A program made the translations under genes and the position numbers. Below are positions 1 through 64,000 of a stretch of 64,000 nucleotides of DNA, piece after piece (position 1 is the stretch's first letter; the number at the start of each line of letters is the position of its first letter). The notes under the pieces are model-generated. The model saw nothing but the letters and a program-made list of their open reading frames with translations, was not told where the DNA came from and made no database searches. The stretch lies in sequence record PZ445527.1; one strand, given 5' to 3'. The DNA is from a phage.

Positions 1-1235
1 TCTTTAATGTTAGCATTACGATCATCAAGCCAACGGGATAGCGCCAAATCGTGATTCGATTCAACAATGATTGTTTGAGAAAAATCGCGCTCCATCGATT
101 CCAGCACGCGACCGGTATCGATAAGATCATCCAGAATTTTATCACGTCCAGCGGCGTACTGTTTTGCTAGGAATACACCGCTGGCGCGATTGTGATGGTT
201 GCGTGATGTAAAATCATGCACGTCATGCACGAATTGATATTTTGGTTTAAGAATATCAAGCAAGCTATTTTCGCCAGCCCATGACGCTGCGGCGCAATCG
301 TCATCTAATTTTTCGGCGTGTATGTCACCATATTGCAAGCCTAAAACATGCCCCGACGTTTCATAGCATCCGGCGGGAGTGGCGCAAATATTCAAATCGT
401 AAAACACGCCGCTTTCATCCATCGTTTCAAGCTGGCGAACAAAAAATTCTCCGTCTTCGTCGAACTCGACAACAAGCGCGCCAAAGTTATGCAGCGCCTC
501 CGCTTTCTGTCCTGCTTTCTGCTGGATGTAATTTTTTAGCGTTGCCGTTCCGGTTGAATACATACGGCGCACTACTTCACCTTTTAAAGCTGGAACGCTT
601 TCGGCGGTGATTTTAGCCGCTCCAATTGCCAGACCTTCAAGATTAAGCGCGGTTGCAGTTTCAGCGAATCCAGAAAGCGGATAGTCTGCGGTAGGTAAAA
701 CGTTAATTTCAGCCATGAAAGCAAAGCGGCGGTTATTTAAAAATACATTCTTATTGCAGATATATTTGTCAAAAGCGGAATCATATTTGATTCCGTTGGC
801 GCCCTCGCCATTTTGAAAACCGTTTTTGTTATAAATAAACTTGCTAACCAGCAAATCAGCGCCGATAAATTGGGCATATTGCTCCAGTGAGGCCAAAAAG
901 TTTTTATGCGGGAACGTATTATTCTGAATCGATGTAATAATAAAGCGTTTTCCCTGCTTTACTTCCCATTGCTCGATCGTGCTAGAAATAACTCCAGCGG
1001 CTTCAGGGCGGTCATCGTTTTTTATGGCTTTTGCTACTTTCGCCGCTTTTGGTTTCGCTGGTTTATTTGCTTCCAGCCAGTCACAAATCGCAGTGGAATG
1101 TTTTGCAGTATCGTAAACCGCTTTTGATATATCGTCGCATACTTCCAGCTTAGTAGCGCGCAGACGTTTACCGTAGAAATTGAAATCAGCGGCAAGGTTG
1201 AGGATCTGGGTTTGTTTTTCTGCGGAAATAACCAT
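1..1235 (-). CDS. metallophosphoesterase-like protein, 3' end truncated by window edge (possible T5 A1-like pre-early protein)
   Basis: Uninterrupted minus-strand reading frame from ATG at 1235 to the window start (over 410 codons), GGAG upstream; phosphoesterase-like motifs GDIH, HDVHDF, ESNHD. Not in the ORF track because no stop lies in the window. Confidence 0.5.
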   Translation of the reverse strand, partial: MVISAEKQTQILNLAADFNFYGKRLRATKLEVCDDISKAVYDTAKHSTAICDWLEANKPAKPKAAKVAKAIKNDDRPEAAGVISSTIEQWEVKQGKRFIITSIQNNTFPHKNFLASLEQYAQFIGADLLVSKFIYNKNGFQNGEGANGIKYDSAFDKYICNKNVFLNNRRFAFMAEINVLPTADYPLSGFAETATALNLEGLAIGAAKITAESVPALKGEVVRRMYSTGTATLKNYIQQKAGQKAEALHNFGALVVEFDEDGEFFVRQLETMDESGVFYDLNICATPAGCYETSGHVLGLQYGDIHAEKLDDDCAAASWAGENSLLDILKPKYQFVHDVHDFTSRNHHNRASGVFLAKQYAAGRDKILDDLIDTGRVLESMERDFSQTIIVESNHDLALSRWLDDRNANIK

Positions 1236-1332
1236 AATAATAAAACTCCATTAAAGGGATTAAAAACGTTTGTTATTGGCAAATATTGCCAGATATAACG
1301 CCTCAAATAATAGGCGTTATAATTTGCAATAT

Positions 1333-1548
1333 TTAACTAATTGGCATTAGGCTAGAACTAACCCCACAAGCAATGGCGGCTATTAAACAAAGTAAGCCCA
1401 ACCGCTTTGCTAATTTAGCTTTACGCTTAAAATAATACGAATCCAGATCATTTTGGAAGTATGCAAATAATAATGAGGCCGCCATAATAAATAAGCCTAG
1501 AATGAGGGATTCAGTAGGGTAAAAGACCATTTTAATAACTCCAGTCAA
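1333..1548 (-). CDS. small membrane protein (71 aa)
   Basis: ORF track; two hydrophobic segments. Confidence 0.45.
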   Translation of the reverse strand: MTGVIKMVFYPTESLILGLFIMAASLLFAYFQNDLDSYYFKRKAKLAKRLGLLCLIAAIACGVSSSLMPIS

Positions 1549-1586
1549 AGGAAATTATAGCGGGGAATATTCCCCGCTAATTAAAT

Positions 1587-1994
1587 TTATTCGCCTGCGG
1601 CTTGTTTTACTTCATCGGCAACGCCTAACAGCTGCGCCACGGCGTCCAGCGTTTCTAATTTTGCGCTTTCCAGGGATGCCAGATCGTCAACGTCTTTGAT
1701 AATGCCGGAATCAATGGCATGTTTTGCAATAACGCGCACGTAATGCGCTTTGCGGATAGAACTACCGCCGCCAACTTTGCGCGGCTTATCGCTTTTCTGA
1801 TACGCTTTCGCGCTGGTCAATTTTGAGCGAACGGACACGGGAGAAGTCGCGCCAACTGCTTTTGCAATTTCTCTCAGGCCGTCGCTGTTGGCGAACTCCA
1901 AGCCGTTCTCATTGATTAGCTGTTGATACATGGTAACAGCCTGCTGGGTGTTTTCTTCATTCCAAGAGAATTTTGCGGTTTTAACGTTAGTCAT
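1587..1994 (-). CDS. hypothetical protein 135 aa (possible pre-early A2-like DNA-binding protein)
   Basis: ORF track; size and position next to the A1-like gene; no motif recognised. Confidence 0.45.
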   Translation of the reverse strand: MTNVKTAKFSWNEENTQQAVTMYQQLINENGLEFANSDGLREIAKAVGATSPVSVRSKLTSAKAYQKSDKPRKVGGGSSIRKAHYVRVIAKHAIDSGIIKDVDDLASLESAKLETLDAVAQLLGVADEVKQAAGE

Positions 1995-2090
1995 GATATA
2001 AACTCCAATTAATTTAATTTAAGGGATAAGATTAACACAATGTTAATCGTTATATACCCCGAACTGCTGGGGTATATAAAGTTAACACTA

Positions 2091-2342
2091 TTACGCTACA
2101 GCTTCCCATTTTTCGTTACGTTGAACAACCTTTACAACGTCGCCGGATTTAACGCGAACGTTATAAATAGTTTTCCCGTTGTTACTCCGTTCCGTTTCAG
2201 CGTAAACCGCATCAATTACATCAAACGGCATAAGCGACGCGCCTTTAATGCGTTCGGCTTTTCCGGTTAGTTCATCCGTTTTAGTAACGAAAGGAATGAA
2301 GACGGATTGACCAATTTTCGGCGCATTAGTAACGTTTTTCAT
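2091..2342 (-). CDS. hypothetical protein 83 aa
   Basis: ORF track; GGAG 8 nt upstream of ATG; inverted repeat attacctg/caggtaat at 2378-2404 upstream. Confidence 0.45.
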   Translation of the reverse strand: MKNVTNAPKIGQSVFIPFVTKTDELTGKAERIKGASLMPFDVIDAVYAETERSNNGKTIYNVRVKSGDVVKVVQRNEKWEAVA

Positions 2343-2569
2343 AGTATAAACTCCAGTTTATTTCGTGGATTGTTCCGCATTACCTGCTAAAAAGTAACAG
2401 GTAATAAGAAAAAATCCGCTCGCCAATATAATCAATTTAAAGAACTCCACTCAGGCCGCTATATCCCGTTAGGGGGCGGGGCACATTTTGGCAAGTACCG
2501 GCCGTCAAATTGTATCAAGTTATCGCTCTTATCGAACTGGGTACATCTTAAAGCCTATCGGCTAGGGTG

Positions 2570-2773
2570 TCAAACTATTTTTTGCAGTTTTTTATGATTT
2601 TCCTTCAGGTCGATCATAATATTTCGCCAGATCATTTCTAGACCTTGCTGGCGGCCTTTCTTGTACTGCTTAAATCGATATTTTACCGATCTTTGCGCTA
2701 TTGTCAATAGCTTTCTAGTATTGCCATCCAGTTTTTTGGCTGGTTTACCAGTGACTAATAAAGTTTGTTTCAT
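2570..2773 (-). CDS. hypothetical basic protein 67 aa
   Basis: ORF track only. Confidence 0.3.
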   Translation of the reverse strand: MKQTLLVTGKPAKKLDGNTRKLLTIAQRSVKYRFKQYKKGRQQGLEMIWRNIMIDLKENHKKLQKIV

Positions 2774-3446
2774 ATCTGCGATCCCTTATAATGTAATAAG
2801 TTTGCCGCCGATAGACTTTAAGATATACCCAATTTTTAAAGAGCGCGGCGGTAAACTTCCCGCCGTGTAGTTCGTCATTGCCGCCCTACGAGATAAATAA
2901 TAACAAATGCCAAAAATGGCGCAACCTTATTTTTGTAAAGAAACGTAAAGAAAGCAAATACTCGCACCGCGTCCGGCGATTGCCCAAGTTTAAAGGAAAC
3001 GGGCGCGCGGATACCATAAAATCCAGCAGATAGGCAAGTAATTTTTTCATTTATATTTGCCTTGCCCTACTTGATTTTTCTAGAATCCATCAGGTGACGA
3101 TAAACGGGCTATCCCTTTATGATGGGATACCTGAAAAATTTACCTCGTTGTAGGACGTTTTAGGCCGCTTATTTTCGAGTTAACAAATATTTAACAAAAG
3201 CAAAATTGAAAAATAGTTGTAAAAGGTATTGACTTTTAAAAATCAAGATTAAACGAGTTATTTTATAAAATTAATTAATTGACTTTTATTTGTTGTTGTG
3301 TACTAGAAAGATAGCAGACTAATAATTACTAGAATGATAATCATGCTGGTGGATTGTAACAGCCTGAACCATTAGCAGACTACTAATTCCGGAAAATCTC
3401 ATTAGCCAACTAACTATTTCCTGAGTTATAATATAAACATAAATTA

Positions 3447-3610
3447 ATGAGAAATAATAACTATAAAAATAATCACCATTATAATAATAACTATAAAAAT
3501 AATAACTATAAAAATAATCGCCATTATAATAATAATTATAAAAATAATCGCCATTATAATAATAACTATAAAAATAATCACCATTATAATAATAACTATA
3601 AGAAACTATC
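3447..3610. repeat. about 4.5 tandem copies of a 30-bp AT-rich unit (aataactataaaaataatcRccattataat)
   Basis: Direct reading of 3456-3590; copies differ at 1-2 positions, one half-copy inserted. Confidence 0.85.
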
Positions 3611-3639
3611 GGTCTAAGTGAGAATCACTATCATTTAAG

Positions 3640-3721
3640 TTATTCACAAAGTTATCCACAGCACAAAATGATTTGACACGATAGGCGGCGATATAAGGGC
3701 TTATCCACAGACTTATCCACA
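3640..3721 (+). promoter_or_regulatory. cluster of four DnaA-box matches (ttattcaca 3640-3648; ttatccaca 3652-3660, 3701-3709, 3713-3721)
   Basis: Matches to DnaA box consensus TTATNCACA, three perfect TTATCCACA. Confidence 0.6.
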
Positions 3722-3731
3722 GGTTTTCCTA

Positions 3732-3747
3732 CTGTATAAATATACAG
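3732..3747. promoter_or_regulatory. LexA (SOS) box-like palindrome CTGTATAAATATACAG
   Basis: CTGT-N8-ACAG with AT-rich spacer, flanked by ta...gg; immediately downstream of DnaA boxes. Confidence 0.55.
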
Positions 3748-3963
3748 GGTAAAAAGGTAGTGTTAACGACTGCAATCAATTTTAAGCGGCCTAAATCGCT
3801 TTCTAACGAGCTAAATGATGCGGGGTAATATTAAAGTAAAGCCTCCACCCGTTGCCCTGGGTGAAGGGTATTGATATTTCTACTTTTACCGTTAACAACG
3901 AAAACGAGTAATAATTAACCTAATGTAAAGTTTTGTAAAGGTCGCCATAATCGGTGGCTTTTT

Positions 3964-3972
3964 TGTTATAAT
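3964..3972 (+). promoter_or_regulatory. candidate extended -10 promoter (TGtTATAAT) for the small-gene cassette
   Basis: TATAAT at 3967-3972 with TG at -15/-14; weak -35. Confidence 0.3.
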
Positions 3973-4031
3973 GCCCCTACACCGTTTGAGGACGGTTGAA
4001 AATTTTCCCAAAAAAATTTTGGAGGCTTAAA

Positions 4032-4262
4032 ATGGTTGCGTATTCTTCTTCTGACGCTCTTTTCACTGGAAAAGGCTGGGTATCAAATCGCTGGATCATT
4101 CAAGAAATGGTGCGGGAGTTCGGCATTGCTAAAACTTACACTACCATTCAGGCGCTTTATGATAATGATCAAATCGATCAGCAAACGGCGGGCTTTTTGC
4201 TGGATACCCTGAAGGCGGAACATTGTACTAAAAAACAAGCCGCCAAAATTGCTTTAATGTAA
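4032..4262 (+). CDS. hypothetical protein (about 76 aa)
   Basis: ORF track frame 3996..4262; start moved to ATG 4032 preceded by GGAGG at 4021-4025. Confidence 0.5.
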   Translation: MVAYSSSDALFTGKGWVSNRWIIQEMVREFGIAKTYTTIQALYDNDQIDQQTAGFLLDTLKAEHCTKKQAAKIALM

Positions 4263-4270
4263 CTAATAAC

Positions 4271-4289
4271 GGGGCGTTATTTTCGCCCC
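4271..4289 (+). terminator. GC-rich stem-loop (ggggcg-ttatttt-cgcccc), possible terminator
   Basis: Perfect 6-bp GC stem right after stop at 4262; no clear U-tract. Confidence 0.35.
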
Positions 4290-4310
4290 ACTAACTAGGG
4301 GGGAATGAAA

Positions 4311-4457
4311 ATGGTTATTTTTCGATCAATTCTGGCGGGTATCTTGGGCGCTGTTTTATCACTTTTTGCCATAGCTTTCGGCGTTCACGCGGTTATTGTT
4401 GGCGCGGGTATCGCCGTTTTTTCTTATTTGCTGGGCTGCATGAGTAAAGGGGAATAA
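4311..4457 (+). CDS. small membrane peptide (48 aa)
   Basis: ATG at 4311 after gggggga; hydrophobic sequence MVIFRSILAGILGAVLSLFAIAFGVHAVIVGAGIAVFSYLLGC; below ORF track size cut-off. Confidence 0.45.
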   Translation: MVIFRSILAGILGAVLSLFAIAFGVHAVIVGAGIAVFSYLLGCMSKGE

Positions 4458-4459
4458 AA

Positions 4460-4672
4460 ATGATCCGCAACGTTTCTCTTGCTCGTTCGAAAGGCTTTAA
4501 GCTGGTGGACGTTAACACGTTCGAGCGGGAAGATTGTAAAATTGAATATATAGCACGGAATAAAAACGCCTTCCGTGTTACTGAAAAGAAATTCGATAAG
4601 CGCGGCAACGTGATCGCTGAAACGGTTAGACACTTTGCCACCTTTTACGCGGCCTTTCGTGGGGTACTATGA
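4460..4672 (+). CDS. hypothetical protein 70 aa
   Basis: ORF track; aagggga upstream; start overlaps previous stop. Confidence 0.5.
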   Translation: MIRNVSLARSKGFKLVDVNTFEREDCKIEYIARNKNAFRVTEKKFDKRGNVIAETVRHFATFYAAFRGVL

Positions 4673-4794
4673 AAAGCGTTGTTATTGTTATCCTTGCAAT
4701 GGTTGGCGGTTTTACCGCCACCTTATTTAAGAATGATCCCCTTTCATTGGGGATTTTTATGCTTTTATCTGGTTACCTGATTGGGAGGTTATAA
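4669..4794 (+). CDS. small membrane peptide (41 aa)
   Basis: ATG at 4669 overlapping previous stop (ctATGa); hydrophobic MKSVVIVILAMVGGFTATLF... Confidence 0.4.
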   Translation: MKSVVIVILAMVGGFTATLFKNDPLSLGIFMLLSGYLIGRL

Positions 4795-4795
4795 A

Positions 4796-5140
4796 ATGGT
4801 AATTTATGAAGGCAATCGCTTTGTTACTAATTGCCGCCCGGCATTGTTAGCAAACTACTTAAACCAGCTTTCTCCTGAATATAAGGGCGTTGTTAATATT
4901 TACGAGGGAAAAGCGCATTATAAGATTAATGCGGTCGTTGCCCGTGAACTAGCGTTTCAATTTTTGACCTTTGCATCTTGTGATATTCAGGTCATGGGGG
5001 AGGCGTTAATCGCAGAAAATGAAAATGATTTTATTAATATTTTTCGCAAAGTATGCACCGAGCGCCTGATAATGAAAGGCGCATATATTCAATCCACTGC
5101 GGATAGTATTGAAACAGCGTTTCGAAAGGTGGCACAATGA
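4796..5140 (+). CDS. hypothetical protein (114 aa)
   Basis: ORF track frame 4781..5140; ATG 4796 preceded by GGGAGG. Confidence 0.5.
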   Translation: MVIYEGNRFVTNCRPALLANYLNQLSPEYKGVVNIYEGKAHYKINAVVARELAFQFLTFASCDIQVMGEALIAENENDFINIFRKVCTERLIMKGAYIQSTADSIETAFRKVAQ

Positions 5141-5155
5141 AATTATATATTTTCG

Positions 5156-5434
5156 TTGGTAATAGTAAGGCAGCTAATGATTCCGCTGGGGGCGATAACG
5201 TTCGCCACTATTGGCAAAAATATATTTACTAGGGTTATTATGAGCAATAAAATTATTATAACTAAAACTACCACAATGGTAGACGTTTTTTACGTGCCCG
5301 ATACGCCGGAAAACCGGCAAGCGGTCGAGCGGGGTGATTATGGTAGCGTTATTTATGATGCCGATGGCTATTATCGGCATTTGGTCGATTCCTATGGGGA
5401 AGAGGAGAAGATCACGCATCGACTACCAGACTAA
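5156..5434 (+). CDS. hypothetical protein, start uncertain (possibly internal ATG near 5240)
   Basis: ORF track; acidic C-terminal half; followed by a GC hairpin at 5441-5470. Confidence 0.35.
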   Translation: MVIVRQLMIPLGAITFATIGKNIFTRVIMSNKIIITKTTTMVDVFYVPDTPENRQAVERGDYGSVIYDADGYYRHLVDSYGEEEKITHRLPD

Positions 5435-5469
5435 TAATAACGGGGCGCAACTATCAGGGAGTGCCCCCA

Positions 5470-5516
5470 ATTCTCAAATGAGAATCATTCTCAAATGAGA
5501 ATGATTCTCATTTGAC
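5470..5516. repeat. imperfect palindromic repeats built on tctcaaatgagaatCattctca
   Basis: Direct reading; same aatgagaat motif family recurs at 5840-6030. Confidence 0.7.
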
Positions 5517-5707
5517 CGCGCCCGCGATGGTTAGCCTGCTAATGATTAGGGTGTTACGTGTCGCCTTGTGTGATCGTTAGCTCGCTAACTAATTTTCAAG
5601 CCTCCTCCAATTTTGCCCTTGTTTTAGTATCCCCGCCAAAATTAAACGCGTTAGAATGCGATTCAGGACGTTTTAGCGGTATATTAGAATTATTCACTGC
5701 ATAGGAA

Positions 5708-5727
5708 TACTGTATAAATATACAGTA
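5708..5727. promoter_or_regulatory. LexA (SOS) box, 20-bp consensus-like tACTGTATAAATATACAGta
   Basis: CTGT-N8-ACAG with TA flanks; second copy of the 16-mer at 3732-3747. Confidence 0.6.
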
Positions 5728-5747
5728 GAATAACCTGGGGATAAGTC

Positions 5748-5817
5748 TGTGGATAACGCTTCAAAATGGCTAGGATTCTGTCAAGTCAAATCGTGCTGTT
5801 GATAAGTCTGTGGATAA
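5748..5817 (-). promoter_or_regulatory. two DnaA boxes in inverted orientation (tgtggataa at 5748-5756 and 5809-5817), each within gataagtctgtggataac
   Basis: Reverse complement of TTATCCACA; the 18-bp context is the inverse of cttatccacagacttatcc at 3700-3718. Confidence 0.6.
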
Positions 5818-5839
5818 CTTAAATAACAGTGTTTCTCAC

Positions 5840-6030
5840 TTCCGTTTTTAAATGCGAATCATTATCATTCGTATTCCACTATCTAACCGATAATCATTCC
5901 ACTTTTTAAATGAGAATCGTTTCACTTCTTGAATAGTTCTCATTCCCTTTCTTAAATGCGAATAATTATCATTCGCATTTCACTTTTTAAATGAGATTGA
6001 TTCTCATTATCATTCGCATTCAGGCGAGCA
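5840..6030. repeat. cluster of degenerate repeats (ttttaaatgMgaat / tcattatcattcg units)
   Basis: Direct reading: at least 4 copies of ttttaaatg[c/a]gaat and 3 of (t)cattatcattcg. Confidence 0.65.
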
Positions 6031-6050
6031 GGGCAATTGCCCTGCGCTTT

Positions 6051-6653
6051 TGTGCAAATCCGACATCTGCTCCAAGGGTTACGTGCTGGCGTGTATGTGC
6101 AAATCCGACAATTTTTGGTAGTGTGCAAATCCGACCCGAAAAATTTTTATAGTGTGCAAATCCGACGACGAATCTGTCTCCCAAAAACTCCAGCAATCAC
6201 GAACTGCGTTCGAATCCTGTGGGATATGTGCAAATCCGACATGGTTTTTCTAGGATTAAGATGTGCGAATCCGACAAGATTTTTGTGACTTCGATTGAAG
6301 GGTGTGTGATTGTGTGGGTTTGAGGAGAAGATGAGAGAGCGAGAGAAATTTTGGGACTAGAAGGATGTGGGCGCAGGATTGGTGCGGAGCACCTGATTTG
6401 CGGGGATTTTGGGGAAGATGTGGGATAATTTGGGAAGATTTGAGATAGGTGCAGAAAAAGTGAAATTTTATTAGCAAAATGGGGCAAAATAGCTTGACAA
6501 GTGAAAATTTCTGTGGCTCTAAAAACTCAGGCAATCATGGGCCTTCGGCCCGAAATAATGCTGCTATTTTCAGGAGAGTAGGAGTTCCTAAAAACTTAGG
6601 CGTTTGTGCAAATCCTACCATAAATTTCTAGAATATCAATGTGCAAATCCGAC
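6051..6653 (+). repeat. iteron-like array: 8 dispersed direct copies of TGTGCAAATCCGAC (6051, 6106, 6122, 6153, 6227, 6263 variant, 6605 variant, 6640)
   Basis: Six exact 14-mers plus two 1-mismatch variants, all same orientation, in non-coding DNA. Confidence 0.85.
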
Positions 6654-6689
6654 AGTAATTTCTGGAAATGTGTTTTCGAAAAATGTCTC

Positions 6690-6790
6690 CTAGAAATAAC
6701 CGCCCTCCCTATAACCGCCCTATATTAACCGCCTATTGCTAGAGTTTCTAGGAACAATGAAAACCGCCTGAGTTGACTAAAGTTTTCATA
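6690..6790 (+). repeat. four copies of a short aaccgcc(c/t) motif
   Basis: ataaccgccct, tataaccgccct, attaaccgcct, aaaaccgcct within 100 bp. Confidence 0.5.
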
Positions 6791-7189
6791 AAAACTTAGG
6801 AGTCTAGAAGAAAGTGTTGTGCCATCCTAGCAGATGAGCGGCAACAGGTGTATCATCTTGAATGTAAATTATATGGTCAAAAGTTTTACTTTTATTTTAA
6901 ATATAAGATCCCCCAGGGTTCTCATATAGAGCTTTGCCCCCGCCAGAAGGTCTCGTGATGTTTCTAGCAATTTATATTAAATTACTTATTAACTTGTCCT
7001 GTCGCTCCGTATCCTCCGCTACAAGTTAGTAATTTTAAATTACTGAACCACCACACCTTCTGTGTGGCAACTCTAAATGGTTAATTCTATTAACTCATAG
7101 AGTTATGATAACATACATTTAGCTATCTGTCAACGAAAGTTTGTATTTGAGTCTCGGTACAGGTATTGTGCACCGAGACATGCAGAGTA

Positions 7190-8074
7190 TTATAATAATT
7201 CTTGGTATGCTTTTTGATACGCCTCAGTATCTGTAGGTGTATCTTTTGCTAACGCAATTAGTTCATCTGTTATCTGAACATTCGTACTATAACGTTGGTG
7301 GAACTCTTCTGGGATTTCTAGGTATCTATTTATGAACGCTGCAGCAAGCGGTGTAACTAACCCAATTTCTAGGGATAACTTAACTTGTTTCTCATAAATT
7401 AAATATTGAGAGTCAGATGGGGTTGGTGGGGTTACATCAACTTTTTCTGGTTCTTTTTCTGGAAGCAATGGATTGTTATACAATGCTTCATCTGGAAGCA
7501 CAGATTTACGCTCTTTAAATATATAAGTTTCTAGATCCGATGCTTTAGATCCTGAGTAAACAGCGAAGATGCTAGCTTTACCTTGAGATGCCCTAACTGG
7601 TAAGTAACTAGTAGGATAGCTCCTTAATGCATCGTGGAATGGACTTCCTGAGTATTTGTACGTATCCCCATAGAGATCATCAATATTCATTCGTTCATCT
7701 TCAAAGATATGGAAAGAGCTAAATGATGGAATGGTGAAGTATTCCATCTGTAACCCATAAACTAAGAAACGATGTGCATATGCGCTAATCTTTAAGACTG
7801 TAAATGCTTTCTCACCTTCTTTATAAGAATTGCCCTTTGAAGTAACTTGATAACGCTTACAAAACATCTCTACTAGACGTTTCTCATTAATATTGAGTGA
7901 GGAATATAAACGTCCATTTAGCCCTAGAAGGGCATCAAACATAAATGCTAACTTATCTTTTTCTTCTTGGGACAGTTCTGGAAATGGTAATACTTTCGCA
8001 TTAGGAACATTATTGTTCTCTTTAGGTTTTGTTTTACCAGCATTTTGTCTTAGCTTATCTTTAAAGTTATACAT
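7190..8074 (-). CDS. hypothetical protein 294 aa
   Basis: ORF track; first gene of the long leftward block. Confidence 0.6.
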   Translation of the reverse strand: MYNFKDKLRQNAGKTKPKENNNVPNAKVLPFPELSQEEKDKLAFMFDALLGLNGRLYSSLNINEKRLVEMFCKRYQVTSKGNSYKEGEKAFTVLKISAYAHRFLVYGLQMEYFTIPSFSSFHIFEDERMNIDDLYGDTYKYSGSPFHDALRSYPTSYLPVRASQGKASIFAVYSGSKASDLETYIFKERKSVLPDEALYNNPLLPEKEPEKVDVTPPTPSDSQYLIYEKQVKLSLEIGLVTPLAAAFINRYLEIPEEFHQRYSTNVQITDELIALAKDTPTDTEAYQKAYQELL

Positions 8075-8153
8075 TATTATCTCCCGTTTTTAAGGTCTGG
8101 ATGACCTTCTTTTTATTTTAGAGCCTCCATAGAGGCTCGTGTATTAGGAATTA

Positions 8154-8765
8154 TTAATCCTTTTTACTTTCGTTAATAACAGCCCCTAATGCTTCCATAA
8201 TTGCATCTTCTAAACTTCCATGTTTATCAGGATTGCTTAAGTGAATAGTATAAACAGAATTCCTAGAAACTCCAGAGTCCGCTGGTGCTACGCTTTTCAT
8301 GTCAGATTCAAAAGCTTCTTGAGTATGTTTCAATTGTACAGAAGGTCCATAATCTTCACCAACTCGGTAGGACTGATTAGACGACAGTGTACCACCACAT
8401 GGAACATTGTGCAAATCCGACGTTATTTTAGGGCTGTTCCACATTGTAATTGGCCCTGACTGCCACGGATCTCGAATAGTCACAGGAGTACTAGGACGGT
8501 TAACCTCAGTCTTCACAAGTTTATAGCCAGCATCGATTAGTGTATTAATTAGATTATCAGCTGGGATGCGAGCTTTGCCAAAGATCTTACGAGCGTTGTT
8601 GAGCCTACCTTCAAAATCTTTACATGCTTTAATATTAGTGTGCGCAAAGGTTAGCTTCATAGATTTGAACTGTACAGTGGCAGTTAAATCTTTAAAAGCA
8701 TAATCCCACGTATTCAGTTCATGATCTGGTACTACTTGAATAGATTGCTGTGCATATAAAGTCAT
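8154..8765 (-). CDS. hypothetical protein 203 aa
   Basis: ORF track; contains one copy of TGTGCAAATCCGAC at 8408-8421. Confidence 0.6.
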   Translation of the reverse strand: MTLYAQQSIQVVPDHELNTWDYAFKDLTATVQFKSMKLTFAHTNIKACKDFEGRLNNARKIFGKARIPADNLINTLIDAGYKLVKTEVNRPSTPVTIRDPWQSGPITMWNSPKITSDLHNVPCGGTLSSNQSYRVGEDYGPSVQLKHTQEAFESDMKSVAPADSGVSRNSVYTIHLSNPDKHGSLEDAIMEALGAVINESKKD

Positions 8766-8950
8766 TATTTATTCTCCAGTTTGTCTAACATCTTATGAGC
8801 TGCTAGGTTATATTGTTTAAGTTCACGATTAAGGATTTGGTTCTCACACTTTAGTTCTAGGTTCTCCTTGTTAAGGAGATTGCAGATTAGTAGAAGTGCT
8901 AGTATAACTAGCAGAGAACCTACGAGCATTAAAAGAAAAAGAGTTTCCAT
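8765..8950 (-). CDS. small membrane protein 61 aa
   Basis: ORF track; N-terminal hydrophobic helix; overlapping stop/start. Confidence 0.5.
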   Translation of the reverse strand: METLFLLMLVGSLLVILALLLICNLLNKENLELKCENQILNRELKQYNLAAHKMLDKLENK

Positions 8951-9183
8951 TATTTAATTCCCATGTAACGTTTGAGATACATGATGAAGTCTTCTGTTGT
9001 ATGTTCTACGCTACCCTGAACCACAAACAACTTTAAAGCCTCACGCTGTAATTTAAGAGCAGCTAACTCACCGCGTAATTTTGTTATATCTTCCGCTAGT
9101 TCTCTAGCTCTGCGCATAATAGCAAATGATACAGATGTTACAATAAATAACATAACTGCTAAAATAATTACTATGAACTCCAT
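8950..9183 (-). CDS. small membrane protein 77 aa
   Basis: ORF track; N-terminal TM segment then charged helix. Confidence 0.5.
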   Translation of the reverse strand: MEFIVIILAVMLFIVTSVSFAIMRRARELAEDITKLRGELAALKLQREALKLFVVQGSVEHTTEDFIMYLKRYMGIK

Positions 9184-9461
9184 ATTAACATCCAGCTCTT
9201 ATCGTATATTTGGGCATGTTCTACTAATTCATTTATTGATATAGAATTATCGTAGATACTCTCTAGTAAACATTTTCTGTCAAATTTATCTACCAAATAC
9301 TCCGCGCCATTTATCACTACCCTATATAGCTCTGGAACTAAGGGGTGTTTGTTTGGTATTGGGCGACTGCCTAAGTCTATTTCATTATATCCCCACGTTG
9401 TTTTAAATAGTTTGTTACTAAGTGCTGCTAGTGGGTTTGACCATACAATATAGCTACTCAC
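9171..9461 (-). CDS. hypothetical protein 96 aa
   Basis: ORF track. Confidence 0.45.
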   Translation of the reverse strand: MSSYIVWSNPLAALSNKLFKTTWGYNEIDLGSRPIPNKHPLVPELYRVVINGAEYLVDKFDRKCLLESIYDNSISINELVEHAQIYDKSWMLIWSS

Positions 9462-10002
9462 TATTTATCTCCATTCTTAACTTTGAAAACTTATTATACC
9501 AAACTATGTAATTATCGTCAATTACAAATTTATGATAACATGCTGGTACGGTATAAGTTCCATAATCCGTGACACGCTGCACAACCTTGTGTGCGCACAG
9601 TCGACATCCATGCCCTTCTAAATGAGATCTAGCAGTTTGCCAGTAATAACCATCATGGTCTGGACAATAGATCTCGACTTGCTGTTGCATTGTCTTATAA
9701 TTTACACGCTCATACCCGAAGAAAGCCCCGTGAGCTGCAATAGCTTTCTTGATAAATATAAGGTTTAGCGCTTCTTGCTGGAAGTCGGGATGTAGCTGCT
9801 TAATTTTAGTTCTATTAATAGACCCATCCGATTTGATGAACCTATTTATTGGAAAGTTGTTAGCTTCCTCGATTAATAATTCATTTACTTTCTCTCTCAT
9901 ATTAGATACTCTCACAACTAAGGTGGAAACATTCGTAAGCATCCCCAGTAAACTCTTTATCTTGTAATAAACACTTAGCCTGGTCTTCCGGTACTCCAGC
10001 AT
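9454..10002 (-). CDS. hypothetical protein 182 aa (Cys/His-containing, HGCRLCAH)
   Basis: ORF track; start may be internal. Confidence 0.5.
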   Translation of the reverse strand: MLEYRKTRLSVYYKIKSLLGMLTNVSTLVVRVSNMREKVNELLIEEANNFPINRFIKSDGSINRTKIKQLHPDFQQEALNLIFIKKAIAAHGAFFGYERVNYKTMQQQVEIYCPDHDGYYWQTARSHLEGHGCRLCAHKVVQRVTDYGTYTVPACYHKFVIDDNYIVWYNKFSKLRMEINSE

Positions 10003-10105
10003 CTAATAATTGTTGTTTACTTGGCTTTTCAGCAAATACCTTTACAAAATACTCGCCATCCTGATTATACTCATTTATATCTCTAGTAAGGACATATACT
10101 TGCAT
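9902..10105 (-). CDS. hypothetical protein 67 aa
   Basis: ORF track; overlaps 5' end of previous ORF so one start is probably wrong. Confidence 0.35.
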   Translation of the reverse strand: MQVYVLTRDINEYNQDGEYFVKVFAEKPSKQQLLDAGVPEDQAKCLLQDKEFTGDAYECFHLSCESI

Positions 10106-10123
10106 TTAAAGTTCCTTGAAAAC

Positions 10124-10153
10124 ATAAAAGGCCAGAACAATTAAGTCCTGGCC
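10124..10153 (-). terminator. rho-independent terminator (ggccag...ctggcc stem, U-tract)
   Basis: 6-bp stem at 10130-10153 followed on minus strand by UUUU (plus aaaa 10126-10129). Confidence 0.55.
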
Positions 10154-10161
10154 TCCTAAAA

Positions 10162-10533
10162 TTAATGAAGTTGTTTACCACTTCTTAACATAGTGGCCGT
10201 TTCCATAAGACCTAGCGTAGCATCACGCTTATTGATCTGTTTACCAAGTTCATCAGTACGTTTACTGATGTAAGCATTAATAGCCATATTCATAGCTGTA
10301 GCGAGATCTTCTTTGGTTATCTCTTCATCGTCTAAAGCTAATTTAGCCAAAGAATCAAATGTGCTAGAGAGTCCTATAAGATCTGAGGTTTCTCCAGCCA
10401 AAATAGGATTAATATTATCTACTGTTACTTCTAGCATGGAGTTGACAATATCTTCACCGTCTATTAGACCAGTTTCAATATTACTCTCCCACTCCTTCAT
10501 CTGCTCCAATAATGGATTTTTCTTTTCTGTCAT
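10162..10533 (-). CDS. hypothetical acidic protein (about 123 aa)
   Basis: ORF track 10162..10599; start moved to internal ATG to avoid 119-nt overlap. Confidence 0.45.
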   Translation of the reverse strand: MTEKKNPLLEQMKEWESNIETGLIDGEDIVNSMLEVTVDNINPILAGETSDLIGLSSTFDSLAKLALDDEEITKEDLATAMNMAINAYISKRTDELGKQINKRDATLGLMETATMLRSGKQLH

Positions 10534-10942
10534 GGTAGAGGTTTCCTGTGTCAGTCGGTAAGAAGGATGATTGCGTTTTAGGTGGATGTTGCTTAGCAAT
10601 CCAGTTAAGAATCAGCACGCGACTAGGAACAATATCGGTGTTATACCAAAAATCGTGAACCCATTGACGAGCGTCTTCAAACTTACCAAATTTATATGCT
10701 TTCTTAAACAATTCAAATCCAAAACAATCTGGTGTAAAGTCTACTTCGCGATATTGAATTACTTTAGAACCAGTTAGGTCTTGGATCGCTGCATTAATTT
10801 CTGTATGTGAGAATTTTGTTTCATGAAACTTATTAAAGAATCGGTAGTTGAAGCGTCCGTTCGTTTCGACAAACAACTGGATGAAAAGATCGTTAAATTG
10901 GTTATCAAACCAGTAATTCTGTAGTTGTTGTAGTGCTGTCAT
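10481..10942 (-). CDS. hypothetical protein 153 aa
   Basis: ORF track. Confidence 0.5.
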   Translation of the reverse strand: MTALQQLQNYWFDNQFNDLFIQLFVETNGRFNYRFFNKFHETKFSHTEINAAIQDLTGSKVIQYREVDFTPDCFGFELFKKAYKFGKFEDARQWVHDFWYNTDIVPSRVLILNWIAKQHPPKTQSSFLPTDTGNLYHDRKEKSIIGADEGVGE

Positions 10943-11139
10943 TTACGAACCCCGTTAATCGCCATAATGATGCCTTCGTACATAAAAGGAAGTAGCCCAG
11001 AAGTATAGAATATACTTTCCGTTATTCCTAGATGTCGAAAAAGTACATTAAATAACGCTGTTAGAAATACAATCTGAGGCAATAATACAAAATACTCAGT
11101 TACAATCTTTGGTGCCTGATAAACAAGACGTTTTATCAT
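10939..11139 (-). CDS. small membrane protein 66 aa
   Basis: ORF track; hydrophobic. Confidence 0.45.
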   Translation of the reverse strand: MIKRLVYQAPKIVTEYFVLLPQIVFLTALFNVLFRHLGITESIFYTSGLLPFMYEGIIMAINGVRK

Positions 11140-11238
11140 TGTTTTTAAGTCTCCTTATTACTTTGGCCTGCTCCACAATAATGAAAACTGCGAGCACTAA
11201 TAGTGCTATTAGCCCCGCAGTAATTGGTACTAAATCAA

Positions 11239-11583
11239 TCATGGGAGACGCCATACGTAATTAGCTGTCTGTAGGACCATAGGAGTACCATTATGGTGCA
11301 TTACTACAGACGTTGGAGAGTAACTATTCGCCAGTTCTGTACGAACCATCTCACGTTCTTCTCCAGTTTCAATATTTTTAACAACCACCTTCATTTTGAG
11401 AGGTGTCAGTTCAGAGAGCGGTTTCCAAGAGTCCTCAATTTCAATTCCTACCTTTTTCTCAATTAACATGAGAACTTCTAGTGTATCATCTGGAATACTA
11501 ATATTATTATTTACAAACTGTAACAGCTCATGCAAAGTATTTAATTCGTTGAAATTAAGTTTCATCTTTAAGAATATCCTCAA
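11239..11583 (-). CDS. hypothetical protein 114 aa
   Basis: ORF track. Confidence 0.5.
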   Translation of the reverse strand: MRIFLKMKLNFNELNTLHELLQFVNNNISIPDDTLEVLMLIEKKVGIEIEDSWKPLSELTPLKMKVVVKNIETGEEREMVRTELANSYSPTSVVMHHNGTPMVLQTANYVWRLP

Positions 11584-11800
11584 TCATATCACAGGACTGT
11601 TGCAATTCGTCAGCAATGCGCTTAACATCGGTCTTCGTCACTTTACCGATTAACATCACTAGTAGCATAGAAAATATAACAAGGGGAACTGGAATAACAA
11701 ATAATGCTACCTTAACTACATTCTTTGGTGCCCATGTATGGTATTTAGTAACTAGAACTCCCACCACGATTAGATAAAATGCTAGAATAAACATCATCAT
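11555..11800 (-). CDS. small membrane protein 81 aa
   Basis: ORF track; two TM segments. Confidence 0.5.
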   Translation of the reverse strand: MMMFILAFYLIVVGVLVTKYHTWAPKNVVKVALFVIPVPLVIFSMLLVMLIGKVTKTDVKRIADELQQSCDMIEDILKDET

Positions 11801-12078
11801 TTTTTAATCTCCGTAATTATCTGTGCACGCATTACTTTATTAGGTAATTTTGTATTCCCAGCTATTGCTTCAATATTATTTAGTTTTTCTTTAAGAATAT
11901 CTGAGCGTCTTTGTGCTAATTCAATATCTTGCTCTTGCTCTAGTAACCGGTGGTGTAGCCCATCATTAGTAATGAGCATACTTTCCATGTTTTTTCGTGC
12001 GTTTACAATCCCAATAACTCCACCAATCGCTACTAGCGTAGTAAGAACCAGTAACCCAATAAGAATTTCAATCAACAT
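11797..12078 (-). CDS. membrane-anchored coiled-coil protein 93 aa
   Basis: ORF track. Confidence 0.5.
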   Translation of the reverse strand: MLIEILIGLLVLTTLVAIGGVIGIVNARKNMESMLITNDGLHHRLLEQEQDIELAQRRSDILKEKLNNIEAIAGNTKLPNKVMRAQIITEIKK

Positions 12079-12241
12079 TAAATGTCCTTACATTTTTCAT
12101 TGTTTGGAACTAGTTTACACATCTCCACATTTAACTCGTGGATAGAATTGTCTAGTTCTTCTAAACGTGTGTGAAGAAAAACTATACTATATATTAACAC
12201 TCCTAAAAGGAGTGACAGCATAAAAATGGATAGTCTTTCCA

Positions 12242-12538
12242 TTATTTCTTACCTTTCAGTTGTTTAACTTCACGCTCAAAGCTAGCTGCACGGCGTTCTG
12301 CCACTGCTTGATGCTCCTTAGCAAAGCGTGCCTCTTGTTTTGCTAAGTTAAAGGCCATAGCGTTCTTGTTAAGAGAATCATACATCTTCTTCATCGCCGG
12401 AATAGACATTTTCATCAGTTGCCCCTCAAATCCTTGCATGTCGAGGAGAATTGCTAATACATTGGCCATTTCAGTCTTGGTAAGGTTAGAGGCGTCGAAG
12501 TCTTTAGTCATGTTTTCCATTAGAATTTCCTCTCTCAT
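12242..12538 (-). CDS. hypothetical protein 98 aa
   Basis: ORF track; consensus promoter immediately upstream. Confidence 0.55.
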   Translation of the reverse strand: MREEILMENMTKDFDASNLTKTEMANVLAILLDMQGFEGQLMKMSIPAMKKMYDSLNKNAMAFNLAKQEARFAKEHQAVAERRAASFEREVKQLKGKK

Positions 12539-12553
12539 TAATTTATGAACTTA

Positions 12554-12582
12554 TTATACAGAATTTTGAGGTTTAAAGCAAC
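12554..12582 (-). promoter_or_regulatory. sigma70 promoter, T5 early type (TTGCTT-17-TATAAT)
   Basis: Minus strand reads TTGCTT, 17-bp spacer, TATAAT; AT-rich upstream; gene start about 20 nt downstream. Confidence 0.7.
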
Positions 12583-12598
12583 TGAATTTTTTAATTAC

Positions 12599-13030
12599 TT
12601 ACCAATCGTTAACAACACCAGAGAACTCAGAAGCAAAAACTTTCTCAAATTTTTCTGCAATTTCAGGATGATCCTTACAGATCAACTCAATACATGCTTC
12701 TGGAGTCATTCCTTCGTCTTCAGGATCACCATAATACTTGTCCCAAAGATCGTCAGGGATGATGTGCTCTGCCAAATCTTGGAAAGAGATTAGCTGATAA
12801 CGTTCTGCTTCCTCAGGGATAAGGATTTCACAAAGATCTTTATCTATATCACTACGGTAATCAGCAATTAGCAGGGCATTGCAAGCATGACACTCCCAAA
12901 CCATCAAGCGTTCAGAAATAGAATTAGACTTATCCTGAATGTAGGACTGAAACAGGGTTCGAAAAGTAGCTTTAACTTGTTCAAACTTATCTGCTGCTGC
13001 AAAAACTAGAGCTTTATCAACTTTGTTCAT
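12599..13030 (-). CDS. hypothetical acidic protein 143 aa
   Basis: ORF track. Confidence 0.55.
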   Translation of the reverse strand: MNKVDKALVFAAADKFEQVKATFRTLFQSYIQDKSNSISERLMVWECHACNALLIADYRSDIDKDLCEILIPEEAERYQLISFQDLAEHIIPDDLWDKYYGDPEDEGMTPEACIELICKDHPEIAEKFEKVFASEFSGVVNDW

Positions 13031-13060
13031 TTTGTTTCCTTCTCATCAATTTATAAAGTA

Positions 13061-13089
13061 ATTATACAGAAACTTAGGCATTTTAGCAA
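13061..13089 (-). promoter_or_regulatory. sigma70 promoter, T5 early type (TTGCTA-17-TATAAT)
   Basis: Minus strand TTGCTA(17)TATAAT then gagaagga SD and ATG at 13030. Confidence 0.75.
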
Positions 13090-13197
13090 ATAAAACTTTT
13101 AATTAAAATGCCTAATCCTGTACTAATAGCAATACAAATGATTATAAGTATTGCTACTGCTTGTATGACTCGTTTAATGATAACCTCAGCTATATAC

Positions 13198-13719
13198 TTA
13201 GACATTTAACATCCAGCTAGTTTTATCATGGGAAGTATACTTACCACTCATGATGTCTTCCAGGCGTACTGGTGATTTTGCATACTCTACACAAACGTTA
13301 ATATAACGAGGGTCTCCCATTAACTCAAAGTGAGTATGCCCATGTAAGTTCTTTTTACCCCTCAGCTCCTCTGGATGTACTGGAGCATGGGAAAGCCAAA
13401 AGTTTTTATACTTAACTAGGGATTGTACATTATCTACTACTCCTACTAAGTCTTTGAAAGATAACCCTTCTCGTTCTAAGTCGTGGTTCCCCAAAACTAA
13501 TATAGTTCTAACATTGCTAAAGAGTTTTTCGAACTTTTCCAAACCATTTCTAGATACAAATGCATCTCCTAAAATATAAAATACTGTACGCTTATCTTTC
13601 ATGGATGTAATAGTATCCATAATAAATTCATCATGCTCTTCCATAGTAGAGAAGATTGGTCTGAATTTAGTAATATTTGCATGTCCTAAATGGAGATCAC
13701 TCCAAAAGCAAACTTTCAT
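13198..13719 (-). CDS. metallophosphoesterase (calcineurin-like) 173 aa
   Basis: Motifs DLHLGH, GDAFVSRNG, GNHD, HGHTH. Confidence 0.7.
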   Translation of the reverse strand: MKVCFWSDLHLGHANITKFRPIFSTMEEHDEFIMDTITSMKDKRTVFYILGDAFVSRNGLEKFEKLFSNVRTILVLGNHDLEREGLSFKDLVGVVDNVQSLVKYKNFWLSHAPVHPEELRGKKNLHGHTHFELMGDPRYINVCVEYAKSPVRLEDIMSGKYTSHDKTSWMLNV

Positions 13720-14594
13720 TAAAGGATCCTCTGTACACCACAGCTATTATTTTTGTCAGTGGTAAATGCTGTGATTTTGCCAGTTTCATCATTAACCTGC
13801 GCAACCGTCAACTGCCCGTTGAAAACACCGCCAGTATCAAGATAAACACGGTTTTTATAAAGAAGTGGGTAAGGTACTCCAGTATGCCCGTGAAACACGA
13901 AATCTATCCCTTTAACTTCTGGCACTTCCACCATATATTCTTCTTTAAATCCTGCATAACGCTGGAAATAGGGGTGTTCCTCAACATTTTTAGACAAGTG
14001 GAAGCCTATTTCTTGGATTACATCTCGATCCCATAAATATGGTTCAACATGGTATCCAGGAGGGTCATGTGGGTCTTCCTTAGCTGCTTCTACTTGTGCA
14101 ATAAGGTTATCCCATACTGGGGTTTCAACTTCGTTACCACATTCTTTGTACATAAAAGGTACACCACCATGAACAACACCATATTTCTTGCCACGATGTT
14201 TAACAGTTAGGAATACTGGCATTTTTTCAGCCATGTCTTCGGCAATATTTTTAATGGTATCTGCATCTAGTTCATTCATAGCCCACATACCACCGTTATA
14301 CATCCAGTTAGCCCAATCTCCTACAATCATAAACTGGTCATGATTTCCACGAACGCTACAGAAACGTGGATTATACAGGAATTTGGCTAAAACTTGTAGG
14401 TTCTGCGTGCCTCGATCAATTAAATCTCCCACGCATACAACGCAATCTTTCTTGCCGTTATAGCCAGCTAATTGTAGTGCATCTTCTAGCAAATCGTTGC
14501 ATCCATGAATATCACCAACAAAGAATAAGTTAACATCATCAGGTACTACTAGTGTTTTATGTACATTAAATTCTTTTTTCATAATTATTCCCAA
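13719..14594 (-). CDS. serine/threonine protein phosphatase (calcineurin-like) 291 aa
   Basis: Motifs GDIHGC, GDLIDRG, GNHD, HGG; size typical of phage Ser/Thr phosphatases. Confidence 0.8.
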   Translation of the reverse strand: MGIIMKKEFNVHKTLVVPDDVNLFFVGDIHGCNDLLEDALQLAGYNGKKDCVVCVGDLIDRGTQNLQVLAKFLYNPRFCSVRGNHDQFMIVGDWANWMYNGGMWAMNELDADTIKNIAEDMAEKMPVFLTVKHRGKKYGVVHGGVPFMYKECGNEVETPVWDNLIAQVEAAKEDPHDPPGYHVEPYLWDRDVIQEIGFHLSKNVEEHPYFQRYAGFKEEYMVEVPEVKGIDFVFHGHTGVPYPLLYKNRVYLDTGGVFNGQLTVAQVNDETGKITAFTTDKNNSCGVQRIL

Positions 14595-14830
14595 ATAACA
14601 TTTAAAATAGTTGTACCATAGTTATTCGATAGTTTGAGAGTATAACCCTCTTTATTGAGGGCTTTTATAGCCTCATAACTAATTTCGTCACGATTAAGCT
14701 GTACAAAGGAACCTCCAATCTCGACAGAAGATACTATCCTCCGCTTAACCCATCTATACGTTTTCTTTCGGCTCTTAAGGAGTGCAGCTCTATTAACCCT
14801 AGCTAAATGTTTTGCTTGCTCTGCTAACAT
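14585..14830 (-). CDS. hypothetical protein 81 aa
   Basis: ORF track; promoter upstream. Confidence 0.5.
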   Translation of the reverse strand: MLAEQAKHLARVNRAALLKSRKKTYRWVKRRIVSSVEIGGSFVQLNRDEISYEAIKALNKEGYTLKLSNNYGTTILNVIWE

Positions 14831-14857
14831 TTAATCCTCCTATCAATCTATATAAAT

Positions 14858-14886
14858 ATTATACCAAAATTTTTAGCAAAAAGCAA
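14858..14886 (-). promoter_or_regulatory. sigma70 promoter (TTGCTT-17-TATAAT)
   Basis: Minus strand TTGCTT(17)TATAAT then ggagg SD. Confidence 0.7.
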
Positions 14887-14927
14887 GTAAAATAAAAGCC
14901 TGATCCGCTAAGATCAGGCTTGGTTTA

Positions 14928-15224
14928 TTAATCCTCTGGATTATCATCCAGGAAATTTTTAATAGCTTCGTGCATAGTTTCCTTACGAAGCTGACGTCCA
15001 ATCAAAATATGGTTAGCTTCTACTCGACCATTAGGTAAGCGATCTGCCAGAACTACTACAGGTACTTGACGTACACCAAATTTCTGCATTAATTCTGTAT
15101 TATCAGTCTCTTTATGGACTTCCAAGTTATAGTCATTGACTACTTTATCAAATACTGGCTCGAAAAGAGCACAAGGACGACACGTGGAACCTTTTAATAA
15201 ATAAATAATTTTGCTCATATACAC
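14928..15224 (-). CDS. thioredoxin/glutaredoxin-like redox protein 98 aa
   Basis: CxxC motif (STCRPC) near N-terminus, size of NrdH/Trx-like proteins. Confidence 0.55.
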   Translation of the reverse strand: MYMSKIIYLLKGSTCRPCALFEPVFDKVVNDYNLEVHKETDNTELMQKFGVRQVPVVVLADRLPNGRVEANHILIGRQLRKETMHEAIKNFLDDNPED

Positions 15225-15231
15225 TCCTATT

Positions 15232-15771
15232 TTACTTGTTAAGCTCTTCTAAATCTGGTATATATCCAAGAAACTCCTCAATTAAAGCGTACTCCCCAGC
15301 AATCTCCTGTCTAGACTTATTCGCTAAGTCTACTGCCAGAGCTAAGTCTTCATAATTGAAGGTTCCTTTCATACGTTTTCGGCCTGTTTCATCCGTAATT
15401 TGAACTCTCCATTTCTGCCTATCTTTAGCCCACATAACATTTGCATATCCAGATTTGGACTTTCTATGCTTCTTATTACGACAATTTTGTGGTTTAGATG
15501 CAGAACGTAAGTTTTTCCATCGGTTATTTTGTGGATTTCTATCTATGTGATCCACAAATTCAGGTATATATCCTTCCATATATAGGAAGGCCCATCTATG
15601 GGCTCCCTGCCTCTCCCCTTCCACCATTATCATTATGTAATCATTGTTATATAGAGTTCCAGCTTCCATTCCCCTCTTTACATACTGATTATTACCATCT
15701 ATCTTCCAGGTAAATATCCCGGTTTCTGGATTATATTCTAGTAATTCTTTTAGTCTTTCTTGAGTGATCAC
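15232..15771 (-). CDS. HNH homing endonuclease (AP2-like N-terminal domain) 179 aa
   Basis: N-terminus MITQERLKELLEYNPETGIFTWK, HNH-type His/Asn core; paralog of 39016..39558. Confidence 0.7.
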   Translation of the reverse strand: MITQERLKELLEYNPETGIFTWKIDGNNQYVKRGMEAGTLYNNDYIMIMVEGERQGAHRWAFLYMEGYIPEFVDHIDRNPQNNRWKNLRSASKPQNCRNKKHRKSKSGYANVMWAKDRQKWRVQITDETGRKRMKGTFNYEDLALAVDLANKSRQEIAGEYALIEEFLGYIPDLEELNK

Positions 15772-16172
15772 AATTTATTAATGGCCTCTAAGAAGTTTTT
15801 CATGCACTTAACAGTTGCGGTGCTGAGGTCTAGAGTAGTTCCTAAACATTCTGTTAATGCTGCCTGGTAAGGCGCTTTTAAACGCCCTTCAGGGACTTCT
15901 ACCTTTTTGTAGGTTTTATTCTTTACTTTATCTAGCATAGCTTCAAGAACATTGAGAGGCAACTTCGCACCCTCAATATTCACACCAAGCATTTCGGTCA
16001 GCATGTTATTAAGATCAATACGAGTAAGTTTCTTGCCTTTAGACATAGTAGTTCCTGCCTTCTTCTCAAGTTTTTTACGCTCTGGTGAATCGAGGTCACG
16101 TAATGCGATGTTCAACTCATATGGAGCCATGTTATAATGTTCCGCCATTTGAGTGTAGAAACGATCAGACAT
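15768..16172 (-). CDS. hypothetical protein 134 aa
   Basis: ORF track. Confidence 0.55.
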   Translation of the reverse strand: MSDRFYTQMAEHYNMAPYELNIALRDLDSPERKKLEKKAGTTMSKGKKLTRIDLNNMLTEMLGVNIEGAKLPLNVLEAMLDKVKNKTYKKVEVPEGRLKAPYQAALTECLGTTLDLSTATVKCMKNFLEAINKL

Positions 16173-16247
16173 AGTATATACCTCTCTTAACTAATTTATG
16201 TATATATTATATAATAACTAGGGCTAAAAGTCAACTACTTTTTTATC

Positions 16248-16664
16248 TTAATCTACTGCATGTATAAATCTTTTCCTAACTAGATACATAGTTATTGGGT
16301 AAATTGAGTACATAAGTATAGGGGAGAAAAGGGTGAAATACGCTGTAACTCCCCCAGCTAACATCAAAGGTATTAATGCTAGAGTAAGGGCCATAAGAAT
16401 CATACCGAATGAAACAGCCAAAGCTATGGATATAGGATTCTCTAGTTCCATCCATAACCAACAATATTTCGTATCTCTGTGGCAATTGCATTTACAAACG
16501 CCGAATAAACCCATAATTATATACTCTAGTCCGTGAATAACCTTTATTAATAAGCTATTTCGGGTAGTTAATGCAATGATAGTAAAGACTATCATTAAAA
16601 CGAATACTACTAGACTTATTTTCCAAATACCTAGCAGCATCATAGTGAATAGTTCTGCAAACAT
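16248..16664 (-). CDS. multi-pass membrane protein (lysis-associated, holin candidate) 138 aa
   Basis: Several hydrophobic helices; immediately downstream of endolysin. Confidence 0.5.
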   Translation of the reverse strand: MFAELFTMMLLGIWKISLVVFVLMIVFTIIALTTRNSLLIKVIHGLEYIIMGLFGVCKCNCHRDTKYCWLWMELENPISIALAVSFGMILMALTLALIPLMLAGGVTAYFTLFSPILMYSIYPITMYLVRKRFIHAVD

Positions 16665-16705
16665 GGCTTTCTCCTATCTTCAAAAGTTATTAAAGCCCCC
16701 TTTGC

Positions 16706-16730
16706 CTAAAAAGGCGGGAGTATTCCCGCC
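16706..16730 (-). terminator. rho-independent terminator (ggcggga-gtat-tcccgcc + U-tract)
   Basis: 7-bp GC stem at 16713-16730, UUUUU on minus strand. Confidence 0.65.
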
Positions 16731-16739
16731 GTATCTTAC

Positions 16740-17153
16740 TTAAATCAATTCTATATGTGGGCCATCAAAAGTACCACGTTGGATTTCATCCTTATAACTT
16801 CCGTTCTGGTTCCAATCACCACCCCATCTAATCTTTACCCCTAGCTCTTCTGCTGCCTTAAAGAAGGCATCTGCCACTAATTTGAATGATTCTAAATCAT
16901 TCCAATCAATCTTCCCATTTTTAAGAGGAGCAAAGTCAACGGCCAGCCCTTGTACGTGTTTTGACTTGCTCGGGTCTTTTAAAAACGAGGTTCCATTCTT
17001 AATATTTTGGGCGCTTTGTTCTAAGGAACGTAATCCTTCTGTAATTGTAAAATCATATGGGCTTAATTCTAAAGCTCTATGAGTTACTCTTACTAAATCT
17101 GGATGAACACCCTTTAATCTATCTAAACTTCTTTTACTAAATTTAAAACTCAT
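16740..17153 (-). CDS. lys: endolysin, L-alanyl-D-glutamate peptidase (peptidase M15 type), T5 endolysin-like
   Basis: 137 aa, same length as T5 endolysin; conserved blocks LELSPYDFTI, NGTSFLKDPSKSKH, DFAP, GKIDWNDLE. Confidence 0.85.
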   Translation of the reverse strand: MSFKFSKRSLDRLKGVHPDLVRVTHRALELSPYDFTITEGLRSLEQSAQNIKNGTSFLKDPSKSKHVQGLAVDFAPLKNGKIDWNDLESFKLVADAFFKAAEELGVKIRWGGDWNQNGSYKDEIQRGTFDGPHIELI

Positions 17154-17860
17154 ATTGACCTACCTAAAGACCTCTGTTGTGGGGAACAGAGCTTTGCTAA
17201 ATATTCCTTGAACTGTTCAGAATCAGCTGTATCTACCGGATTATCTTTCCAAGCAATACCAATGTACCCAGCATAGATATTTTTTAGATTGAAGTATGGA
17301 CAAGTGTATATGTAATTAAAAGTAATGTTTTTAAACGCAGGTATATTTAACCCCATATATTTATTTACTCTTACACTTAAATCCGATGCGTAGTTAAAGC
17401 CCTCTAAATGACGTCTGTATAATTCAGACGTTTTATTTACCGCTTTATCGGCCAAGTCAGCCCTATCTAATTGCGCATTACTTTCCCATGCAATAATATT
17501 GGAATAATCATTGATAGCATCTGGTTTATACTTGACTACAAAAACAGCATCTGCACCCGTCTGAGAGAAGAGAACCATGCTCTTTTCCCTCGCCACATTA
17601 GGGAAGTTATCTATCCTCTGGGTTTGTAAATCCTGTAAAACTGCAGACGTGGAAAAAGTCTTTAAGAATGACATCACTTCACTAGTATTACTAACGAATA
17701 AGAAAATAATGACAGCAACTAAGATAGTTAGCAGACGTTTAAGAAGCGATGCTGGGTCTTTCGCTTCTTGGAGCAGTACTGTTAATAATTGTAAGAACTT
17801 TTCCAATTTGTAACCTCCTCTAACCAGTACCATTATACTAATTTTGGAGGAAAATTTCAA
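17150..17860 (-). CDS. membrane-anchored protein 236 aa (possible holin/lysis regulator)
   Basis: N-terminal TM helix (LLTILVAVIIFLFV); directly upstream of and overlapping endolysin. Confidence 0.5.
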   Translation of the reverse strand: MKFSSKISIMVLVRGGYKLEKFLQLLTVLLQEAKDPASLLKRLLTILVAVIIFLFVSNTSEVMSFLKTFSTSAVLQDLQTQRIDNFPNVAREKSMVLFSQTGADAVFVVKYKPDAINDYSNIIAWESNAQLDRADLADKAVNKTSELYRRHLEGFNYASDLSVRVNKYMGLNIPAFKNITFNYIYTCPYFNLKNIYAGYIGIAWKDNPVDTADSEQFKEYLAKLCSPQQRSLGRSI

Positions 17861-17962
17861 TGGGTTTTTAAATGTTATACTTGGAGCACAAAATTATGTC
17901 GTTGTCAAGAAGAATTTTAGATAAAAGAAAAGCCAGGGTACTTAACCCTGGCTTAAAATTAC

Positions 17963-18562
17963 TTACTCTTCGTTGCGCTCCTCGGATTGAGGTAACTGCG
18001 CTTTATTATATTGCTCAGATCGATATTTTGCCAAGATTTCAATACGTTTATGGATTTCCTTGCTATCTAGATAGATATTTTTGTTGTCTTTTACCATCTC
18101 GTCGATTTCATCTATTGAGAAGAACGGATAGTAGACATCTAGCATCATATCTTCTACGAACTTGTTGTAAGATTCATAGGCTTTCTTGATTTCTTGACCT
18201 TTCTCACAGAACCCGCCAGAGAACGTGTGTCCCATTAGCGTAGCATGTGGATGTACTACCCATCCATGACAAGATAGGAAAATTGTGCAGTAAGCAGAAG
18301 CACTAGGACCAATCAGGTGTCCTATAACTGTTCCACGGCAATTAGCAATTAAGTTAGATAACTGTGCAGCGGTATCAACATAGCCACCAGGGCCATTAAT
18401 CATCAGATTAATTTCATCGTCCTCATTTGCCTGCATAAGTACCATTGATAAATCACGGTATTCATCCGGCGGACCAAGTTCTTCATCAAAGAAAAAGGTA
18501 TACTCGTTAGATTGGCGAATAGAGTGGAACAGGTTAGTCTTTTCTTCTTTTTTATTAGTCAT
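17963..18562 (-). CDS. ClpP-like serine protease 199 aa
   Basis: ClpP-type blocks (INGPGGYV, GHLIGPSASAYCTIFL). Confidence 0.65.
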   Translation of the reverse strand: MTNKKEEKTNLFHSIRQSNEYTFFFDEELGPPDEYRDLSMVLMQANEDDEINLMINGPGGYVDTAAQLSNLIANCRGTVIGHLIGPSASAYCTIFLSCHGWVVHPHATLMGHTFSGGFCEKGQEIKKAYESYNKFVEDMMLDVYYPFFSIDEIDEMVKDNKNIYLDSKEIHKRIEILAKYRSEQYNKAQLPQSEERNEE

Positions 18563-18574
18563 AGCGATCCTTGA

Positions 18575-19327
18575 TTATCCAACTAGTGGTTCTAGCTCTA
18601 AGTCACAGAAGTTATACACTTCTAGTTTAAGGTTATTGATACCATCGAATTTATTAACTAATTCATGAGTAATATATTTTGCAGGAATACCACTTTCAGA
18701 TGGATGATCTGATTTAATAGTGAACTTCTGCTCAGCGGGCACTACATTTACTAGTAAAGAATCCATATCTAAATGGTTTGTTTCTCTGAGTAACTCTCCT
18801 TCATTGGGGAATCTCACATCTGTTATTACGGCGACATCTGGGTCGTCTTTAGCGATGGATTGCTCCAGAATTATGAGCCAAATGCGTTCATGTACTAGCT
18901 GCCTTCCTAGCTCTGTTCCTACGAGCTGTAACATTTTTCTCGGAGAAATAAATAAACTATAAAGTCCATCTTCTTTATTCTCTGAGATAAGTTGTTGAGG
19001 ATTAAGATATTTTTCCTCAAAAATAGGCCAAACGTACGAGAAGTCCTCAAACTTATCGATACCATATTTAAACCATACGTCTCTAGCTCGCTCCAATTGA
19101 TATTGTGTGACCGTAAACCATTGGTCAATCTCTTTCCCCCTGCGCTCTCCTAGAAACTCTGGAGTTACCCCGAGGATTACGGATGCAAGCTCATAAACTG
19201 GTTTAGCAAAACTGTAACGACGTGGTAAACACGTTGGATACGTGTCATTACACCAATCGATAATTAATTTTGCAACGGTATCTTTTCCTGCACCTGCCTC
19301 GCCATGTAAACCTACTAATACTGACAT
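18575..19327 (-). CDS. deoxynucleoside monophosphate kinase 250 aa
   Basis: P-loop GEAGAGKDT at N-terminus, size similar to T4 gp1-type dNMP kinase. Confidence 0.7.
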   Translation of the reverse strand: MSVLVGLHGEAGAGKDTVAKLIIDWCNDTYPTCLPRRYSFAKPVYELASVILGVTPEFLGERRGKEIDQWFTVTQYQLERARDVWFKYGIDKFEDFSYVWPIFEEKYLNPQQLISENKEDGLYSLFISPRKMLQLVGTELGRQLVHERIWLIILEQSIAKDDPDVAVITDVRFPNEGELLRETNHLDMDSLLVNVVPAEQKFTIKSDHPSESGIPAKYITHELVNKFDGINNLKLEVYNFCDLELEPLVG

Positions 19328-19680
19328 TAATCTTTCCTATTGTTAATGGGTGGATAGTAAATTAAGCAACGTTTTTCTTGTAAATCTTGGCGATAGAAGC
19401 AAACCATACTAGTCAATCGTGAGATATATGAATATTCTGCCTCCCGACATTTTGCTAACATATTCCAATCTTTATATGGTACAACAACTACTACACCATC
19501 TTCGCCATTTGTAGCTAATTTCTTTTCGAATTTGAAATCAAAGCTACAAGGCTGAAGTCCTTTAGGCCAATCTACATGAGCTGTTGGTAGCTCATGTGTA
19601 GGTTCTGGCTTTACTTCTTGTGCACAGCCTGTGATTGTGATTGCGGCTGTGAGCAGTATTCCACACTTCCAGTTAAACAT
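19327..19680 (-). CDS. putative lipoprotein 117 aa
   Basis: Signal peptide with lipobox-like ITGC. Confidence 0.5.
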   Translation of the reverse strand: MFNWKCGILLTAAITITGCAQEVKPEPTHELPTAHVDWPKGLQPCSFDFKFEKKLATNGEDGVVVVVPYKDWNMLAKCREAEYSYISRLTSMVCFYRQDLQEKRCLIYYPPINNRKD

Positions 19681-20054
19681 GCTAATCTTTCCTCGAACTC
19701 CTTACTCTGCTTTTTAGCAATTAATGTAACCAATCCAGGCTTTGCAGCTATAATATCTTGACGACTAAGTGCTTTATCAAGCTGGGAGATCTTCTTATCA
19801 AGATCTTGTTGGGAAATATTATGGAAAGTGAAATATTGATTCATACGTGTTTCACGTTGTTCACTTTCAACTTTAATCTTGTTTAAGGAAGTTTCTAGAG
19901 TAGAGATCTTTTTAGTAGCTACTGCAAGATCACCTGATAGAGTCTCAACCTTATTAACTAAGTGATAAGCACCGAATCCGATGCCTATCGCTAGACCTGC
20001 TCCCAGGATATACCATTTACCTTGCCATAGAGAACTAATAAAGTTTTTTATCAT
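19611..20054 (-). CDS. membrane-anchored coiled-coil protein 147 aa
   Basis: ORF track; TM helix then coiled-coil-like region. Confidence 0.45.
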   Translation of the reverse strand: MIKNFISSLWQGKWYILGAGLAIGIGFGAYHLVNKVETLSGDLAVATKKISTLETSLNKIKVESEQRETRMNQYFTFHNISQQDLDKKISQLDKALSRQDIIAAKPGLVTLIAKKQSKEFEERLACLTGSVEYCSQPQSQSQAVHKK

Positions 20055-20731
20055 CTTTTCATATTCCTGAATGACGTAACCGTATCAAATCCATGTGCTG
20101 CTAGGCGGTCTTTATCAGAAGTGGTAATAATATCTGGTTCTCCTGTTCCAAGTACACCCCAAATATACTGCTCGATTCTTTGGTGCAGCCGATATAGGTT
20201 AGGTTCCACACTCTGCCACGGAATACCTGATAGGTGTAGACGCGGATTAGTTATAACCTTGAAGTATTTATTGTTATCTTTATCATTTGGAACTAATGAA
20301 TCTAGAACTGCTAACGGTACTCTTAACTCAGTTAAGGCTTCTTCAGCTTTGGGGGTAACTTCTTCTTGCCATGCTAAGATAGACTCTTTTGGCTTCCCCC
20401 TATTTATGTCTAGCAAAGAAAACCCTGTTGACCATCCCTTCTCCTCCAAAATTTCTAACGCCTCGTCCAAACTGAAGGTTTTTACTTGGGTATCCAGTAC
20501 ATCAATGTGGTATAACCAGTAAATCTCCCCAGCTAGGAAGAAAGGCAAAATTTTAAAGTAGCCAATCTTTCCCTCAATACGAGCAATCCTACGTTCTTGC
20601 ATGATCATATAGTTGTCATCATCTGGGGCTTTTATTGTTAGCTCTTCAGTTTTACGTTCCCAAACGCGATCGGGGTCGAACAAACTGTTCTGCAAATCAT
20701 ACACATCTACGAATTTAGAGATGATTCTCAT
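20051..20731 (-). CDS. hypothetical protein 226 aa
   Basis: ORF track; promoter upstream. Confidence 0.6.
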   Translation of the reverse strand: MRIISKFVDVYDLQNSLFDPDRVWERKTEELTIKAPDDDNYMIMQERRIARIEGKIGYFKILPFFLAGEIYWLYHIDVLDTQVKTFSLDEALEILEEKGWSTGFSLLDINRGKPKESILAWQEEVTPKAEEALTELRVPLAVLDSLVPNDKDNNKYFKVITNPRLHLSGIPWQSVEPNLYRLHQRIEQYIWGVLGTGEPDIITTSDKDRLAAHGFDTVTSFRNMKR

Positions 20732-20762
20732 ATTTAATCCTCTTGCCTCAATCTATGAATAT

Positions 20763-20791
20763 ATTATACAAAAGTTTGGGCATCTATGCAA
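20763..20791 (-). promoter_or_regulatory. sigma70 promoter (TTGCAT-17-TATAAT)
   Basis: Minus strand TTGCAT(17)TATAAT. Confidence 0.65.
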
Positions 20792-20804
20792 CTAAAATTT
20801 TATT

Positions 20805-20840
20805 ACAAAAATAGCCCAGTCGCAAAAGTGCAGGCTGGGC
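20805..20840 (-). terminator. rho-independent terminator
   Basis: Stem gcccag/ctgggc with U-tract on minus strand. Confidence 0.5.
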
Positions 20841-20885
20841 TTTGTCATTATTTGCTTTTGCTAGTAAGTTGACTTAGTGTCAATC

Positions 20886-21266
20886 TTATGTAATATTAGT
20901 TTCTCTAGCTTTGCGTAGTACCCCTGCATTTCTCCATAACTTAATATCGTCTACTGTTTCTTTATAAGGAGCTATGGTAAAACCTAGTGGGCCAGCACTA
21001 AATAATCCTAAGAATCCTATTGCACGCATATAGAATAAACATTCTTCGCCTGTCATTTCTTCAACTGCTTTTCTTTGTTTTTCGTTTTCAAACTCGTGAT
21101 CCTTGTTGTCTATACGAAGGTGTTTAATGAACCATTCAGCAGAATATTCATCTAAGTGTCTAAGTATGGCTACTGCATACCCAGCACCAATTAAAAACCA
21201 AGTGGTAACAAGAATTAATACTATAGTCATATCATCTCCAGTTAAGGTCAGCGACCAACTCACCAC
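20886..21266 (-). CDS. membrane protein 126 aa
   Basis: ORF track; two TM helices. Confidence 0.5.
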   Translation of the reverse strand: MVSWSLTLTGDDMTIVLILVTTWFLIGAGYAVAILRHLDEYSAEWFIKHLRIDNKDHEFENEKQRKAVEEMTGEECLFYMRAIGFLGLFSAGPLGFTIAPYKETVDDIKLWRNAGVLRKARETNIT

Positions 21267-21340
21267 TTACCGCACTAAGGGGCACGACTCCCTTATCCGT
21301 AACAGTTGCAGGTGACGCAACTCGGTCCTACGCGAGTTCT

Positions 21341-21625
21341 TTAAGTATTCTGCATTTCTGCTTTAAATTTTCTCATATTACGGGTTTTTCGGTAATAGAA
21401 AAATACAGATGTTGGGCCTAAAAGAATGTCTATAATAAATATTGCAGATCTAGCACACCTGAGCAACGTTTTATCATCAAGAGGTGCTAGGTCTGATGGA
21501 CGTGTTTTATGTACAACATATAAGATCACATCTTTATTCTTGGAGATGAATAAATCATCTATTAGACTATAAATAGCAACCACAGAGCCGATGACGAACC
21601 AAAGAGCAAATGGAGAAACAATCAT
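21341..21625 (-). CDS. small membrane protein 94 aa
   Basis: ORF track. Confidence 0.45.
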   Translation of the reverse strand: MIVSPFALWFVIGSVVAIYSLIDDLFISKNKDVILYVVHKTRPSDLAPLDDKTLLRCARSAIFIIDILLGPTSVFFYYRKTRNMRKFKAEMQNT

Positions 21626-21918
21626 TTCAGATCCTTTTCATTAATTAAAATATTTGTAAATAATGGAGTATTTCCTAAACTCATAGTAGGTCCAAATGTT
21701 TTCATAGCTACCCATAACTGCATAGTAATCATGCCATCTTTAATTTCTGGATCTTTATACTCCTCGATACGTTTTTTAGCAAAGGCAACTACATCTGGAG
21801 TGCTGCCATTCTTTATAACATGATCATGCCAAAATTGTGCATCCTCACTACGCAGGAATGTTAAGATGTCCTTAGTTGCTGGAATCTGCACTGTGCTATT
21901 GATGTTTAGCTTTTTCAC
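21622..21918 (-). CDS. hypothetical protein 98 aa
   Basis: ORF track. Confidence 0.5.
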   Translation of the reverse strand: MKKLNINSTVQIPATKDILTFLRSEDAQFWHDHVIKNGSTPDVVAFAKKRIEEYKDPEIKDGMITMQLWVAMKTFGPTMSLGNTPLFTNILINEKDLK

Positions 21919-22315
21919 GTTCTTCTCTCCGACGTTTGCATTCTTTCATCATATGAGCTGCTACTACTTCATGGTAGTAGTCATTAATGTTATCTTCTGG
22001 CAAGAAATGCTTAATAGTCTCTAGCTGACAAATAACTCGATGAAGATGATTATTTGGTAGACACAATTTCATACCTGCAACAAATCCAGAGAAGCCTGGA
22101 ACACTGAACATGGGTTGGGCTTCTACTCTACCTTCAGAGTTGATATTAAGCTCAATTGAGATACCCATTTTCATGCTATAAAGCTGGCAGTATTCCCCAT
22201 TACCAGATCTTGACCAAATAGTGAAGTCTTCATCAATTTGATCTTGGATTTCTGTAATTGCAAATTTAATTCTAGGATCTAAATTATTCATCTTCACCTT
22301 CAAAGTCGCAATCAT
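21896..22315 (-). CDS. hypothetical protein 139 aa
   Basis: ORF track. Confidence 0.5.
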   Translation of the reverse strand: MIATLKVKMNNLDPRIKFAITEIQDQIDEDFTIWSRSGNGEYCQLYSMKMGISIELNINSEGRVEAQPMFSVPGFSGFVAGMKLCLPNNHLHRVICQLETIKHFLPEDNINDYYHEVVAAHMMKECKRRREEREKAKHQ

Positions 22316-22584
22316 AACGACAAGTAAAAGAACTAGAGCTATTAGTACGTTGAGTAGTTATCTCACCGCGTTTGCTAATGGTAATAGCTGGTGTAGAGAA
22401 ATTTTTGTTAGTGTATACCTCTACTTTACCATTACGTTCCCTAACATCACGAACTTTACCATACTCGGTAATAATACCATTCTGTTGTACCCTAACATTC
22501 CCATTTTTCATAAAAACTTTGGTAGATGCTAGAGAACCGAAACTAACTGCTGAAACCATCAGTGCAATAATAAACTTATTCATC
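22284..22584 (-). CDS. secreted protein (about 100 aa)
   Basis: ORF track 22284..22694; start moved to ATG with GAGGAAG SD giving signal peptide MMNKFIIALMVSAVSFGSLAST. Confidence 0.45.
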
Positions 22585-22857
22585 ATGGTCTTCCTCATTG
22601 CAGTCACGGCATACATCATAATCATTGAAGGAATGTTCGTGGGCTTCACACCACCAAGAACAAGAATCACAGAGGAATATTTCGGTTTTCTCAAGTGCTT
22701 GGCCTAAAAGATCATCAGCTTCCTCAGCAGTAATCTTCAATCCACATACATCTGCCACACGTTCTTTAATTAAGCGACCTGCCTCATGGTAAGACATACA
22801 GGTTCCAACAACACTATGCTCGACAACGTGAATAGCACAGTCTAGACGAGTTTTCAT
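22576..22857 (-). CDS. Cys-rich hypothetical protein 93 aa
   Basis: ORF track; CxxC pairs near C-terminus. Confidence 0.5.
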   Translation of the reverse strand: MKTRLDCAIHVVEHSVVGTCMSYHEAGRLIKERVADVCGLKITAEEADDLLGQALEKTEIFLCDSCSWWCEAHEHSFNDYDVCRDCNEEDHDE

Positions 22858-22887
22858 TTCAAACCTCTCTCATCAATTTATAAATAT

Positions 22888-22916
22888 ATTATAACAAGAA
22901 AAGAGAGGTTTAGCAA
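22888..22916 (-). promoter_or_regulatory. sigma70 promoter (TTGCTA-17-TATAAT)
   Basis: Minus strand consensus. Confidence 0.7.
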
Positions 22917-22933
22917 ATGAATTATTTCAGAAA

Positions 22934-23281
22934 TTAGTCGTAGCACCACCATAACCCACGCTTACGCATGTCATGATCGCGATTATAGTCGTAATTTTCT
23001 GGATCTTTCATCACGCGGTGGAGTTCTTGACGATTCCCTTGACGAACCATTTTATTAGAATGCCACTTAACATTCTTACTAATGGAATTCCAGTTATAAC
23101 CATCCTTTTTCTCATTACGAATGGTTGCTTCCTTCATTTCTTTTTTGATGTCGTCCCAGGATTTAGCATAAGTAACACGAATCCAGTAGCCATTTTCTTT
23201 TAGGAAAGAATATTCTTGAGAGAATTGTTCTTTAGACTTCCACCACTGATCACCAGATTGTTTACGATAAGTACGGCTCAT
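22934..23281 (-). CDS. hypothetical basic protein 115 aa
   Basis: ORF track. Confidence 0.5.
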   Translation of the reverse strand: MSRTYRKQSGDQWWKSKEQFSQEYSFLKENGYWIRVTYAKSWDDIKKEMKEATIRNEKKDGYNWNSISKNVKWHSNKMVRQGNRQELHRVMKDPENYDYNRDHDMRKRGLWWCYD

Positions 23282-23402
23282 ATTACCTCCATTAAGTCTT
23301 TTAAACTAACCTAATGTGGATGAATTTTGTTATACATATATTATGTACCTTTATACAGAAAAACCCCAGACTACTTATTCAATAGCTGGGGTTTGTTATT
23401 AA

Positions 23403-23714
23403 TCACAGATCGGGGCGCTTATCTTCTAAACAGTCCGAGCTAATATCTTCTCCGAATCCTACGAAGCCATCAAATTCATTTGAAATATCCGTAATCATTG
23501 CTTCCATTTTCCTAATCTCCGAGGTTTTCATCCCTGCTTTACTATTCTTAAAGTGTTTGCGAGGATTCCCGCACATCCAACAAGAACAGATACAAGGAGT
23601 AGTAGTGATAATACCTAACCGTTTAGGGCTTTCTTCATGCGGGAAGACTGTCCAATATTTCTTGCGGTTGTTCTTCACACGTTGCCGGTGATGACGTCTT
23701 AATGCTCGATCCAC
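23403..23714 (-). CDS. Cys-rich hypothetical protein 103 aa
   Basis: ORF track; CICSCWMCGNP cluster. Confidence 0.5.
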   Translation of the reverse strand: MDRALRRHHRQRVKNNRKKYWTVFPHEESPKRLGIITTTPCICSCWMCGNPRKHFKNSKAGMKTSEIRKMEAMITDISNEFDGFVGFGEDISSDCLEDKRPDL

Positions 23715-23795
23715 ACATTTCTCCTAAAACTTGGGAGATAAATGGAGTTTGCTCGACTACCTTACGTAGTTCGTAGAAACCGTATCCAAGCCCCA

Positions 23796-24164
23796 TTACA
23801 TCGCCTGAGTAAATGTACGACTAATAACGTCGTTCTGCTGTTCACGCGTCAGTGCGTTAAAACGCACAGCATAACCAGAAACACGAATGGTTAGCTGAGG
23901 ATATTTTTCAGGATGTTTCTGAGCATCCAAAAGCTGGTCACGACTTAACACATTGACATTTAGGTGTTGACCCCCTTCAATTTGAGGGGCGACTTCCACC
24001 TTGACTTCACGAAAGGATTCGGGGTCAAAGTGAGGTGTGATACCTTCTAGATCCTCAACTAGAACTTTTTGTTTAAGTTCACCATCTTTAGAGTATAATT
24101 GAATAATCTGATTATTATGAACAATATTAATTACGCCAGATTTAAGATTTTGATATGCTTTCAT
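23796..24164 (-). CDS. grcA: autonomous glycyl radical cofactor (GrcA/YfiD-like)
   Basis: C-terminal half closely matches remembered E. coli GrcA blocks ([30 protein letters not shown]). Confidence 0.8.
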
Positions 24165-24529
24165 TAGATCTCCCTGATGTTAGAATTTGGCTCAGCTTTT
24201 TGTTAACCCAGAAGCAAGATAAAAACTGGAAGGCAGGCTTGCTTTTCTCTTAACCACTAGGCTACTTTTGGGTGCTAGCATTCCGGTGAGATTGATGGTC
24301 TCGGTTAAGAAGAAAAACACGGGACTTCTGTTTTAACGTCGTGCTCCCGGATTGATGCGACTACGTGATTGCTCGCGCTAAGACAATGGCTATCTAAAGT
24401 CTTAGCTTCTACATTTATACTCCTGGATAGCATGGAGTTGCAGTCTACTTCCTGCTGTCACGCCCGGTCATTTATAGAATGTGGACTCTCTTCTCAGCAA
24501 GTTCTGGCACTATGGCCTGATCTTCTGTT

Positions 24530-24603
24530 TGGTAGTTAGTAGTGGAATCGAACCAGGTTCCACGGTTTACAAGACCGTTGCATCGCCAGCAATGCTTTAA
24601 GAG
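24530..24603 (-). ncRNA. tRNA-like remnant: anticodon arm with UGU (Thr-like) plus imperfect T-arm, no matching 5' acceptor strand
   Basis: acggt-cttgtaa-accgt arm with U33/A37, then GGTTCGATTCC-like loop and CCA; acceptor pairing not found. Confidence 0.3.
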
Positions 24604-24996
24604 CTATCGTTGTCTTGTTGAAACTCTATTTCTGGCCCTATGCGTAGAGGTCATAGAGTGGCAGTTAGGGCAGAGAATCTTTAGATTTTCTGGAGAACAG
24701 TTAGTTGCATCTCCATCTATATGATCTACCTCAGTTAAAACTGCTCCGTCAATTGGATGTTTCCCATCCCAACCACATACTTCACAAGCAGTACCACGAG
24801 TATCCCACAGCCACTTCCTAACAAAAGGTTTTAATTGTGCAGCTTTACCAGTATAACCAGGTTCTTCACCTGCCAGCCACTTTAATACTTTTTGCTTTGT
24901 CTGGTACTCCTGCTGACAAGCAGGACCACAATACTTACCTGCGGAACCTCTACTTTTAGGTTTTGTGATTCCGCAATTTAAACAAGTAAACTCCAT
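24604..24996 (-). CDS. HNH endonuclease 130 aa
   Basis: HNH core (HIDGD...N...NL..LCPNCH) with zinc-finger cysteines. Confidence 0.75.
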   Translation of the reverse strand: MEFTCLNCGITKPKSRGSAGKYCGPACQQEYQTKQKVLKWLAGEEPGYTGKAAQLKPFVRKWLWDTRGTACEVCGWDGKHPIDGAVLTEVDHIDGDATNCSPENLKILCPNCHSMTSTHRARNRVSTRQR

Positions 24997-25160
24997 GTTG
25001 CTTCCTATTTCAACGGGATTTCTTTTTCAATAACAAGGGCTTATCAGTCATAACTGTCATTGCCATTTGTTGTAGAAATTCAAAGGTGAAGGCTACACGT
25101 TCTTCACCAATCTCTACTTCTACACGTTTCTTTTGTTTGTCAACCTTTAATTTTAGGCTA

Positions 25161-25382
25161 TCAGCCATCTTCGGATTCTCGTTGCTCGGCTACTGCTAGC
25201 CAGTCTGGTAAAAGAAACTTAGTACGAAACTCTTCATACGTTTCTTCTGGATAAAAGCTAAAACCCCCTTTCTCATCATTCAAGATAACAGAGCCGTCAG
25301 TTTGTTCATATGCTCGATATGTTTCTCCAATAATGATAACTCGCTTATCAGTACTTTTATTACGAAACTCAAAAACGTGCAT
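25161..25382 (-). CDS. hypothetical protein 73 aa
   Basis: ORF track. Confidence 0.45.
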   Translation of the reverse strand: MHVFEFRNKSTDKRVIIIGETYRAYEQTDGSVILNDEKGGFSFYPEETYEEFRTKFLLPDWLAVAEQRESEDG

Positions 25383-25398
25383 AACGTTTCCTTAAAGT

Positions 25399-25474
25399 TG
25401 GAGCGGCTAGAGGGAATCGAACCCTACTCAGCGAGGCTTGGAAGGCCTGCGACACAACCCGTGTGCTTAACCGC
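25399..25474 (-). tRNA. tRNA-Gly (anticodon UCC)
   Basis: Hand fold: 7-bp acceptor (one G-U), T-loop GGTTCGATTCC, anticodon loop CTTCCAA, encoded CCA. Confidence 0.55.
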
Positions 25475-25482
25475 TTATTGTT

Positions 25483-25560
25483 TGGCAGGGGATATTGGAT
25501 TTGAACCAATGATCTCGACTTCAAAGGCCGTTGTGCTAACCGTTACACTACTCTCCAATT
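25483..25560 (-). ncRNA. tRNA-like 3' fragment (canonical T-arm + acceptor 3' strand + CCA) without a pairing 5' acceptor strand
   Basis: ATTGG-TTCAAAT-CCAAT T-arm followed by atcccct-g-CCA; no complementary 5' strand within 100 nt. Confidence 0.3.
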
Positions 25561-25648
25561 GTTTGGCTGGAGTGCCTGATTCAATCCCAGGCACCTTCGG
25601 AGTCAGAGGCCGACGACTTGACAATTGATCTACACCTCAAGAATACTA

Positions 25649-25885
25649 TTAACTAGATGCTGGTTCTGCTGGCTGAGATACAGCAGGCTGTTCTAATGTA
25701 TCTGGTGCTGATACAGAGAAAAGAGCTTGTAATGCTGCAATATCACGCTCGTAAGTTTCAATACGAGTAGTAAGAGTATCTACCATCTGTTTATGATAGG
25801 CTAAGTTATTCTGAGATTCATCTCGAAGGGTTTGCAGTTCTGCAAGACGTGTTAACATAATTTCACTAATTAAAGCATTACTCAT
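25649..25885 (-). CDS. hypothetical coiled-coil protein 78 aa
   Basis: ORF track. Confidence 0.5.
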   Translation of the reverse strand: MSNALISEIMLTRLAELQTLRDESQNNLAYHKQMVDTLTTRIETYERDIAALQALFSVSAPDTLEQPAVSQPAEPASS

Positions 25886-26075
25886 TTGTTTCTCCTAAAT
25901 TTTCCGGTTCTTCTAAACGTTTGCCTTCATGATCTACTCGAATAACTCCGCATCCTTCGCAAATCACAACTGCACCATAACCTTCTTTGACTTCAGCTTC
26001 TGTAATCAAACCAGAAAGATCACCAGTATCTCTGCCCCACATATCAATGGAGCATTGTTTGCAGAAATCAGCCAT
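25878..26075 (-). CDS. small Cys-containing protein 65 aa
   Basis: ORF track; CKQC...CEGC. Confidence 0.45.
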   Translation of the reverse strand: MADFCKQCSIDMWGRDTGDLSGLITEAEVKEGYGAVVICEGCGVIRVDHEGKRLEEPENLGETNE

Positions 26076-26100
26076 ATTTTATTTCCTATTTAAGTTAATT

Positions 26101-26177
26101 TGGGGTGGCTAGTGGAACTCGAATCCACATAGGCCTGATTCACAATCAGGATCATTAACCAATTATGATATAGCCAC
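26101..26177 (-). tRNA. tRNA-His (anticodon GUG)
   Basis: Perfect 7-bp acceptor, D-stem TCAT/ATGA, anticodon stem CCTGA/TCAGG with loop TTGTGAA, T-arm GTGGA-TTCGAGT-TCCAC, encoded CCA. Confidence 0.75.
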
Positions 26178-26543
26178 AATTGAAAACTCGCAGGGTTAGC
26201 GAAACCATCCTCAATTAGCATGTTCTAGAATACTAATCAAGTTATCTCCTATTGCACGCAGCTCAAGACGAGTACGAATTTTCAATTGTGGCGGCTCTCA
26301 GAAACTCTTCTATTCTAGCCTCAGAAGCTTACCCCCGAACGCATGTCGGGAAAGTCTTTCCAAGCGCATCAAATAGCACCGTTACACTTTGAGCCATTGA
26401 TGTATCAAGGAATAGAAGGACTTGAACCTTCATGAGTTAGACCATTTAACTCAACCGCTTTTTAGGGTATATTTCTAGGAGTGGATGTTCCTAGTAAACC
26501 TATTCGGCAGTCCCGTCTACCAATTCCGGCATATTCCAAGATT

Positions 26544-26638
26544 TGGAGGTAGGTAAGGGGATCGAACCATTACACCGTATCACTACGGTCAACCGATTTC
26601 AAGTCGGAGTCCATCGCCAGCCGTTGGATTGACCTACC
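26544..26638 (-). tRNA. tRNA-Ser (anticodon UGA), type II
   Basis: 7-bp perfect acceptor, anticodon loop CTTGAAA, long variable arm (ACCGTA/TACGGT), T-loop TTCGATC, CCA. Confidence 0.7.
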
Positions 26639-26650
26639 TTATAAATTGTT

Positions 26651-26735
26651 TGGTGGGTTAGGAGAGACTCGAACTCTCACGCACTTAAGCAAGGGCTTCT
26701 AAGACCCTCGTGGCTACCAATTACACCACTAACCC
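26651..26735 (-). tRNA. tRNA-Leu (anticodon UAG), type II
   Basis: 7-bp perfect acceptor, anticodon loop CTTAGAA, long variable arm, T-arm GAGAG-TTCGAGT-CTCTC, CCA. Confidence 0.7.
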
Positions 26736-26741
26736 CTAATT

Positions 26742-26816
26742 TGGTGGACAGTAGGAGAGTCGAACTCCTCACTCCTGAGTGCAAGTCAGGTATTTTCCCA
26801 GATAAACTAACCGCCC
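26742..26816 (-). tRNA. tRNA-Ala (anticodon UGC)
   Basis: Acceptor GGGCGGT with G3:U70 wobble (Ala identity element), anticodon stem CCTGA/TCAGG loop CTTGCAC, T-arm AGGAG-TTCGACT-CTCCT, CCA. Confidence 0.7.
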
Positions 26817-27055
26817 AAATTCTTTAATTTACTAAGGCTATTAGCTCGGCGTAACTACAGCACCTTCGCTTCAAGCGGAAGGAACCGCGTCATCTCGCAA
26901 ACCCAATACACTATTCAGTTGCCGCTGAATCTAGTGGACTAATCTAGAACTTCTCCCGAGTCGTAGGGATCGTGCTTTTTGGCAGCCAGTCCTAGGTCGA
27001 GCTAATACCTTAGTGAATTATGATGAGGATTTCTCCCATATCAATTTATATAAAT

Positions 27056-27084
27056 ATTATAACAAGAAATTAATCATCAAGCAA
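27056..27084 (-). promoter_or_regulatory. sigma70 promoter (TTGCTT-17-TATAAT) driving the tRNA block 26101-26816
   Basis: Minus strand consensus upstream of untranslated spacer and tRNAs. Confidence 0.65.
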
Positions 27085-27158
27085 TTGAGTTTTTCTTGAA
27101 ATTGGTAGCGGGTTCCAGTACTGCCCTGGACTTACTTAGCTTATGAGACTAAGAAGAA
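27083..27158 (-). ncRNA. tRNA-like sequence with CAU anticodon, 1:72 mismatch and non-canonical T-loop
   Basis: Acceptor 6/7 bp with CCA, anticodon loop CTCATAA; T-loop GGCAGTA lacks the T-psi-C pattern. Confidence 0.3.
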
Positions 27159-27165
27159 CTCTATG

Positions 27166-27260
27166 CCTTCCACCCGCAATTGTTTGGTTATTCTAGACAG
27201 GATTCGAACCTGTTATCACTTGTGCGGACTTACGAGAACCATTCTTTCACTCGAATCGAA
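27166..27260 (-). ncRNA. region with two T-loop-like motifs (GGTTCGAATCC and CGTTCGATTCG) that does not fold into a canonical tRNA
   Basis: Hand folding failed to find anticodon arm/acceptor pairing. Confidence 0.25.
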
Positions 27261-27431
27261 CGAGCTTCTGCCCTAGCCAAGCTGGTTTCCCCATCAACCA
27301 CGCTAGAATGTTTGATTGTTTTCAGTGCAAGAGTCCGAGTCTTGGACACGACCGTTTCGCAAGTACATAGGCAGCTTATCATGAGTCAGCACTTCCGAAT
27401 TGCTAGCCCCGTGTTCTGCACTGAAATTTTA

Positions 27432-27779
27432 TTAGTTTAACCGTAAAGTATTATCTAATTCACCATTAATTGTTCGGCATTCCTCTGGAATTGCTGGTGT
27501 GGCCTTGTATTCCCACCACTCAGCACCATCATATTCCCCACGTTCTAGCCAAGTTCCGTCGGCAAACCATACATTACCATAAAGTAATTGTCCACCGTAT
27601 CCAGAATCATACTCAAAGTCTAGGTTATCAAGAAAATCCTCAATATCTTCTTCTGTATAGCCTAAAGGTAATACCCAAACTTTTTTATCCCCATAATACC
27701 CGAATTCTATTTTAATACACTTAATTTTAGAATTGGTATTTTTTAAGGCAAGTAACAACTCTTCTTTAGCATTACGCAT
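27432..27779 (-). CDS. hypothetical protein 115 aa
   Basis: ORF track. Confidence 0.55.
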   Translation of the reverse strand: MRNAKEELLLALKNTNSKIKCIKIEFGYYGDKKVWVLPLGYTEEDIEDFLDNLDFEYDSGYGGQLLYGNVWFADGTWLERGEYDGAEWWEYKATPAIPEECRTINGELDNTLRLN

Positions 27780-27804
27780 AGTATATTCTCATACTGAATT
27801 AATT

Positions 27805-27881
27805 TGGCGCGACTGATGGGATTTGAACCCACATTCCCTCCCGTGATAGGGGAGTACCATTACCAAGCCAGCCACGGTCGC
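27805..27881 (-). tRNA. tRNA with unusual anticodon loop CTATCAC (anticodon AUC if folded conventionally)
   Basis: Acceptor 6/7 bp + CCA, T-arm GTGGG-TTCAAAT-CCCAT, anticodon stem CTCCC/GGGAG; A34 is atypical. Confidence 0.5.
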
Positions 27882-27890
27882 ATAATTTAT

Positions 27891-28076
27891 TTACTCAGCT
27901 TTGAGTTTTTCAATAGCTGCATTAAGTTCTTTAAGAAACTCTTTTCGTACATTAAGACGATTGAGACTTACTAGTATATCATGTTTAAGTTCTTCGATGT
28001 ATTTCTTCTCAACTTCAATATTGTTGATAGTGCTATCACGATGAACTTCTAGCTGCGCAATCACATTCTTGGACAT
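27891..28076 (-). CDS. hypothetical coiled-coil protein 61 aa
   Basis: ORF track. Confidence 0.4.
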   Translation of the reverse strand: MSKNVIAQLEVHRDSTINNIEVEKKYIEELKHDILVSLNRLNVRKEFLKELNAAIEKLKAE

Positions 28077-28178
28077 GCTTGTTTCCTCAGTTATTAATGA
28101 AAATGGTATCTGTGGCTGAATTAGATGTCAGCAATGATAGCTGGTTGGCTACCGGTTTACTTAACTCTACACAGAATT

Positions 28179-28260
28179 TGGCGGGCCGTGTAGGATTCGA
28201 ACCTACGTTGTCTTTCGACACGGATTAACAATCCGCCGCCAAACCGCTTGGCTAACGACC
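28179..28260 (-). tRNA. type II (long variable arm) tRNA with anticodon GUU
   Basis: 7-bp acceptor (one G-U), D-stem GCCA/TGGC, anticodon arm GCGGA-TTGTTAA-TCCGT, extra arm GTC-GAAA-GAC, T-arm GTAGG-TTCGAAT-CCTAC, CCA. Confidence 0.55.
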
Positions 28261-28416
28261 CTAAAAAATTTATATTGCTGACTAGGGTTTTCACCTAGAC
28301 GGAGTTAGCACCGTAGCGTGTAGCGGCATACCTCTCCAAACCGTGCCTCATCTTTCAATTACGGAGACAGTGTTCCTACGCGTGCCTGAATTGATTTAAC
28401 AATTCTTTCAGCAAAT

Positions 28417-28492
28417 TGGACGACCGCATGAGGATTGAACTCACATAAAAAGGATTTGCAATCCTTCGCCTAAGCCATTCAGCCAACGGTCG
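28417..28492 (-). tRNA. tRNA-Cys (anticodon GCA)
   Basis: 7-bp acceptor, anticodon stem AAGGA/TCCTT loop TTGCAAA, T-loop TTCAATC, CCA; 5' end overlaps stop of ORF 28479..28670. Confidence 0.65.
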
Positions 28493-28670
28493 ATTTATCT
28501 TGTTTTTCGAGATCTTCAAACTCTAAATCATTGAAGTTCCCTAGAGTACGGGTATAGAACCCATCCCCTGCGTCATAGCCTGATTTACCACAATCACACA
28601 TTTTAAATTCGCGCAGGTGTGTGAAAACATGTTCAGAACCACAACACTTAAATCTAACTAATCGTTTCAT
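28479..28670 (-). CDS. small zinc-finger-like protein 63 aa
   Basis: ORF track; CC...CDCGKSG. Confidence 0.4.
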   Translation of the reverse strand: MKRLVRFKCCGSEHVFTHLREFKMCDCGKSGYDAGDGFYTRTLGNFNDLEFEDLEKQDKSTVG

Positions 28671-28698
28671 TAGCTTCTCCAGTTCAATTTATGTAATT

Positions 28699-28727
28699 AT
28701 TATATAGAACTTTTGGGAACTAAGCAA
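28699..28727 (-). promoter_or_regulatory. sigma70 promoter (TTGCTT-17-TATAAT)
   Basis: Minus strand consensus. Confidence 0.65.
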
Positions 28728-29009
28728 CTACATTTTTTAAGAATTTGATGCCTTTCTTTTTCTTCTTATATTTCCACGTTAATGGATTCTGTCGATTATG
28801 AACGCTTGAGATCTTTGTCTCGTCAAAGTTCTTCAATATCATGTAATCACAAGATAATTGTTCTAGTGGAATGTGATCACCGTCAAAAGCGTATACATAA
28901 GGCTGTTGACTAGCACGATAATGATAGACTTTGTTAATTCTACGTTTCAGCGACTTATCCGCGCAGTAAATAAAGAAGTTTTAAGGGTGCATCAGCATCT
29001 CCTTCAATT

Positions 29010-29093
29010 TGGTGCATCGTGCTGGATTTGAACCACCAACCCCGAAGGGCACGGATTTACAGACCGCTGCAATAGCCATTCTGCCAACGATGC
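29010..29093 (-). tRNA. tRNA-Tyr (anticodon GUA), type II
   Basis: Perfect 7-bp acceptor, anticodon loop CTGTAAA, long variable arm (CCC-TTCG-GGG), T-loop TTCAAAT, CCA. Confidence 0.7.
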
Positions 29094-29221
29094 ACATTTA
29101 AAAGTATTCAAATACTAGTTTAAACACTTTTAAATATGTTTCCAAATTAGATAACTATTATACCAAGTTTTAAGGCACTGAGCAAGTCAGATTTTGAAGA
29201 ACTTGCTCAGTGCTGTATTAG

Positions 29222-29506
29222 TTAGTCGAACTTAGGAGTGACAGATAAGGAGAACGGAAGTTCAAAAACTTCTTCACCCTCATTACTAACGGTAACTACA
29301 CGACCTTTAAGTTCAGACATTAAAATATCAATATCAGCTTTTGCATCTGGAGCCATGCCAGCTTCAATACATTTAGCTTTAACTTCCGGTAAAAGCTCTA
29401 CGTTATAGAGATAGAGCCACTCAATCTCACCTTCCCAGTCTTCCCAGTCTTCCCAGGATTTGCAGATTGCACTTTCAATACCAGTTGCTACAACACGATT
29501 TTGCAT
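29222..29506 (-). CDS. hypothetical acidic protein 94 aa
   Basis: ORF track. Confidence 0.5.
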   Translation of the reverse strand: MQNRVVATGIESAICKSWEDWEDWEGEIEWLYLYNVELLPEVKAKCIEAGMAPDAKADIDILMSELKGRVVTVSNEGEEVFELPFSLSVTPKFD

Positions 29507-29596
29507 TCGTTAACTCCTTCATCAATTTATATAACTATTATACCAGAAATTTAAAGCAAAAGGCAAGTACATTTTTAAAAATTCTGTTTGGAGGAG

Positions 29597-29803
29597 CTAA
29601 ACTCCAGATTCTTCTGCCAAGTCTAGACTAATAAGAGTTATAGCCATAATTGCTGCACCGTGTTCTTTTTCTCCGGTGTTTTTAGCAGAGTCTATAATAT
29701 CCTTAATCTGTTCGTAATAACTTTTTACTTCTTGTTCAATGCCTGCCTCGGCTATCATGCCTTTAGTCATGAGTCGTTGCATGGTAATTTCAGTATTAGC
29801 CAT
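29597..29803 (-). CDS. hypothetical protein 68 aa
   Basis: ORF track; GGAG SD. Confidence 0.5.
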   Translation of the reverse strand: MANTEITMQRLMTKGMIAEAGIEQEVKSYYEQIKDIIDSAKNTGEKEHGAAIMAITLISLDLAEESGV

Positions 29804-29963
29804 GTTGTTTCTCCAGTTTCATTTTTAATAGTTTACAAATGAAATCAACGTCTTCATCCGTGCCTAGATCTCTATCTTCAAGGGTTGCCTTGAAATTTTT
29901 TGTTAGTTCCATAAGAATAACTTCCCTGGAACGACGTGTTGGCGGGGGTGGATGTCTATACAT
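29796..29963 (-). CDS. small proline-rich protein (55 aa)
   Basis: ATG with AAGGA SD, MYRHPPPPTRR...; below ORF track cut-off; overlaps next start by 8 nt. Confidence 0.4.
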   Translation of the reverse strand: MYRHPPPPTRRSREVILMELTKNFKATLEDRDLGTDEDVDFICKLLKMKLEKQHG

Positions 29964-29978
29964 CTTATTTCCTTAATT

Positions 29979-30053
29979 TGGTGGGTCGGAGGAGAATCTA
30001 ACTCCTACTCGTTAGCTTATGAGGCCACCGCTTTAACTTTAAGCTACCGACCC
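29979..30053 (-). tRNA. tRNA with CAU anticodon (Met or Ile-lysidine type) and atypical T-loop TTAGATT
   Basis: Perfect 7-bp acceptor GGGTCGG/CCGACCC, CCA, anticodon loop CTCATAA, T-stem AGGAG/CTCCT. Confidence 0.55.
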
Positions 30054-30059
30054 TATGTT

Positions 30060-30148
30060 TGGCGGAAGAAGTGGGAATCGAACCCACAAGGCTATATTTC
30101 AAACCGACAGATTAGCAATCTGCTGCAATACCGTTATGCTATTCTTCC
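30060..30148 (-). tRNA. tRNA-Ser (anticodon GCU), type II
   Basis: Perfect acceptor GGAAGAA/TTCTTCC, anticodon arm GCAGA-TTGCTAA-TCTGT, long variable arm, T-arm GTGGG-TTCGATT-CCCAC, CCA. Confidence 0.7.
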
Positions 30149-30162
30149 GAATTTATAAATAT

Positions 30163-30191
30163 ATTATATTAGAAATTTAGCTTCATAGCAA
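30163..30191 (-). promoter_or_regulatory. sigma70 promoter (TTGCTA-17-TATAAT) overlapping the 3' end of the upstream gene
   Basis: Minus strand consensus; would drive tRNAs 30148-29979. Confidence 0.6.
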
Positions 30192-30687
30192 GAAAATTTT
30201 TCAAGTTTTCGGTAGACATCTCATCCACATCTACAGGAGAAACAAATCCATTTAATTGTCTAGCAAATTTTTTACCAGCAGGATCATTATCCCCAACAGC
30301 TACCAATTTAAAAGGTAGTAATTTCAATTGCTTTAATAGCGCTTTTCCTGGAGAAGAACCCAACATTGCCAAGGCTGGATAACCAGCGTTATGTAACGCA
30401 ACTGCCTTAAATACAGATTCAGCAATCAATACCACTTTTTCATCTCCATTGAGAGTTTCTAGTCCCCATACACACTGTGTAGTAGAATAAGTAAAATATC
30501 TAGCTTCAAAGGGGCACTTACCATGACCTTTTGGAGCAGAAGGATTATAAGTCTGATAGCCTCTCAACATCCCAGAGAAGTCATACAATGGGACTGTTAG
30601 CCATCCTTCCGGGCTTAACCAGCAATGATATTTATCTGTATCAAACCCTCTAGATAAGAGATGTTCTGTTAGTTCATCAACAGTCAT
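30169..30687 (-). CDS. Toprim-domain protein 172 aa
   Basis: Conserved Glu (LIAESVF) and DxD (VGDNDPAGKK) spaced as in Toprim folds. Confidence 0.5.
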   Translation of the reverse strand: MTVDELTEHLLSRGFDTDKYHCWLSPEGWLTVPLYDFSGMLRGYQTYNPSAPKGHGKCPFEARYFTYSTTQCVWGLETLNGDEKVVLIAESVFKAVALHNAGYPALAMLGSSPGKALLKQLKLLPFKLVAVGDNDPAGKKFARQLNGFVSPVDVDEMSTENLKNFLAMKLNF

Positions 30688-30724
30688 ATTTGATCCCCTA
30701 GTTAGTTGTATAAATACATTATAC

Positions 30725-30758
30725 AGAAAAGCCCTGCGCTCTCCAGTGAACGCAGGGC
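30725..30758 (-). terminator. rho-independent terminator (gccctgcg...cgcagggc + U-tract)
   Basis: 8-bp GC stem followed by UUUU on minus strand, downstream of 30784..31731. Confidence 0.65.
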
Positions 30759-30783
30759 TTACTTCGAATATTACGTGTGGGTA

Positions 30784-31731
30784 TTACTTGTTACGCATAT
30801 CCATAATCATTTGGCCATCGTAACCAGTGCCAACCACAGTCTGCGGTACACCACCTTGATACTTCTGAGCACGAATCATTTCAACTTCTAGTTGCTTCCA
30901 GCGAATCATCTCAGGAGTAATGGTACGTTGCAGAGCGGCGTTAGCTTCAGCTTCTTTCTTAGCTGCGTACAGTTTAGCATCTGCATCACGTTCGTTTGCA
31001 ATAGCTTGGTTGTTACGAGCTTCACGATCTGCTTCTGCTTGTTTAACCTTCTGCTGTGCTTCTTGTTCAACACGAGCCAACTCAGCTTTCGCAGCATTAA
31101 CTTGTTCTTCACGAACTTTGGTATTCTGTACCTGTTCCATGATTACAGGCGGCAAAGTAATATCCTGAAGGAACACTTGCTTAACTGTGTAACCATAAGG
31201 GCGTGCATACTCTTCAACTTCCTGTTGAATTGCAGTTTGCAATTGAGCCTGAATTTTAGCATCAAACAAATCTTGTGCTTTAGGTACAGACTTACCAAAC
31301 TCACGAATAGTAGACAGTAATTTTTCAGTTACATACTTGTCTAGTGCCTGATCCTGAGTACCTGCATTAATACGGTTAATCGGTGCCTTAGAACCATCAA
31401 ACTGCAACATAACAGTCAGGTCAACAGTGGATTTAAACTTATCCTGACTAGGAACCTGAAGTTTATCTAATTTTACAGCAATATCTTTTGTACTGAAAGT
31501 ATCGAAAGATGCAAACGGGTTTACAATATGGAAACCAGGTAATACTGGATTAGGGTCTACTTTACCAAGAAATGTTTGGGTTTTAACCGTACCATCAGAA
31601 ACAATAGTATATGAATTAAAAGCTAGGATTAAACCTGCTAAACCAACTACAGCACCAATACCCCAACGTTTAATAGTACGGATTACTTTCTGCTCAGAAG
31701 TCAGTTCTTTCATATTTTTAGTAGCAAACAT
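30784..31731 (-). CDS. SPFH/band-7 (prohibitin/HflK-like) membrane protein 315 aa
   Basis: N-terminal TM helix, SPFH-like core, long Ala/Glu/Gln-rich coiled-coil C-terminus. Confidence 0.6.
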   Translation of the reverse strand: MFATKNMKELTSEQKVIRTIKRWGIGAVVGLAGLILAFNSYTIVSDGTVKTQTFLGKVDPNPVLPGFHIVNPFASFDTFSTKDIAVKLDKLQVPSQDKFKSTVDLTVMLQFDGSKAPINRINAGTQDQALDKYVTEKLLSTIREFGKSVPKAQDLFDAKIQAQLQTAIQQEVEEYARPYGYTVKQVFLQDITLPPVIMEQVQNTKVREEQVNAAKAELARVEQEAQQKVKQAEADREARNNQAIANERDADAKLYAAKKEAEANAALQRTITPEMIRWKQLEVEMIRAQKYQGGVPQTVVGTGYDGQMIMDMRNK

Positions 31732-31765
31732 ATATTTCCTTTGTTTTAGTTACAGTTAATAAAAT

Positions 31766-31839
31766 TGGCCGAGGTGACAGGATTCGAACCTGCATAAAGG
31801 AATTTAGAAGACTCCTGCCTCTCCCTTAGACTACACCCC
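31766..31839 (-). tRNA. tRNA-Arg (anticodon UCU)
   Basis: Acceptor 7 bp (one G-U), anticodon loop CTTCTAA, T-loop TTCGAAT, CCA. Confidence 0.6.
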
Positions 31840-32343
31840 GTTTAAGTATTTTTAAGAACTCTCGTAAAAACTCTTAAAAATACAGACGATACCGGGAGAG
31901 TCATAAGTCTCACTCATTAAGTATTTCAAGACAAAATACAGTAACGTCTATTATTTTCCAGTTTAAGTCAGGGTGACTTAGTGGTTATGTCCTGCGGTAT
32001 ATTGAGGACTCGGTTAGGCTTGGGGTCATGACTTCCCGCCTTTTGCTGCTACTCAACAGGAGTTATCGCGAATTACCTGTGCTATTGTGCACCATTAGTG
32101 ACATCTCTCATGCCAGCATTTCCCACTTTGTGGATAGCTTGAAAAACTACTCCGATACGGAGAAAGAACTTCACTATCCTAGAATACCTTCTAAAGTTCT
32201 TCTTTAGCCTGGACATAGTTAAATCGTAATAAAACTATTCAGCAGACCGGTTGGTTAGTCTGGAACCAACTACCGCGTGGTTTAGGCAGTGCGCAACTAA
32301 CCTCGGAAGCTTTTACGTTAAAAGCACCAGTTATCCAGTTCTT

Positions 32344-32416
32344 ACCGACCGTAGGATTCGAACCTACATCTTCCACCAGTTACGGCTTGATAATACCAAT
32401 TATACTAGGACGGCAG
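32344..32416 (-). ncRNA. tRNA-like sequence (canonical T-arm GTAGG-TTCGAAT-CCTAC, no CCA, anticodon arm not resolved)
   Basis: Hand fold incomplete. Confidence 0.35.
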
Positions 32417-32490
32417 TGTTACTACATAAGTGATTTCCACACCCCACTATTTATAAATTAGAAAAGAATTACTCTCTAATTTATGAATAT

Positions 32491-32519
32491 ATTATACAGA
32501 ATTTATAAGCATTTAGCAA
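32491..32519 (-). promoter_or_regulatory. sigma70 promoter (TTGCTA-17-TATAAT)
   Basis: Minus strand consensus; transcribes leftward into 32416-31766. Confidence 0.7.
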
Positions 32520-32527
32520 ATGAATTT

Positions 32528-32962
32528 TTAGAAAAACTCGCTAGCAATCAAGGCGGCTGTTTTACCATCATAACGCCCTGTAAACTCTGCCTTAATAGTT
32601 TTCATTAAGAGAGCTTTGGTAATACCTGGGTTTAGCTTAACCAATTCTGCAAAGTATTTACGAATTTCAGTTTCAGTTAACTGTTGCAGTGCATAATCAT
32701 GCTCTAAACGCGCTAAAAGATCTAAGTATTCAGCATCAGGGGTATAGTCAACATTCGATTTTTCAGCAGCAATCCGTGTATTCTCAATTGCTTTGAATTG
32801 TGATTTCAACCAGTTAGTAAACTCCAGCTCAGTTACGCAATCTTTATCAATACGTTGCAGGTCTCCTAGAACCGTACTTAGATGCTTAACTGATACAGCG
32901 TCACCACTTTTGCGAGCAGCTTCAATCAACTCTCGCAGTACATAAAGCATATTCATGCCCAT
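32528..32962 (-). CDS. hypothetical protein 144 aa
   Basis: ORF track. Confidence 0.55.
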   Translation of the reverse strand: MGMNMLYVLRELIEAARKSGDAVSVKHLSTVLGDLQRIDKDCVTELEFTNWLKSQFKAIENTRIAAEKSNVDYTPDAEYLDLLARLEHDYALQQLTETEIRKYFAELVKLNPGITKALLMKTIKAEFTGRYDGKTAALIASEFF

Positions 32963-33132
32963 TATTTCATCCCCAATGCTTGGTTGAAAGATTGTTCCGT
33001 CATAACTGCTGAGACTTTGGCGAAATCAAACTTTTTAGGGTTAGTAGTGATCTCAGCAACGTTGGAAGTTTTAACAGTTTTCGTAGTACGAATACCGCGA
33101 GTGTTAACACCAATGACGATCAAGTTTTTCAT
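32962..33132 (-). CDS. small protein (56 aa)
   Basis: ATG at 33132 with GAGAGGAAG SD; stop overlaps next start (TAATG); below ORF track cut-off. Confidence 0.5.
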   Translation of the reverse strand: MKNLIVIGVNTRGIRTTKTVKTSNVAEITTNPKKFDFAKVSAVMTEQSFNQALGMK

Positions 33133-33163
33133 ATTTCGCTTCCTCTCATTAATTTATGAAAGT

Positions 33164-33192
33164 ATTATACAGAAGTTTAAGTATTTAAGCAA
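33164..33192 (-). promoter_or_regulatory. sigma70 promoter (TTGCTT-17-TATAAT)
   Basis: Minus strand consensus. Confidence 0.7.
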
Positions 33193-33200
33193 ATAAATTT

Positions 33201-33650
33201 TTAAGTTTTAGTGACAACAGGCTTATAAAATGTATGTCCCTTAATCTTAGTTGTTTTCTTAAACTTCTTTGTCCAGTACGGTTTATCTTTACCACTATGG
33301 AAGTATAAAGCTCCATGTGTAGGATCTTGTGGTAAATCAACGTAGTATATCACTCTAGCTAAATTCTTGGCGGTTTTCCAAGCCTCATCGGTTTTATCAA
33401 CTTTTGGTCTCTTAGATACCCAAGAGAACTGGTTAGACTGATATACTACTTTACAGTAGGAATCTGGGAATTTACCGGAGTTTACACGGTTTTTAGTAAC
33501 ATGTGCAATCGCCGTCATTCCCTTTATGCCCTCACCACGACTTTCGAAATAGATATTTTTAGCAATGCAATCTATTTCTTTTGCATCGTGCGATGCCTGA
33601 CTACTAAAGCTGAAGGTAAGGGCAGCTACTAAAAGCAAAGCTGCCTTCAT
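33201..33650 (-). CDS. SleB-like cell wall hydrolase with signal peptide 149 aa
   Basis: Signal peptide MKAALLLVAALTFSFSSQA; hydrolase_2/SleB signature NIYFESRGE...AHVTKNRV...FP.SYC.VV.Q.NQFSW. Confidence 0.7.
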   Translation of the reverse strand: MKAALLLVAALTFSFSSQASHDAKEIDCIAKNIYFESRGEGIKGMTAIAHVTKNRVNSGKFPDSYCKVVYQSNQFSWVSKRPKVDKTDEAWKTAKNLARVIYYVDLPQDPTHGALYFHSGKDKPYWTKKFKKTTKIKGHTFYKPVVTKT

Positions 33651-33662
33651 TCTTTTTACTCC

Positions 33663-34484
33663 TTAAAATAGATCATATTCTAATCTATTGGGATTTTCTC
33701 GGTATCCATAAGACGTAAGAGTACCCCTCATATACTCTGCGTCAACAGGATTAGATGTTACTAGAACCACTTTTAGTGGTCTTTGACCTAAAAATAGTAT
33801 ATGATCTAATAAGTCTTTTCCTTGTACCTCTGGATCTCCTAAATCTGAGTCCATAAATAAATAGGATCCTGTGAAACTAAATATATCTGATAGTTCCAGC
33901 GCACCTATAACTGTACGACAAATAATGGACATTTCAGGTAGATCTCTAACATCGTCTATTAGAATATTGGTCTGCTTCCCAATTTCTGCATTACATAAAC
34001 CATTTACTAGTTTTTCTCTTTCCCCTTTAGCTTGTTCGAAAGTGGTGAAGCCAGGAGATACGAAAAACTTTCCACCTAATGTAATGCTATACACAAAACC
34101 CTCTGGGAGTAGTTCTACACCTACGGTTTTATTAGTATTAATCCTATTTAACTTAAAATTTGTCTCTCTTAGATTAATAATTCTGTTATCCCACGGTATA
34201 GTATTTATATGGTCGATCATATAAGGCGGCTCTTCACCATAATGGAGCAACCACGCTATTCGGTGTCCATAAATAATTGTGGGTTTATTATCTAAGAGCA
34301 AACTAACTCTGATGTACCCATCAGAGTTCTTACTACATATTTCTCTCCCAGCATATAGGGTGTGCCAAGTTTTATTCTTGTATTTATTAGGCTTATAAAA
34401 TAATTTACCGGTATAAGGATTATACTCTATAATTTCTCGAATATAATCTATATATGGTAGTATTTGTTTTTGTAATTTACCCAT
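33663..34484 (-). CDS. HNH endonuclease domain protein 273 aa
   Basis: N-terminal AP2-like segment and HNH motif (GHRIAWLLHYG...IDHINTIPWDNRIINLR). Confidence 0.6.
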   Translation of the reverse strand: MGKLQKQILPYIDYIREIIEYNPYTGKLFYKPNKYKNKTWHTLYAGREICSKNSDGYIRVSLLLDNKPTIIYGHRIAWLLHYGEEPPYMIDHINTIPWDNRIINLRETNFKLNRINTNKTVGVELLPEGFVYSITLGGKFFVSPGFTTFEQAKGEREKLVNGLCNAEIGKQTNILIDDVRDLPEMSIICRTVIGALELSDIFSFTGSYLFMDSDLGDPEVQGKDLLDHILFLGQRPLKVVLVTSNPVDAEYMRGTLTSYGYRENPNRLEYDLF

Positions 34485-34514
34485 AATAGCCTCGTTTCAT
34501 CAATTTAAAAATAT

Positions 34515-34543
34515 ATTATACAGATAACTTAGTAAATTAGCAA
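34515..34543 (-). promoter_or_regulatory. sigma70 promoter (TTGCTA-17-TATAAT)
   Basis: Minus strand consensus. Confidence 0.7.
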
Positions 34544-34926
34544 ATACATTTTTAAATTGTGAAACTAGTAAACCGATAAACAGCCTAGAGGCGCCACAGG
34601 CCATATCTTACGAGCCATGTACCTTTGATCTAGGGTTTGAATCATCAACGAATACTTTGCATCTTTTAGCTTTAGAAGTTTAGAAGTTTGAGTTCTTTAA
34701 ACTTTTCAGCTTTCATACTTAAATGTTGATCTTTGAAGTTGTGTCGGTAATATCAACGACGCTTTGTTTTTACGTGTCAGATTAAGTGTCTGATGTAATA
34801 AACATAATCTCCAATAGATTATACTTTATAGTATGGTCAGCGGTCTTATTTAACCTCGTATTTCAACCGCTGCTGCGAGGTAAGATGCTTGGGCTTTCGT
34901 CTACCGATTTACTAGCTTTTAAATTA

Positions 34927-35565
34927 TTACTCTACTTCAATGAAGGTAGAGGCGTTAGACTCGGACAGAACAAAGTCAACATTTGTTGCAAAGTCCTGAT
35001 ATTCCTCGTCATGCTGTTTAATCAGCTTCTCCAGCTCCAGCGGATCAATCAAGAATGGAGTATTCTTGAGTTCCAACAGGTTGAGCTGCATTTTAACTTC
35101 ATCTTCGGAAGTTTTCTTATCGCGGGTAGCCATGCTATCCTGCAAACGCTCATATTTAGCATCAAACTGTGCTTTCTGCGTATTAAACTTAACTGTAGCG
35201 GCATGGAACTGCTTACGCATGTTAGCCAGCAGCTGAGCTTTAAGCTCCATAGAACGCTTAGCTTCAATTGCTTCCGCAACAGTCATCTTACGAGAGCCAA
35301 TCTCAACGATTGTTTCCGCATTGCTTTTAATCAGAGCAGCTTTGATACGATCACGCTGGGACATCATATCCAGCAGAGACTGGAAATCAGTCTTAATACG
35401 GGTAGACAGATCAGCTACTTCGATTGCAGCGCCAACTACAACCTGGTTTTTATCCTTACCTTCACCAACAGCGATCAGAAGCTGTTGTTCAGTAGCTTTA
35501 CGGATTTTAGCTTCCAGAGATTTGATGGTTGCCAGAGCACGAGTTTTAGAAATACGAGTAGTCAT
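34927..35565 (-). CDS. hypothetical coiled-coil protein 212 aa
   Basis: ORF track; chosen over antisense plus ORF 34786..35598 on context. Confidence 0.55.
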   Translation of the reverse strand: MTTRISKTRALATIKSLEAKIRKATEQQLLIAVGEGKDKNQVVVGAAIEVADLSTRIKTDFQSLLDMMSQRDRIKAALIKSNAETIVEIGSRKMTVAEAIEAKRSMELKAQLLANMRKQFHAATVKFNTQKAQFDAKYERLQDSMATRDKKTSEDEVKMQLNLLELKNTPFLIDPLELEKLIKQHDEEYQDFATNVDFVLSESNASTFIEVE

Positions 35566-35618
35566 TATTTGCTTCCTTATATGAAGTTTGAGATTTGAAT
35601 TTGTTTAAAGTTGGTCTA

Positions 35619-35801
35619 TTACAGACCAATTGCCAGCAGAGTGCGTAGAACAGTATCGTTACTGTTATCAATTTTAGGATTAGCACGATTTAGCAGATCA
35701 AAGATCTTCTGGACACCTGATTGACGTTCAGCCATACGACGGCTACCCAGATTACGAGTAGCTTTCTTACCATTTTTACGAACATTTTTAGATACTGGCA
35801 T
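35619..35801 (-). CDS. small basic protein 60 aa
   Basis: ORF track. Confidence 0.45.
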   Translation of the reverse strand: MPVSKNVRKNGKKATRNLGSRRMAERQSGVQKIFDLLNRANPKIDNSNDTVLRTLLAIGL

Positions 35802-35872
35802 ATTTGTTTTCCTTTTATTGTTCTCTCAAATTTATGAATATATTATACAGAATTTTGGGGGCCGGAAGCAAA

Positions 35873-36574
35873 TCAAATTTTCATTTTTTCGATCATAGCT
35901 GCAACACAATAGCTCTCAACTAAGGCATCGAATGCTGGGTCATGTTTAACTGGGTAGATCCCATAACGAATGGTGTCCATCTTCTCCATTTTAGCTTTTG
36001 CCCAGCTAATCCCCTCTGCTTCTAGGTCTTTGTAGTTATAACCAGCCTGCATCCAGAGATTGCGGAGAGATCGAACATTACCCAAGTTCCAGAATTTCCA
36101 CGGAACTATTTCTTCATTGGTTCCAGCATGGAAAGTGTTTGCAGAGTAGATAGTCATATCAAACTCTGGGCCGTTGCCATAATACAAAGCATTCTCTCCT
36201 AGAGCCAACTCCATAATATTTTGAGCCATAGAGTAAGCAGCATAGTTAGAGCCGAGTTTATTAGTACAATGATGTTTACCGTTTTGGAATGCAATCAGCT
36301 TTGGATTACGTTCGTTCATAGCTTCCATAATGTGGAGAGCAGACGGACTATTTTTAGCTTGATCCATCCAGAATGCTAGAGTAGATGCTGTAACTTTAGC
36401 ACCAGAATTAAACTGATCTTGCACATCCAAAGTAACAAATACTAGATCAGGATCTTTATCAATTCCGTGCATAGCCACAAAAGCGAAAGAAGGCATTGCG
36501 ATATGAGTAGTACCACAATCTCCTGGAGTTCCTAGAGATTCAATATCTAGCATACCAAATGGTTTTACTTTCAT
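35873..36574 (-). CDS. DEDD-type 3'-5' exonuclease (T4 DexA-like) 233 aa
   Basis: N-terminal D-x-E motif (MLDIESLG), C-terminal H...D (HDPAFDAL). Confidence 0.55.
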   Translation of the reverse strand: MKVKPFGMLDIESLGTPGDCGTTHIAMPSFAFVAMHGIDKDPDLVFVTLDVQDQFNSGAKVTASTLAFWMDQAKNSPSALHIMEAMNERNPKLIAFQNGKHHCTNKLGSNYAAYSMAQNIMELALGENALYYGNGPEFDMTIYSANTFHAGTNEEIVPWKFWNLGNVRSLRNLWMQAGYNYKDLEAEGISWAKAKMEKMDTIRYGIYPVKHDPAFDALVESYCVAAMIEKMKI

Positions 36575-36602
36575 AACTTATCCTTTATTGTGTAGAAAAC
36601 TA

Positions 36603-36824
36603 TTAAAGAGCTGTCTCTTTAATAGACTCCCACTTCTTGGGGTCTTTAAAACCAGGAAGCATACCCTCACTGACATCCCAGTTCTCCTCCACATAGAGGT
36701 CCTCTAAGTCTAACTCATCTACTGCTAGATCCATTACCTCATGACTAGAAAGTCGTGTATAATCCCTAGCTGACTTATGGGTACTAGCACGGTTAAAATC
36801 ATTCTTTGCTACAAAATTACGCAT
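36603..36824 (-). CDS. hypothetical protein 73 aa
   Basis: ORF track. Confidence 0.45.
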   Translation of the reverse strand: MRNFVAKNDFNRASTHKSARDYTRLSSHEVMDLAVDELDLEDLYVEENWDVSEGMLPGFKDPKKWESIKETAL

Positions 36825-36834
36825 AGTTTCTCCA

Positions 36835-36857
36835 AATAAGAGGGGCTTTCGCCCCCT
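36835..36857 (-). terminator. stem-loop aggggc-tttc-gcccct, possible terminator
   Basis: 6-bp GC stem downstream of 36866..37081. Confidence 0.4.
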
Positions 36858-36865
36858 GATTTAAA

Positions 36866-37081
36866 TCACTTGCCCAGCAGTTTAAGGATATTTTCCATAA
36901 TAGTTTGGGCAGATTTTTCACTCTTGTTGGTTTCAGCCAACTTTAAAGCGAGTTCTTCCTGCTGTTTCTGAATATCCGCAGCAATTTTTTGATCAGCCTC
37001 AATACGAGCTTGAAGCTCATCAGTGATAGTGGTAAAGGAAGCAACGATTTCAGTAACAGAACGTGGTTTCTTAGAGAACAT
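36866..37081 (-). CDS. hypothetical coiled-coil protein 71 aa
   Basis: ORF track. Confidence 0.45.
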   Translation of the reverse strand: MFSKKPRSVTEIVASFTTITDELQARIEADQKIAADIQKQQEELALKLAETNKSEKSAQTIMENILKLLGK

Positions 37082-37144
37082 AAAAATATCCTTGATTAGT
37101 TAGAGAATTAGTAGATTCTAGGGGCAGAAGCCCCTATTTATCTA

Positions 37145-37660
37145 TTACTTCGCTTTACGTTTACGAGCTGGTTTAGCAGATTTACGAGCAGAATCACCCG
37201 TGAACTTAATGCCTACACCGTAACACAGAGCACGAACATTATCTTTACTATACTCTACGCCAAAGATATTTGGCTTAACAGAACCAAACTGTCCACGAGT
37301 ATCACGCAATACATCTGCCGTTGGTTTGCGTTTCTGGTTAACTGCTTTCTCGTAATCTTTCATGGCCATGCCATTACGAGGGAACAATTCTGCTCCAGCA
37401 TTGAAACTCAGTGCTACGGGAACAGATTTGTGACCGTAACCCTGTACATAGGTCACAAGGCGGGTTACAGAACGAGTAGCATTCTTAGCCTTCGGCTTTT
37501 GACGAATCGGAGCCGGACGATTCAGTGCCTGTGCAGCTTGAGCATCAGTAGGGTGCTTGCGCAGGTGGCGTTCCAGACGAGCTTTGCGGTTAGCCTCAGT
37601 CTGAGGGAAAGTTTTAACTGTAGTAGCTGCTTGAGTTTTTGCGTTTTTCTGCTTAGCCAT
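37145..37660 (-). CDS. basic hypothetical protein 171 aa (Lys/Arg-rich termini)
   Basis: ORF track; possibly nucleic-acid binding. Confidence 0.55.
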   Translation of the reverse strand: MAKQKNAKTQAATTVKTFPQTEANRKARLERHLRKHPTDAQAAQALNRPAPIRQKPKAKNATRSVTRLVTYVQGYGHKSVPVALSFNAGAELFPRNGMAMKDYEKAVNQKRKPTADVLRDTRGQFGSVKPNIFGVEYSKDNVRALCYGVGIKFTGDSARKSAKPARKRKAK

Positions 37661-37698
37661 TATTTGTTTTCCTTTTTGTTTATCAATTTATGAAGTAT

Positions 37699-37727
37699 AT
37701 TATACGGTAATTTGAAGCGTTTAGCAA
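37699..37727 (-). promoter_or_regulatory. sigma70 promoter (TTGCTA-17-TATAAT)
   Basis: Minus strand consensus. Confidence 0.7.
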
Positions 37728-37735
37728 ATGAATTT

Positions 37736-38185
37736 TTAATTTATTAACTGTAAGCTTCTTTTAATTTCAGACCTTACCTGCATCAAAAGAACTCCTAAAG
37801 TATTGTCCCCGATGCCTCGGCAAACACCCCAATATGTATCTCCCCAGGTATTTCCTTCGATCAAAGTTGCATTTTTTGTTGCTAACAGTTTGTCCCTCAA
37901 ATCAGGGATTGCAAACTTTAACCGTAAAAGCTCTAGCATTACGTCATCTTTTACCTTATCCCAGTCAGAGCGCAGAGTTAATTTACGTCCCCTACGTTTG
38001 GCAACTCCTGCATTTAGGGAGCGCAGTACATGAGCTACATCATCTTTTTGGTCGGATTTCATAGCCTGAAAAGCATGTTCTACAGTATCAGCATGCCATA
38101 TCTCATTTAGATATTCGAAAGTAATTGGTGATAAATAAAAGTTAGATAAAAAACTATAAGTACCTTTAAATTCAGTAATCTTCAT
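37736..38185 (-). CDS. NADAR (YbiA-like, DUF1768) domain protein 149 aa
   Basis: NADAR pattern: FLSNFY, EHAFQA.K, KRRGRK, RSDWDKVK, GNTWGDTYWG, LG..LM.VR. Confidence 0.7.
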   Translation of the reverse strand: MKITEFKGTYSFLSNFYLSPITFEYLNEIWHADTVEHAFQAMKSDQKDDVAHVLRSLNAGVAKRRGRKLTLRSDWDKVKDDVMLELLRLKFAIPDLRDKLLATKNATLIEGNTWGDTYWGVCRGIGDNTLGVLLMQVRSEIKRSLQLIN

Positions 38186-38466
38186 TTTTTACGCCCCGCA
38201 TCTTTAGCCTCCTCGGCTGTATAGATATACTGATAAGCCCCTTTGGAGTAGGCTGGAGCAGTACACATTTTCTTACGCTCAATCTCTTCTTGAGCTTTTC
38301 TTTCGCGTTCAGCTAATTCTTCATCCAGATAAACTAAACGTTGTTCTGGAGGAGGTGGAAGACGTGTTTCTGGCTCACCAATATTAGCCTTTCTTATTTG
38401 ACGAGGTGATTGTGCACGTTTTCTCAACGGTTTAAATCCTAATGAATTTGAGTTATAAATTCGCAT
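38182..38466 (-). CDS. hypothetical protein 94 aa
   Basis: ORF track. Confidence 0.5.
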   Translation of the reverse strand: MRIYNSNSLGFKPLRKRAQSPRQIRKANIGEPETRLPPPPEQRLVYLDEELAERERKAQEEIERKKMCTAPAYSKGAYQYIYTAEEAKDAGRKK

Positions 38467-38542
38467 AAAGCCCTCCTCACTTTCAATACGAATATTATAC
38501 TAAATTAGAGGGCTTTAAGCAAGAAGATTTTTAATTTATTTA

Positions 38543-39019
38543 TCACATCTCGGCAAGTTCTTGCTCAGTAATAACAGTATTACATAATGCGTCAACTTCT
38601 TCATTACCTCTAATACCTGAGTGCCCTTTAACCTTAATAAAGGTAGGGTTAGTATTATGAAAATTAATATACTGTTGGGTTAGTTTAAATGCTTCTTGCC
38701 ATAGTTCTAAATTGAGAGGAGCTTCACCATCTCCCTTCTTCCAGCCTTTCTTCTGCCAAGACCACATCCAGCTTTCCATACCATTTTTACAGTATGCAGA
38801 ATCAGTGTAGATTATAACTGGACGTTTATCATTCTTAGTAGCCCAGCGCAGAACTTCAACAATAGCTGTAAGTTCCATTTCATTGTTTGTGGTTTTTGGA
38901 CTGAAACCCGACTTAGAACCCAAACGTTCGTCATTAGGATCATAAACTACGAAACCCCAAGCACCTAAACCAGGATTACCTTTACAAGCCCCATCTGTAT
39001 ATATATGAAATGTACTCAT
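38543..39019 (-). CDS. rnhA: ribonuclease H (RNase HI type) 158 aa
   Basis: N-terminal FHIYTDGACKGNPG...WGF and conserved acidic residues. Confidence 0.8.
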   Translation of the reverse strand: MSTFHIYTDGACKGNPGLGAWGFVVYDPNDERLGSKSGFSPKTTNNEMELTAIVEVLRWATKNDKRPVIIYTDSAYCKNGMESWMWSWQKKGWKKGDGEAPLNLELWQEAFKLTQQYINFHNTNPTFIKVKGHSGIRGNEEVDALCNTVITEQELAEM

Positions 39020-39558
39020 TTATTAAGTTCCTCTAAAATAGGGGGTGGTTTTGTGGAATCAAAAGTTTCTATAACAGCGTTTTTACCGTGTAACTGTAGA
39101 CGAAGTTCATTGGCACATTGAATGGCGGATTCTAGGTCTTTGTACTCAAAATAACCACCATATACTGACTTTTTATCGGAGTCTCTAACATGTACTTGCC
39201 ATTTCTGATTTTGCCTATTCCAGCTAATTCCTAGATAACCAGATTTACTTCTAGTGGTTTTATTTCTCTGATTCTCTTGGTAATTAGATTTCCTGAGATT
39301 AATCCATCTATTATCATCTCGTATGCGGTTTATGTGGTCTACCATTTCCGGTAGATAGCCTTCCATATAGAGAAATGCTAGCTGATGCGCATAATATGGA
39401 TTTTTATCCACGGATATAGTTATATATCCGTCTTTTCTTAGATGACCAGCAATACTTCCTATTTTTCCGTTTCTACCCCTGACTCCCGTCCTTCTAGTAA
39501 ATATTCCGGTATCGGGGTTATAATCGAATAGTTCTTTTAATCTTTCTTGTGTGATCAT
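39016..39558 (-). CDS. HNH homing endonuclease (AP2-like N-terminal domain) 180 aa
   Basis: Paralog of 15232..15771 (same MITQERLKEL...YNP.TGIFT start). Confidence 0.7.
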   Translation of the reverse strand: MITQERLKELFDYNPDTGIFTRRTGVRGRNGKIGSIAGHLRKDGYITISVDKNPYYAHQLAFLYMEGYLPEMVDHINRIRDDNRWINLRKSNYQENQRNKTTRSKSGYLGISWNRQNQKWQVHVRDSDKKSVYGGYFEYKDLESAIQCANELRLQLHGKNAVIETFDSTKPPPILEELNK

Positions 39559-39938
39559 TCATCTAACCATCCTATGTCTATACTAAGTAATGCTTTTATT
39601 CCTGTAATACCTGTACCATAGGTATTATATCGAATAGCACTTCTGCTCTTTACTTCAAGTATATTTTCATACTCTGTATTTTCTAGAATTTCTGTAGATA
39701 TACCTAAATATCCTGATTGATCTTCCTCGTCCCAACCCATATCTTCTAGAAGATTTAGACGTAATTCTACCTTCTCATCTCCATTGCCTACAGAGTAGTA
39801 GTCTTCTAAAGTCCTGAATTTAGAAGTGATAGAGTCTAGTATTAATAATATCTGTTCCTTAGTAATAGTTTCTTTATCACCCTGTAAGTAATTGGAGTAA
39901 TTCAGAAGGGCTTGTTCTAATTCAATTTCTTTACTCAT
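39555..39938 (-). CDS. hypothetical acidic protein 127 aa
   Basis: ORF track. Confidence 0.5.
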   Translation of the reverse strand: MSKEIELEQALLNYSNYLQGDKETITKEQILLILDSITSKFRTLEDYYSVGNGDEKVELRLNLLEDMGWDEEDQSGYLGISTEILENTEYENILEVKSRSAIRYNTYGTGITGIKALLSIDIGWLDE

Positions 39939-40038
39939 TTTATTATCCTTTTGTACTTATTGAGTATATTATATTTAAAATTATACCTAATAAGCAGGTA
40001 CAATTTCAAATATAATAGCCCCGAAAGGGCTATTTGAG

Positions 40039-40878
40039 TTAAGAAGACATCTTAGCTTTAAGAGCTGGGTGAGGATCATACCCCTCCAAATGGAATGACC
40101 AAGCTGCCGTATTATTTTCTAGTAAGTCGTAAAGATCTACAAATTCTGGCATTACTAGAGTCGGTAAAGGACGAGGTTTACGTTTTACCTGTTCTTCTAC
40201 CTGTTCCATGTGGTCATTATAGATATGAGTATCGCCGCCACTAAAGATAAGGTAGCGAGGTTTTAATCCTGTCAGTTTTGCTAATATATGCGTTAATAAA
40301 GCATAACTAGCAATGTTGAAAGGTAAACCGAGGAAACAATCCACAGAACGTTGTGTCCATTTAAGATCTAGGTATCCATCGTTACTTACATAGCACTGGA
40401 AGCCGTAGTGACAGGGTGGTAATGCCATTTTATCAAGTTCAGCTACGTTCCATGCAGATACTAGGTGTCTGCGACCATGTGGGTTATTTTTGAGTCCCTC
40501 AATAAGTTCTATAATCTGATCTCGTCCACCAAAGTTGCGCCATTGTTTACCATATACTGGCCCTAGATTACCTTTGTCATAACCCATACTTATGGCTTGG
40601 TCTTCGTAGTTTGGAGTCCATATAGTCCATTGCCCCTCATCACACCCAAAAGTGAATACACGTAGATCATGAAGATTTGTGGAACCAGACAAGAACCATA
40701 AAAGTTCTCCTACTACTGATTTCCAGGCCAGGCGTTTAGTAGTTACAGCCGGGAACCCTTCACGTAGATCGAACTTAGCATAGGAATCAAAAATTGAAAC
40801 TGTGCCTGTTCCTGTACGGTCATTACGGGGTTCACCTAGTAAAATTACATCTGTCAAAATTTTTAAGTATTGTTGCAT
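40039..40878 (-). CDS. thyA: thymidylate synthase (ThyA type) 279 aa
   Basis: Conserved ThyA blocks (GxxxxDRTGTGT, catalytic-Cys region LPPCH, GLPFNIASYALLTHI). Confidence 0.9.
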   Translation of the reverse strand: MQQYLKILTDVILLGEPRNDRTGTGTVSIFDSYAKFDLREGFPAVTTKRLAWKSVVGELLWFLSGSTNLHDLRVFTFGCDEGQWTIWTPNYEDQAISMGYDKGNLGPVYGKQWRNFGGRDQIIELIEGLKNNPHGRRHLVSAWNVAELDKMALPPCHYGFQCYVSNDGYLDLKWTQRSVDCFLGLPFNIASYALLTHILAKLTGLKPRYLIFSGGDTHIYNDHMEQVEEQVKRKPRPLPTLVMPEFVDLYDLLENNTAAWSFHLEGYDPHPALKAKMSS

Positions 40879-41411
40879 TAATAAGTAACCAATTCCTGTA
40901 CAAATCGCAGGCTGTTATCACTGTTTGCGCCAACTGCATAGACTAATCGAGTGGATTCATAGTTATAATCCAGTATCATACTATCTAGGTGTGTATCTGC
41001 CTCTAGCTTCTGTTCGCTAAAGATTGTAGATACAAAAGCACTTTCAATATGCCCATGTTGGTACATTTCTAGAAGAAGACTAGCTCCACCTAGAACTACT
41101 GTTTGCTGATCTTTTAGAAAGGTAGGTAATGTATCACCTATCATTGATATGGGAGTGTAAATATCGTGTGTAATATCGTCTGGCAGTGGACGATCAGCAC
41201 GAATAAATAGGTCAGAAGCTCCAATCATACGTTCCCTAACGGTATATGGAAGAGCTAAATAAGTACCCGCACCAATGATGATATTATCGGGATTCAACAC
41301 GTCCAGTTGGGAATAGAAAGCATTCAGCTCTTCCTTGAAGGAGCCCCAAGGAAGCTTACCCCGGAGGCCGAACTCCCCATTCGGCCCAACTGCATACATT
41401 GCTGTAATCAT
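40878..41411 (-). CDS. frd: dihydrofolate reductase 177 aa
   Basis: DHFR-like N-terminus (IGxxGxLPW), size, position between thyA and nrdB. Confidence 0.75.
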   Translation of the reverse strand: MITAMYAVGPNGEFGLRGKLPWGSFKEELNAFYSQLDVLNPDNIIIGAGTYLALPYTVRERMIGASDLFIRADRPLPDDITHDIYTPISMIGDTLPTFLKDQQTVVLGGASLLLEMYQHGHIESAFVSTIFSEQKLEADTHLDSMILDYNYESTRLVYAVGANSDNSLRFVQELVTY

Positions 41412-42553
41412 AGGAAATCTCCAAATTCATTACCCAAATCTTTCAGGGTATCCATAGACGTTTCTGTGACTTGACCTACACGGTAGGCTGCACCAATCTG
41501 GATTTCTTGTGGAGCAGGCTGTAGAGAGGTAGTATCCAACCAGTTCATGATCCACGGAATAGGGTTTTTGGTGATTACTGGTAAGTGACTAGGCCATTCT
41601 ACACCAATGTGCATAAATGCATTACGCCCCACAAAGTACAGATATTCTTCTAGAAGTTCTGCATTCAAACCAATCAGACTACGACCTTTGAAGATGAAAT
41701 GACCCCATTCAATTTCAGTTTTCAGAGTTTTCAGGAGCTGTGCTGGTGCTTTAGCCACTGCTTCATCTACCAGATCTTTGTCAAACTGCTGGAACATAAT
41801 CTGGATGATTGTTTTAGACATCTGCGTGTGAAGGGCCTCATCCTTAGCAATCAACTGCAGATTTTTAGCAATACCTTGCAGAATATCGTTCTCTGCTAAC
41901 GCAAAGGTACATGCAAAGGATGCGTAGAACTGCATTGCTTCCAGACCGTAGATTGCAAAATAAGCATCTAACAGTTTAGCCTGAGTTTCACGCTTAACTT
42001 CAGGGAACTCAGTTTCTGGGTATGTATTGTCACCACGATGATCACGTACTGCGATGAAATACTGACCTAACTGGTACAGTTCATCAAATAGTTCAACAGA
42101 ATCTGCGATACGTGCAAATGCTTCTTGGTTTTTAGTTACAGAATCAATAAATTCTGCCGGATCAGTCAACACATTACGAATAATATTGCTATAGGCACGA
42201 CTATGCAGGTCTTCAAAGTAGCTCCACTGTTTTAGCATTCCTTCCAGTTCAGGGCGGCTTACAAGCGGCATAATAGCTGCTTCAGGTGCGCGACTAATGA
42301 AAGAATCTGTTTGGGTCTGCCATGCTAAGTTCAGGAGTGTAATTTCCTGAATTTCACGAGGGAGGTTAGGCCATTGTTTCTTATCAGCCTCTAAACTGAT
42401 TTCTGTCTCAGTCCAAAATTGAGAGCGTTGCAGAAGTGCCAGACGCTCTAATTCTGGATGTGCTACGCGTACATAATCTGCGATACCTAGAGAATCGCCC
42501 AGGAAAAGATCAGCGTTAGTATGATCCCAATTCAGGTTTAGTAAAGTAGTCAT
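41408..42553 (-). CDS. nrdB: ribonucleotide reductase class Ia small subunit (NrdB) 381 aa
   Basis: Di-iron/tyrosyl-radical R2 blocks, size, adjacency to nrdA. Confidence 0.85.
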   Translation of the reverse strand: MTTLLNLNWDHTNADLFLGDSLGIADYVRVAHPELERLALLQRSQFWTETEISLEADKKQWPNLPREIQEITLLNLAWQTQTDSFISRAPEAAIMPLVSRPELEGMLKQWSYFEDLHSRAYSNIIRNVLTDPAEFIDSVTKNQEAFARIADSVELFDELYQLGQYFIAVRDHRGDNTYPETEFPEVKRETQAKLLDAYFAIYGLEAMQFYASFACTFALAENDILQGIAKNLQLIAKDEALHTQMSKTIIQIMFQQFDKDLVDEAVAKAPAQLLKTLKTEIEWGHFIFKGRSLIGLNAELLEEYLYFVGRNAFMHIGVEWPSHLPVITKNPIPWIMNWLDTTSLQPAPQEIQIGAAYRVGQVTETSMDTLKDLGNEFGDFL

Positions 42554-42619
42554 TGATTTTCCTCTTTCTCACTATTTCAGGAATATTATAGCAAATCAGA
42601 TAGCGATTAGCAAGTAAAA

Positions 42620-43126
42620 TTATAAACTATCAAGCTCCAATAGTTTAGCATCACGCCATTCTATAGCATCCTCTAATTCTTTAAATGTTTTTGTATATTT
42701 TACGCCTTTACGAGCTATCTGGACTTGATATGATCCACTAGCTTTTTGATGAATATTTTTAATACCTAGCTTATTGTCTTTATGCGCCCCGACATTCTTT
42801 CCGTTACTGAATCTATCAGAAGCTACTAGGTTAATAGCTCTATTATCATGTCGTATTCTATTATCGTGGTCTACTTCAGGTGGCAGATACCCATGAATTT
42901 TAGCAAAGATTACCCTATGGGCTAAGTAGGGGTATCCTTTAATATTTAATACTATATATCCTGTAGATTTATCTAAGGAGCCTGCTGGTTTTCCGGCATA
43001 TTTGGTATTAAATGTTTTATTATCTCTAGGTCTATGAGTCAATATTCCAGTATATGGATCATAATCAAATAATTTAGCTACCTCTAGATGATCTTCTAAT
43101 GTTTTTGACATAATTATAATTTCCAA
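42620..43126 (-). CDS. HNH homing endonuclease 168 aa, free-standing between nrdA and nrdB
   Basis: AP2-like N-terminus (FDYDPYTGILTHR) and His/Asn core (EVDHDNRIRHDNRAINL). Confidence 0.7.
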   Translation of the reverse strand: MEIIIMSKTLEDHLEVAKLFDYDPYTGILTHRPRDNKTFNTKYAGKPAGSLDKSTGYIVLNIKGYPYLAHRVIFAKIHGYLPPEVDHDNRIRHDNRAINLVASDRFSNGKNVGAHKDNKLGIKNIHQKASGSYQVQIARKGVKYTKTFKELEDAIEWRDAKLLELDSL

Positions 43127-43175
43127 CCAATTAGTATAAAAATAAGAGGGTTATAATTAACCCTCTTTACTAGTT

Positions 43176-46100
43176 TTATAAGGTGCAGCCACCTGAAGAA
43201 CATCCTGTAGTTTCTCCAGCTCCTCCACCATTCGCAGTGTTAAAGTTAGCATAATACCAGGTTTTTATACCATACTTAACCGCAGTCATAAAGTCACGAA
43301 CTACTACTGGGCCAGGGATGATTTCATTCTCGAATTTAGAGTAATCATAATACATCTGGAAACTTGATGACTGACTCAAGAATTTTTGGTAAACGGCGTT
43401 CCACTTGATCCACTCAATACGATCTACATCATAGGCCAGTTTATAGCTCATGAGAGTATCCCAATCAGTTGCACCTGGGGCAATTGCAATTACTTTATTC
43501 ACTGCACTACCCTTGATAGATACAATCTTACGAGGTGGTTCAATAGAGTTAGTAACGCCTAACAGAACAGAGGAACTTTCTCCCGGCATCTGCGCAGTCA
43601 GAACAGAGTTACGCATACCGTATTTCAGAATGTCTGCACGCAGAGATTCCCAATCCATTTCTAGACCTACGGATACCAGCTCATCAACAGTTTTCTTATA
43701 CGTGTCGATTACCAGAATTCCTTTGGATGGTTTAGTACGATTAAACCATTCACATGCACCTTGTTCTTTAGCCAGACGTACAGAGGCTTTATGTAGGAAG
43801 TAAGACAGTTTTTCAGCTTCACGATGAATCCAGTTACGTGCTTCAACGCCTTCATAAGCCAAACCTTCCGCCGCCATTGCACCTGCTGCGTTCATCAGAC
43901 CAATACCAACATTACGACGTTTCTTAGCCGTATATTCCATAGTTGGGAACGGATAATCCTGAATTTCAATGATGGTATCAACGAATTTCAGGAGGATGTA
44001 GCAAGTTTTCTCCCACTCAGCCAGAGATTCCATGCGTCCTAGTACAACACCACCTAAGTTACACAGAGATACTTCACCAATATCCTCTGGCTTCATTTGA
44101 TCAAGCTGCTCTTTTGTCTTATACAGCTCTGTGATATGATGGAACGGGCGTGTAGGCTGAGTAATTTCTACACAGTTACCCGCTAAAATGCCATTAAATA
44201 CACCTAAGTTTAATTTAGGTTCTGTAAAGCAATAAGTATCACTAATACGACCAGTAAACTCAACGTTAGTTACAGTTACAAAACGGGTTGCGTCTCTATT
44301 GGGGCGTGTTAGGTTTAAGAGTTTCTCTTTATCCAAAGAGAGTCCTAAATCTTTAAGTTTCCAGAAGCCACTACTCCCCACAATAAGCCTACTAGTCTCC
44401 TTGCAGTGGTATAGTTTACTAGTACCAGTACCATCTGGTAACTCGTGGTCACCTTCTTTGCGTCCTAAAATAATCTTGCTAGTAACCCCCAATTCTAGTA
44501 ACAAATCCTTCACTTTACTTAGAAAATCAGGCTCTGCCGAAGCAACCACAATACTAGGAGTTGTGCCATTTTTCTGTATGCAGCCATCTGCATCTAAATA
44601 TCCCTCTAACCATTTGATACGGCTATCAATAGTATACTCTGGGCCAGGTACAAAATACTTCGGCATTAAATCAGACTTAACAATATAGCTCAGTCTACCT
44701 GTGCTGTCCAGTAATCCACTTCCCTGAATTTCTGCGTCAATTTTATCCACTAATGGTAGTTTGCCACCTTTTTCATAGAAGTACAGCTTAGGTTCTCCAT
44801 GTCTTCCATAAGTTCCATCTCCAGTGAAGAAACCGTTAGTATAAGGAGATTTTAGTACCATATTTCCATGATCTACAATAGGATTACTAAATTTAGGCAT
44901 TTTCATACCTACTTGCAAGTCTACTGCTCGTACCTCTTCTAGCCCCTGTTTGAAAGAGGTACGACGATCCTCTCTGACATATTTGGGCTGGTGGTAGAAC
45001 TTATGATAAAGAGTAGATTCAATAGTAGATCCATCAGAGAATGTGATTTTTATCAACTCCTGAGCTTCCCCAGTTTTAGTAGGGATAACTGTTGACCATT
45101 CTTGTCCGTTCCAAATCTCTACTTCTTTACCAACTAAATCAATAATCTCTATGTTACCATTTTTGGTTAAAATTTTTGTTTCTGGAGCTACACAAAGGTT
45201 TGTCATACGGATTGGATCAAGGAAGTTACCGTGACGATTAGATTCCCCGATGTGGTGCGCATACATACGTCCTGTTTCCATTCGGATACGTAGCCAAGTA
45301 TCTAGGATTTCTTTTGCAGAGACTTTAGGAGCTGCTGGAACTGTTTTTCCTTCGTGGTCGATCTTTGTAAGAGATGCCACACGTTTCTCCGCTGCCACGT
45401 AGATTTCTTCAAATTTAGCCTCGTCATCACTATAAAACGCTTCATGAACTTCTGGAGCATAGAAGTATGACATTAGCGTAATATCTTCATTTTTCAGATA
45501 ACGTTTTAACAAAAGATTGTTGAAGCTCAGAGAATAATCCATCTTATCAATTTTATTCTCGTCTGTAGCACGTTGTTGCTTAACCTGCATCAACTGAATG
45601 ATTTCAGGGTCAAAGTATGGATAAGACACTGTAGCAGAACCACCACGAGTTTGCTGAGTATTGGCCTTTACTGAGCGATCAATGTGTCGATAATATGGCA
45701 GTTTTCCGGAATGCGGGAATGCCCCATTTCGCACCGGATCAGCAATTGATCTGCTTTCAAGATGATACCCGATTCCCGCTCTGGCTGCAACCATTTTGAA
45801 GACGATGTGCTCGGCGGTGTCGATTGAATCCAACGTGTCAGTGGAATCCACGAGGCAGCAACTAGCAAATCCACGGTCACTAGAGCGCAGACCAACCAGT
45901 GGCGGCGTAGGAACGTTGATTTTGTGGAGCGACATTGCGTTGTAGAGGTCGATTGCATCTAGAATTGTCCAGTTAGGTTGAGATAACATCGCCATTGCCA
46001 TACCCATGTAGGCAAACTGCGGAGTTTCATAAATTTCACCAGTGGCTATGTTGCGGCGGGAATACTTATCAAAGAACTGCTTCAGTCCACCACTAGTAAA

Positions 46101-46523
46101 AAGACGGTCACGATCATGGTCGATAACCTGATTCAGAGCTTCAAATTGCTCATCGGTAATCCATGCACTCATGTCTTCCCATGCACCTACGCTAACCATG
46201 TGGTCATGGAAGAAGCGCAGAGAAGGTGGTTCGAAGGAATCATAAAGGCGTTTACGCATTTGCGCAAGACGTAATTCCTTTGCTGGCACATCGTATGCTG
46301 GGTTATCTTTGATAAGGCTTTCAGCAGCCTTAATTAATGCGTCCATCAGAGTGTCGGAATCTACAACCCCTTTAGGCAGAGTTTTTTGAGCAGCCATAGT
46401 AATGGCTGACCAACTTACATCAACTGTTTTGCAACCATACTCTGCCCAACCATTGAGTTTTTCAGGAGCAAAGTCTTCTACAGTACCGTCACGTTTAATT
46501 ACTTTTTCAATGCGATGGCTCAT
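43176..46523 (-). CDS. nrdA: ribonucleotide reductase class Ia large subunit (NrdA) containing a 340-aa intein
   Basis: ATP-cone start MSHRIEKVIKRDG (ORF track start trimmed to ATG 46523 behind a consensus promoter and SD), catalytic-site motif TNLC...VEI interrupted by intein; extein about 776 aa. Confidence 0.9.
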   Translation of the reverse strand: MSHRIEKVIKRDGTVEDFAPEKLNGWAEYGCKTVDVSWSAITMAAQKTLPKGVVDSDTLMDALIKAAESLIKDNPAYDVPAKELRLAQMRKRLYDSFEPPSLRFFHDHMVSVGAWEDMSAWITDEQFEALNQVIDHDRDRLFTSGGLKQFFDKYSRRNIATGEIYETPQFAYMGMAMAMLSQPNWTILDAIDLYNAMSLHKINVPTPPLVGLRSSDRGFASCCLVDSTDTLDSIDTAEHIVFKMVAARAGIGYHLESRSIADPVRNGAFPHSGKLPYYRHIDRSVKANTQQTRGGSATVSYPYFDPEIIQLMQVKQQRATDENKIDKMDYSLSFNNLLLKRYLKNEDITLMSYFYAPEVHEAFYSDDEAKFEEIYVAAEKRVASLTKIDHEGKTVPAAPKVSAKEILDTWLRIRMETGRMYAHHIGESNRHGNFLDPIRMTNLCVAPETKILTKNGNIEIIDLVGKEVEIWNGQEWSTVIPTKTGEAQELIKITFSDGSTIESTLYHKFYHQPKYVREDRRTSFKQGLEEVRAVDLQVGMKMPKFSNPIVDHGNMVLKSPYTNGFFTGDGTYGRHGEPKLYFYEKGGKLPLVDKIDAEIQGSGLLDSTGRLSYIVKSDLMPKYFVPGPEYTIDSRIKWLEGYLDADGCIQKNGTTPSIVVASAEPDFLSKVKDLLLELGVTSKIILGRKEGDHELPDGTGTSKLYHCKETSRLIVGSSGFWKLKDLGLSLDKEKLLNLTRPNRDATRFVTVTNVEFTGRISDTYCFTEPKLNLGVFNGILAGNCVEITQPTRPFHHITELYKTKEQLDQMKPEDIGEVSLCNLGGVVLGRMESLAEWEKTCYILLKFVDTIIEIQDYPFPTMEYTAKKRRNVGIGLMNAAGAMAAEGLAYEGVEARNWIHREAEKLSYFLHKASVRLAKEQGACEWFNRTKPSKGILVIDTYKKTVDELVSVGLEMDWESLRADILKYGMRNSVLTAQMPGESSSVLLGVTNSIEPPRKIVSIKGSAVNKVIAIAPGATDWDTLMSYKLAYDVDRIEWIKWNAVYQKFLSQSSSFQMYYDYSKFENEIIPGPVVVRDFMTAVKYGIKTWYYANFNTANGGGAGETTGCSSGGCTL
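44175..45194 (-). mobile_element. intein (340 aa) with LAGLIDADG homing-endonuclease domain, inserted at the NrdA catalytic Cys
   Basis: Starts with Cys (CVAPETKIL) right after TNL, ends ...ILAGN followed by +1 Cys (CVEITQP), restoring NLCVEI; LAGLIDADG-like blocks FFTGDG and LEGYLDADG. Confidence 0.8.
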
Positions 46524-46561
46524 TTGGTTTTCCTTTTTATAGTTATCAGGATTTAAGGAAT

Positions 46562-46590
46562 ATTCTACATTATTATTGGTCATTAGGCAA
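46562..46590 (-). promoter_or_regulatory. sigma70 promoter for nrdA (TTGCCT-17-TAGAAT)
   Basis: Minus strand; followed by AAAAGGAAAA SD and ATG at 46523. Confidence 0.6.
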
Positions 46591-46667
46591 ATAAAATTTT
46601 CTGATAGAAAAGGCCCGAGTATTTTCATACCCAGGCCCTCTGTGTTGTCAGTCTAGTTTTTGGCCAC

Positions 46668-46865
46668 TTAAGTTCTCAGCAGAATATCTATCGAGGTACT
46701 TAGTTCACTATAATTGAAGGGCCGATTTGGATTTGAGGTTACAATTTTCCACGCTAGGGTAGTCTTAGGACTTTCTTCCCCTTCCTTACGTGTAATCATA
46801 TTAGCAGCGCTCAGTGAAGTACGATGTATTTTAGTTTTTCGGTGTAGATGTACAACGTCTCCCAT
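46668..46865 (-). CDS. hypothetical protein (about 65 aa)
   Basis: ORF track 46668..46934 trimmed to ATG 46865 with GGGAAGG SD to remove overlap with phoH. Confidence 0.35.
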   Translation of the reverse strand: MGDVVHLHRKTKIHRTSLSAANMITRKEGEESPKTTLAWKIVTSNPNRPFNYSELSTSIDILLRT

Positions 46866-46866
46866 A

Positions 46867-47628
46867 TTACACCTTCCCCATGTCTTTAAAAATATCGTAG
46901 AATGCTTTAGACTCAGCAGAACGAACGTTATCAATTAATTCGATCATTGAGAATGGAGCATTTTCATATTTCTCATAAACTTCCATAAGAAGTGCTAGAC
47001 CTGAGTCACCTTTAATGTCTTTCTGAGCTATATCCCCGCAGATAATCAAACGGCAGTCTTGTCCTACACGAGTTAGGAGACAAACCATTGCCTCAACGGA
47101 AATATTCTGAGCTTCATCGACAATTACATAGGAGTTGTTGAAAGTTCTGCCACGAGCATGTTCTATAGCCAAAAATTTAATTTTCTGACGTTCGACATAT
47201 CCCTTATAGGCATGATCACCGATGGCCCATTTCATACCATCAGCTATTGGCTCCAACCAAGGCTCTAGCTTTTCGGCTAGATCACCAGGAAGCATACCAA
47301 GAGACTTACCTAGAGGTTCATTAGGACGTACGAGAATCACTTGCTCAATATCTGAGTGAATGTCTACGAGTTCCTGAGCTGCAAGAACGGACGGAATAAA
47401 GGTTTTACCAGTACCTGGCTCACCGATACCCACAGTCACTGTGTTGTTCTTGATCATATTGATATATGATTTTTGCTCGCGGTTTTTACCTACTAGGGAT
47501 TTAGCAACTGGGTTAGCGTAATCATTAGAAAAATCAGCCTGAATTACGTTATTCTCATATTTGTTGCCACGCTTTCTTGAACCATTGCGGTTCTCTCTTT
47601 TTTGACGTGCTTTTCCCATAAATAACAC
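46867..47628 (-). CDS. phoH: PhoH-like ATPase 253 aa
   Basis: Walker A GEPGTGKT and PhoH-family blocks. Confidence 0.85.
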   Translation of the reverse strand: MLFMGKARQKRENRNGSRKRGNKYENNVIQADFSNDYANPVAKSLVGKNREQKSYINMIKNNTVTVGIGEPGTGKTFIPSVLAAQELVDIHSDIEQVILVRPNEPLGKSLGMLPGDLAEKLEPWLEPIADGMKWAIGDHAYKGYVERQKIKFLAIEHARGRTFNNSYVIVDEAQNISVEAMVCLLTRVGQDCRLIICGDIAQKDIKGDSGLALLMEVYEKYENAPFSMIELIDNVRSAESKAFYDIFKDMGKV

Positions 47629-47694
47629 TCCTATAGTGTACTTCGCTTCTAACAGAGGATCAACAAAAGATCTTGTTTATCAACTTACAAATAT

Positions 47695-47723
47695 ATTATA
47701 CCAGTATATACAGTAAAAAGCAA
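47695..47723 (-). promoter_or_regulatory. sigma70 promoter (TTGCTT-17-TATAAT) for phoH
   Basis: Minus strand consensus. Confidence 0.7.
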
Positions 47724-47895
47724 CTACAATTTTAAATAAGCCTATGATATTGCATTTAAATAAAAAATTTGCTTGCTTATAGAGGTAGAAATATGATACT
47801 AGATAATCATTTATTTATATGTAAAAATACTATGCTGTATAGCATCAATAAAAATTGATAAAAATCAAAAGTCAAATAGTATTAGAAAAATGTAG

Positions 47896-47924
47896 TTGAC
47901 GTATGGGGTGGAATTATGTATAAT
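47896..47924 (+). promoter_or_regulatory. sigma70 promoter (TTGACG-17-TATAAT), first rightward promoter
   Basis: Near-consensus, AAGGAG SD and ATG 47946 downstream. Confidence 0.7.
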
Positions 47925-47945
47925 ATGTGAATTAAGGAGAATTTA

Positions 47946-48611
47946 ATGGTAAGAAAGAAAATAACTACAGAAGATGTGAACTTAGCACTTGCTCCCAGAG
48001 GAATAATTATGCTAAGCACGTATATATCAGCTAAATCCAATGCTATATTTAAGTGCTCTAATGGGCATAGTTGGGAGGCTAGAGTAGATAATGTAAAAGG
48101 TGGGAGAGGTTGCCCTTATTGTGCTAGTCGTACTTTAGATCTTAAAGAGGTAAATGAATCCTTAGCTGCTCGTGGAATAAAGATGGAAGGTAAATACATC
48201 AATTCTAAGAGTAAAATTATGTTCAGCTGTGAGAATGATCATAGGTGGGAGTCTACCCTTGATAGTGTTAGAAATCATAATTCTGGTTGTCCTATATGTT
48301 TATTAGAGAAGGATAATTATCCTACTAACGTATATATTTTAGTAAGTAGTATGGGAACCAAAATAGGGATGTCTAGCAGAACTAAAGATAGACTCAGAGA
48401 TATTAAAACTTCTTCTAACATACATGATTTAAAAATATTTAAGGAATATAGCTTTTCAGATAGATCAAAAGCTGTGCGTATTGAAAGAGAAGCCCATTTA
48501 CAGTTTAAGGAATATAATTGTCAGTACAAAGATTTTGATGGTGCTACAGAATTTTTTAGTATTGAGCCAGAAGTAGTAGCAAGGTTTATTGAGGAAATAA
48601 TTAATGAATAA
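47946..48611 (+). CDS. zinc-ribbon repeat + T5orf172 (GIY-YIG-related) domain protein 221 aa
   Basis: Two C..GH.W....G.GCP.C repeats (CSNGHSWEARVDNVKGGRGCPYC; CENDHRWESTLDSVRNHNSGCPIC) and a KIGMSSRTKDRLRDIKT segment. Confidence 0.6.
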   Translation: MVRKKITTEDVNLALAPRGIIMLSTYISAKSNAIFKCSNGHSWEARVDNVKGGRGCPYCASRTLDLKEVNESLAARGIKMEGKYINSKSKIMFSCENDHRWESTLDSVRNHNSGCPICLLEKDNYPTNVYILVSSMGTKIGMSSRTKDRLRDIKTSSNIHDLKIFKEYSFSDRSKAVRIEREAHLQFKEYNCQYKDFDGATEFFSIEPEVVARFIEEIINE

Positions 48612-50451
48612 AGATGAATTGATTAGAAACTGCAAAGAAATTATTGAGGGTTCTGCTGATGAAGAGCTTCTCTTTAATAATGCGAATAAACCCTCTGAGC
48701 GTTTCCCTACACAAAGGGATATGCTTGCAGGGGAATTGAGTAAATATCTGATTCTAGAAGAAATGCCAATTCAGATTCGAAATGCTCATATGATTGGAGA
48801 TATTCATTTCCATGATGCTGACTATGCTGCATTAGGCATGACTAACTGTTGCCTAGTAGCCCTGGAAGATATGTTGAAAAATGGTATGAAAGTTGGTAAT
48901 GCTGAAATTAGTACACCAAATTCTATTACTACTGCGGCGGCTATTACTGCTCAGATTATCACTCAGGTTAGCTCCCATCAGTATGGTGGTACTTCTGTAG
49001 ATCGCCTTGATGAAGTATTAGCCCCTTATGTTCGTAAGTCCTATGATAAAAATCATGCGTTTGCAAAACGTTGGACTAAGGATGAAGCTAAAGCATCTGT
49101 AATGGCTACGGAGATGACTGAAAAAGAAGTCTATGACGCTTGCCAGGGTTTAGAATATGAAATCAATACCATGTTCAACTCTAACGGTCAGAGTCCATTT
49201 ATTACCTTTGGTTTTGGTCTAGGAACTTCTTGGGAAGCACGTCTAGTACAGAAAGCAATACTGAAAGTACGCATGGATGGTTTAGGTATCAATAAACGTA
49301 CAGCTATCTTCCCGAAACTGGTATTTGTACTTCGTGATGGCGTAAATATGAAACCAGGGGATGTTAATTATGACATCAAGAAGTTAGCTATGAAATGTAC
49401 TGCTGAACGTATGTATCCAGATTATATCAGCTATGATAAGGTTGTGGAAGTTACTGGAGACTATAAAGTTTCTATGGGCTGCCGTTCATTCCTAGCTGCT
49501 GCAGAAGATGGTGAAACTGCCGGTCGTAATAACTTAGGTGTTGTTTCTGTAAACTTGCCTAGAATTGCTATCGAAGCTGAAGGAAATATTGACCTATTCT
49601 TTGATTTGCTTGAGCTACGTGTAGATACAGCATTAAAAGCGTTGGAGTGGAGAGTTGATCGCTTAAAATACATTCAAGCTAAAGCTGCACCCATCCTCTA
49701 TATGTCAGGAGCCTTTGGATTACGCTTAGGGCCTGATGAATATGTATTCGATCATTTCTATAACCGTGCTTCTGTATCTCTAGGGTATATTGGTTGCCAT
49801 GAAATGCTACAGTTCATGTTTGGCAAAGATGTAGACACAATGTCCGAGACCTGCATCAAGTTTGTTCAGCGTGTATTGCAGTACATGCGGGATAGAGTCG
49901 ATCAGAAGAAGGAAGAAACTAAGTTAGGTTATAGCCTGTATGCTACACCATCAGAGTCCCTATGTGATCGCTTTTGTCGTCTAGACCGTGAATATTTCCC
50001 GGAGCATGAAGATATTCTGTCCAAAGGATACTACACTAACTCTCACCACCTTGATGTGGAACGTAAAGTTGCCCCTAACGTGAAATTTGATTATGAATCT
50101 AACTTTACTCCGATTGCTTCTGGTGGGTGTATCTCTTATGTAGAACTACCAGATATGAAACGATTCCCGGATGCACTGGAATGGGTTATTAATTATGCTG
50201 CTAGTAAGGTTCATTACTTCGGTATTAATACTCCAGTGGATTCCTGTGGTAAATGTGGATTCTTAGGTGAAACAGTAGCATCCGAAGATGGATTCAAGTG
50301 CCCTATCTGTGGTAATCATGACCCTGAAACTCTTGAAGTAACTCGTCGAGTTTGTGGGTATCTTGGAAATCCAGGTGCTCGTCCGTTTAACCCAGGAAAA
50401 CAACATGAGGTTATGGGCAGGGTGAAACATCAGGATATTCGAGCTAAATAA
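48604..50451 (+). CDS. nrdD: anaerobic ribonucleoside-triphosphate reductase (NrdD) 615 aa
   Basis: C-terminal glycyl-radical motif RVCGYLG and Zn site CPICGN; size. Confidence 0.9.
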   Translation: MNKDELIRNCKEIIEGSADEELLFNNANKPSERFPTQRDMLAGELSKYLILEEMPIQIRNAHMIGDIHFHDADYAALGMTNCCLVALEDMLKNGMKVGNAEISTPNSITTAAAITAQIITQVSSHQYGGTSVDRLDEVLAPYVRKSYDKNHAFAKRWTKDEAKASVMATEMTEKEVYDACQGLEYEINTMFNSNGQSPFITFGFGLGTSWEARLVQKAILKVRMDGLGINKRTAIFPKLVFVLRDGVNMKPGDVNYDIKKLAMKCTAERMYPDYISYDKVVEVTGDYKVSMGCRSFLAAAEDGETAGRNNLGVVSVNLPRIAIEAEGNIDLFFDLLELRVDTALKALEWRVDRLKYIQAKAAPILYMSGAFGLRLGPDEYVFDHFYNRASVSLGYIGCHEMLQFMFGKDVDTMSETCIKFVQRVLQYMRDRVDQKKEETKLGYSLYATPSESLCDRFCRLDREYFPEHEDILSKGYYTNSHHLDVERKVAPNVKFDYESNFTPIASGGCISYVELPDMKRFPDALEWVINYAASKVHYFGINTPVDSCGKCGFLGETVASEDGFKCPICGNHDPETLEVTRRVCGYLGNPGARPFNPGKQHEVMGRVKHQDIRAK

Positions 50452-50459
50452 GCTAATCA

Positions 50460-50490
50460 GCCAGGTTGCTAGTCGACCTGGCTTTTATTT
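50460..50490 (+). terminator. rho-independent terminator after nrdD
   Basis: Stem gccaggt/acctggc followed by TTTT. Confidence 0.7.
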
Positions 50491-50493
50491 TAT

Positions 50494-50522
50494 TTGCTTT
50501 CAGCTAAAAATATATGTATAAT
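50494..50522 (+). promoter_or_regulatory. sigma70 promoter, T5 early type (TTGCTT-17-TATAAT)
   Basis: tatttgctttcag...gtataatagatttataaatttgagagg closely resembles T5 PN25 as remembered. Confidence 0.75.
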
Positions 50523-50550
50523 AGATTTATAAATTTGAGAGGAGAAGACT

Positions 50551-50931
50551 ATGAAAGTAAAACCCTATATAGTTGAGTCTACGTGCGGGAGTTTCCATCT
50601 AGGAGTGGATGATATTGCAGAAGCTATCTTTGCTGCTACAGGTGATTACTCCCATATAGGGGGTGCTGCATACCCCACCGTTATTGGTGATTGGGCGGAA
50701 ACAAATCTAGATGTATCACCATATAGCTCACATTGCTTGTTTGATGAAGACAGAGATGAGGTAAAATGTAATCTTGAATTTGTATACAATAGAGTACTAA
50801 AAGTCTATCAACACAGTGTTGAGGGATATGAAGATATTACTGGAAGTATTAAACAATATCTTAAAGATGTATACTCTAATTTTTCTGATGAAGACCTGGA
50901 AACAGTTGCAGTGGAGTTTAATAATGACTAA
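50551..50931 (+). CDS. hypothetical acidic protein 126 aa
   Basis: ORF track; SD gagaggaga. Confidence 0.6.
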   Translation: MKVKPYIVESTCGSFHLGVDDIAEAIFAATGDYSHIGGAAYPTVIGDWAETNLDVSPYSSHCLFDEDRDEVKCNLEFVYNRVLKVYQHSVEGYEDITGSIKQYLKDVYSNFSDEDLETVAVEFNND

Positions 50932-51157
50932 GAATGTGAAACACCTTAAATATCGCTTAATCTATAACGGACGTATGGAAACTGAAGAGCTAGCTCAATT
51001 AGCTATTAACTCTAGTGAGGTTATGGTGCGTGCGCTAGCAATTGAAAAGTTGCGTGCTTCTTATGAAAGCCGTATTATGCAACTGGAGGAAACCCTTTAT
51101 GGGCTTCTTGAATCAGAAGCTAAAAGCAACCCAGAGGATAGACCTACTAAGCAATAA
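50926..51157 (+). CDS. hypothetical protein (about 77 aa)
   Basis: ORF track 50816..51157 trimmed to ATG 50926 overlapping previous stop. Confidence 0.45.
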
Positions 51158-51211
51158 AAGGTATGCATATTATGGAATAATTTTACCCCAAAACATTATC
51201 GAAGGATTTAA

Positions 51212-52051
51212 GTGAGGAACTGTACAGTGCGTAGATTAATTATTATTAGCGGTGCAGGTTTGAGCGTTGAAAGTGGTGTACGAGCCTTCCGTACTGATAC
51301 TGCTAGTGGTAAAGCATTGTGGGATGATTATGACTTAGAAGAGGTATGTAATATTCATGCCTTTCGTGGTAATTTTTATCATAAAACCCATATGTTTTAC
51401 AACAAGCGTCGTGAAGAGCTAAAAACTATTGAACCCAATCTTGCGCATCTTCGTATTGGTGAGTGGTATAAACAATACCCAGGTCAAGTAGTAAACTTGA
51501 CTACTAACGTCGATGACCTTATTGAGCGTGCTGGCGTTCCGCATAGTGACATTCTACATATTCATGGGTATTTAAAAGAGGTTGTTGTAGCTGACAGCTA
51601 CAATAGCAGTAATAAACGAGTTATTGATGTTGGGTATAGCTCTATTGACCCAGATGATTATAAATGGGTTAAACCTAATGTAATCTTCTTTGGTGAGCAT
51701 GCTCCAGCGTACGCAGAAATGTACAATATTTTTGATGGTATTACCAGTCAAGATATGATCGTTGTAGTTGGTTGCTCTAACCAAGTAATTAACTTCTACT
51801 GGGAATTATTCCCTGTTCTTAATTTGACTGCTGCCAAATTAATGGTAGTTAACTACTATGATAGTGCCCTAGCGACAGAGCCAGGCTATCAAGGTATGAC
51901 TCGTAGTGAGATGTACCAGCTGGAAGAACGCGGTATCCCTTACTGGAGTAAAGGGGCTGTAGATGCCTTCAGTGACCCTGATTTTATTACTCGTGTAGAA
52001 GCTCATCTAGAGGGTAGACCTTATATGCCGGGGAAACAAATATGTCCATAA
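51212..52051 (+). CDS. Sir2-family (sirtuin-like) NAD-dependent protein 279 aa, no zinc-ribbon cysteines
   Basis: GAGLSVESGVRAFR, TNVDDL and HIHG blocks; GTG start with GAAGGA SD; no CxxC pairs. Confidence 0.75.
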   Translation: MRNCTVRRLIIISGAGLSVESGVRAFRTDTASGKALWDDYDLEEVCNIHAFRGNFYHKTHMFYNKRREELKTIEPNLAHLRIGEWYKQYPGQVVNLTTNVDDLIERAGVPHSDILHIHGYLKEVVVADSYNSSNKRVIDVGYSSIDPDDYKWVKPNVIFFGEHAPAYAEMYNIFDGITSQDMIVVVGCSNQVINFYWELFPVLNLTAAKLMVVNYYDSALATEPGYQGMTRSEMYQLEERGIPYWSKGAVDAFSDPDFITRVEAHLEGRPYMPGKQICP

Positions 52052-52224
52052 TTAAATCTGTGTATACACACCCTGATGATATATTTGTATGGGCGGATGG
52101 TAGTTGGTGCTATCGCTGTGAGCTGTGGGAAATGGACTATAAATCCGATGACTATGGTGTCATATATGTTGATACGGTTGAGTATGATACGTTCTTAGAA
52201 AGGGACAAAAGTGGAAATAAGTAA
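52042..52224 (+). CDS. hypothetical protein 60 aa
   Basis: ORF track. Confidence 0.4.
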   Translation: MSIIKSVYTHPDDIFVWADGSWCYRCELWEMDYKSDDYGVIYVDTVEYDTFLERDKSGNK

Positions 52225-52719
52225 TACTCCGATTATTTTTCTAGACATTGATGGGGTGCTCAATTCGAGCATCTCCCACCATCATGCACCTGATGATGAA
52301 AAGATTTTCTTTGGAAGTGACTGGGTTTTCAAACCGCTTCTCAAGGCTTTTCAGGACTTTATTCGTCCTTCTCCGATAATGATTGTTGGAGTATCCTCAT
52401 GGTTCTCTGTCAGGAATGAGGTGGAGAACGTTCACATTATGACCGGATTAGGTCTTATCGATCGTTTTCTAGGTACAACGGATTTTACAGGGGGGTGGAT
52501 TATCTAGGGGTAATTCTGTTCTTCGTTTCGTTGAAAAGCATAAGCTCAAACATTGGTGTGTGCTGGATGATGCTGGTGCTATGATGTATCAGTATCCAAC
52601 AGTTATAGTCAATGGTAGGACTGGGATAAATCTTCAAGATTTAAAAGCTGTTAGCTATATGCTAGAATTTAGCCCAGATCTTGAAATGTGTAAATCCTTA
52701 CAACAATTTAAGGTGTAAA
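52211..52719 (+). pseudogene. HAD-like hydrolase gene split into two frames at a G6 tract (52490-52495)
   Basis: N-terminal ORF 52211..52507 carries HAD motif I (FLDIDGVLN); downstream frame to stop 52717-52719 continues with a WCVLDDAG-type motif; one fewer G would fuse them. Confidence 0.5.
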
Positions 52720-52720
52720 T

Positions 52721-53149
52721 ATGTTCAATAATGTATTCTCTAAAGAAGCTAACCCAATTTTGGTTAACTTTTGGCGTACTCTTCCAGCCAACCTATACAA
52801 TGAGGCTATTAATGCTCTGAAAATATGGTGTGAGAATAATGAAATCTCCTTTGCTTTTAAAGGTGAGATTGAAGAGGCTCCGTGTATTGGTTTAATTGTG
52901 CAGGTGGAGGATGGTCTTGAAGAGATTGTCGGCTGGAAAGAGTTAGATGAAATGGGCTTGGTTTTTGCATTAAACTATAAGCTGTTTATGCCTAATAAAC
53001 ACCGTATTGTTGTTAATTATAAAACCAGTGAATCTCCTGGTTTTCAAGTTAATGAACGGTATGGTTGGTCTTACTCACCAGAAGAGGTAAATGATGGTAT
53101 CCAAAAACTTCGCCGTTTTGGTTATCAAATTCCGGGTTTAACTGCCTAA
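52721..53149 (+). CDS. hypothetical protein 142 aa (paralog of next gene)
   Basis: ORF track; shared blocks PCIG...MGL..ALN..LF...PGL with 53159..53545. Confidence 0.6.
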   Translation: MFNNVFSKEANPILVNFWRTLPANLYNEAINALKIWCENNEISFAFKGEIEEAPCIGLIVQVEDGLEEIVGWKELDEMGLVFALNYKLFMPNKHRIVVNYKTSESPGFQVNERYGWSYSPEEVNDGIQKLRRFGYQIPGLTA

Positions 53150-53158
53150 GGAGGCACA

Positions 53159-53545
53159 ATGGAACAAGTATATTGGCGTCAGATTGATCCTAGTTTAGTG
53201 AAGCGTGCAGAGAAGCTGCTACAACGTTGGTTGGGGGTAAGACAAGCCTCCTTCACTTTTCCGGAGCAGCAAACGGATGATCCCTGTATTGGTGTTTTCC
53301 TATCAGGCTACGCTAGGGAATTGGATTGGAATGAGTTGTCTGCTATGGGTTTAATTGTTGCACTAAATTTCTTTTTGTTCCATCCACGTGGTTTGGCCAT
53401 ATGTCGTGTGCCTGATGACGGTTGTTCGCCCCATCTTTTACAGGTGAAAGATGATACTTGGGAGTACACTCCAGATATTCTCAAAGAAGCCAAAGAACAA
53501 TTGAATCGTGTTGGAATCTATGTTCCAGGCCTGAATGATGAATGA
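53159..53545 (+). CDS. hypothetical protein 128 aa (paralog of previous gene)
   Basis: ORF track; AGGAGG SD. Confidence 0.6.
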   Translation: MEQVYWRQIDPSLVKRAEKLLQRWLGVRQASFTFPEQQTDDPCIGVFLSGYARELDWNELSAMGLIVALNFFLFHPRGLAICRVPDDGCSPHLLQVKDDTWEYTPDILKEAKEQLNRVGIYVPGLNDE

Positions 53546-53568
53546 TTTTTATTAGCTGAACTCTAATT

Positions 53569-53593
53569 GCCGAGTCATTTTGGCTCGGTTTTC
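53569..53593 (+). terminator. rho-independent terminator
   Basis: Stem ccgag/ctcgg with TTTT. Confidence 0.55.
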
Positions 53594-53636
53594 TCTATGC
53601 TCAAAGACACTGGTAGCAGCCCCTGGAAAAATCTAC

Positions 53637-53665
53637 TTGCATGATGCTCAAAATCTTGATATAAT
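53637..53665 (+). promoter_or_regulatory. sigma70 promoter (TTGCAT-17-TATAAT)
   Basis: Consensus spacing; followed by a 590-nt untranslated leader. Confidence 0.7.
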
Positions 53666-54259
53666 ATTTATATTGAATTGAGAGACATTAGTAAAAATTG
53701 ATTTTGCTAATTTTTCTTAGTGAAGCTGACAAGGGATTTACGGCGAGAGGAATCGATGACCCGTAAATAGCTGCATAAGGTACGTTGCTAGAGCTTTACG
53801 AAAAAGTTTTTTCTTGTTTACAATCCGCGATACGGAACAGTTAGGCTGCCCCATTAAGGGTTGTTTTAACTATTACTAGTGTTTATATTGCATTAGTTAA
53901 TCTTCAATTAAGTGATCTGTGTACCCTGAATTCGGAAAGGTAAATCCAAACCGTGCATATTTAGCTCGTTATATAGGCAGAGTTTTATATGGGGGTGCGA
54001 ACGAAAAGAGCAGCGAATGGCGGCACGTACAGTAGTCACCTACCAATAGGATAGTGAGGACAAATAGAATCGGCTTAGCGGCCAATGACCTAGGTTCTAT
54101 TCTGTATATGAGCGAAGAGAGCACAGCACTGAGATATGATAACTTATTCATATTGTTTGATGATAATTGATGTTTACGTAAATAGTAGTAATAGTTGTTC
54201 TATTCTTTCTGAATAGTCCTAAAGAAAAGATTTCGATTAACCAACACAGGAGTATTATT

Positions 54260-57049
54260 GTGTTTTCTATCCTCCAAGGTCACGCCGGGTTTTCTCGTGA
54301 TTTAGCAACAGGTATTTGGCGAGAAATCAAAGCGGAAGATTATACCTTTGCCAAGCGATTCTCGAAAGAGCATCCAGAAGGTAAACCAGCTTCTATGCCC
54401 TTCAAATTTGATGTAATAGAAGAGCACGACCCACAAAGCCTTGCAGAAATGTTACCACTTATGAGACGTTTAACGTCTGACCCTCATATCGTTGCGGTAC
54501 GAGGTCGATGTCTTGCACCTAAAAATAATGTGCGACGTAAGAAAGATAACTTTAATGTATCTAATCCTAGTAATATTATTGCTATGGACGTGGATGGTAT
54601 CCTAGATACCGGTGGGTACGACAAATTTAACCTTGTTGGTATGGCCCGCCACATTATTAAGATGTTGAATAGTATTAGTGAGGATATGTTTCCTCTTGAT
54701 GCAGGCTTTATAGCTCATGCATCGTCTTCGGCTGGGCTAAAACCAGGTATCCGAATGCACTTAATGCTAGAATCTAACGTCAAGGTAACTCAGGGTCAGC
54801 TAAAGTTCTTATTTACATCTATCAATGATAGTAGTAAGCAAAAATTTGGTTTTGATATTGCCGACCTAGCTTATTATTCATCTGTCCAGCTCCACTATTT
54901 TGCCAACCCCTTATTTAGCGATGGTATTGTTGATCCGTTTAAAGCGGAGAGTAAGCCACGTCTGGTGTATGTTAAAGGTTCGAAAGTAAATTTGCCCAAT
55001 AATCTGGTTGACTATGAAACAACTAGAGGGGAGTTTAAAGAGGAATTCTACTCTTTACTCGATCAAATTAAAGGCAAAAAGATTGCTTCCGATAAAGTAG
55101 AAGAAACCATTAGCGAGTTAGAAGAGGCTGATGATGGAGTGTACTTGCGTATTATCCCCAAACTATACCATAGAGCATTAGAGGATGGTGTTGATTTTGA
55201 ATGGCTAGAACGTGAGATTAAACCAGCTTTATCTGAATATATTGCAACTAAAGATAACAGCCGTAATATTCAAGATTACTTTAATAACGGTCGTAAGCAG
55301 GCTCTCAAAGCGTTTGTTAATAATTCTAAACGTGAGATTCCATTAAATCTGAAAGGTGTTCCACTTAAGAAATTAGAAGTGGATTCTCCACCAGAAGTTC
55401 CATACCTGAAGATTAACATTGTGCCCCCAAAAGGCCATATAACATTTGTTAAGGCAAGTCTTGGTACTGGTAAAACTACGGCAGTAACTAAATGGCTGGA
55501 CGCAGGTGTTCTTCCGGGCAACTTTTTAGCAGTTACAAATACTAGAGCACTGGTATCTTCAAATGCTAAGAAATTTAGTGCAGGACAATATGATAAGTCT
55601 GTAGATATGCTTAATTTTAAACGTGGAGCTATTGATCGTATGTCCACAACTATTCACTCTTTACATAAGTTCAAAAGTTTTATTGGGCAAATAGACACCA
55701 TTTTTATTGATGAATGTGACGCTGTAATGAATGACCTATTATTCGCCCCAGTTGTTAAGCAACGTCGCGAGTGTATTCAAGTTCTACGTGACATCCTCAT
55801 GACAGCTAAGACTGTAATCTTATCCGATGGTGATATTAGTGCGGAAACAATTGAAGCATATGGTTCTTTGATTGAGTTCGATAAACCAGTTGCATTCTAT
55901 AATCATCACCGTAAGATGCTGTCAAAAGCTCATGCTTATGAGTTCCCTGATGAATCTAGTATTTGGGTTGCACTTCAGACCTCTCTAGAGATGGGTGAGA
56001 AATCTATTCTGGTATCTGATTGTGGGCCGGATGAACTGAATGAGAAGGGCATGGCGTTGCGTCGTAATACGGGTGCGTTAGTTAAGGAAATCCACTCAAA
56101 CTCTACGTCTGATGTAGATATTCGACGTATTCTGGATTACACAACTAATGAGTTAATTGACCAACAAATTGATTGCTTATTATGTAGTCCATCCGTAACG
56201 AGTGGTGTTGACTTCAACTATTTTGATAACGTATTCGTTATTACTAGAACCTCAAACCAAGCGCCAAACATGCGTTTTCAAGCAATCAGGCGCGACCGTG
56301 GTGCTCAGAATATCTATTATTTTATTGATAAATCCACTAGTGGGTTCTCTGCAGGTTCTGAACAATATAATATTGATGAAGGTTGGCTGGAGTTAGCACA
56401 GCAATTATACGCACGTCGCAGAGAGCTGGAATCTAGGAACTATACTAGTACTTTACGTTATTATTTGCTTGATCAGGGTGCAACTATTGATATTTTCAGC
56501 GAAAGCTGGGGAACTATTGAAGGTGCTGGTAAAGAGTACACAGAAGAGCGAATCAAAGCTATTCTGCACTCAACTCCTGATTATTGTGCTCCACGTCATG
56601 CGGATGCGTATGAAGCTAAACTACTTCTTGTCCGCTATTATCATCTTGAGTCTATTAAAGATGTAACAGTTGAGCATGTTGAACAATATATCAAAGATAA
56701 GCCGAATGATCGAGCTGCATTCTTCCATAAGATGCACGAGATGTTCTGGGAAGATATTAAGAAGTGTTCAAATGTGACCATTAAACCATTCATAGAAGCT
56801 CTGAAGGGTAAGAAGAAGGACTTCTTCCTTAAAACAGGTCAGAGTGCTAACCCAAAATATGCTAGAATGTATCTTGGTATGATGGGTATTGGTAAGGATA
56901 TGAACACTGAAAATATTGTAGACTGGTACAGAACCTATTGTAAAATCGAGTGTATGCCAATTCCTTTCAAATTCATGACAGAGGAAGAGAAGGCTATGGC
57001 AGAAGAAGTAATGTCAGAGCTAGGTGCTAGAAATGACAGTGAAGAATAA
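54260..57049 (+). CDS. Walker A/B NTPase, helicase-like; possible replication origin-binding protein 929 aa
   Basis: Walker A (VKASLGTGKTTAV), Walker B (IFIDECDAV); GTG start with ACAGGAG SD. Confidence 0.65.
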   Translation: MFSILQGHAGFSRDLATGIWREIKAEDYTFAKRFSKEHPEGKPASMPFKFDVIEEHDPQSLAEMLPLMRRLTSDPHIVAVRGRCLAPKNNVRRKKDNFNVSNPSNIIAMDVDGILDTGGYDKFNLVGMARHIIKMLNSISEDMFPLDAGFIAHASSSAGLKPGIRMHLMLESNVKVTQGQLKFLFTSINDSSKQKFGFDIADLAYYSSVQLHYFANPLFSDGIVDPFKAESKPRLVYVKGSKVNLPNNLVDYETTRGEFKEEFYSLLDQIKGKKIASDKVEETISELEEADDGVYLRIIPKLYHRALEDGVDFEWLEREIKPALSEYIATKDNSRNIQDYFNNGRKQALKAFVNNSKREIPLNLKGVPLKKLEVDSPPEVPYLKINIVPPKGHITFVKASLGTGKTTAVTKWLDAGVLPGNFLAVTNTRALVSSNAKKFSAGQYDKSVDMLNFKRGAIDRMSTTIHSLHKFKSFIGQIDTIFIDECDAVMNDLLFAPVVKQRRECIQVLRDILMTAKTVILSDGDISAETIEAYGSLIEFDKPVAFYNHHRKMLSKAHAYEFPDESSIWVALQTSLEMGEKSILVSDCGPDELNEKGMALRRNTGALVKEIHSNSTSDVDIRRILDYTTNELIDQQIDCLLCSPSVTSGVDFNYFDNVFVITRTSNQAPNMRFQAIRRDRGAQNIYYFIDKSTSGFSAGSEQYNIDEGWLELAQQLYARRRELESRNYTSTLRYYLLDQGATIDIFSESWGTIEGAGKEYTEERIKAILHSTPDYCAPRHADAYEAKLLLVRYYHLESIKDVTVEHVEQYIKDKPNDRAAFFHKMHEMFWEDIKKCSNVTIKPFIEALKGKKKDFFLKTGQSANPKYARMYLGMMGIGKDMNTENIVDWYRTYCKIECMPIPFKFMTEEEKAMAEEVMSELGARNDSEE

Positions 57050-57266
57050 AAAATGGGAAACAAGGAAGCTTCCAGTAAAAGAACGTAAAGTTCCTGTTTA
57101 TGATACTTCGGAAAAGCTATGTAGGGTGGTTCCTGCTAGACTAGCTGGCATCCCTAACATATCCGAGTGGTTACTTAAACAACGGAGGACTAACGTATCT
57201 CTTCGCATAGGGTTTGAGTTAGATAAAGTATATGCTGAACTTTCTTCTTTGCTCAAGGAACAATAA
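57033..57266 (+). CDS. small hypothetical protein (start uncertain)
   Basis: ORF track 57024..57266; overlaps end of helicase gene. Confidence 0.3.
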   Translation: MTVKNKKWETRKLPVKERKVPVYDTSEKLCRVVPARLAGIPNISEWLLKQRRTNVSLRIGFELDKVYAELSSLLKEQ

Positions 57267-57838
57267 TGTTTATAAGAATTCCTAAATTTCCTGACTATGC
57301 AGTGAATGAAAATGGAGAGGTGTATTCTTTTCTCTCCTACAAGTTTCTTACTCCAGGTCAAAATACTGCTGGGTACTTACAAGTTAATTTAATGAAGGAC
57401 GGTCCCCCTATAAATATGAGGGTGCATAGGTTAGTAGCCTATTGTTTTGGACTACTTCCTGGGTTAGAATCAGAATTGGTAGTAGACCATATAAATGATG
57501 ATAAGTTAGATCCTAGACTATCTAACTTGCAGGTATTAACCTACAGAGCTAATGCAATAAAATTTCATAATAAAAATTGGAGAGAACATCCAGATTTCCT
57601 AGTAGAAATTAAGAAATTAGAAAGTATGGGCATAACTAAAGCAGCTGCATCCTATAGGCGCAAGGCTATGCTTAAATACATTGTGGCTGTTCCCTCTAGT
57701 GATACTCTAACCTTAGAATTAATAGAATCTACATATCAGAAAACCAATTCTTGGAGAAAAACTGCTAGAGTGCTTGGATTTAAAAGCGCCCCAGCTATTC
57801 TTTATAGATATAACAAGCTGAAAGCAGCTTCTTTATAA
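57266..57838 (+). CDS. HNH homing endonuclease 190 aa
   Basis: NUMOD4-like N-terminus (IPKFPDYAVNENGEVYS) and HNH core (VVDHINDDKLDPRLSNLQVL). Confidence 0.7.
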   Translation: MFIRIPKFPDYAVNENGEVYSFLSYKFLTPGQNTAGYLQVNLMKDGPPINMRVHRLVAYCFGLLPGLESELVVDHINDDKLDPRLSNLQVLTYRANAIKFHNKNWREHPDFLVEIKKLESMGITKAAASYRRKAMLKYIVAVPSSDTLTLELIESTYQKTNSWRKTARVLGFKSAPAILYRYNKLKAASL

Positions 57839-57844
57839 ATTTAT

Positions 57845-57873
57845 TTGCATAGTTCAAAAAATTTCTGTATAAT
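57845..57873 (+). promoter_or_regulatory. sigma70 promoter nearly identical to T5 PN25 (TTGCAT-17-TATAAT)
   Basis: tttctgtataatagattcataaatttgagagaggagtt matches the T5 PN25 promoter/leader as remembered. Confidence 0.8.
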
Positions 57874-57904
57874 AGATTCATAAATTTGAGAGAGGAGTTT
57901 AAAT

Positions 57905-58609
57905 ATGGCCGGTTCTCGCAGAAAGAAACATATCCATGAAATCCCGGATGAAGTCTTTAAAAAAGTTATAGAGCATCTGGAGAACGGTGGTACTAAGAAA
58001 GCAGCATGTGAAATGCTCGGCGTATCATCCAATCCGACTATGGAAAGGATGATAGAAGAGTGGCAAGATCGCCAAATTCAAGTTGCCGAGATGAAGAAAA
58101 AGAAACGTGGTACACTCATTGAAGGTATTGAGTTGGCCAACGTTATTGAACAGTATCTATCTGGTGATTCTTTTGAAGAGATTGCCGATCGTAATTACCG
58201 CTCTGTAGCAATGGTTAAATCCGTTCTGGAACGCTATGGTGCTCTGCTTCGTTTGAACGATATTGTAGATCCATTGAATCCACCAATTATTCCTGATGAT
58301 GCTGTAGCAGAAGAATTTGAGGTAGGTGAGCTTGTTTGGGTTCCTGGATACCAGTGTATCGGTGAAATCAAAAAAGCAATGGATAACCCTGTTGGTTGTT
58401 ACCGTGTATGGCTTCTATCAGAAGGCAAACAACAGAACGTTCATTATATGAATTATGAATTAGCTTCTGTAAAGCATTTGGAAAAGCTAGGGGTAGACGT
58501 AAAATCTCTGGGGTATAAATGGTCCCGGGAAGAAGTTATCACACTGATTAACGAAGCTGTTAAGGCCGCCTTGAAACTTGATAAAGAAAAAGGAAAACGC
58601 CGTGAGTAG
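57905..58609 (+). CDS. hypothetical protein 234 aa with N-terminal HTH-like segment
   Basis: ORF track; downstream of PN25-like promoter with strong SD. Confidence 0.65.
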   Translation: MAGSRRKKHIHEIPDEVFKKVIEHLENGGTKKAACEMLGVSSNPTMERMIEEWQDRQIQVAEMKKKKRGTLIEGIELANVIEQYLSGDSFEEIADRNYRSVAMVKSVLERYGALLRLNDIVDPLNPPIIPDDAVAEEFEVGELVWVPGYQCIGEIKKAMDNPVGCYRVWLLSEGKQQNVHYMNYELASVKHLEKLGVDVKSLGYKWSREEVITLINEAVKAALKLDKEKGKRRE

Positions 58610-58838
58610 ACTAACTGATTTACTTAAAGATGGAGATGTAAAATATCTCCAACGGGATAGCTGGGAAAATAATAAAGAGTATACTGTACTATTGAAGTTT
58701 GACGTAGACAGTAATACTGTACGCCAATACGTGTGGATGCCTTCAGACACTACTCTGCTGCCTAGTGATGAAGAGGTTGAATTAACACTAGATGAAGCTC
58801 TAGCGGATGATTGGGAGATTGTTGAGCTAGATGTGTAG
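58602..58838 (+). CDS. hypothetical acidic protein (about 78 aa, GTG start)
   Basis: ORF track 58578..58838; GTG 58602 with AAGGA SD. Confidence 0.45.
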   Translation: MSRLTDLLKDGDVKYLQRDSWENNKEYTVLLKFDVDSNTVRQYVWMPSDTTLLPSDEEVELTLDEALADDWEIVELDV

Positions 58839-58858
58839 CAATTACCGAAAAATTTCAG

Positions 58859-58887
58859 TTGCTTAATCCTACAATTCTTGATATAAT
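58859..58887 (+). promoter_or_regulatory. sigma70 promoter (TTGCTT-17-TATAAT)
   Basis: Consensus. Confidence 0.7.
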
Positions 58888-58944
58888 ATTCTCATAGTTT
58901 GAAAGAACTATTCTGTTTAATTCTTAATTAAGGAAATATAAAAT

Positions 58945-59355
58945 ATGACTACTCCAACTCAGTGGACTGATGAACTGTTCGAAAAAATGTCTTCCGAATA
59001 TGTTGCTCGTATGGAGCAATTCCCAGAGGATGAACGTCCGAGTGTTAGCATGGAAATTGTTAGCGAAATTGCCCAGGAAAATGGTGTAACTCCGAACGGT
59101 TTTCGTATGAAGCTGACTAAAGCAGGTTTGTATATCAAGAAAGCTGCTGGTTCTACTTCTAAATCTAGCGCATCTACTGGAGAAAAAGCTTCCGGTGGTT
59201 CTCGTACCTCCAAAGCCCAGGCCCATGCCGACCTTCGTTCAGCATTCTCTGACGCTGGCTTAGCACCAGATTTTCTGGATGACGCAATTATCGACAAACT
59301 GACCGGTAAAGCGGCCGCTCATCTGGCAGAAGCAATCCGAGCTATCACTAAGTAA
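58945..59355 (+). CDS. hypothetical protein 136 aa
   Basis: ORF track; strong SD AAGGAAAT; codon usage like the D5-like gene. Confidence 0.6.
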   Translation: MTTPTQWTDELFEKMSSEYVARMEQFPEDERPSVSMEIVSEIAQENGVTPNGFRMKLTKAGLYIKKAAGSTSKSSASTGEKASGGSRTSKAQAHADLRSAFSDAGLAPDFLDDAIIDKLTGKAAAHLAEAIRAITK

Positions 59356-59369
59356 TAGGGAGATTATAC

Positions 59370-59657
59370 ATGAACAAACAAGAAATTATCTCCGCATGTG
59401 AAGCCTATAATGAATTCTATCTCCATTATGAGAAACTACGCCAAAAAGGTACTACGTATCTTCAGGGTACTATGGATTTTTCTGATAAGTACCTAAGTAA
59501 ACGTTTTGCCCAGGAGCGTATCCGTCAACCAAAAGATGACGAAATTCTAGTGTTTAGTCGCACTAATGACAGCTTCCGTTTTATTCCTGTAGCGAAAGTT
59601 CGTCGTGTGACTAGCCTCCAATCAGAGTTAGATCGTGCTTCTCCAGTAGGCCGATAA
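59370..59657 (+). CDS. hypothetical protein 95 aa
   Basis: ORF track. Confidence 0.55.
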   Translation: MNKQEIISACEAYNEFYLHYEKLRQKGTTYLQGTMDFSDKYLSKRFAQERIRQPKDDEILVFSRTNDSFRFIPVAKVRRVTSLQSELDRASPVGR

Positions 59658-59667
59658 GAAAACAATT

Positions 59668-59690
59668 AGCCCCTATATGGGGCTTTTTGT
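59668..59690 (+). terminator. rho-independent terminator (agcccc-tatat-ggggct-TTTTT)
   Basis: Perfect 6-bp stem and T5 tract. Confidence 0.7.
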
Positions 59691-59707
59691 GTATTTGGGA
59701 TATGTAA

Positions 59708-60016
59708 ATGAGCGAACAGGTAAATCAAAACTATGAGGGACACGTTGATGACCAGTCCATCATACTTTGGGAGAAGGAGGGGGAACAAGTAAGATTAACA
59801 GTATCTGAATTTCGTGGGAATCTATACATGGGTATTCGTTACTGGCTTCTTGATATTAATGATGAGTGGTTTCCAACGAAATCTGGCTTCTCTTTTCCTT
59901 ACACCCTAGAAACAACATCACAGCTTTTCTATGCGTTTACACAGATTCTTAGCGAATCTGAGGTTTTACATGAAGTACAGAAACGAGCTGAAGAACTCAA
60001 AGCCAAGAATGCCTAG
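59708..60016 (+). CDS. hypothetical protein 102 aa
   Basis: ORF track. Confidence 0.55.
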   Translation: MSEQVNQNYEGHVDDQSIILWEKEGEQVRLTVSEFRGNLYMGIRYWLLDINDEWFPTKSGFSFPYTLETTSQLFYAFTQILSESEVLHEVQKRAEELKAKNA

Positions 60017-60030
60017 TTCTTGGCTTTTTC
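60002..60030 (+). terminator. rho-independent terminator (gccaagaa...ttcttggc-TTTTT)
   Basis: 8-bp stem overlapping stop codon, then T5 tract. Confidence 0.65.
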
Positions 60031-60043
60031 TTTATAAATGTAT

Positions 60044-60072
60044 TTGCTTTCAACTCAGTTTTGTTATATAAT
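60044..60072 (+). promoter_or_regulatory. sigma70 promoter (TTGCTT-17-TATAAT) for ligase
   Basis: Consensus. Confidence 0.7.
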
Positions 60073-60103
60073 ATTTATATAAATTAATGAGAGATATAAA
60101 TAA

Positions 60104-61075
60104 ATGACTAATGTAAAAGAATTTATTAAACGCTGTCAAGAAGCATATTATCAAGGCATGTCTTTAATCTCTGATGAAGAATATGATCGTCTGGTAAAAC
60201 GCTTCCCGTTAGAGGAAGAGATCGGGCCTAAGGGTGATATTCCACACCTATATCGTATGTATTCTTTACAGAAAGTTTATTATAATCGTGGGGATAAACC
60301 ACCATTCAATCCTTTAGGTCAGGTGGAAACCGATAAGTTAGATGGTTGTGCAATTTCTCTGCTATATATTAACGGTGAATTTGTTCAAGCATTAACCCGT
60401 GGTAACGGTATTCTGGGGAATGATGTCACAAGCAACGTAAGATTGCTGAACATCCCTAAAAAGATTTCCCAAAAAGTACCTACCCAAATCACTGGTGAAG
60501 TTCTAATTACAAAGGAAGTAGAAAATAAACGTAACTTTGCCTCTGGTGCTATTAACCTCAAAGATAGCAATGATTTTGTACAACGCATTGGAGAAGGCGG
60601 TTTAATTTTTGTTGCTTATGGTATCCAATGTTCTGCTGAATCTGTAGGTATTACAGAAGCATACTTAAAAGATATGCTTTGGCTAGAGAATGAGAACTTC
60701 TTAACAGTTGTTAATGTACGTTCCTTCTTTAAATGGATTCCAACCGACGGTAAAGTTGTTCGTATTAATGATAATAATAAATTCTTCCGCGAAGGGTGGA
60801 CTAATAAATTCCCTCGTGGAGCATTCGCTATTAAAGAGGATGAAGAAGGCGAGATTACAACTCTTACTAAAGTTGAATGGGCGACAGGAGCGTCTGGTAA
60901 AGTAACTCCAGTTGGTTATTTCGAACCGGTAATTATTGATGATGCAGTTATTACAAAAGCCACCCTTAATAATGTAGATTATATTAAATCACTAGATTTA
61001 GAGATCGGATGTCAGATTAGAGTAGTACGTGCAGGCGGTGTGATACCAAAGATTGTGGAAAGAGTTTATGAATAG
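60104..61075 (+). CDS. NAD-dependent DNA ligase, N-terminal part (adenylation + OB-fold) 323 aa
   Basis: Adenylation motif KLDG (ETDKLDGCAISL) and LigA-like blocks; ends before the Zn-finger/HhH/BRCT region. Confidence 0.8.
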   Translation: MTNVKEFIKRCQEAYYQGMSLISDEEYDRLVKRFPLEEEIGPKGDIPHLYRMYSLQKVYYNRGDKPPFNPLGQVETDKLDGCAISLLYINGEFVQALTRGNGILGNDVTSNVRLLNIPKKISQKVPTQITGEVLITKEVENKRNFASGAINLKDSNDFVQRIGEGGLIFVAYGIQCSAESVGITEAYLKDMLWLENENFLTVVNVRSFFKWIPTDGKVVRINDNNKFFREGWTNKFPRGAFAIKEDEEGEITTLTKVEWATGASGKVTPVGYFEPVIIDDAVITKATLNNVDYIKSLDLEIGCQIRVVRAGGVIPKIVERVYE

Positions 61076-61709
61076 CGGAGTTTATCCACTGATAGTAAAA
61101 GGATATAAATATGTTGGCTATTCCAGAAATATTGATAGAAGGTTTAAGGAGCATACATATACTTATGTTACTAATCTAGGTCATATAGACTCCCATATCC
61201 CGAGAAACTTACTAGGTGTACAGGTACAGAAGTCAGATATAAGCATAGAAATTCTAGAGTATATTTCTCCGGAAGAGAGTACTGATGTATTTTTAAGGGC
61301 AGAAGATTTGTGGATACAGAGGATTTGTCCAGAGCTAAATACAAACGTTCCTTTATCTAACTTAGTCGAAGCAGTAGAATATTGTATTTCAAACCCATCT
61401 GAAACGTATAAATCAGCGGCCTCAAAGTTCAACATTACACCTAAAATGTTAGAGCATGTTGCCTCTGGAGGATATAACTCCTTAGGATGCATTTTATCAA
61501 GAAGTACTTTAGAACTATTTCGTAGTAAGAAATATAAAGAACTAATATTAGTACACGAAAATGGGGCTAGGTTTGTAGCGACGTCTTACCTTGAATTACA
61601 TAGATTATCTGGGCTAGATAGGCATAGAATATCTGACCTACATAAAGGCAAGTACCCCACCTTTAAAGGGTGGACCCTTTTAACCCCATCTACCATATCG
61701 GAATTATAA
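61068..61709 (+). CDS. GIY-YIG homing endonuclease inserted between the two ligase ORFs
   Basis: GIY-YIG motif near N-terminus (GVYPLIVKGYKYVGYSRNIDRRFKEH); ATG 61068 overlaps ligase stop. Confidence 0.7.
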   Translation: MNSGVYPLIVKGYKYVGYSRNIDRRFKEHTYTYVTNLGHIDSHIPRNLLGVQVQKSDISIEILEYISPEESTDVFLRAEDLWIQRICPELNTNVPLSNLVEAVEYCISNPSETYKSAASKFNITPKMLEHVASGGYNSLGCILSRSTLELFRSKKYKELILVHENGARFVATSYLELHRLSGLDRHRISDLHKGKYPTFKGWTLLTPSTISEL

Positions 61710-61810
61710 AGTGGTTATTGACATTTTCGCCGCTTAGGTATATACTATTATCATTCAGTTGAGGGATAGAAAGTTATGGCGAGGGTAAGCAAAGTTAATT
61801 AAAATTGTAG

Positions 61811-61839
61811 TTGCTAAATGCTTAAATACTTGCTATAAT
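61811..61839 (+). promoter_or_regulatory. sigma70 promoter (TTGCTA-17-TATAAT)
   Basis: Consensus upstream of second ligase ORF. Confidence 0.65.
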
Positions 61840-61869
61840 ATTTATATAAATTGATAAGGAAGAAATTTG

Positions 61870-62637
61870 ATGAAAATCGAAATTCCAACACAATGTCCCT
61901 CTTGTGGTTCTAAGCTAGATCTTGTCAACGGACAATTATTCTGTCGTAATAAGTCCAACTGTCCAGCGCAATCAAGTAAGTTAATTGAGAACTTCTGTAC
62001 AAAAATGAAGTTAAAGGGCTTTGGCCCAAAAACTATTGAGAAGCTGGAGCTGACGAAGATTTCAGAACTATTTTACCTAACCGAAGAAGATTTGGTTAGA
62101 GCCGTGGGTAGCAAGGTTGCCGCTAAGTTAATTAGCGAATTAAATACTAAAGTTCGCGGAGACATTGACTTTGGTTCAGTTCTCGGTTCTTTAGGAATCC
62201 CTCTGATTGGAGAGGTTGCAGCAAAGAAATTATCCCAAAATTGCACTAGCTTCCACGATGTGAAGGCTGACGGCAAGGCTGGAGAAAACTATAAAGCCTG
62301 GCTAAATTCCCCACAAGGCAAGGATGTAATCGAATTACCGTGGAAATTCTCAAAGGGTGTTAAAGCTGACATCATTACTGATGGTCTAGTAGCTCAACCA
62401 AATGGAATCGCGGTATGTATTACCGGATCTTTGCAAGATTTTGCAAATAGAACGGATGCAACAAACTATTTAGAAAGTCTAGGGTATACGGTTAAGAAAT
62501 CCGTTACTAAAGACGTCAAATACCTAATCTGTGAGGATGAATCAAAACGTTCTTCCTCATCTTATAAGAAAGCCGAAACGAATGGGATAGAAATCCTGTC
62601 GATTAAAGAACTATTGGAGAAAAATAATAATGTCTAA
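61870..62637 (+). CDS. NAD-dependent DNA ligase, C-terminal part (Zn-finger, HhH, BRCT-like) 255 aa
   Basis: Cys4 zinc finger (CPSCGSKL...CRNKSNCPAQ) then HhH- and BRCT-like segments. Confidence 0.8.
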   Translation: MKIEIPTQCPSCGSKLDLVNGQLFCRNKSNCPAQSSKLIENFCTKMKLKGFGPKTIEKLELTKISELFYLTEEDLVRAVGSKVAAKLISELNTKVRGDIDFGSVLGSLGIPLIGEVAAKKLSQNCTSFHDVKADGKAGENYKAWLNSPQGKDVIELPWKFSKGVKADIITDGLVAQPNGIAVCITGSLQDFANRTDATNYLESLGYTVKKSVTKDVKYLICEDESKRSSSSYKKAETNGIEILSIKELLEKNNNV

Positions 62638-63397
62638 ACTGAACTGGAACGTAGAAGGTGTAACCGAGTCTCTGAAAGCAAAAGCCACTGCTCTGGGTGT
62701 TGCTGTAATCTCTCAAGAACAAGTAGCTGCTATCGCTGCTGAACTGGCCGCTGAAACTGGTAAAGATGTTACCGCTCGCTCTGTTGGCTCTAAACTGCGT
62801 AAAGAAGGTTTTGAAGTACAAAAAGCTAACGAAGTACAGAAATCCCCGTGGACTCCTGAGCAGGAAGCTGAACTGGTTGATTTCCTGAACGCTCATGCTG
62901 GTCAGTATACCTATGCTGAAATCGCTGCTGCTGTAGCTGGTGGTCAGTTCGGTGCTAAGCAGGTACAGGGTAAGATTCTGAGTCTGGAAATGACCGCTTC
63001 TGTTAAACCAACCGAAAAAGCTGCTGCTGTTCGTTCCTTCACTCCGGATGAAGAAACTGATTTTGTTAATCAGGTTGTTGCTGGTGCTACTATTGAAGCT
63101 ATCGCTGCTCACTTCGGTCGTAATATCAAGCAGATCCGTGGTAAAGCTCTGAGCCTGCTTCGTGAAGGTCGTATCGCTGCTATGCCGGTACAGGAAACCT
63201 CAAGTGCTAAAACTCGTGAAGATCTGTTAGAAGGTCTGGATCTGGTTAACATGACTGTTGCTGAGATCGCTGAGAAAACTGGTAAGTCTGAGCGTGGTGT
63301 TAAATCTATGCTGTCTCGTCGTGGTCTGGTTGCTAAGGACTATGATGGTGCCGCTAAGCGTGCTAAACTGGATGCAAAAGCTGCGGCTGCTGAATAA
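62630..63397 (+). CDS. abundant DNA-binding-like protein with four internal repeats (possible T5 D5 analogue) 255 aa
   Basis: Four repeats of a motif ([KR]..G.....L.[KR].G), biased high-expression codons; size matches the 29-kDa T5 D5 protein as remembered. Confidence 0.5.
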   Translation: MSKLNWNVEGVTESLKAKATALGVAVISQEQVAAIAAELAAETGKDVTARSVGSKLRKEGFEVQKANEVQKSPWTPEQEAELVDFLNAHAGQYTYAEIAAAVAGGQFGAKQVQGKILSLEMTASVKPTEKAAAVRSFTPDEETDFVNQVVAGATIEAIAAHFGRNIKQIRGKALSLLREGRIAAMPVQETSSAKTREDLLEGLDLVNMTVAEIAEKTGKSERGVKSMLSRRGLVAKDYDGAAKRAKLDAKAAAAE

Positions 63398-63414
63398 TCT
63401 GGTAAATTAAACCT

Positions 63415-63446
63415 AAGGGGTGGGGGCTATGCCTCTACCCCTTTTT
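63415..63446 (+). terminator. rho-independent terminator (aggggt...acccct-TTTT)
   Basis: Stem-loop plus T-tract right after stop. Confidence 0.65.
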
Positions 63447-63480
63447 GCATTTAGAAGGCACGAAAGCGTGCAAAGGAGAA

Positions 63481-64000
63481 TGACCTTGTTTAACGTGCAA
63501 GCTGTAGTGTTGAAGATGCTTCTAGCTTCCGAACAGAAGCAAATAGCATTGGAAACATTCTCAAAACTGCATAAAGATCATTTTAATGACGCTTTCTCCT
63601 CAATTTACCAAGCCGTCCAGAATTATTATAAAAAATATAACGCAATGCCGTCCATTGACGCACTTATGCTTGAGGCCAATAGGAACGCCCGCCTTTCTCA
63701 AGCTCTAGTCGTCTTAGCTAACACTCAAATTCCAGAAGTTAGCATGGAACAGGCACTTGAAGTCCTAGAGGCCGAGTATACACAGGATTTATTCCTGAAG
63801 CTTCTAGAAACAGACGTGCTTCAAGATTTAACAATGCTGGATCAGGGAGAAATTCTTAACCGAGTTGCCTCCCTTCACTTAAAATTAGAAGAGAAAGTAA
63901 CGAATACTGGAAAAGTATTCAACGCAGATAACATGCGTATTTTCCAGAGAGAAGAAGATACCAAACTGAACTTAATCGCTCTTGGTATTTGTAATGAGTT
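63481..64000 (+). CDS. hypothetical protein, 3' end truncated by window edge
   Basis: ATG 63481 behind AAAGGAGA SD; open to window end. Confidence 0.5.

Follow-up and report, generated by a model that had tools for sequence, protein, structure and literature searches.

Short repeated DNA motifs of one orientation, or on the two sides of a defined site, are familiar from several systems: P1 pac and SPP1 pacL/pacR have short motif repeats flanking the cut site on either side, DnaA sites in oriC are closely and regularly packed, P1 oriR, F and pSC101 are iteron-type origins, and Reb1 and Sap1 act as polar barriers. In phage T5, where the stop and restart of genome injection is a question dating from the 1960s, a repeat family of its own has been described. 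The T5 record AY587007 labels a series of 14-mers "direct repeat D copy 1" to "copy 10", the last of them within ORF019, and the record AY543070 gives the injection stop signal (iss) as 9140-10149. Davison (preprint, 10.1101/866236) listed "nine copies of direct repeat DRD" within "Repeat Region 3" and cited a 1987 sequencing study there. The largest T5 deletion mutant (2026) retains the DRD region. In the literature we found, no function has been assigned to DRD and no mutational test of the repeats has been published; the exact 14-mer TGTGCAAATCCGAC does not occur in the text of the literature searched. From T5 it is also known that A2 is an essential pre-early DNA-binding dimer associated with A1 at the membrane, and that both proteins are needed for second-step transfer.

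The phage considered here is T5-like (Tequintavirus) by sequence comparison. The window, by which we mean the whole analysed stretch of 64,000 nucleotides, starts within gene A1. A sequence-only reading had described an array of six exact and two near-exact copies of TGTGCAAATCCGAC in gene-free DNA, all in one orientation and irregularly spaced, and a ninth exact copy inside CDS 8154..8765. This description was confirmed throughout by a search allowing two mismatches and by a check of ORFs and T5 annotation. Copies 1 to 5 are exact and located at 6051..6064, 6096..6109, 6122..6135, 6153..6166 and 6227..6240; copy 6 at 6262..6275 (TGTGCGAATCCGAC) carries one mismatch (A6G), as does copy 7 at 6605..6618 (TGTGCAAATCCTAC, G12T), and copy 8 at 6640..6653 is again exact. 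Start-to-start spacings of these clustered copies are 45, 26, 31, 74, 35, 343 and 35 bp. The copy at 8408..8421 is exact and equals T5 "direct repeat D copy 10", and copy 1 equals "direct repeat D copy 1" of AY587007. In total, TGTGCAAATCCGAC with ≤2 mismatches yielded 9 matches in the 64 kb, all on the plus strand, compared to an expectation of 0.28 (largest value 2) in dinucleotide-preserving shuffles, none of which reached 9 (0/100). Allowing three mismatches added just two matches, at 20689 and 56765, both unrelated. The core 8-mer GTGCAAAW was found nine times on the plus strand (eight times within the copies and once at 42112) and not at all on the minus strand of the window. Genome-wide, the motif is thus clustered and on one strand rather than present at similar density throughout, and the position of the cluster is conserved among relatives.

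The region 5700-7000 matches 448 phage records, with Escherichia phage T5 as the top match (93.6% identity), and the T5 DNA matched by it is annotated as "left terminal repeat", "injection stop signal (iss)" and "major DNA single-chain interruption". In the alignment of window 5616-6768 with T5 (AY543070) 9316-10468 the identity is 92.5%; by homology, copies 1-6 map within the annotated iss and copies 7-8 just past it. The injection-stop location, which had been offered as one possibility for the array, is therefore right, at 92-94% identity to the T5 iss/DRD region. The copies follow the family sequence TGTGC(A/G)AATCCGA(C/T) (14-15 nt) and are identical to those of T5 in the alignment. They start just past palindrome J and major nick 1, in ORF-free DNA at the junction of pre-early and early genes, and have a single orientation, with six copies in the terminal repeat and the others just outside (the end being placed by homology only). 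A further copy is located in the ORF019 homologue, which matches the T5 layout. As judged from these alignments, the array is the direct repeat D (DRD) family of T5, named and catalogued before, and the present finding is a rediscovery.

Several elements surround the array. On its left, two perfect DnaA boxes (TGTGGATAA) at 5748 and 5809 (5748..5817, plus strand) have the orientation of the DRD copies and belong to the element designated IRD'spacerIRC' by Davison. They are followed by AT-rich palindromic repeats (~5843-6020) and by palindrome J (6028..6048, hairpin 6028-6045), a terminator-like GCAGGGCAATTGCCCTGC with a 7-bp stem and a T run, which overlaps a CCTGCGC motif. This motif is homologous to the major 7.9% nick of T5, where the nick at 9748/9749 on the minus strand corresponds to 6047/6048, three bases before copy 1. 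Between the two groups of copies lies a C-poor, G-rich spacer (6290..6510, plus strand; A67 C15 G80 T59 in 221 bases), and a hyper-conserved block at 6462-6575 holds TTGACA (6494-6499) and a hairpin (6539-6551). Four TAACCGCC repeats follow at 6697-6768. The array region sits between convergent transcription units. From 5705 to 7189 only short unconserved ORFs are present, no CDS is annotated there in T5 records, and relatives differ by 1-, 3- and 10-bp indels across the array region; a coding role of the array was rejected because of these short ORFs, the frame-breaking indels and the lack of a T5 CDS. An Rfam scan of 5000-9000 (E ≤ 1) returned no family, and a known RNA element was likewise rejected. 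A Fur box in the neighboring palindromes was too weak, as the one 16/19 match was equalled by 7/100 shuffles, and a promoter from copy 7 (TTGATA-16-TAGGAT, minus strand) was rejected as a general feature since it needs the window-specific G12T. The sequence-only reading had missed that DRD is already annotated and named, that the copies straddle the end of the terminal repeat and that the 5' half of the motif resembles a DnaA box.

Regarding conservation, we compared 15 distinct Tequintavirus/Epseptimavirus sequences that are 76-94% identical to the window over the region. The 112 motif columns are 96.0% conserved versus 81.7% for the 220 spacer columns in the arrays (Mann-Whitney p = 2.6e-8), and all 14 motif positions score ≥ 0.83 in this set. 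The core also persists in phages and contigs more distant than these, the flanks of which are unalignable. In Klebsiella phage vB_Kpn9-P3, 10 copies were found in the layout CTGCGCTTA, TGTGCGAATCCGAC, four further copies, a G-rich spacer, TTGACA...CTGTGGCTCTAAAAAC and five further copies. Serratia phages Kamaji and Slocum have a left group of four copies and a right group of two. Vibrio cholerae phage phi3, whose A2 is 36% identical, contains about a dozen (A/G)GTGCAAAACYGAY copies, some of them in 17-bp tandem, and Vibrio phage Ceto contains GGTGCAAAW copies, eight to the left and four to the right of the repeat end. In Vibrio phage 70E38.1 there are six TATGTGCGAAWYC-type copies, three in 13-bp tandem, and the right-hand group is absent. 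Metagenomic contigs with an A1 just 30-33% identical to that of T5 have AGTGCAAAWCCGAY in 15-bp tandem. Every lineage keeps the core GTGCRAAW, and most, though not all, retain the 3' half CCGAY, which is lost in 70E38.1 and degenerate in Ceto. Lineage-specific variants of the motif concern position 1 (T, G or A) and positions 10-13 (CCGA versus TTGA, TCTA or ACC). In the five lineages compared (Tequintavirus, Klebsiella, Serratia, phi3, Ceto) the first copy starts 0-6 bp after the GCGC motif, and the copies share one orientation within each of them. The spacing of the copies differs among genera, with 26-81 bp in Tequintavirus, 21-81 bp in the Klebsiella phage and 13-17 bp tandem in the Vibrio phages, and this unconserved spacing speaks for sites that are bound independently and against a fixed higher-order structure.

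Among IMG/VR viral contigs the two-copy pattern was present in 48 stretches, nearly all on contigs of 100-125 kb. Eleven of these loci were examined for T5-type genes, and A1 and/or A2 were found in 6/11. For four others (L072, L077, L084 and L086) no T5-type gene was seen in the DNA fetched round the locus, and L070 and the A1/A2-positive L059 belong to one contig. Comparison across the family demonstrates that the DRD sites are under purifying selection, polar, family-wide and fixed beside the nick motif; by the measure of conservation, DRD is real, non-random and functional. Because the motif is kept while flanks and spacings change, this non-palindromic 12-14-bp motif is very probably the recognition site for a protein whose specificity has remained stable in the family.

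The two groups of copies lie on either side of a genome landmark. The annotated right end of the left terminal repeat is at 10219 in T5, 9743 in BF23, 10295 in Sepoy and 9573 in Spc35, and these four ends coincide at one base of a shared 16-mer, CTGTGGCTC|TAAAAAC (in BF23 in the form TTGTGGATC|TAAAAAC). The ends of BF23, Sepoy and Slocum were obtained by PhageTerm (for BF23, PMC10644984). The Slocum end is 2 nt off, in GTGTGGC|TCAAACAC, and that of record cott162 deviates by 201 bp. The 16-mer gave 19 matches in IMG/VR, 5/19 being chance matches in unrelated coding DNA. In the window it is found at 6511..6526 on the plus strand, inside the hyper-conserved block, which by homology places the cut at 6519|6520. 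Copies 1-6 are thus 468-257 bp to the left of the repeat end and therefore part of both terminal repeats, copy 6 being the final copy within, and copies 7 and 8 are 86 bp and 121 bp to its right. DRD copies flank the repeat end on both sides in 5/6 lineages. Relative to this end they are located at -468..-257 and +86..+259 in Tequintavirus/Epseptimavirus, at about -405..-259 and then +124 and +161 in the Serratia phage, at -308..-123 and +57..+192 in Ceto, and at -347..-149 and +117..+235 in the Klebsiella phage, where the end is taken from the conserved motif and not from annotation.

The copy at 8408-8421 is located within a 203-aa ORF on the minus strand (8154..8765), the T5.019 homologue. 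Read on the minus strand, it corresponds to xxG TCG GAT TTG CAC Axx (S-D-L-H) and encodes (T/M)-S-D-(L/M)-H-N in the conserved peptide SD(L/M)HNVPCGG. Among 12 homologues the only variants of the 14-mer are TGTGCATATCCGAC and TGTGCATTTCCGAC, both of which alter the protein (L to M, D to E) and both of which recur among the right-hand copies of the Klebsiella phage. All 12 homologues use TCG for the serine, with adjacent codons being equally conserved, and the conservation of the 14-mer ranks 52nd among 610 windows of the gene. Protein constraint alone could account for the conservation of this copy, and in these alignments selection at the DNA level is inseparable from it.

Which protein might read the sites? 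Tentatively, and at somewhat less than even chances, we favor DRD as docking sites for a conserved phage protein that acts at transfer restart, most plausibly the essential pre-early A2. The product of 1587..1994 (minus strand, 135 aa), which the sequence-only reading had put forward as an A2-like candidate, is indeed the T5 A2 homologue and a candidate reader of the 14-mer; roughly 900 Demerecviridae genomes carry A2. Structure prediction gives its N-terminal domain as a Myb/homeodomain-like three-helix bundle, and structural neighbors of this domain include Reb1 (PDB entry of a Ter-site complex) and Sap1. From T5 to the Vibrio phages helix 3 has the invariant pattern S-x-x-x-V-R-x-K-L, in parallel with the core of the motif, at an overall A2 identity of 36-43%. 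The third residue of this helix is V/A where the motif starts with T and K/R where it starts with G/A, a relation backed by few independent events, with L059 being mixed. Copies 1-6, to the right of the DnaA-box/DRE block and within both terminal repeats, occupy the place at which Davison's model puts a hypothetical A1/A2 recognition site.

The proposed course of events would be as follows. Each polar, non-palindromic DRD site would be read by a sequence-specific protein; the sites begin directly past the 7.9% nick motif, where first-step-transfer DNA meets the remainder of the genome. During the injection pause A2 is produced from the first 8% of the genome; it would occupy copies 1-6 and later copies 7-8 as the DNA becomes available. 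Together with its membrane partner A1 it would then hold, pull in or process the DNA, upon which second-step transfer could resume. We infer three things here, namely that a protein reads the sites, that this protein is A2 and that the outcome is transfer restart. In a more specific and more doubtful version, DRD and the predicted Myb-like A2 might form a DNA-entry restart device at the junction of injected and not-yet-injected DNA, which together with the A1 phosphoesterase ratchets the DNA inward or cuts it; DNA cutting by A1/A2 is a proposal of Davison's model.

Some observations count against A2. Loss of CCGAY in 70E38.1 and its degeneracy in Ceto, with helix 3 of A2 unchanged, speak against A2 as the reader, and the flanking of the repeat end by DRD copies is not predicted by a role in DNA entry. 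The shear point has been estimated in the literature at ~55 bp to the left of copy 1, so the array may stay in the tail or envelope during the pause, where a cytoplasmic protein could not get at it before the DNA moves. Conservation as such does not single out A2, since Ceto and Tequintavirus share about 40-47% identity both in A2 and in the putative small terminase subunit.

That small subunit, or another end-forming factor, is the subject of the alternative that survives best: DRD would be its docking sites, flanking the cut at the right repeat end. We consider this unlikely, yet the location of the copies speaks for it. Repeats on both sides of the genome-end cut were found in Tequintavirus/Epseptimavirus, in the Serratia phages and in Ceto, and by the homologous motif in the Klebsiella phage; the end itself is annotated independently at the same base in T5, BF23, Sepoy and Spc35, and conservation of a small-terminase homologue extends through the phage family. 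In tailed phages the DNA packaged last leaves first, and because the left end is injected first, packaging should start at the right end of the repeat. However, no cluster of DRD or GTGCAAAW is present at the other repeat boundary (T5 1-240, and 330 bp before the right repeat), so that the repeats do not accompany every boundary. The motif common to both boundaries is a different one, TAACCGCC, of which Slocum has the variant AACCCCCC at both. Moreover, the distances between copies and cut vary widely among lineages, whereas the first copy is fixed to the nick motif, 70E38.1 manages without the right-hand group, and one DRD copy is located 1.9 kb off within a gene.

A host protein was considered next. 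The DRD copies could be weak DnaA boxes, or sites of another conserved host protein, which extend the DnaA-box cluster and help to arrest the DNA before phage proteins are synthesized; we regard this as rather improbable. The sequence-only reading had recognized no host-factor consensus in the motif. Compared by eye, none of the consensus sequences for CRP, IHF, Fis, marbox and LacI-family half-sites fits; the 5' half of the motif is within one mismatch of a DnaA box. Its reverse complement, ATTTGCACA, differs at one position from the relaxed box TTWTNCACA, and the variant TGTGCAAAACCGAC matches perfectly; counted per DRD form, there is one mismatch in the main form, two are present in the G6 variant and none in the A9 variant. 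Just 1.4% of the 14-mers in the window come as near to this box. At 240-300 bp to the left there are two perfect boxes of like orientation, the universal core GTGCRAAW is the box-like half, the injection pause proceeds without phage protein synthesis, and an invariant host specificity would account for conservation in phages of differing hosts. On the other hand, the free position N5 of the DnaA box is fixed in DRD (motif position 5, 98%), CCGAC, which lies beyond the box, equals the box-like half in conservation among enteric phages, and Vibrio and other lineages have C or T in place of the terminal A of the box. Perfect consensus boxes are kept near the array by the same phages, which argues that the DRD consensus is distinct. 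The spacings of 13-81 bp are also unlike a close, regular packing. Finally, a search of 185,579 species genomes for pairs of copies within 35 bp, a pattern that says nothing on single sites, gave 19 matches, one of them a mis-binned T5-like fragment and the others tandem or coding repeats in unrelated taxa; none of these genomes held a two-copy array in an Enterobacterales or Vibrio chromosome.

A role in transcription appears very unlikely. DRD would here be a roadblock or regulatory sites, stopping read-through from the rightward pre-early operon or controlling the promoter-like element at 6494-6526. The array does begin directly after a terminator-like hairpin (palindrome J with its T run), it lies between convergent transcription units, and Reb1 and Sap1 are among the structural neighbors of the A2 domain, but the TTGACA element is without a recognizable -10 hexamer, and a roadblock leaves the copies to the right of the repeat end unexplained.

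That DRD are replication-origin iterons for an initiator acting beside DnaA boxes, as in iteron plasmids or phage P1 and as the origin-like reading first suggested, is hardly credible: the layout of DnaA boxes followed by 5-6 same-orientation repeats with A/T tracts after many copies is only superficially iteron-like, the spacing is irregular (26-81 bp), differs between genera and lacks regular phasing at about two helical turns, the neighbors of the array are small pre-early ORFs and proteins without assigned function rather than an initiator gene, and T5 origins are reported mid-genome, near the molecule centre according to Davison's review of electron-microscopy studies, with replication genes not expressed from first-step DNA.

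To the repeats catalogued in T5, the present analysis adds the depth of conservation down to the GTGCRAAW core, the fixed place by the nick motif, the conserved repeat end between the two groups and the predicted Myb-like fold of A2. DRD is among the most deeply conserved non-coding elements of this phage family. Taken together with a predicted A2 fold suited to such sites, this conservation leads to a direct and cheap question, namely whether A2, DnaA or the small terminase subunit binds TGTGCAAATCCGAC. If the proposed restart device is true, it would offer a molecular handle on T5 second-step transfer for the first time, and its conservation would extend from coliphages to Vibrio phages. Independent of function, a repeat end pinned to a conserved 16-mer between the copy groups aids the annotation of T5-like genomes, many of which have been deposited without ends.

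Compared with the described systems, DRD shares single features with each. Like the iterons of P1 oriR, F and pSC101 it consists of same-orientation direct repeats near DnaA boxes, unlike them it is irregularly spaced and without an adjacent initiator gene, in a phage type with origins reported mid-genome. The nine bases at its 5' side differ from the relaxed DnaA consensus by 0-1 mismatch and point in the same direction as the nearby boxes, whereas conservation is equally high in five more bases, the free position does not vary and other lineages do not retain the terminal A. As in P1 pac and SPP1 pacL/pacR, short repeats flank a defined genome-end cut, but those of DRD are 86-470 bp away from it at lineage-variable distances and have no counterpart at the other boundary, and binding by terminase is hypothetical. 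The arrays read by the Myb/homeodomain-like proteins Rap1 (telomeres) and Reb1/Sap1 (Ter sites) show no sequence homology, and binding of A2 to DRD is a prediction. Closest is the DRD of T5 itself. T5 copy 9 (T5 10477, TGTGCAAATCCGAT) is absent in this phage, the spacing round copies 4-6 is 74/35 bp here and 81/25 bp in T5, and copy 7 carries G12T here; otherwise the two arrays correspond, with the same 14-mer in the same order, orientation and spacing, the same neighbors (palindrome J and nick 1 on the left, early genes on the right) and a region identity of 92-94%.

The highest conservation in the non-coding region, near 100% among 15 distinct Tequintavirus and Epseptimavirus relatives, was found in the block at window 6462-6575, which spans the right end of the left terminal repeat. 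This block contains a TTGACA hexamer at 6494-6499, the repeat end itself at 6511-6526, where CTGTGGCTC is followed by TAAAAAC, and a hairpin, GGGCCTTCGGCCC, at 6539-6551. Little of the region can still be aligned between Tequintavirus and Klebsiella phages, and one of the few alignable stretches is a part of this block with the repeat-end 16-mer in it (about 6448-6526). In Klebsiella (locus L004, 3590-3606) and Serratia (locus L054, about 5542-5552) phages a hairpin lies at an equal offset from the repeat end, although its sequence differs.

Four plus-strand copies of TAACCGCC lie shortly beyond the repeat end on its right side (6697-6768), and the same motif is found about 36 bp inward from the physical left end in T5 (left-end locus L003, 36-49) and in BF23. 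Serratia phage Slocum carries the variant AACCCCCC at both sites (L055, about 33-46, and L054, 5768-5795). TAACCGCC is a candidate for an element common to both repeat boundaries. The 10-mer AAAAACTYAG is present three times, at 6521, 6590 and 6790, on the plus strand only and nowhere else in the 64 kb, and positions 19-29 of the T5 left end read AAAATACTTAG, which is similar to it. The physical genome end is not the start of the window, as position 1 falls within the A1 gene, at about T5 position 2136.

A strong sigma-70-like promoter match (TTGACA-17-TATCAT, 11/12, with TG preceding the second hexamer) is located on the minus strand at 7105-7133, downstream of CDS 7190..8074. It is directed to the left, where some 460 bp are free of ORFs, and faces the TAACCGCC repeats as well as copies 8 and 7 of the T5 direct repeat D (DRD); the T5 records examined carry no annotation of this match. 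DRD copies 7-8 and the TAACCGCC repeats are also present, together with a T5.019 homologue (70% identity), on L032 (SABI01000336.1), a 2.6-kb contig labelled as Spirochaetia, which is a T5-like phage fragment binned into a metagenome-assembled genome of that class. The product of the minus-strand CDS 8154-8765, which hosts the ninth DRD copy, weakly matched the putative metallopeptidase domain DUF2201_N of Pfam, with a score below the threshold (18.1 bits, where 23.2 are required; E = 0.0023).

Perfect DnaA boxes (TGTGGATAA) number five in the 64-kb window, with 0.66 expected by chance, and all five are located in the pre-early region. They form one cluster at 3652-3721 on the minus strand and one in opposite orientation at 5748-5817 on the plus strand, which correspond to the IRCspacerIRD and IRD'spacerIRC' elements of Davison (bioRxiv 10.1101/866236). 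The palindromic repeats at 5843-6020 (AAATGCGAATCATTATCATTCG and relatives) are the 'direct repeat C' of T5. Their sequence bears a weak resemblance to the Fur box, the top match being 16/19 at 5993-6011 on the minus strand, a value equalled by 7 of 100 shuffles.

Between the two DRD groups, the spacer at 6290-6510 shows a strong strand asymmetry (A67 C15 G80 T59) and is abundant in GGGG/GATG-type runs. A comparable G-rich spacer is present in Klebsiella, Serratia and Vibrio phages.

Follow-up and report, generated by a model that had tools for sequence, protein, structure and literature searches.

Probable homing elements in the early and DNA-metabolism region of a T5-like phage

Homing endonuclease genes (HEGs) represent the main variable genes of T5-like phages (PMC10644984). 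The annotation of T5 itself comprises hegA to hegI, including hegH between nrdB and nrdA, and the corresponding endonucleases F-TflI, II, IV, V and VI as well as P-TflVIII are credited to Akulenko et al. 2004 where that work is cited in two later papers (PMC10644984, PMC3326045). An analogy between T4 mobE and HEGs of T5-like phages was published in 2012 (PMC3326045), and a further study described T5orf172 HEGs near RNR genes as well as nucleases at exchange boundaries (Barth, Dunham & Seed 2023, PMC10448857). The pattern reported here is real but not new, being well documented for T5-like phages, and a GenBank copy of at least 95 % identity exists for every element discussed below.

The DNA analyzed in this work (the window; 64,000 nucleotides of sequence record PZ445527.1) belongs to a T5-like phage (Demerecviridae, Markadamsvirinae), whose early and DNA-metabolism region it represents. 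The genome is approximately 93 % identical to T5, with nucleotide identities of 92-95 % to T5, BF23, H8 and others. A first-pass annotation had proposed at least six HNH genes, single genes of the GIY-YIG and T5orf172 types and a LAGLIDADG intein in nrdA, and all nine elements were recovered with Pfam where they had been placed. They are given here together with one accompanying open reading frame.

15232..15771, minus strand: free-standing HNH_3 homing endonuclease gene, 179 aa (Pfam HNH_3, E=1e-13)
24604..24996, minus strand: small HNH endonuclease gene of the zinc-ribbon type, 130 aa, bordering the tRNA cluster (Pfam HNH, E=3e-5, and HNH_3)
33663..34484, minus strand: in-frame fusion of an HNH module with a cREC_REC receiver-like domain (Pfam HNH_3 and cREC_REC)
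39016..39558, minus strand: free-standing HNH_3 homing endonuclease gene, 180 aa, between rnh and thy (Pfam HNH_3)
39555..39938, minus strand: 127-aa open reading frame, not an endonuclease (no Pfam family; phrog_26840, unknown function)
42620..43126, minus strand: free-standing HNH_3 homing endonuclease gene between nrdB (41408-42553) and nrdA (43176-46628) (Pfam HNH_3)
44175..45194, minus strand: LAGLIDADG intein, 340 aa, inside nrdA (43176-46628) (alignment to T5 NrdA; LAGLIDADG_3; TIGR01445)
47946..48611, plus strand: T5orf172 (GIY-YIG superfamily) homing endonuclease gene (Pfam T5orf172, E=1e-10, MUG113, DUF4379 and CapR; phrog_681 endonuclease)
57266..57838, plus strand: free-standing homing endonuclease gene with HNH_3 and a weak NUMOD4 match, between the T5.110 homologue and D2 (Pfam)
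61053/61068..61709, plus strand: free-standing gene for a GIY-YIG homing endonuclease, located between ligA (60104-61075) and ligB (~61870-62637) (Pfam GIY-YIG; I-TevI alignment)

A profile search over all six-frame open reading frames of the window returned exactly six HNH genes and no additional GIY-YIG or T5orf172 paralogs, while Rfam revealed no group I or group II introns in the window. In an alignment with the T5 heg proteins, the HNH catalytic motif is intact in all six HNH proteins, with the D-H, N and N-L positions invariant. Five of the HNH genes are separate open reading frames and in this sense free-standing and intron-less as proposed, but the sixth (33663-34484), joined in frame to the N-terminus of a host gene product, departs from this definition. 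Likewise, the description of the elements as neighbors of conserved enzymes in a nucleotide-metabolism module applies to six of them (rnh/thy, nrdA/nrdB, the nrdA intein, nrdD, ligA/ligB and the origin-binding protein/D2 pair), but not to 15232, 24604 and 33663, which are found next to small genes and a cell-wall hydrolase or border the tRNA cluster; the small neighbors include a weak thioredoxin-like match at threshold and a gene with a glycyl-radical domain. The density emphasized in the first-pass annotation is high when compared to the family median of two HNH genes over the same region, but lies within the range of 0-12 observed in 27 relatives (seven in T5) and is therefore not unusual.

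Compared to T5, the window carries HEGs of the same HNH_3/HNH families in the same regions (early, tRNA cluster, nrdA/nrdB gap, replication module), but their distribution differs. It lacks hegF, E, D, C, A and I at the T5 sites, T5 is empty at 15232, 39016, 57266, in the ligA/ligB gap, upstream of nrdD and at the nrdA intein, and the nrdA/nrdB gap is occupied by a different lineage in each of the two phages. This variability extends to the relatives, as the sequence of each element was found in only 0-7 of 27 close relatives, and fixation in synteny across all of them clearly does not apply. At five of the nine sites (15232, nrdA/nrdB, intein, 57266 and GIY-YIG), most relatives possess a closed empty site of 1-107 bp (also given as 1-70 bp); at the 33663 and T5orf172 sites a short resident sequence takes the place of the element, and the 24604 site is complex. 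Occupied sites frequently carry a different HEG lineage. Altogether, the 84 HNH genes of 28 genomes fall into 33 lineages at approximately 21 sites, with a lineage almost always bound to one site and unrelated HNH lineages sharing sites such as nrdA/nrdB in different phages.

Several observations support the interpretation as homing, namely the domain content with its intact catalytic motifs, polymorphism, the presence of several lineages per site, elevated similarity of HEGs and flanks between carriers, and purifying selection. HEGs and their adjoining flanks are often more alike between carriers than neighboring genes, and when identity is compared over windows of equal length, HNH_33663, HNH_15232 (compared with SHSML-45) and the intein (compared with SP3) rank among the highest 0-2.4 %. 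Within the same genome pair, the dS of HEGs is lower than that of neighboring host genes, and dN/dS values of 0.0-0.22 (against alleles of at least 78 % amino acid identity) indicate purifying selection on the HEG reading frames. In genomes with empty sites, one flank is 9-19 points below background at four sites; this divergence is absent at four of eight sites, which counts against homing. A different explanation would be that differential loss and ordinary mosaic recombination from a nuclease-rich T5-like ancestor generated the distribution, with homing playing no current role. T5-like genomes are indeed mosaic, with identity profiles that swing from 65 % to 100 % even far from any HEG; in 6 of 11 HEG-carrier pairs, HEG similarity is not unusual with respect to background windows, and a decayed HEG copy exists. 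General recombination and differential loss could thus lie behind part of the pattern. As a full account, however, this scenario appears improbable, since loss alone cannot yield up to five unrelated lineages at one site, and the site specificity of lineages, the lower dS of HEGs relative to adjacent host genes, exchange boundaries that fall at HEGs and purifying selection on their reading frames all speak for homing.

The homing interpretation can be followed at the individual sites. HNH_15232 begins within the end of the gene upstream of it (15768-16172), the start of the one overlapping the stop of the other. Of 28 relatives, 20 have an empty site here (1-2 bp), whereas the other eight carry at least three distinct HEG types, or five HNH lineages at 70 % amino acid identity. 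Copies are present in SHSML-45 (99 % amino acid identity) and HdH2 (98 %), and dN/dS amounts to 0.0-0.06. As previously noted, HNH_15232 and HNH_39016 are paralogs (48 % identical, E=1e-52). HNH_39016 is moreover 65 % identical to T5 hegE, which occupies another locus. Its site is fully empty (67 bp) in just 3 of 17 genomes (T5 and two others), and a copy of 95 % amino acid identity is found in NR01, for which dS is 0.10 for the HEG and 0.14 for rnh, as compared to 0.85 for thy. The open reading frame at 39555..39938 occurs in approximately 7 of 27 relatives, covaries with the HNH_39016 site and may represent hitchhiking cargo.

The gap between nrdA and nrdB is empty in 15 relatives and occupied in 13, with four HNH lineages in total. 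HNH_42620, for which either TTG at 43126 or an ATG five codons further downstream may serve as the start codon, shares 35 % identity with hegH, its counterpart at this site in T5, and 42 % with hegF. Its dS is lower than that of nrdB in the same pair (0.15 vs. 0.33 with H8 and 0.34 vs. 0.86 with c9565), and identity to c9565 climbs from a background of 84 % to 92-100 % around the gene. The proposed analogy to T4 mobE holds with respect to position: as for mobE and the T-even Seg/Mob genes, a sporadic free-standing endonuclease gene lies in the nrdA-nrdB gap, with a presumed target in a flanking RNR gene. It does not extend to sequence, as similarity to MobE is not detectable (BLASTP E=25), and HNH_42620 is consequently not assigned to the MobE family; the two genes have converged on one type of site and are not homologous.

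The intein within nrdA is a clean insertion from Cys479 to Asn818, with Cys819 at the +1 position, in the active-site motif NLC|VE, giving an NrdA protein of 1150 aa. Its N-terminal splicing region is detected by TIGR01445 (intein_Nterm; 35.2 bits vs. a cutoff of 24.5) and its endonuclease domain by LAGLIDADG_3 (E=8e-14; two LAGLIDADG motifs), while the C-terminal splicing block was recognized by eye only. It resembles LAGLIDADG inteins in the class Ia RNR alpha subunits of phages (ICP1 nrdA; annotated in SelmaRatti) in its insertion at the catalytic Cys motif and in Cys1, the terminal Asn and the +1 Cys, but differs in a penultimate Gly instead of the usual His. Homologous inteins with 42-54 % identity are found in RNR genes of many other phages, including those of Proteus, Acinetobacter, Staphylococcus and Vibrio. 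Among close relatives, the intein is missing in at least 25 of 29 and present in SP3; five close GenBank records (four or five phages) contain it.

The T5orf172 gene lies directly upstream of and overlaps nrdD (48604-50451), and its product is predicted by Pfam to bear treble-clef/CapR zinc-finger DNA-binding domains. Of the relatives, 17 are empty at this site, eight carry alleles of approximately 45 % identity, NR01 has a 95 % copy and SSP1 an HNH gene; the copies in NR01 and YJin-2024a are 95-97 % identical. A recombination boundary coincides with the gene, which matches the T5orf172 HEGs with CapR-type zinc fingers (PMC10448857) in domains, RNR neighbor and exchange boundary, without substantive difference. 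The sequence of the HNH gene at 57266 occurs in 0 of 27 relatives, three of which have a different HNH gene at the site, and copies of 87-96 % identity are found in 13 GenBank records (seven phages). The three copies that were examined occupy the same site in both genera, and the one in DaisyDussoix is frameshifted, an example of a HEG that has entered the decay phase of the homing cycle.

The ATG of the GIY-YIG gene (61068-61709) overlaps the ligA stop codon. Its Pfam score is exactly at the gathering threshold; however, the motifs GVY..YVG..R..H..E..N are evident by inspection, and the protein aligns to the catalytic domain of I-TevI (BLASTP E=4e-6) with the catalytic residues in register, in line with I-TevI/Seg-type enzymes. 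TIGR01453, which models endonucleases of group I introns, matched below cutoff, the C-terminal half contains no recognizable DNA-binding family, and the protein falls into no PHROG family. Of 29 relatives, one carries the gene and 27 or 28 have an empty ligA/ligB gap, and the gene occurs in 3 of 50,697 phage records, always in this gap and otherwise only in SP3 and SG_WM_RUS_R2. A HEG in the gap of a two-piece enzyme recalls the 'genes-in-pieces' nrdA of Aeh1 with mobE (Friedrich et al. 2007, as cited in PMC3326045). Since the ligase is split throughout the family, with or without the HEG, the latter is not a recent creator of the split. That so rare a GIY-YIG gene should lie between the two pieces of a split DNA ligase is worth noting in its own right.

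A function beyond homing is considered below for the two HNH genes near the tRNA cluster. The small HNH gene at 24604 belongs to PHROG HNH families, is related to T5 hegA and is shared as the same gene by only 1 of 23 relatives (HdH2, 99 % amino acid identity). The fusion at 33663-34484 is composed of an HNH module (aa 1-172, nt 33969-34484) and a cREC_REC module (aa 173-273, nt 33663-33968), the latter of which aligns as a homologue of T5.084; DNA identity to T5 ends exactly at the shared ATG. The fusion was found in 2 of 27 relatives and in approximately 28 GenBank records at an identity of at least 95 %.

It is also worth noting that orthologues of this fusion are annotated as inteins elsewhere, i.e., in the BASEL phages HildyBeyeler and SelmaRatti, which would imply that a T5.084-like protein results once the HNH segment has been spliced out. 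Compared to T5.084, the segment is indeed inserted in frame, and the GenBank entry of the orthologue places an 'intein' at aa 3-171. Nevertheless, this assignment is very hard to sustain and was rejected: neither Pfam nor NCBIfam gives a Hint/intein splicing signal in the segment, even at E<=1, whereas the nrdA intein does yield one; residue 1 of the proposed intein is Lys rather than Cys, Ser or Thr; and all 172 residues are explained by the HNH_3 HEG fold common to free-standing genes. An intron was not found at this locus either.

More serious, albeit still unlikely, is the possibility that some of the nucleases are domesticated and serve the phage instead of being purely selfish, notably the fusion and perhaps also the small HNH gene at 24604. 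The fusion may then be a nuclease under regulation, or it may contribute to RNA/tRNA repair or to anti-defense. Its length and architecture are identical in a variant of only 76 % identity, against which the HNH module gives a dN/dS of 0.03 and the cREC module one of 0.06 (dS saturated). It furthermore uses the resident promoter, ribosome binding site and ATG, the cREC gene itself is present in 27 of 27 relatives, and the locus adjoins the tRNA cluster. Such strong constraint over a long divergence is compatible with a cellular or phage function instead of or besides a selfish one. On the other hand, the fusion occurs in only approximately 5 % of T5-like records, with copies that are 97-99.6 % identical in genomes with a background of approximately 94-95 %, and this sporadic, near-identical distribution is typical for homing. 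Purifying selection would be expected for an actively homing nuclease as well, and the HNH module aligns over its full length with ordinary free-standing HEGs.

From these population patterns we infer cleavage events, target sites and ongoing activity, and thus homing that is 'active'. Upon co-infection with an element-free relative, an endonuclease would cut or nick the empty allele in or beside the neighboring conserved gene, and recombinational repair with the HEG-bearing genome as template would then copy the HEG and, by co-conversion, a few hundred bases of its flank. The intein would spread likewise, however in frame inside nrdA, and would have to splice out to give a working NrdA. Taken together, the nine elements are very likely selfish homing elements that spread between related phages by homing.

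The six HNH genes (each named here by its start, for example, HNH_15232), the GIY-YIG gene, the T5orf172 gene and the LAGLIDADG intein in nrdA that the first-pass annotation had listed lie in this T5-like genome with the positions and domains assigned to them, as verified with Pfam. In alignment with T5 hegE, F, H and I, the invariant positions D-H, N and N-L are retained by every one of the six HNH proteins, and the proposed paralogs HNH_15232 and HNH_39016 are 48% identical. A profile built from ten HNH proteins recovered exactly six HNH ORFs among the 371 six-frame ORFs of the window, in agreement with the number claimed, and profile searches of these ORFs revealed neither further GIY-YIG or T5orf172 paralogs nor overlooked endonucleases, the other variable ORFs being NADAR, metallophosphatase or of unknown function. 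The NADAR-domain gene (37736-38185, minus strand), present in only about five of 27 relatives, belongs to the variable accessory genes, not to the endonucleases; the NADAR family is linked to reversal of ADP-ribosylation. The arrangement is intron-less as described: Rfam matches in the window are tRNAs only, which rules out intron-encoded homing endonuclease genes (HEGs).

About 570 records of T5-like phages were matched by the window (megablast with three large segments; phages of Salmonella, Escherichia, Klebsiella and others), with top matches 92-95% identical and no identical record, and mean identity to T5 is 93.6% over alignable sequence. The gene order is that of the T5 reference annotation, starting with lysis and early genes, followed by a minus-strand tRNA cluster, rnh, thy, frd, nrdB, nrdA and phoH (minus strand) and, on the plus strand, nrdD, the replication-origin-binding protein, D2, D3, ligA, ligB and D5; the enzyme identities are backed by Pfam. 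Two of the plus-strand genes are located as follows, and a reading of the second as nrdD was ruled out.

48604-50451, plus strand: nrdD
54260-57049, plus strand: replication-origin-binding protein

The tRNA cluster (25483-32414, minus strand) comprises 12 tRNAs according to ARAGORN, as compared to 24-25 in T5, including a call of tRNA-Asp with anticodon 'atc' at 27805-27881; a tRNA-like element at 32343-32414 was called by Rfam alone, and two ARAGORN calls were missed by Rfam. In the homologues of T5.047 and T5.081, internal parts (20231-20638 and 32684-32929, minus strand) are replaced by allelic cassettes, whose sequence occurs in only 2-7 of 27 relatives and in which no nuclease is recognisable.

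For the analysis of polymorphism, four overlapping 20-kb loci per genome were taken from 27 close relatives and the aligning window positions computed. The rarest segments of the window turned out to be those of the nine elements.

Relatives (of 27) with the same sequence as each element (window start in brackets)
HNH gene (15232): 3
HNH gene (24604): 1
HNH part (33663): 2
block at 39016: 7
HNH gene (42620): 4
nrdA intein: 1
T5orf172 gene (47946): 1
HNH gene (57266): 0
GIY-YIG gene (61068): 1

When 500-bp flanks were used as anchors, many of the sites proved to be closed in the relatives. Between the flanks, 20 genomes have just 1-2 bp at the 15232 site, 15 have 67-107 bp at the nrdA/nrdB gap, 25 have 2-8 bp at the 57266 site and 28 of 29 have 38-70 bp at the ligA/ligB site; at the intein site, closure is exact in 25. 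In 17 genomes the T5orf172 site measures about 200-220 bp, and in 24 a short resident gene occupies the 33663 site. The situation at 24604 is complex, and of 17 genomes only three show a fully empty 39016 site (67 bp). Given these rare sequences and closed empty sites, the elements are neither fixed nor everywhere syntenic, the state that the first-pass annotation had set against its proposal of homing.

Other parts of that proposal need qualification. HNH genes are indeed dense, high within the family range yet not outside it: the same region of the 27 relatives contains 0-12 (median 2; T5 7, H8 12) as compared to six in the window, which rules out an unusual density. The description 'next to conserved enzymes' applies to six of the nine elements, while three have small genes, a cell-wall hydrolase or the tRNA cluster as their neighbours. 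Finally, the HNH gene between nrdA and nrdB is placed like T4 mobE, as stated, but sequence similarity to T4 MobE is absent; the resemblance is thus positional, and homology to MobE was ruled out.

Occupied sites often carry a different endonuclease, as revealed by translated searches of the relatives' inserts. For example, the 15232 site is occupied by the window lineage in two genomes, by HNH_39016-like genes in four and by HNH_42620-like genes in two, and the nrdA/nrdB gap by the window lineage (at 95-97% and 78%), by that of T5 hegH and by further ones at 36-43%. Upstream of nrdD, one 95% copy, a T5orf172 allele of about 45% identity (eight genomes) and an HNH gene (one genome) were found, with 17 genomes empty. 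A census of 28 genomes yielded 84 HNH genes in 33 lineages (at least 70% amino acid identity) at about 21 mapped sites; lineages are nearly always tied to one site and several sites host 2-5 lineages, the pattern to be expected if elements home site-specifically and compete for landing sites. Below the cut-off, relationships extend from site to site: HNH_39016 shares 65% identity with T5 hegE, a gene located elsewhere, and this likeness indicates older retargeting. A 127-aa ORF of unknown function (39555-39938, minus strand; phrog_26840) co-varies with the HNH_39016 site and is also present in several relatives without HNH_39016.

Identity profiles exposed HEG-linked blocks. Around the nrdA/nrdB HNH gene, the distant relative c9565 reaches 92-100% identity on a background of 84%. 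NR01 is 95-100% identical to the window up to and through the T5orf172 gene and then only 60-72% in nrdD, whereas T5 is 94-99% identical there (48604-50451), which places an exchange boundary at the HEG, as in other phages (PMC10448857). Two deeply diverged nrdD alleles circulate, with the switch exactly at the T5orf172 gene. Ranked against equal-length background windows, four pairs stand in the top 0-2.4%: HNH_33663 with H8 and with SHSML-45, HNH_15232 with SHSML-45, and the intein with SP3. HNH_24604 ranks at 5%, and the remaining six HEG-carrier pairs are unremarkable, so that the ranking gives a mixed picture. Synonymous divergence says more: dS of the HEGs is lower than that of neighbouring host genes in the same genome pair (H8, 0.15 vs. 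0.33 for nrdB; c9565, 0.34 vs. 0.86; NR01, 0.10 for HNH_39016 and 0.14 for the adjacent rnh vs. 0.85 for thy). With dN/dS values of 0.0-0.22 (against alleles of at least 78% amino acid identity), as compared to 0.01-0.08 for nrdB, thy and rnh, the HEGs code for proteins under constraint and are no decaying remnants. In empty-site genomes, moreover, there are four sites at which the divergence of one neighbouring flank exceeds background by 9-19 points (the gene at 15768-16172, the 3' ends of nrdA and ligA, and the 5' end of rnh), from which we infer that the target sites would lie in these four flanks. Taken at the population level, this evidence supports the homing interpretation of the nine elements well.

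Compared with T5 NrdA, the intein adds 340 aa as a clean insertion at the NLC|VE motif, in which the catalytic cysteine of class Ia ribonucleotide reductase (RNR) lies. It begins with Cys, ends with Asn and is followed by a +1 Cys, and it shows an N-terminal splicing match above cutoff and a LAGLIDADG_3 domain. Its C-terminus (44175-44180, minus strand) reads Gly-Asn; the usual intein C-terminus is His-Asn.

The GIY-YIG protein scores exactly at the Pfam threshold and has no match among solved structures, while its sequence contains GVY..YVG..RRFKEH..E..N and aligns with the I-TevI catalytic domain (E=4e-6). Its gene lies within an NAD-dependent ligase encoded in two pieces (60104-62637, plus strand; adenylation and OB domains in one, zinc finger, HhH and BRCT in the other), in the ligA/ligB gap, with its own ATG overlapping the ligA stop codon. 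Among the matches listed, the ligase is split in every Demerecviridae phage, with or without the HEG, and unsplit only in distantly related jumbo phages. A recent splitting by the GIY-YIG gene is thereby ruled out; the split may have an ancient HEG origin. Searches of 50,697 GenBank phage records found the gene in only two other phages, SP3 and SG_WM_RUS_R2, in both cases in the ligA/ligB gap; it belongs to no PHROG family, and the 'hypothetical protein' annotated there is a GIY-YIG endonuclease.

In the same records, HNH_57266 has copies of 87-96% identity in seven phages, and the three examined occupy the same site, in both Tequintavirus and Epseptimavirus. One of these three, the orthologue in DaisyDussoix (positions 1501-2081 of its locus), is broken into two ORFs by a frameshift and is apparently a decaying copy; a hegI-like gene lies one ORF upstream. 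About 21 records hold the T5orf172 allele at 90% identity or more, while T5's own orf172 is only 36% identical and lies elsewhere in the genome. Five close records, from four or five phages, contain the intein, and RNR genes of many unrelated phages have counterparts of 42-54% identity. With these copies, every one of the nine elements already has a public counterpart at least 95% identical.

One gene, which occurs at 95% identity or more in about 28 of these records, is an in-frame fusion.

33663-34484, minus strand: HNH::cREC fusion, an HNH module (aa 1-172) in frame with a cREC_REC domain that stands alone in T5 (T5.084)

DNA identity with T5 runs through the ATG, ends there and returns only close to the stop, so that the whole coding region is an alternative cassette expressed from resident signals. 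In BASEL records, the HNH part carries an intein annotation; this reading was rejected, as the part lacks any Hint/intein signal at E<=1 and the proposed first residue is Lys, and the public annotation is probably wrong. Nor was an intron detected at the gene with Rfam. The locus occurs in four states (cREC alone; free HNH and cREC; fusion; free HNH and fusion). An origin of the fusion in place, from a free-standing HNH gene of the 8sent65 type upstream of cREC, is not supported, because phage 1586 has both free HNH and fusion and the fusion starts at the resident ATG. A large protein search returned only two close clusters. A 76% identical variant on a distant T5-like contig has the same 273-aa architecture without indels, with dN/dS of 0.03 (HNH part) and 0.06 (cREC part) and saturated dS; on either of the two readings below, the fusion is old and under strong constraint, yet still spreading sporadically in T5-like phages. 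Our tentative reading, which we consider rather unlikely, is that 33663-34484 is neither a free-standing HEG nor an intein but an HNH homing module inserted in frame right behind the start codon of a conserved receiver-domain (cREC) gene, or else a domesticated receiver-regulated nuclease. If such a 'hostage' arrangement is true, the host cREC gene would be expressed only through the endonuclease ORF, and ORF-disrupting mutations of the HEG would be exposed to selection on the host gene. The fusion might be the only item worth further work.

The homing pattern as such is a textbook feature of the T5-like family, already present in the literature and the reference annotation. In T5, hegA-I are annotated, seven of them in the same region, including hegH (P-TflVIII) between nrdB and nrdA, and Akulenko et al. 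2004 (as cited in PMC10644984 and PMC3326045) characterised F-TflI, II and IV as site-specific endonucleases. The analogy of nrdA-nrdB with mobE is explicit in the AKFV33 paper of 2012 (PMC3326045), and the BF23 paper names HEGs as the largest contributor to differences between T5-like genomes (PMC10644984). Barth et al. 2023 (PMC10448857) described T5orf172 HEGs that carry CapR zinc fingers, abound in T5-like phages and frequently adjoin RNR genes, and also nrdA inteins of the LAGLIDADG type and nucleases located where exchanged segments meet. While no new principle emerges, the results help with annotation, with phage engineering (where HEGs skew how markers are inherited in crosses) and with the reading of mosaicism. 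Site by site, they confirm HEGs as the main gene-content variation of the replication and nucleotide-metabolism region of T5-like phages, in which HEGs mark the boundaries of genetic exchange.

Follow-up and report, generated by a model that had tools for sequence, protein, structure and literature searches.

The grcA-like gene and its surroundings

The window (the whole stretch of DNA that was analyzed, 64,000 nt of record PZ445527.1) belongs to a T5-like siphophage (Demerecviridae, Tequintavirus-like). The left 25 kb align with T5 over 87% of their length, at about 92% identity. The gene under study is an ORF of 369 nt that starts with ATG and ends, after 122 codons, with TAA. The earlier note had located this ORF and its RVSGYAVRF motif correctly; the strand, which was left out there, is minus. 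With a Shine-Dalgarno element, a start and a stop of its own, the 122-aa product has the size of a small stand-alone protein (ca. 120–130 aa). It is 100% identical to T5.056 of phage T5 (YP_006884.1). As T5.056, this very protein is already deposited and annotated in GenBank and RefSeq, and it is therefore not new. All coordinates are collected in Table 1.

Table 1. Features of the window treated in the text, with positions counted from its first nucleotide.
Feature	Position	Strand	Basis
grcA-like gene, protein identical to T5.056	23796..24164	-	ORF list and sequence; Pfam, NCBIfam, PHROG and PDB matches
Shine-Dalgarno AGGGAG, 5 nt 5' of the ATG	24170..24175	-	read in the sequence
C-terminal glycyl-radical domain, residues 61–122	23799..23984	-	phmmer alignment with PflB 698–759 and GrcA 66–127
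GGT codon of Gly97, predicted radical site in R94-V95-S96-G97-Y98-A99-V100	23874..23876	-	alignments
N-terminal half, residues 1–60, putative diverged counterpart of the GrcA N-terminal region	23985..24164	-	multiple alignment; Gln5 conserved
T5.055-type gene, 103 aa, 3' neighbor of the grcA-like gene	23403..23714	-	PHROG 4499/6828, function unknown
Rho-independent terminator hairpin AAACCCCAGC…GUCUGGGGUUUUU, ends the grcA and T5.055-like unit	~23356..23394	-	fold z-score -4.36
Degenerate tRNA-Thr-like sequence	24534..24604		24.5 bits
HNH endonuclease gene, 130 aa	24604..24996		
tRNA-like match	25402..25475	-	sub-threshold
tRNA-Gln	25483..25557		
tRNA-like match	25567..25639	-	sub-threshold
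tRNA-Asp, anticodon ATC	27805..27881	-	ARAGORN
NrdA ORF, 1150 aa	43176..46628	-	
ORF of 221 aa	47946..48611	+	DUF4379 treble-clef zinc finger and T5orf172/MUG113 domain
nrdD	48604..50451	+	Pfam NRDD 5.1e-172 and Gly_radical
Sir2-family protein, 279 aa	51212..52051	+	Pfam SIR2, 2e-24

The 3' neighbors of the gene are those of T5.056 in T5: a homologue of T5.055, followed by the region of the terminator and promoter P10a. The T5.055-type gene thus lies between the grcA-like gene and the terminator. The hairpin is identical in the window and T5, and the region in which it stands, which holds the annotated terminator and P10a of T5, is 97% identical overall. A strict-pattern terminator scan around the grcA-like gene returned none; the terminator was recovered by folding and by alignment with T5. 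A scan for consensus promoters around the gene was uninformative (four promoter-like sites, compared to 5.6 expected). The corresponding T5 unit, within the early region, starts at promoter P11 and extends across tRNA genes to T5.056 and T5.055.

The T5.055-type protein has a basic N-terminus, a CxCxCxxCGNPRK cysteine cluster (TPCICSCWMCGNPRK) and an acidic tail. It is found in T5-like phages, some Erwinia jumbo phages and some Rhizobium phages, and no T4-like phage in the sampled listing carries it. Because it has the sole in-frame CX3CX2C motif, this Cys-rich protein was considered as a mini-activase or partner of the grcA product, and it was set aside: a Pfam search of its 103 residues returned no match, and its PHROGs are of unknown function. 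It is too short to hold a radical-SAM core (NrdG has 154–156 aa), and its basic and acidic ends and its phage distribution were further reasons. The gene is given here as context only, and no functional partnership with the grcA-like gene is claimed.

Upstream, the window differs from T5. Similarity to T5 ends at the Shine-Dalgarno element, and the DNA from 24165 to 24996 is mosaic. The segment that in T5 carries tRNA-Met, T5.057 and tRNA-Ile is swapped for a 376-nt variant; beyond this variant are the tRNA-Thr-like sequence and the HNH endonuclease gene, arranged as in HdH2. The 376-nt variant is common to about 149 other T5-like phages, mostly of Salmonella, in which it is annotated “tRNA-Met / hypothetical protein”; ARAGORN made no tRNA call in it. 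The tRNA-Thr-like sequence that abuts the HNH gene scored below the gathering score of 29. Farther upstream, the window's tRNA-Gln is flanked by two tRNA-like matches that were also sub-threshold (tRNA-Sec model, 30.9 bits; tRNA, 20 bits); the annotations of T5 and HdH2 have a tRNA-Gly and a second, possibly pseudogenic, tRNA-Gln nearby. The tRNA-Asp called by ARAGORN has the anticodon ATC, compared to tRNA-Asp(GUC) in the T5 cluster, which may reflect a true change of anticodon or a discrepancy between the two calls.

The region of the grcA-like gene matches HdH2, Bf23, slur09 and hundreds of other T5-like phages of Salmonella and Escherichia. None of the 17 nucleotide differences from T5, and none of the 20 from HdH2, changes an amino acid; compared to Bf23, 11 codon differences are synonymous and three are non-synonymous. 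By these counts, purifying selection on the gene is strong. In tblastn searches, homologues were present in 1,584 phage records: ca. 437 at 80% identity or more (T5-like phages), and ca. 1,150 more distant. The distant group comprised, among others, jumbo phages, Vibrio phages and T4-like phages, in which the gene is vs.6 (ca. 52% identity along the full length). In a large protein database, T5-like proteins ranked first, followed by other phage GrcAs and then by bacterial GrcAs (Vibrio, Aeromonas, Photobacterium). At the DNA level, the best match in all of 5,426 E. coli genomes was the 3' segment of pflB, with 74.7% identity over 186 nt to the pflB 3' end; only the 3' half of the phage gene is host-like. 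The median number of DNA matches per E. coli genome was three.

The glycyl-radical domain and the N-terminal half

The proposal that the C-terminal part of the product is a glycyl-radical domain like that of GrcA/YfiD was borne out by comparison with GrcA and with the C-termini of pyruvate formate-lyases (PFL), in which similarity was significant and far above chance. Pfam PF01228 (Gly_radical) matched residues 62–103 (E = 3.6e-18; 66.5 bits, with a gathering cutoff of 22.2). The best match among solved structures was PDB 6owr, E. coli GrcA/YfiD (E = 1.6e-30), and PDB 1cm5/1h16 (PflB residues 698–759) matched with E = 4.6e-27. Among the NCBIfam models, the GrcA model TIGR04365 ranked first (2.5e-35, 121.5 bits), followed by GrcA3, GrcA2 and formate C-acetyltransferase. 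The TIGR04365 score is below its equivalog cutoff of 170 bits, with residues 50–122 alone aligned, and the scores of the other three models were likewise under their curated cutoffs. PHROG 1209, whose function is given as “unknown”, was matched over the full length (5.8e-48). On these profile comparisons, the protein is best treated as belonging to a phage subfamily of the GrcA kind (PHROG 1209), not as a strict equivalog of the bacterial protein. Every test supported the identification of the product as a phage-encoded, GrcA/YfiD-like autonomous glycyl-radical cofactor.

Gly97 aligned with Gly102 of GrcA and Gly734 of PflB (numbering of the radical sites as in PMC12338860), and this column was invariant in the alignments. 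The radical-loop sequence is exactly that of PflB and GrcA, and the glycine and the entire surrounding loop were invariant in the sampled phage and bacterial homologues. Across T5, T4, GrcA and PflB, 44 columns were invariant; the number was 37–44 over the sampled alignments of phage and bacterial homologues. Over its last 61 residues, the window protein shares 78.7% identity with E. coli GrcA, 80.3% with PflB and 78.7% with Vs.6 of T4. At the 13 positions of the radical domain at which GrcA and PflB differ, it has the GrcA residue in three cases, the PflB residue in four and neither in six.

In T4, Vs.6 (also called Y06I) is a stand-alone protein of similar length (120 vs. 122 aa) that also belongs to PHROG 1209, and it aligned with the window protein over the full length, including the MKAYQ start (53% identity, E = 2e-39). 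However, the radical domain of Vs.6 is a near-copy of that of E. coli GrcA (96.7% identity, 59 of the last 61 residues), whereas the T5-type domain is about equally distant (79–80%) from GrcA, PflB and Vs.6. The window protein shares with E. coli GrcA (b2579) a two-part architecture (122 vs. 127 aa) and an identical radical loop. With PflB it shares the C-terminal segment 698–759, but it is without the catalytic barrel of about 700 residues that bears Cys418 and Cys419, and it is thus not a formate acetyltransferase. Consistent with this, the model for full-length pyruvate formate-lyase, TIGR01255, scored 86 bits against a cutoff of 994 and matched at profile positions 683–744 of 744 only.

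The N-terminal half is less conserved. In the BLASTP alignment with E. coli GrcA, which began at residue 51 (74% identity over residues 51–122), none of the N-terminal ca. 50 residues was aligned. Because TIGR04365 scored below its cutoff over the C-terminal part alone, this half differs substantially from that of E. coli GrcA. In an alignment of 15 sequences (T5-like, T4, jumbo-phage, Vibrio, Aeromonas and E. coli), a weak common pattern was present at the N-terminus: an (A/G)xQ start in which Gln5 was invariant. Some bacterial GrcAs (Vibrio) covered 86% of the window protein. Because of the weak shared pattern with its invariant Gln5, the N-terminal half is read as a putative diverged GrcA N-terminus and not as a separate domain.

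An AlphaFold2 model of the protein was built on an alignment of 30 sequences (mean pLDDT 75). It featured beta strands in residues 2–54 (pLDDT ca. 78–85), a low-confidence linker at residues 60–72, and a helix/hairpin/helix arrangement in the radical domain. When the model was submitted to Foldseek, its C-terminal half alone found matches: the NMR structure of YfiD, 6owr (TM-score 0.75, target-normalized; 80% identity), and PFL (2pfl/1cm5). The N-terminal half is thus predicted to be beta-structured here (pLDDT ca. 80), whereas residues 1–60 of YfiD were reported to be disordered in solution by NMR (PMC8683613). The predicted strands are worth noting, but a prediction cannot settle the matter against the NMR result. 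The N-terminal half is described as important for binding to cleaved PFL and for activation (PMC8683613).

NrdD and the search for an activase

The window also encodes the glycyl-radical enzyme NrdD, as had been claimed. At its C-terminus (…CGKCG…CPICG…TRRVCGYLGNP…) is the whole radical domain of a class III enzyme, including a CxxC…CxxC zinc ribbon. BLASTP of the small protein against NrdD gave no significant similarity (E = 5.1). A spare-part role for NrdD is therefore without support in the sequences, and the earlier suggestion that the small protein might serve another glycyl-radical enzyme is not supported for NrdD, which has a complete radical domain of its own.

An NrdG activase was not visible in the window, in agreement with the earlier note. 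Three tblastn queries were run against the window, the NrdG proteins of T4 and E. coli and the PflA of E. coli; the lowest E-value was 0.12. In a scan of all window ORFs of at least 60 aa for CxxxCxxC, the sole carrier was the 103-aa ORF, which is too short for a radical-SAM enzyme. No activase is annotated in the full annotation of the complete T5 genome. A degenerate DNA pattern for CX3CX2C had 19 matches in complete T5, the frames of which were checked by hand. It was in frame with an annotated gene only in T5.055; of the others, six contained stop codons, six were out of frame and six were antisense to annotated genes. Because complete T5 is also without an activase gene, the absence is not an effect of the window's edges. 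T4, unlike the T5-like phages, carries nrdG and thus has an NrdG activase of its own. Since the phage has no activase in the window or in T5, host activases would be used, and we infer that T5-like phages rely on host PflA for the GrcA-type protein and on host NrdG for NrdD. In E. coli, pflA is adjacent to pflB.

Several differences from T5 were noted around the reductase genes. The window NrdD ORF has 615 aa, compared to 574 aa for the annotated nrdD of T5 (53961..55685). The window has a different sequence in place of the first 14 residues of T5 NrdD, but this N-terminal difference does not account for the discrepancy; the annotated T5 nrdD may be shorter at its C-terminal end or internally different. 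Directly 5' of nrdD, and overlapping its start, is the 221-aa ORF, a probable homing endonuclease; at the corresponding site, T5 carries promoters only. The Sir2-family gene is located 3' of nrdD, as in T5 (T5.102). The NrdA ORF has 1150 aa vs. 811 aa in T5, with an insert of about 339 aa between T5 residues 478 and 479, in the catalytic motif …MTNL|CVEITQP. The insert begins with Cys, the sequence after it resumes with Cys, and Pfam LAGLIDADG_3 matched at residues 672–758. This class Ia ribonucleotide reductase seems to be interrupted by an intein that contains a homing endonuclease.

A probable role in the repair of host pyruvate formate-lyase

Two relatives of the window protein are reported to act on PFL. 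According to PMC8683613, which cites Wagner et al. 2001, T4 Y06I and E. coli YfiD are spare parts of about 14 kDa that receive their radical from PFL activase, and a complex of either with oxygen-cleaved PFL restores activity. As of 2021, these two were the only validated cases of spare-part proteins (PMC8683613), and a review of 2026 states that such proteins are known for formate lyases only (PMC13450708). The radical is transferred from Gly102 of GrcA to Cys419 of PflB (PMC12338860).

The reading that we prefer, with a probability of roughly 0.8, is that the GrcA-like protein is activated by host PflA and replaces the C-terminus of PflB that oxygen has cleaved off. Repair of host PFL had been put forward in the earlier note, and it is favored here because this activity was reported for the T4 homologue, Y06I/vs.6 (PMC8683613). 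The grcA-like gene is an early gene beside the tRNA cluster, in the early region of the T5-like phage. In the proposed mechanism, which would operate in an anaerobic or microaerobic host, PflA, a radical-SAM enzyme, would abstract hydrogen from Gly97, the glycine of the RVSGYAV loop. Where oxygen had cleaved host PflB at Gly734, residues 61–122 of the phage protein would dock in the place of the lost C-terminus. The phage glycyl radical would then regenerate the thiyl radical at Cys419 of PflB, so that pyruvate could again be converted to acetyl-CoA and formate. The fermentative energy supply would thereby be sustained during infection.

Because the loop is identical and the domain is 79–80% identical, a mechanism like that of YfiD/Y06I is the one best supported for the window protein. 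The use of host PflA is in keeping with the lack of a phage activase, and it is the arrangement of the T4 Y06I experiments. The present analysis shows what the domain is, that its radical motif is conserved, that the gene is under purifying selection and widespread among phages, and that a phage activase is lacking; activation by PFL-AE and the rescue of cleaved PFL are drawn from the literature on the homologues YfiD and Y06I (PMC8683613; PMC13450708). That the T5-type protein works as these do, and that the phage benefits, is what we infer from the two together. A literature search for work on the T5-type protein, or on phage GrcA in infection, returned nothing relevant. The T4 reports cited describe biochemical reconstitution, and no test of a benefit to the phage was found for any phage.

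The alternatives differ in what the radical domain would be for. If the small protein instead supplied the phage NrdD with a radical, or with a replacement radical domain, it would offset the missing NrdG; such a role is brought to mind by the presence of NrdD without NrdG, by the Gly_radical match that both proteins have in Pfam, and by the label “ribonucleotide reductase subunit” in some records. We consider it very unlikely. The small protein is 80% identical to the C-terminus of PflB instead of resembling NrdD (BLASTP, E = 5.1), NrdD has an intact loop (RRVCGYLGNP, unlike RVSGYAVRF) and a zinc ribbon of its own, the two genes are about 24 kb apart on opposite strands in separate transcription units, a spare radical domain cannot replace an activase, and the restriction of known spare parts to formate lyases (PMC13450708) also speaks against it. 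The small chance that the protein is a decoy or inhibitor, soaking up PflA or occupying PflB and thereby redirecting pyruvate flux or stopping fermentation, is owed to the features that are specific to the phage lineage: the N-terminal half, which governs binding to cleaved PFL (PMC8683613), and the six of 13 GrcA/PflB-discriminating positions. The computed results would fit a productive and a non-productive complex alike. However, the radical glycine and the loop, which are invariant in the sampled homologues, would be superfluous in a pure blocker, and the T4 homologue was reported to restore PFL activity, not to inhibit it (PMC8683613). Least probable of all, and hardly credible, is that the 3' end of a host gene, pflB or grcA, was captured and survives as a remnant without function. 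It is true that the 3' half alone resembles host DNA (74.7% to the pflB 3' end over 186 nt), but the reading frame is intact behind a good Shine-Dalgarno element, and hundreds of T5-like phages retain the gene, as do T4-like, jumbo and Vibrio phages. Because the substitutions are synonymous (17 of 17 with T5, 20 of 20 with HdH2), as under purifying selection, a decaying remnant is ruled out.

A different host enzyme, the 2-ketobutyrate formate-lyase TdcE, may be the main or an additional target, though we regard this as unlikely. Of the median three DNA matches per E. coli genome, pflB is the best and grcA must be another; the third is presumably tdcE. In addition, several records label the phage gene “2-ketobutyrate formate-lyase”, and the window protein stands at much the same distance from GrcA as from PflB. 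Action on TdcE would be compatible with the PflB model and does not exclude it, but TdcE is a conditionally expressed paralogue, whereas PFL is constitutive and central to anaerobic primary metabolism (PMC8683613). There is finally a slim chance that the T5-type protein is a variant of the phage lineage whose distinct N-terminal beta domain, if folded as predicted, and lineage-specific radical-domain substitutions alter its behavior, such that it controls host glycyl-radical chemistry; it might, for example, engage intact PflB or TdcE, or cooperate with the co-transcribed T5.055-type protein. Nothing computed supports this specifically. If it were true, a phage without an activase would be controlling the glycyl-radical chemistry of its host.

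Repair of PflB thus remains our preferred reading, and the remaining probability is attached to the diverged N-terminal half and to alternative targets such as TdcE. Because T5 degrades host DNA early, PflB and PflA must pre-exist, and any benefit would be confined to hosts that are already fermenting. The strict purifying selection on the gene suggests that the phage does benefit from its GrcA, probably in the gut, where oxygen fluctuates. T5-like phages keep two glycyl-radical proteins, NrdD and GrcA, without an activase, so that both must depend on the host, through NrdG and PflA, respectively.

The identification is itself already known: in many T5-like genomes the product is named as a glycyl radical cofactor, and the description of the T4 homologue dates from 2001. 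RefSeq calls T4 vs.6 (NP_049730) “autonomous glycyl radical cofactor GrcA”. T5.056 is annotated as “putative acetyltransferase-related protein”, by its match to InterPro IPR001150. Orthologues in relatives are labeled “grcA: autonomous glycyl radical cofactor”, “glycyl radical cofactor”, “pyruvate formate-lyase”, “2-ketobutyrate formate-lyase”, “acetyltransferase”, “ribonucleotide reductase subunit” and “hypothetical protein”. The label pyruvate formate-lyase (formate C-acetyltransferase) was rejected for a protein of 122 aa, compared to an enzyme of about 760 aa with its Cys418/Cys419 barrel. The wrong labels (lyases, acetyltransferase, reductase subunit, hypothetical) could give way to a single name.
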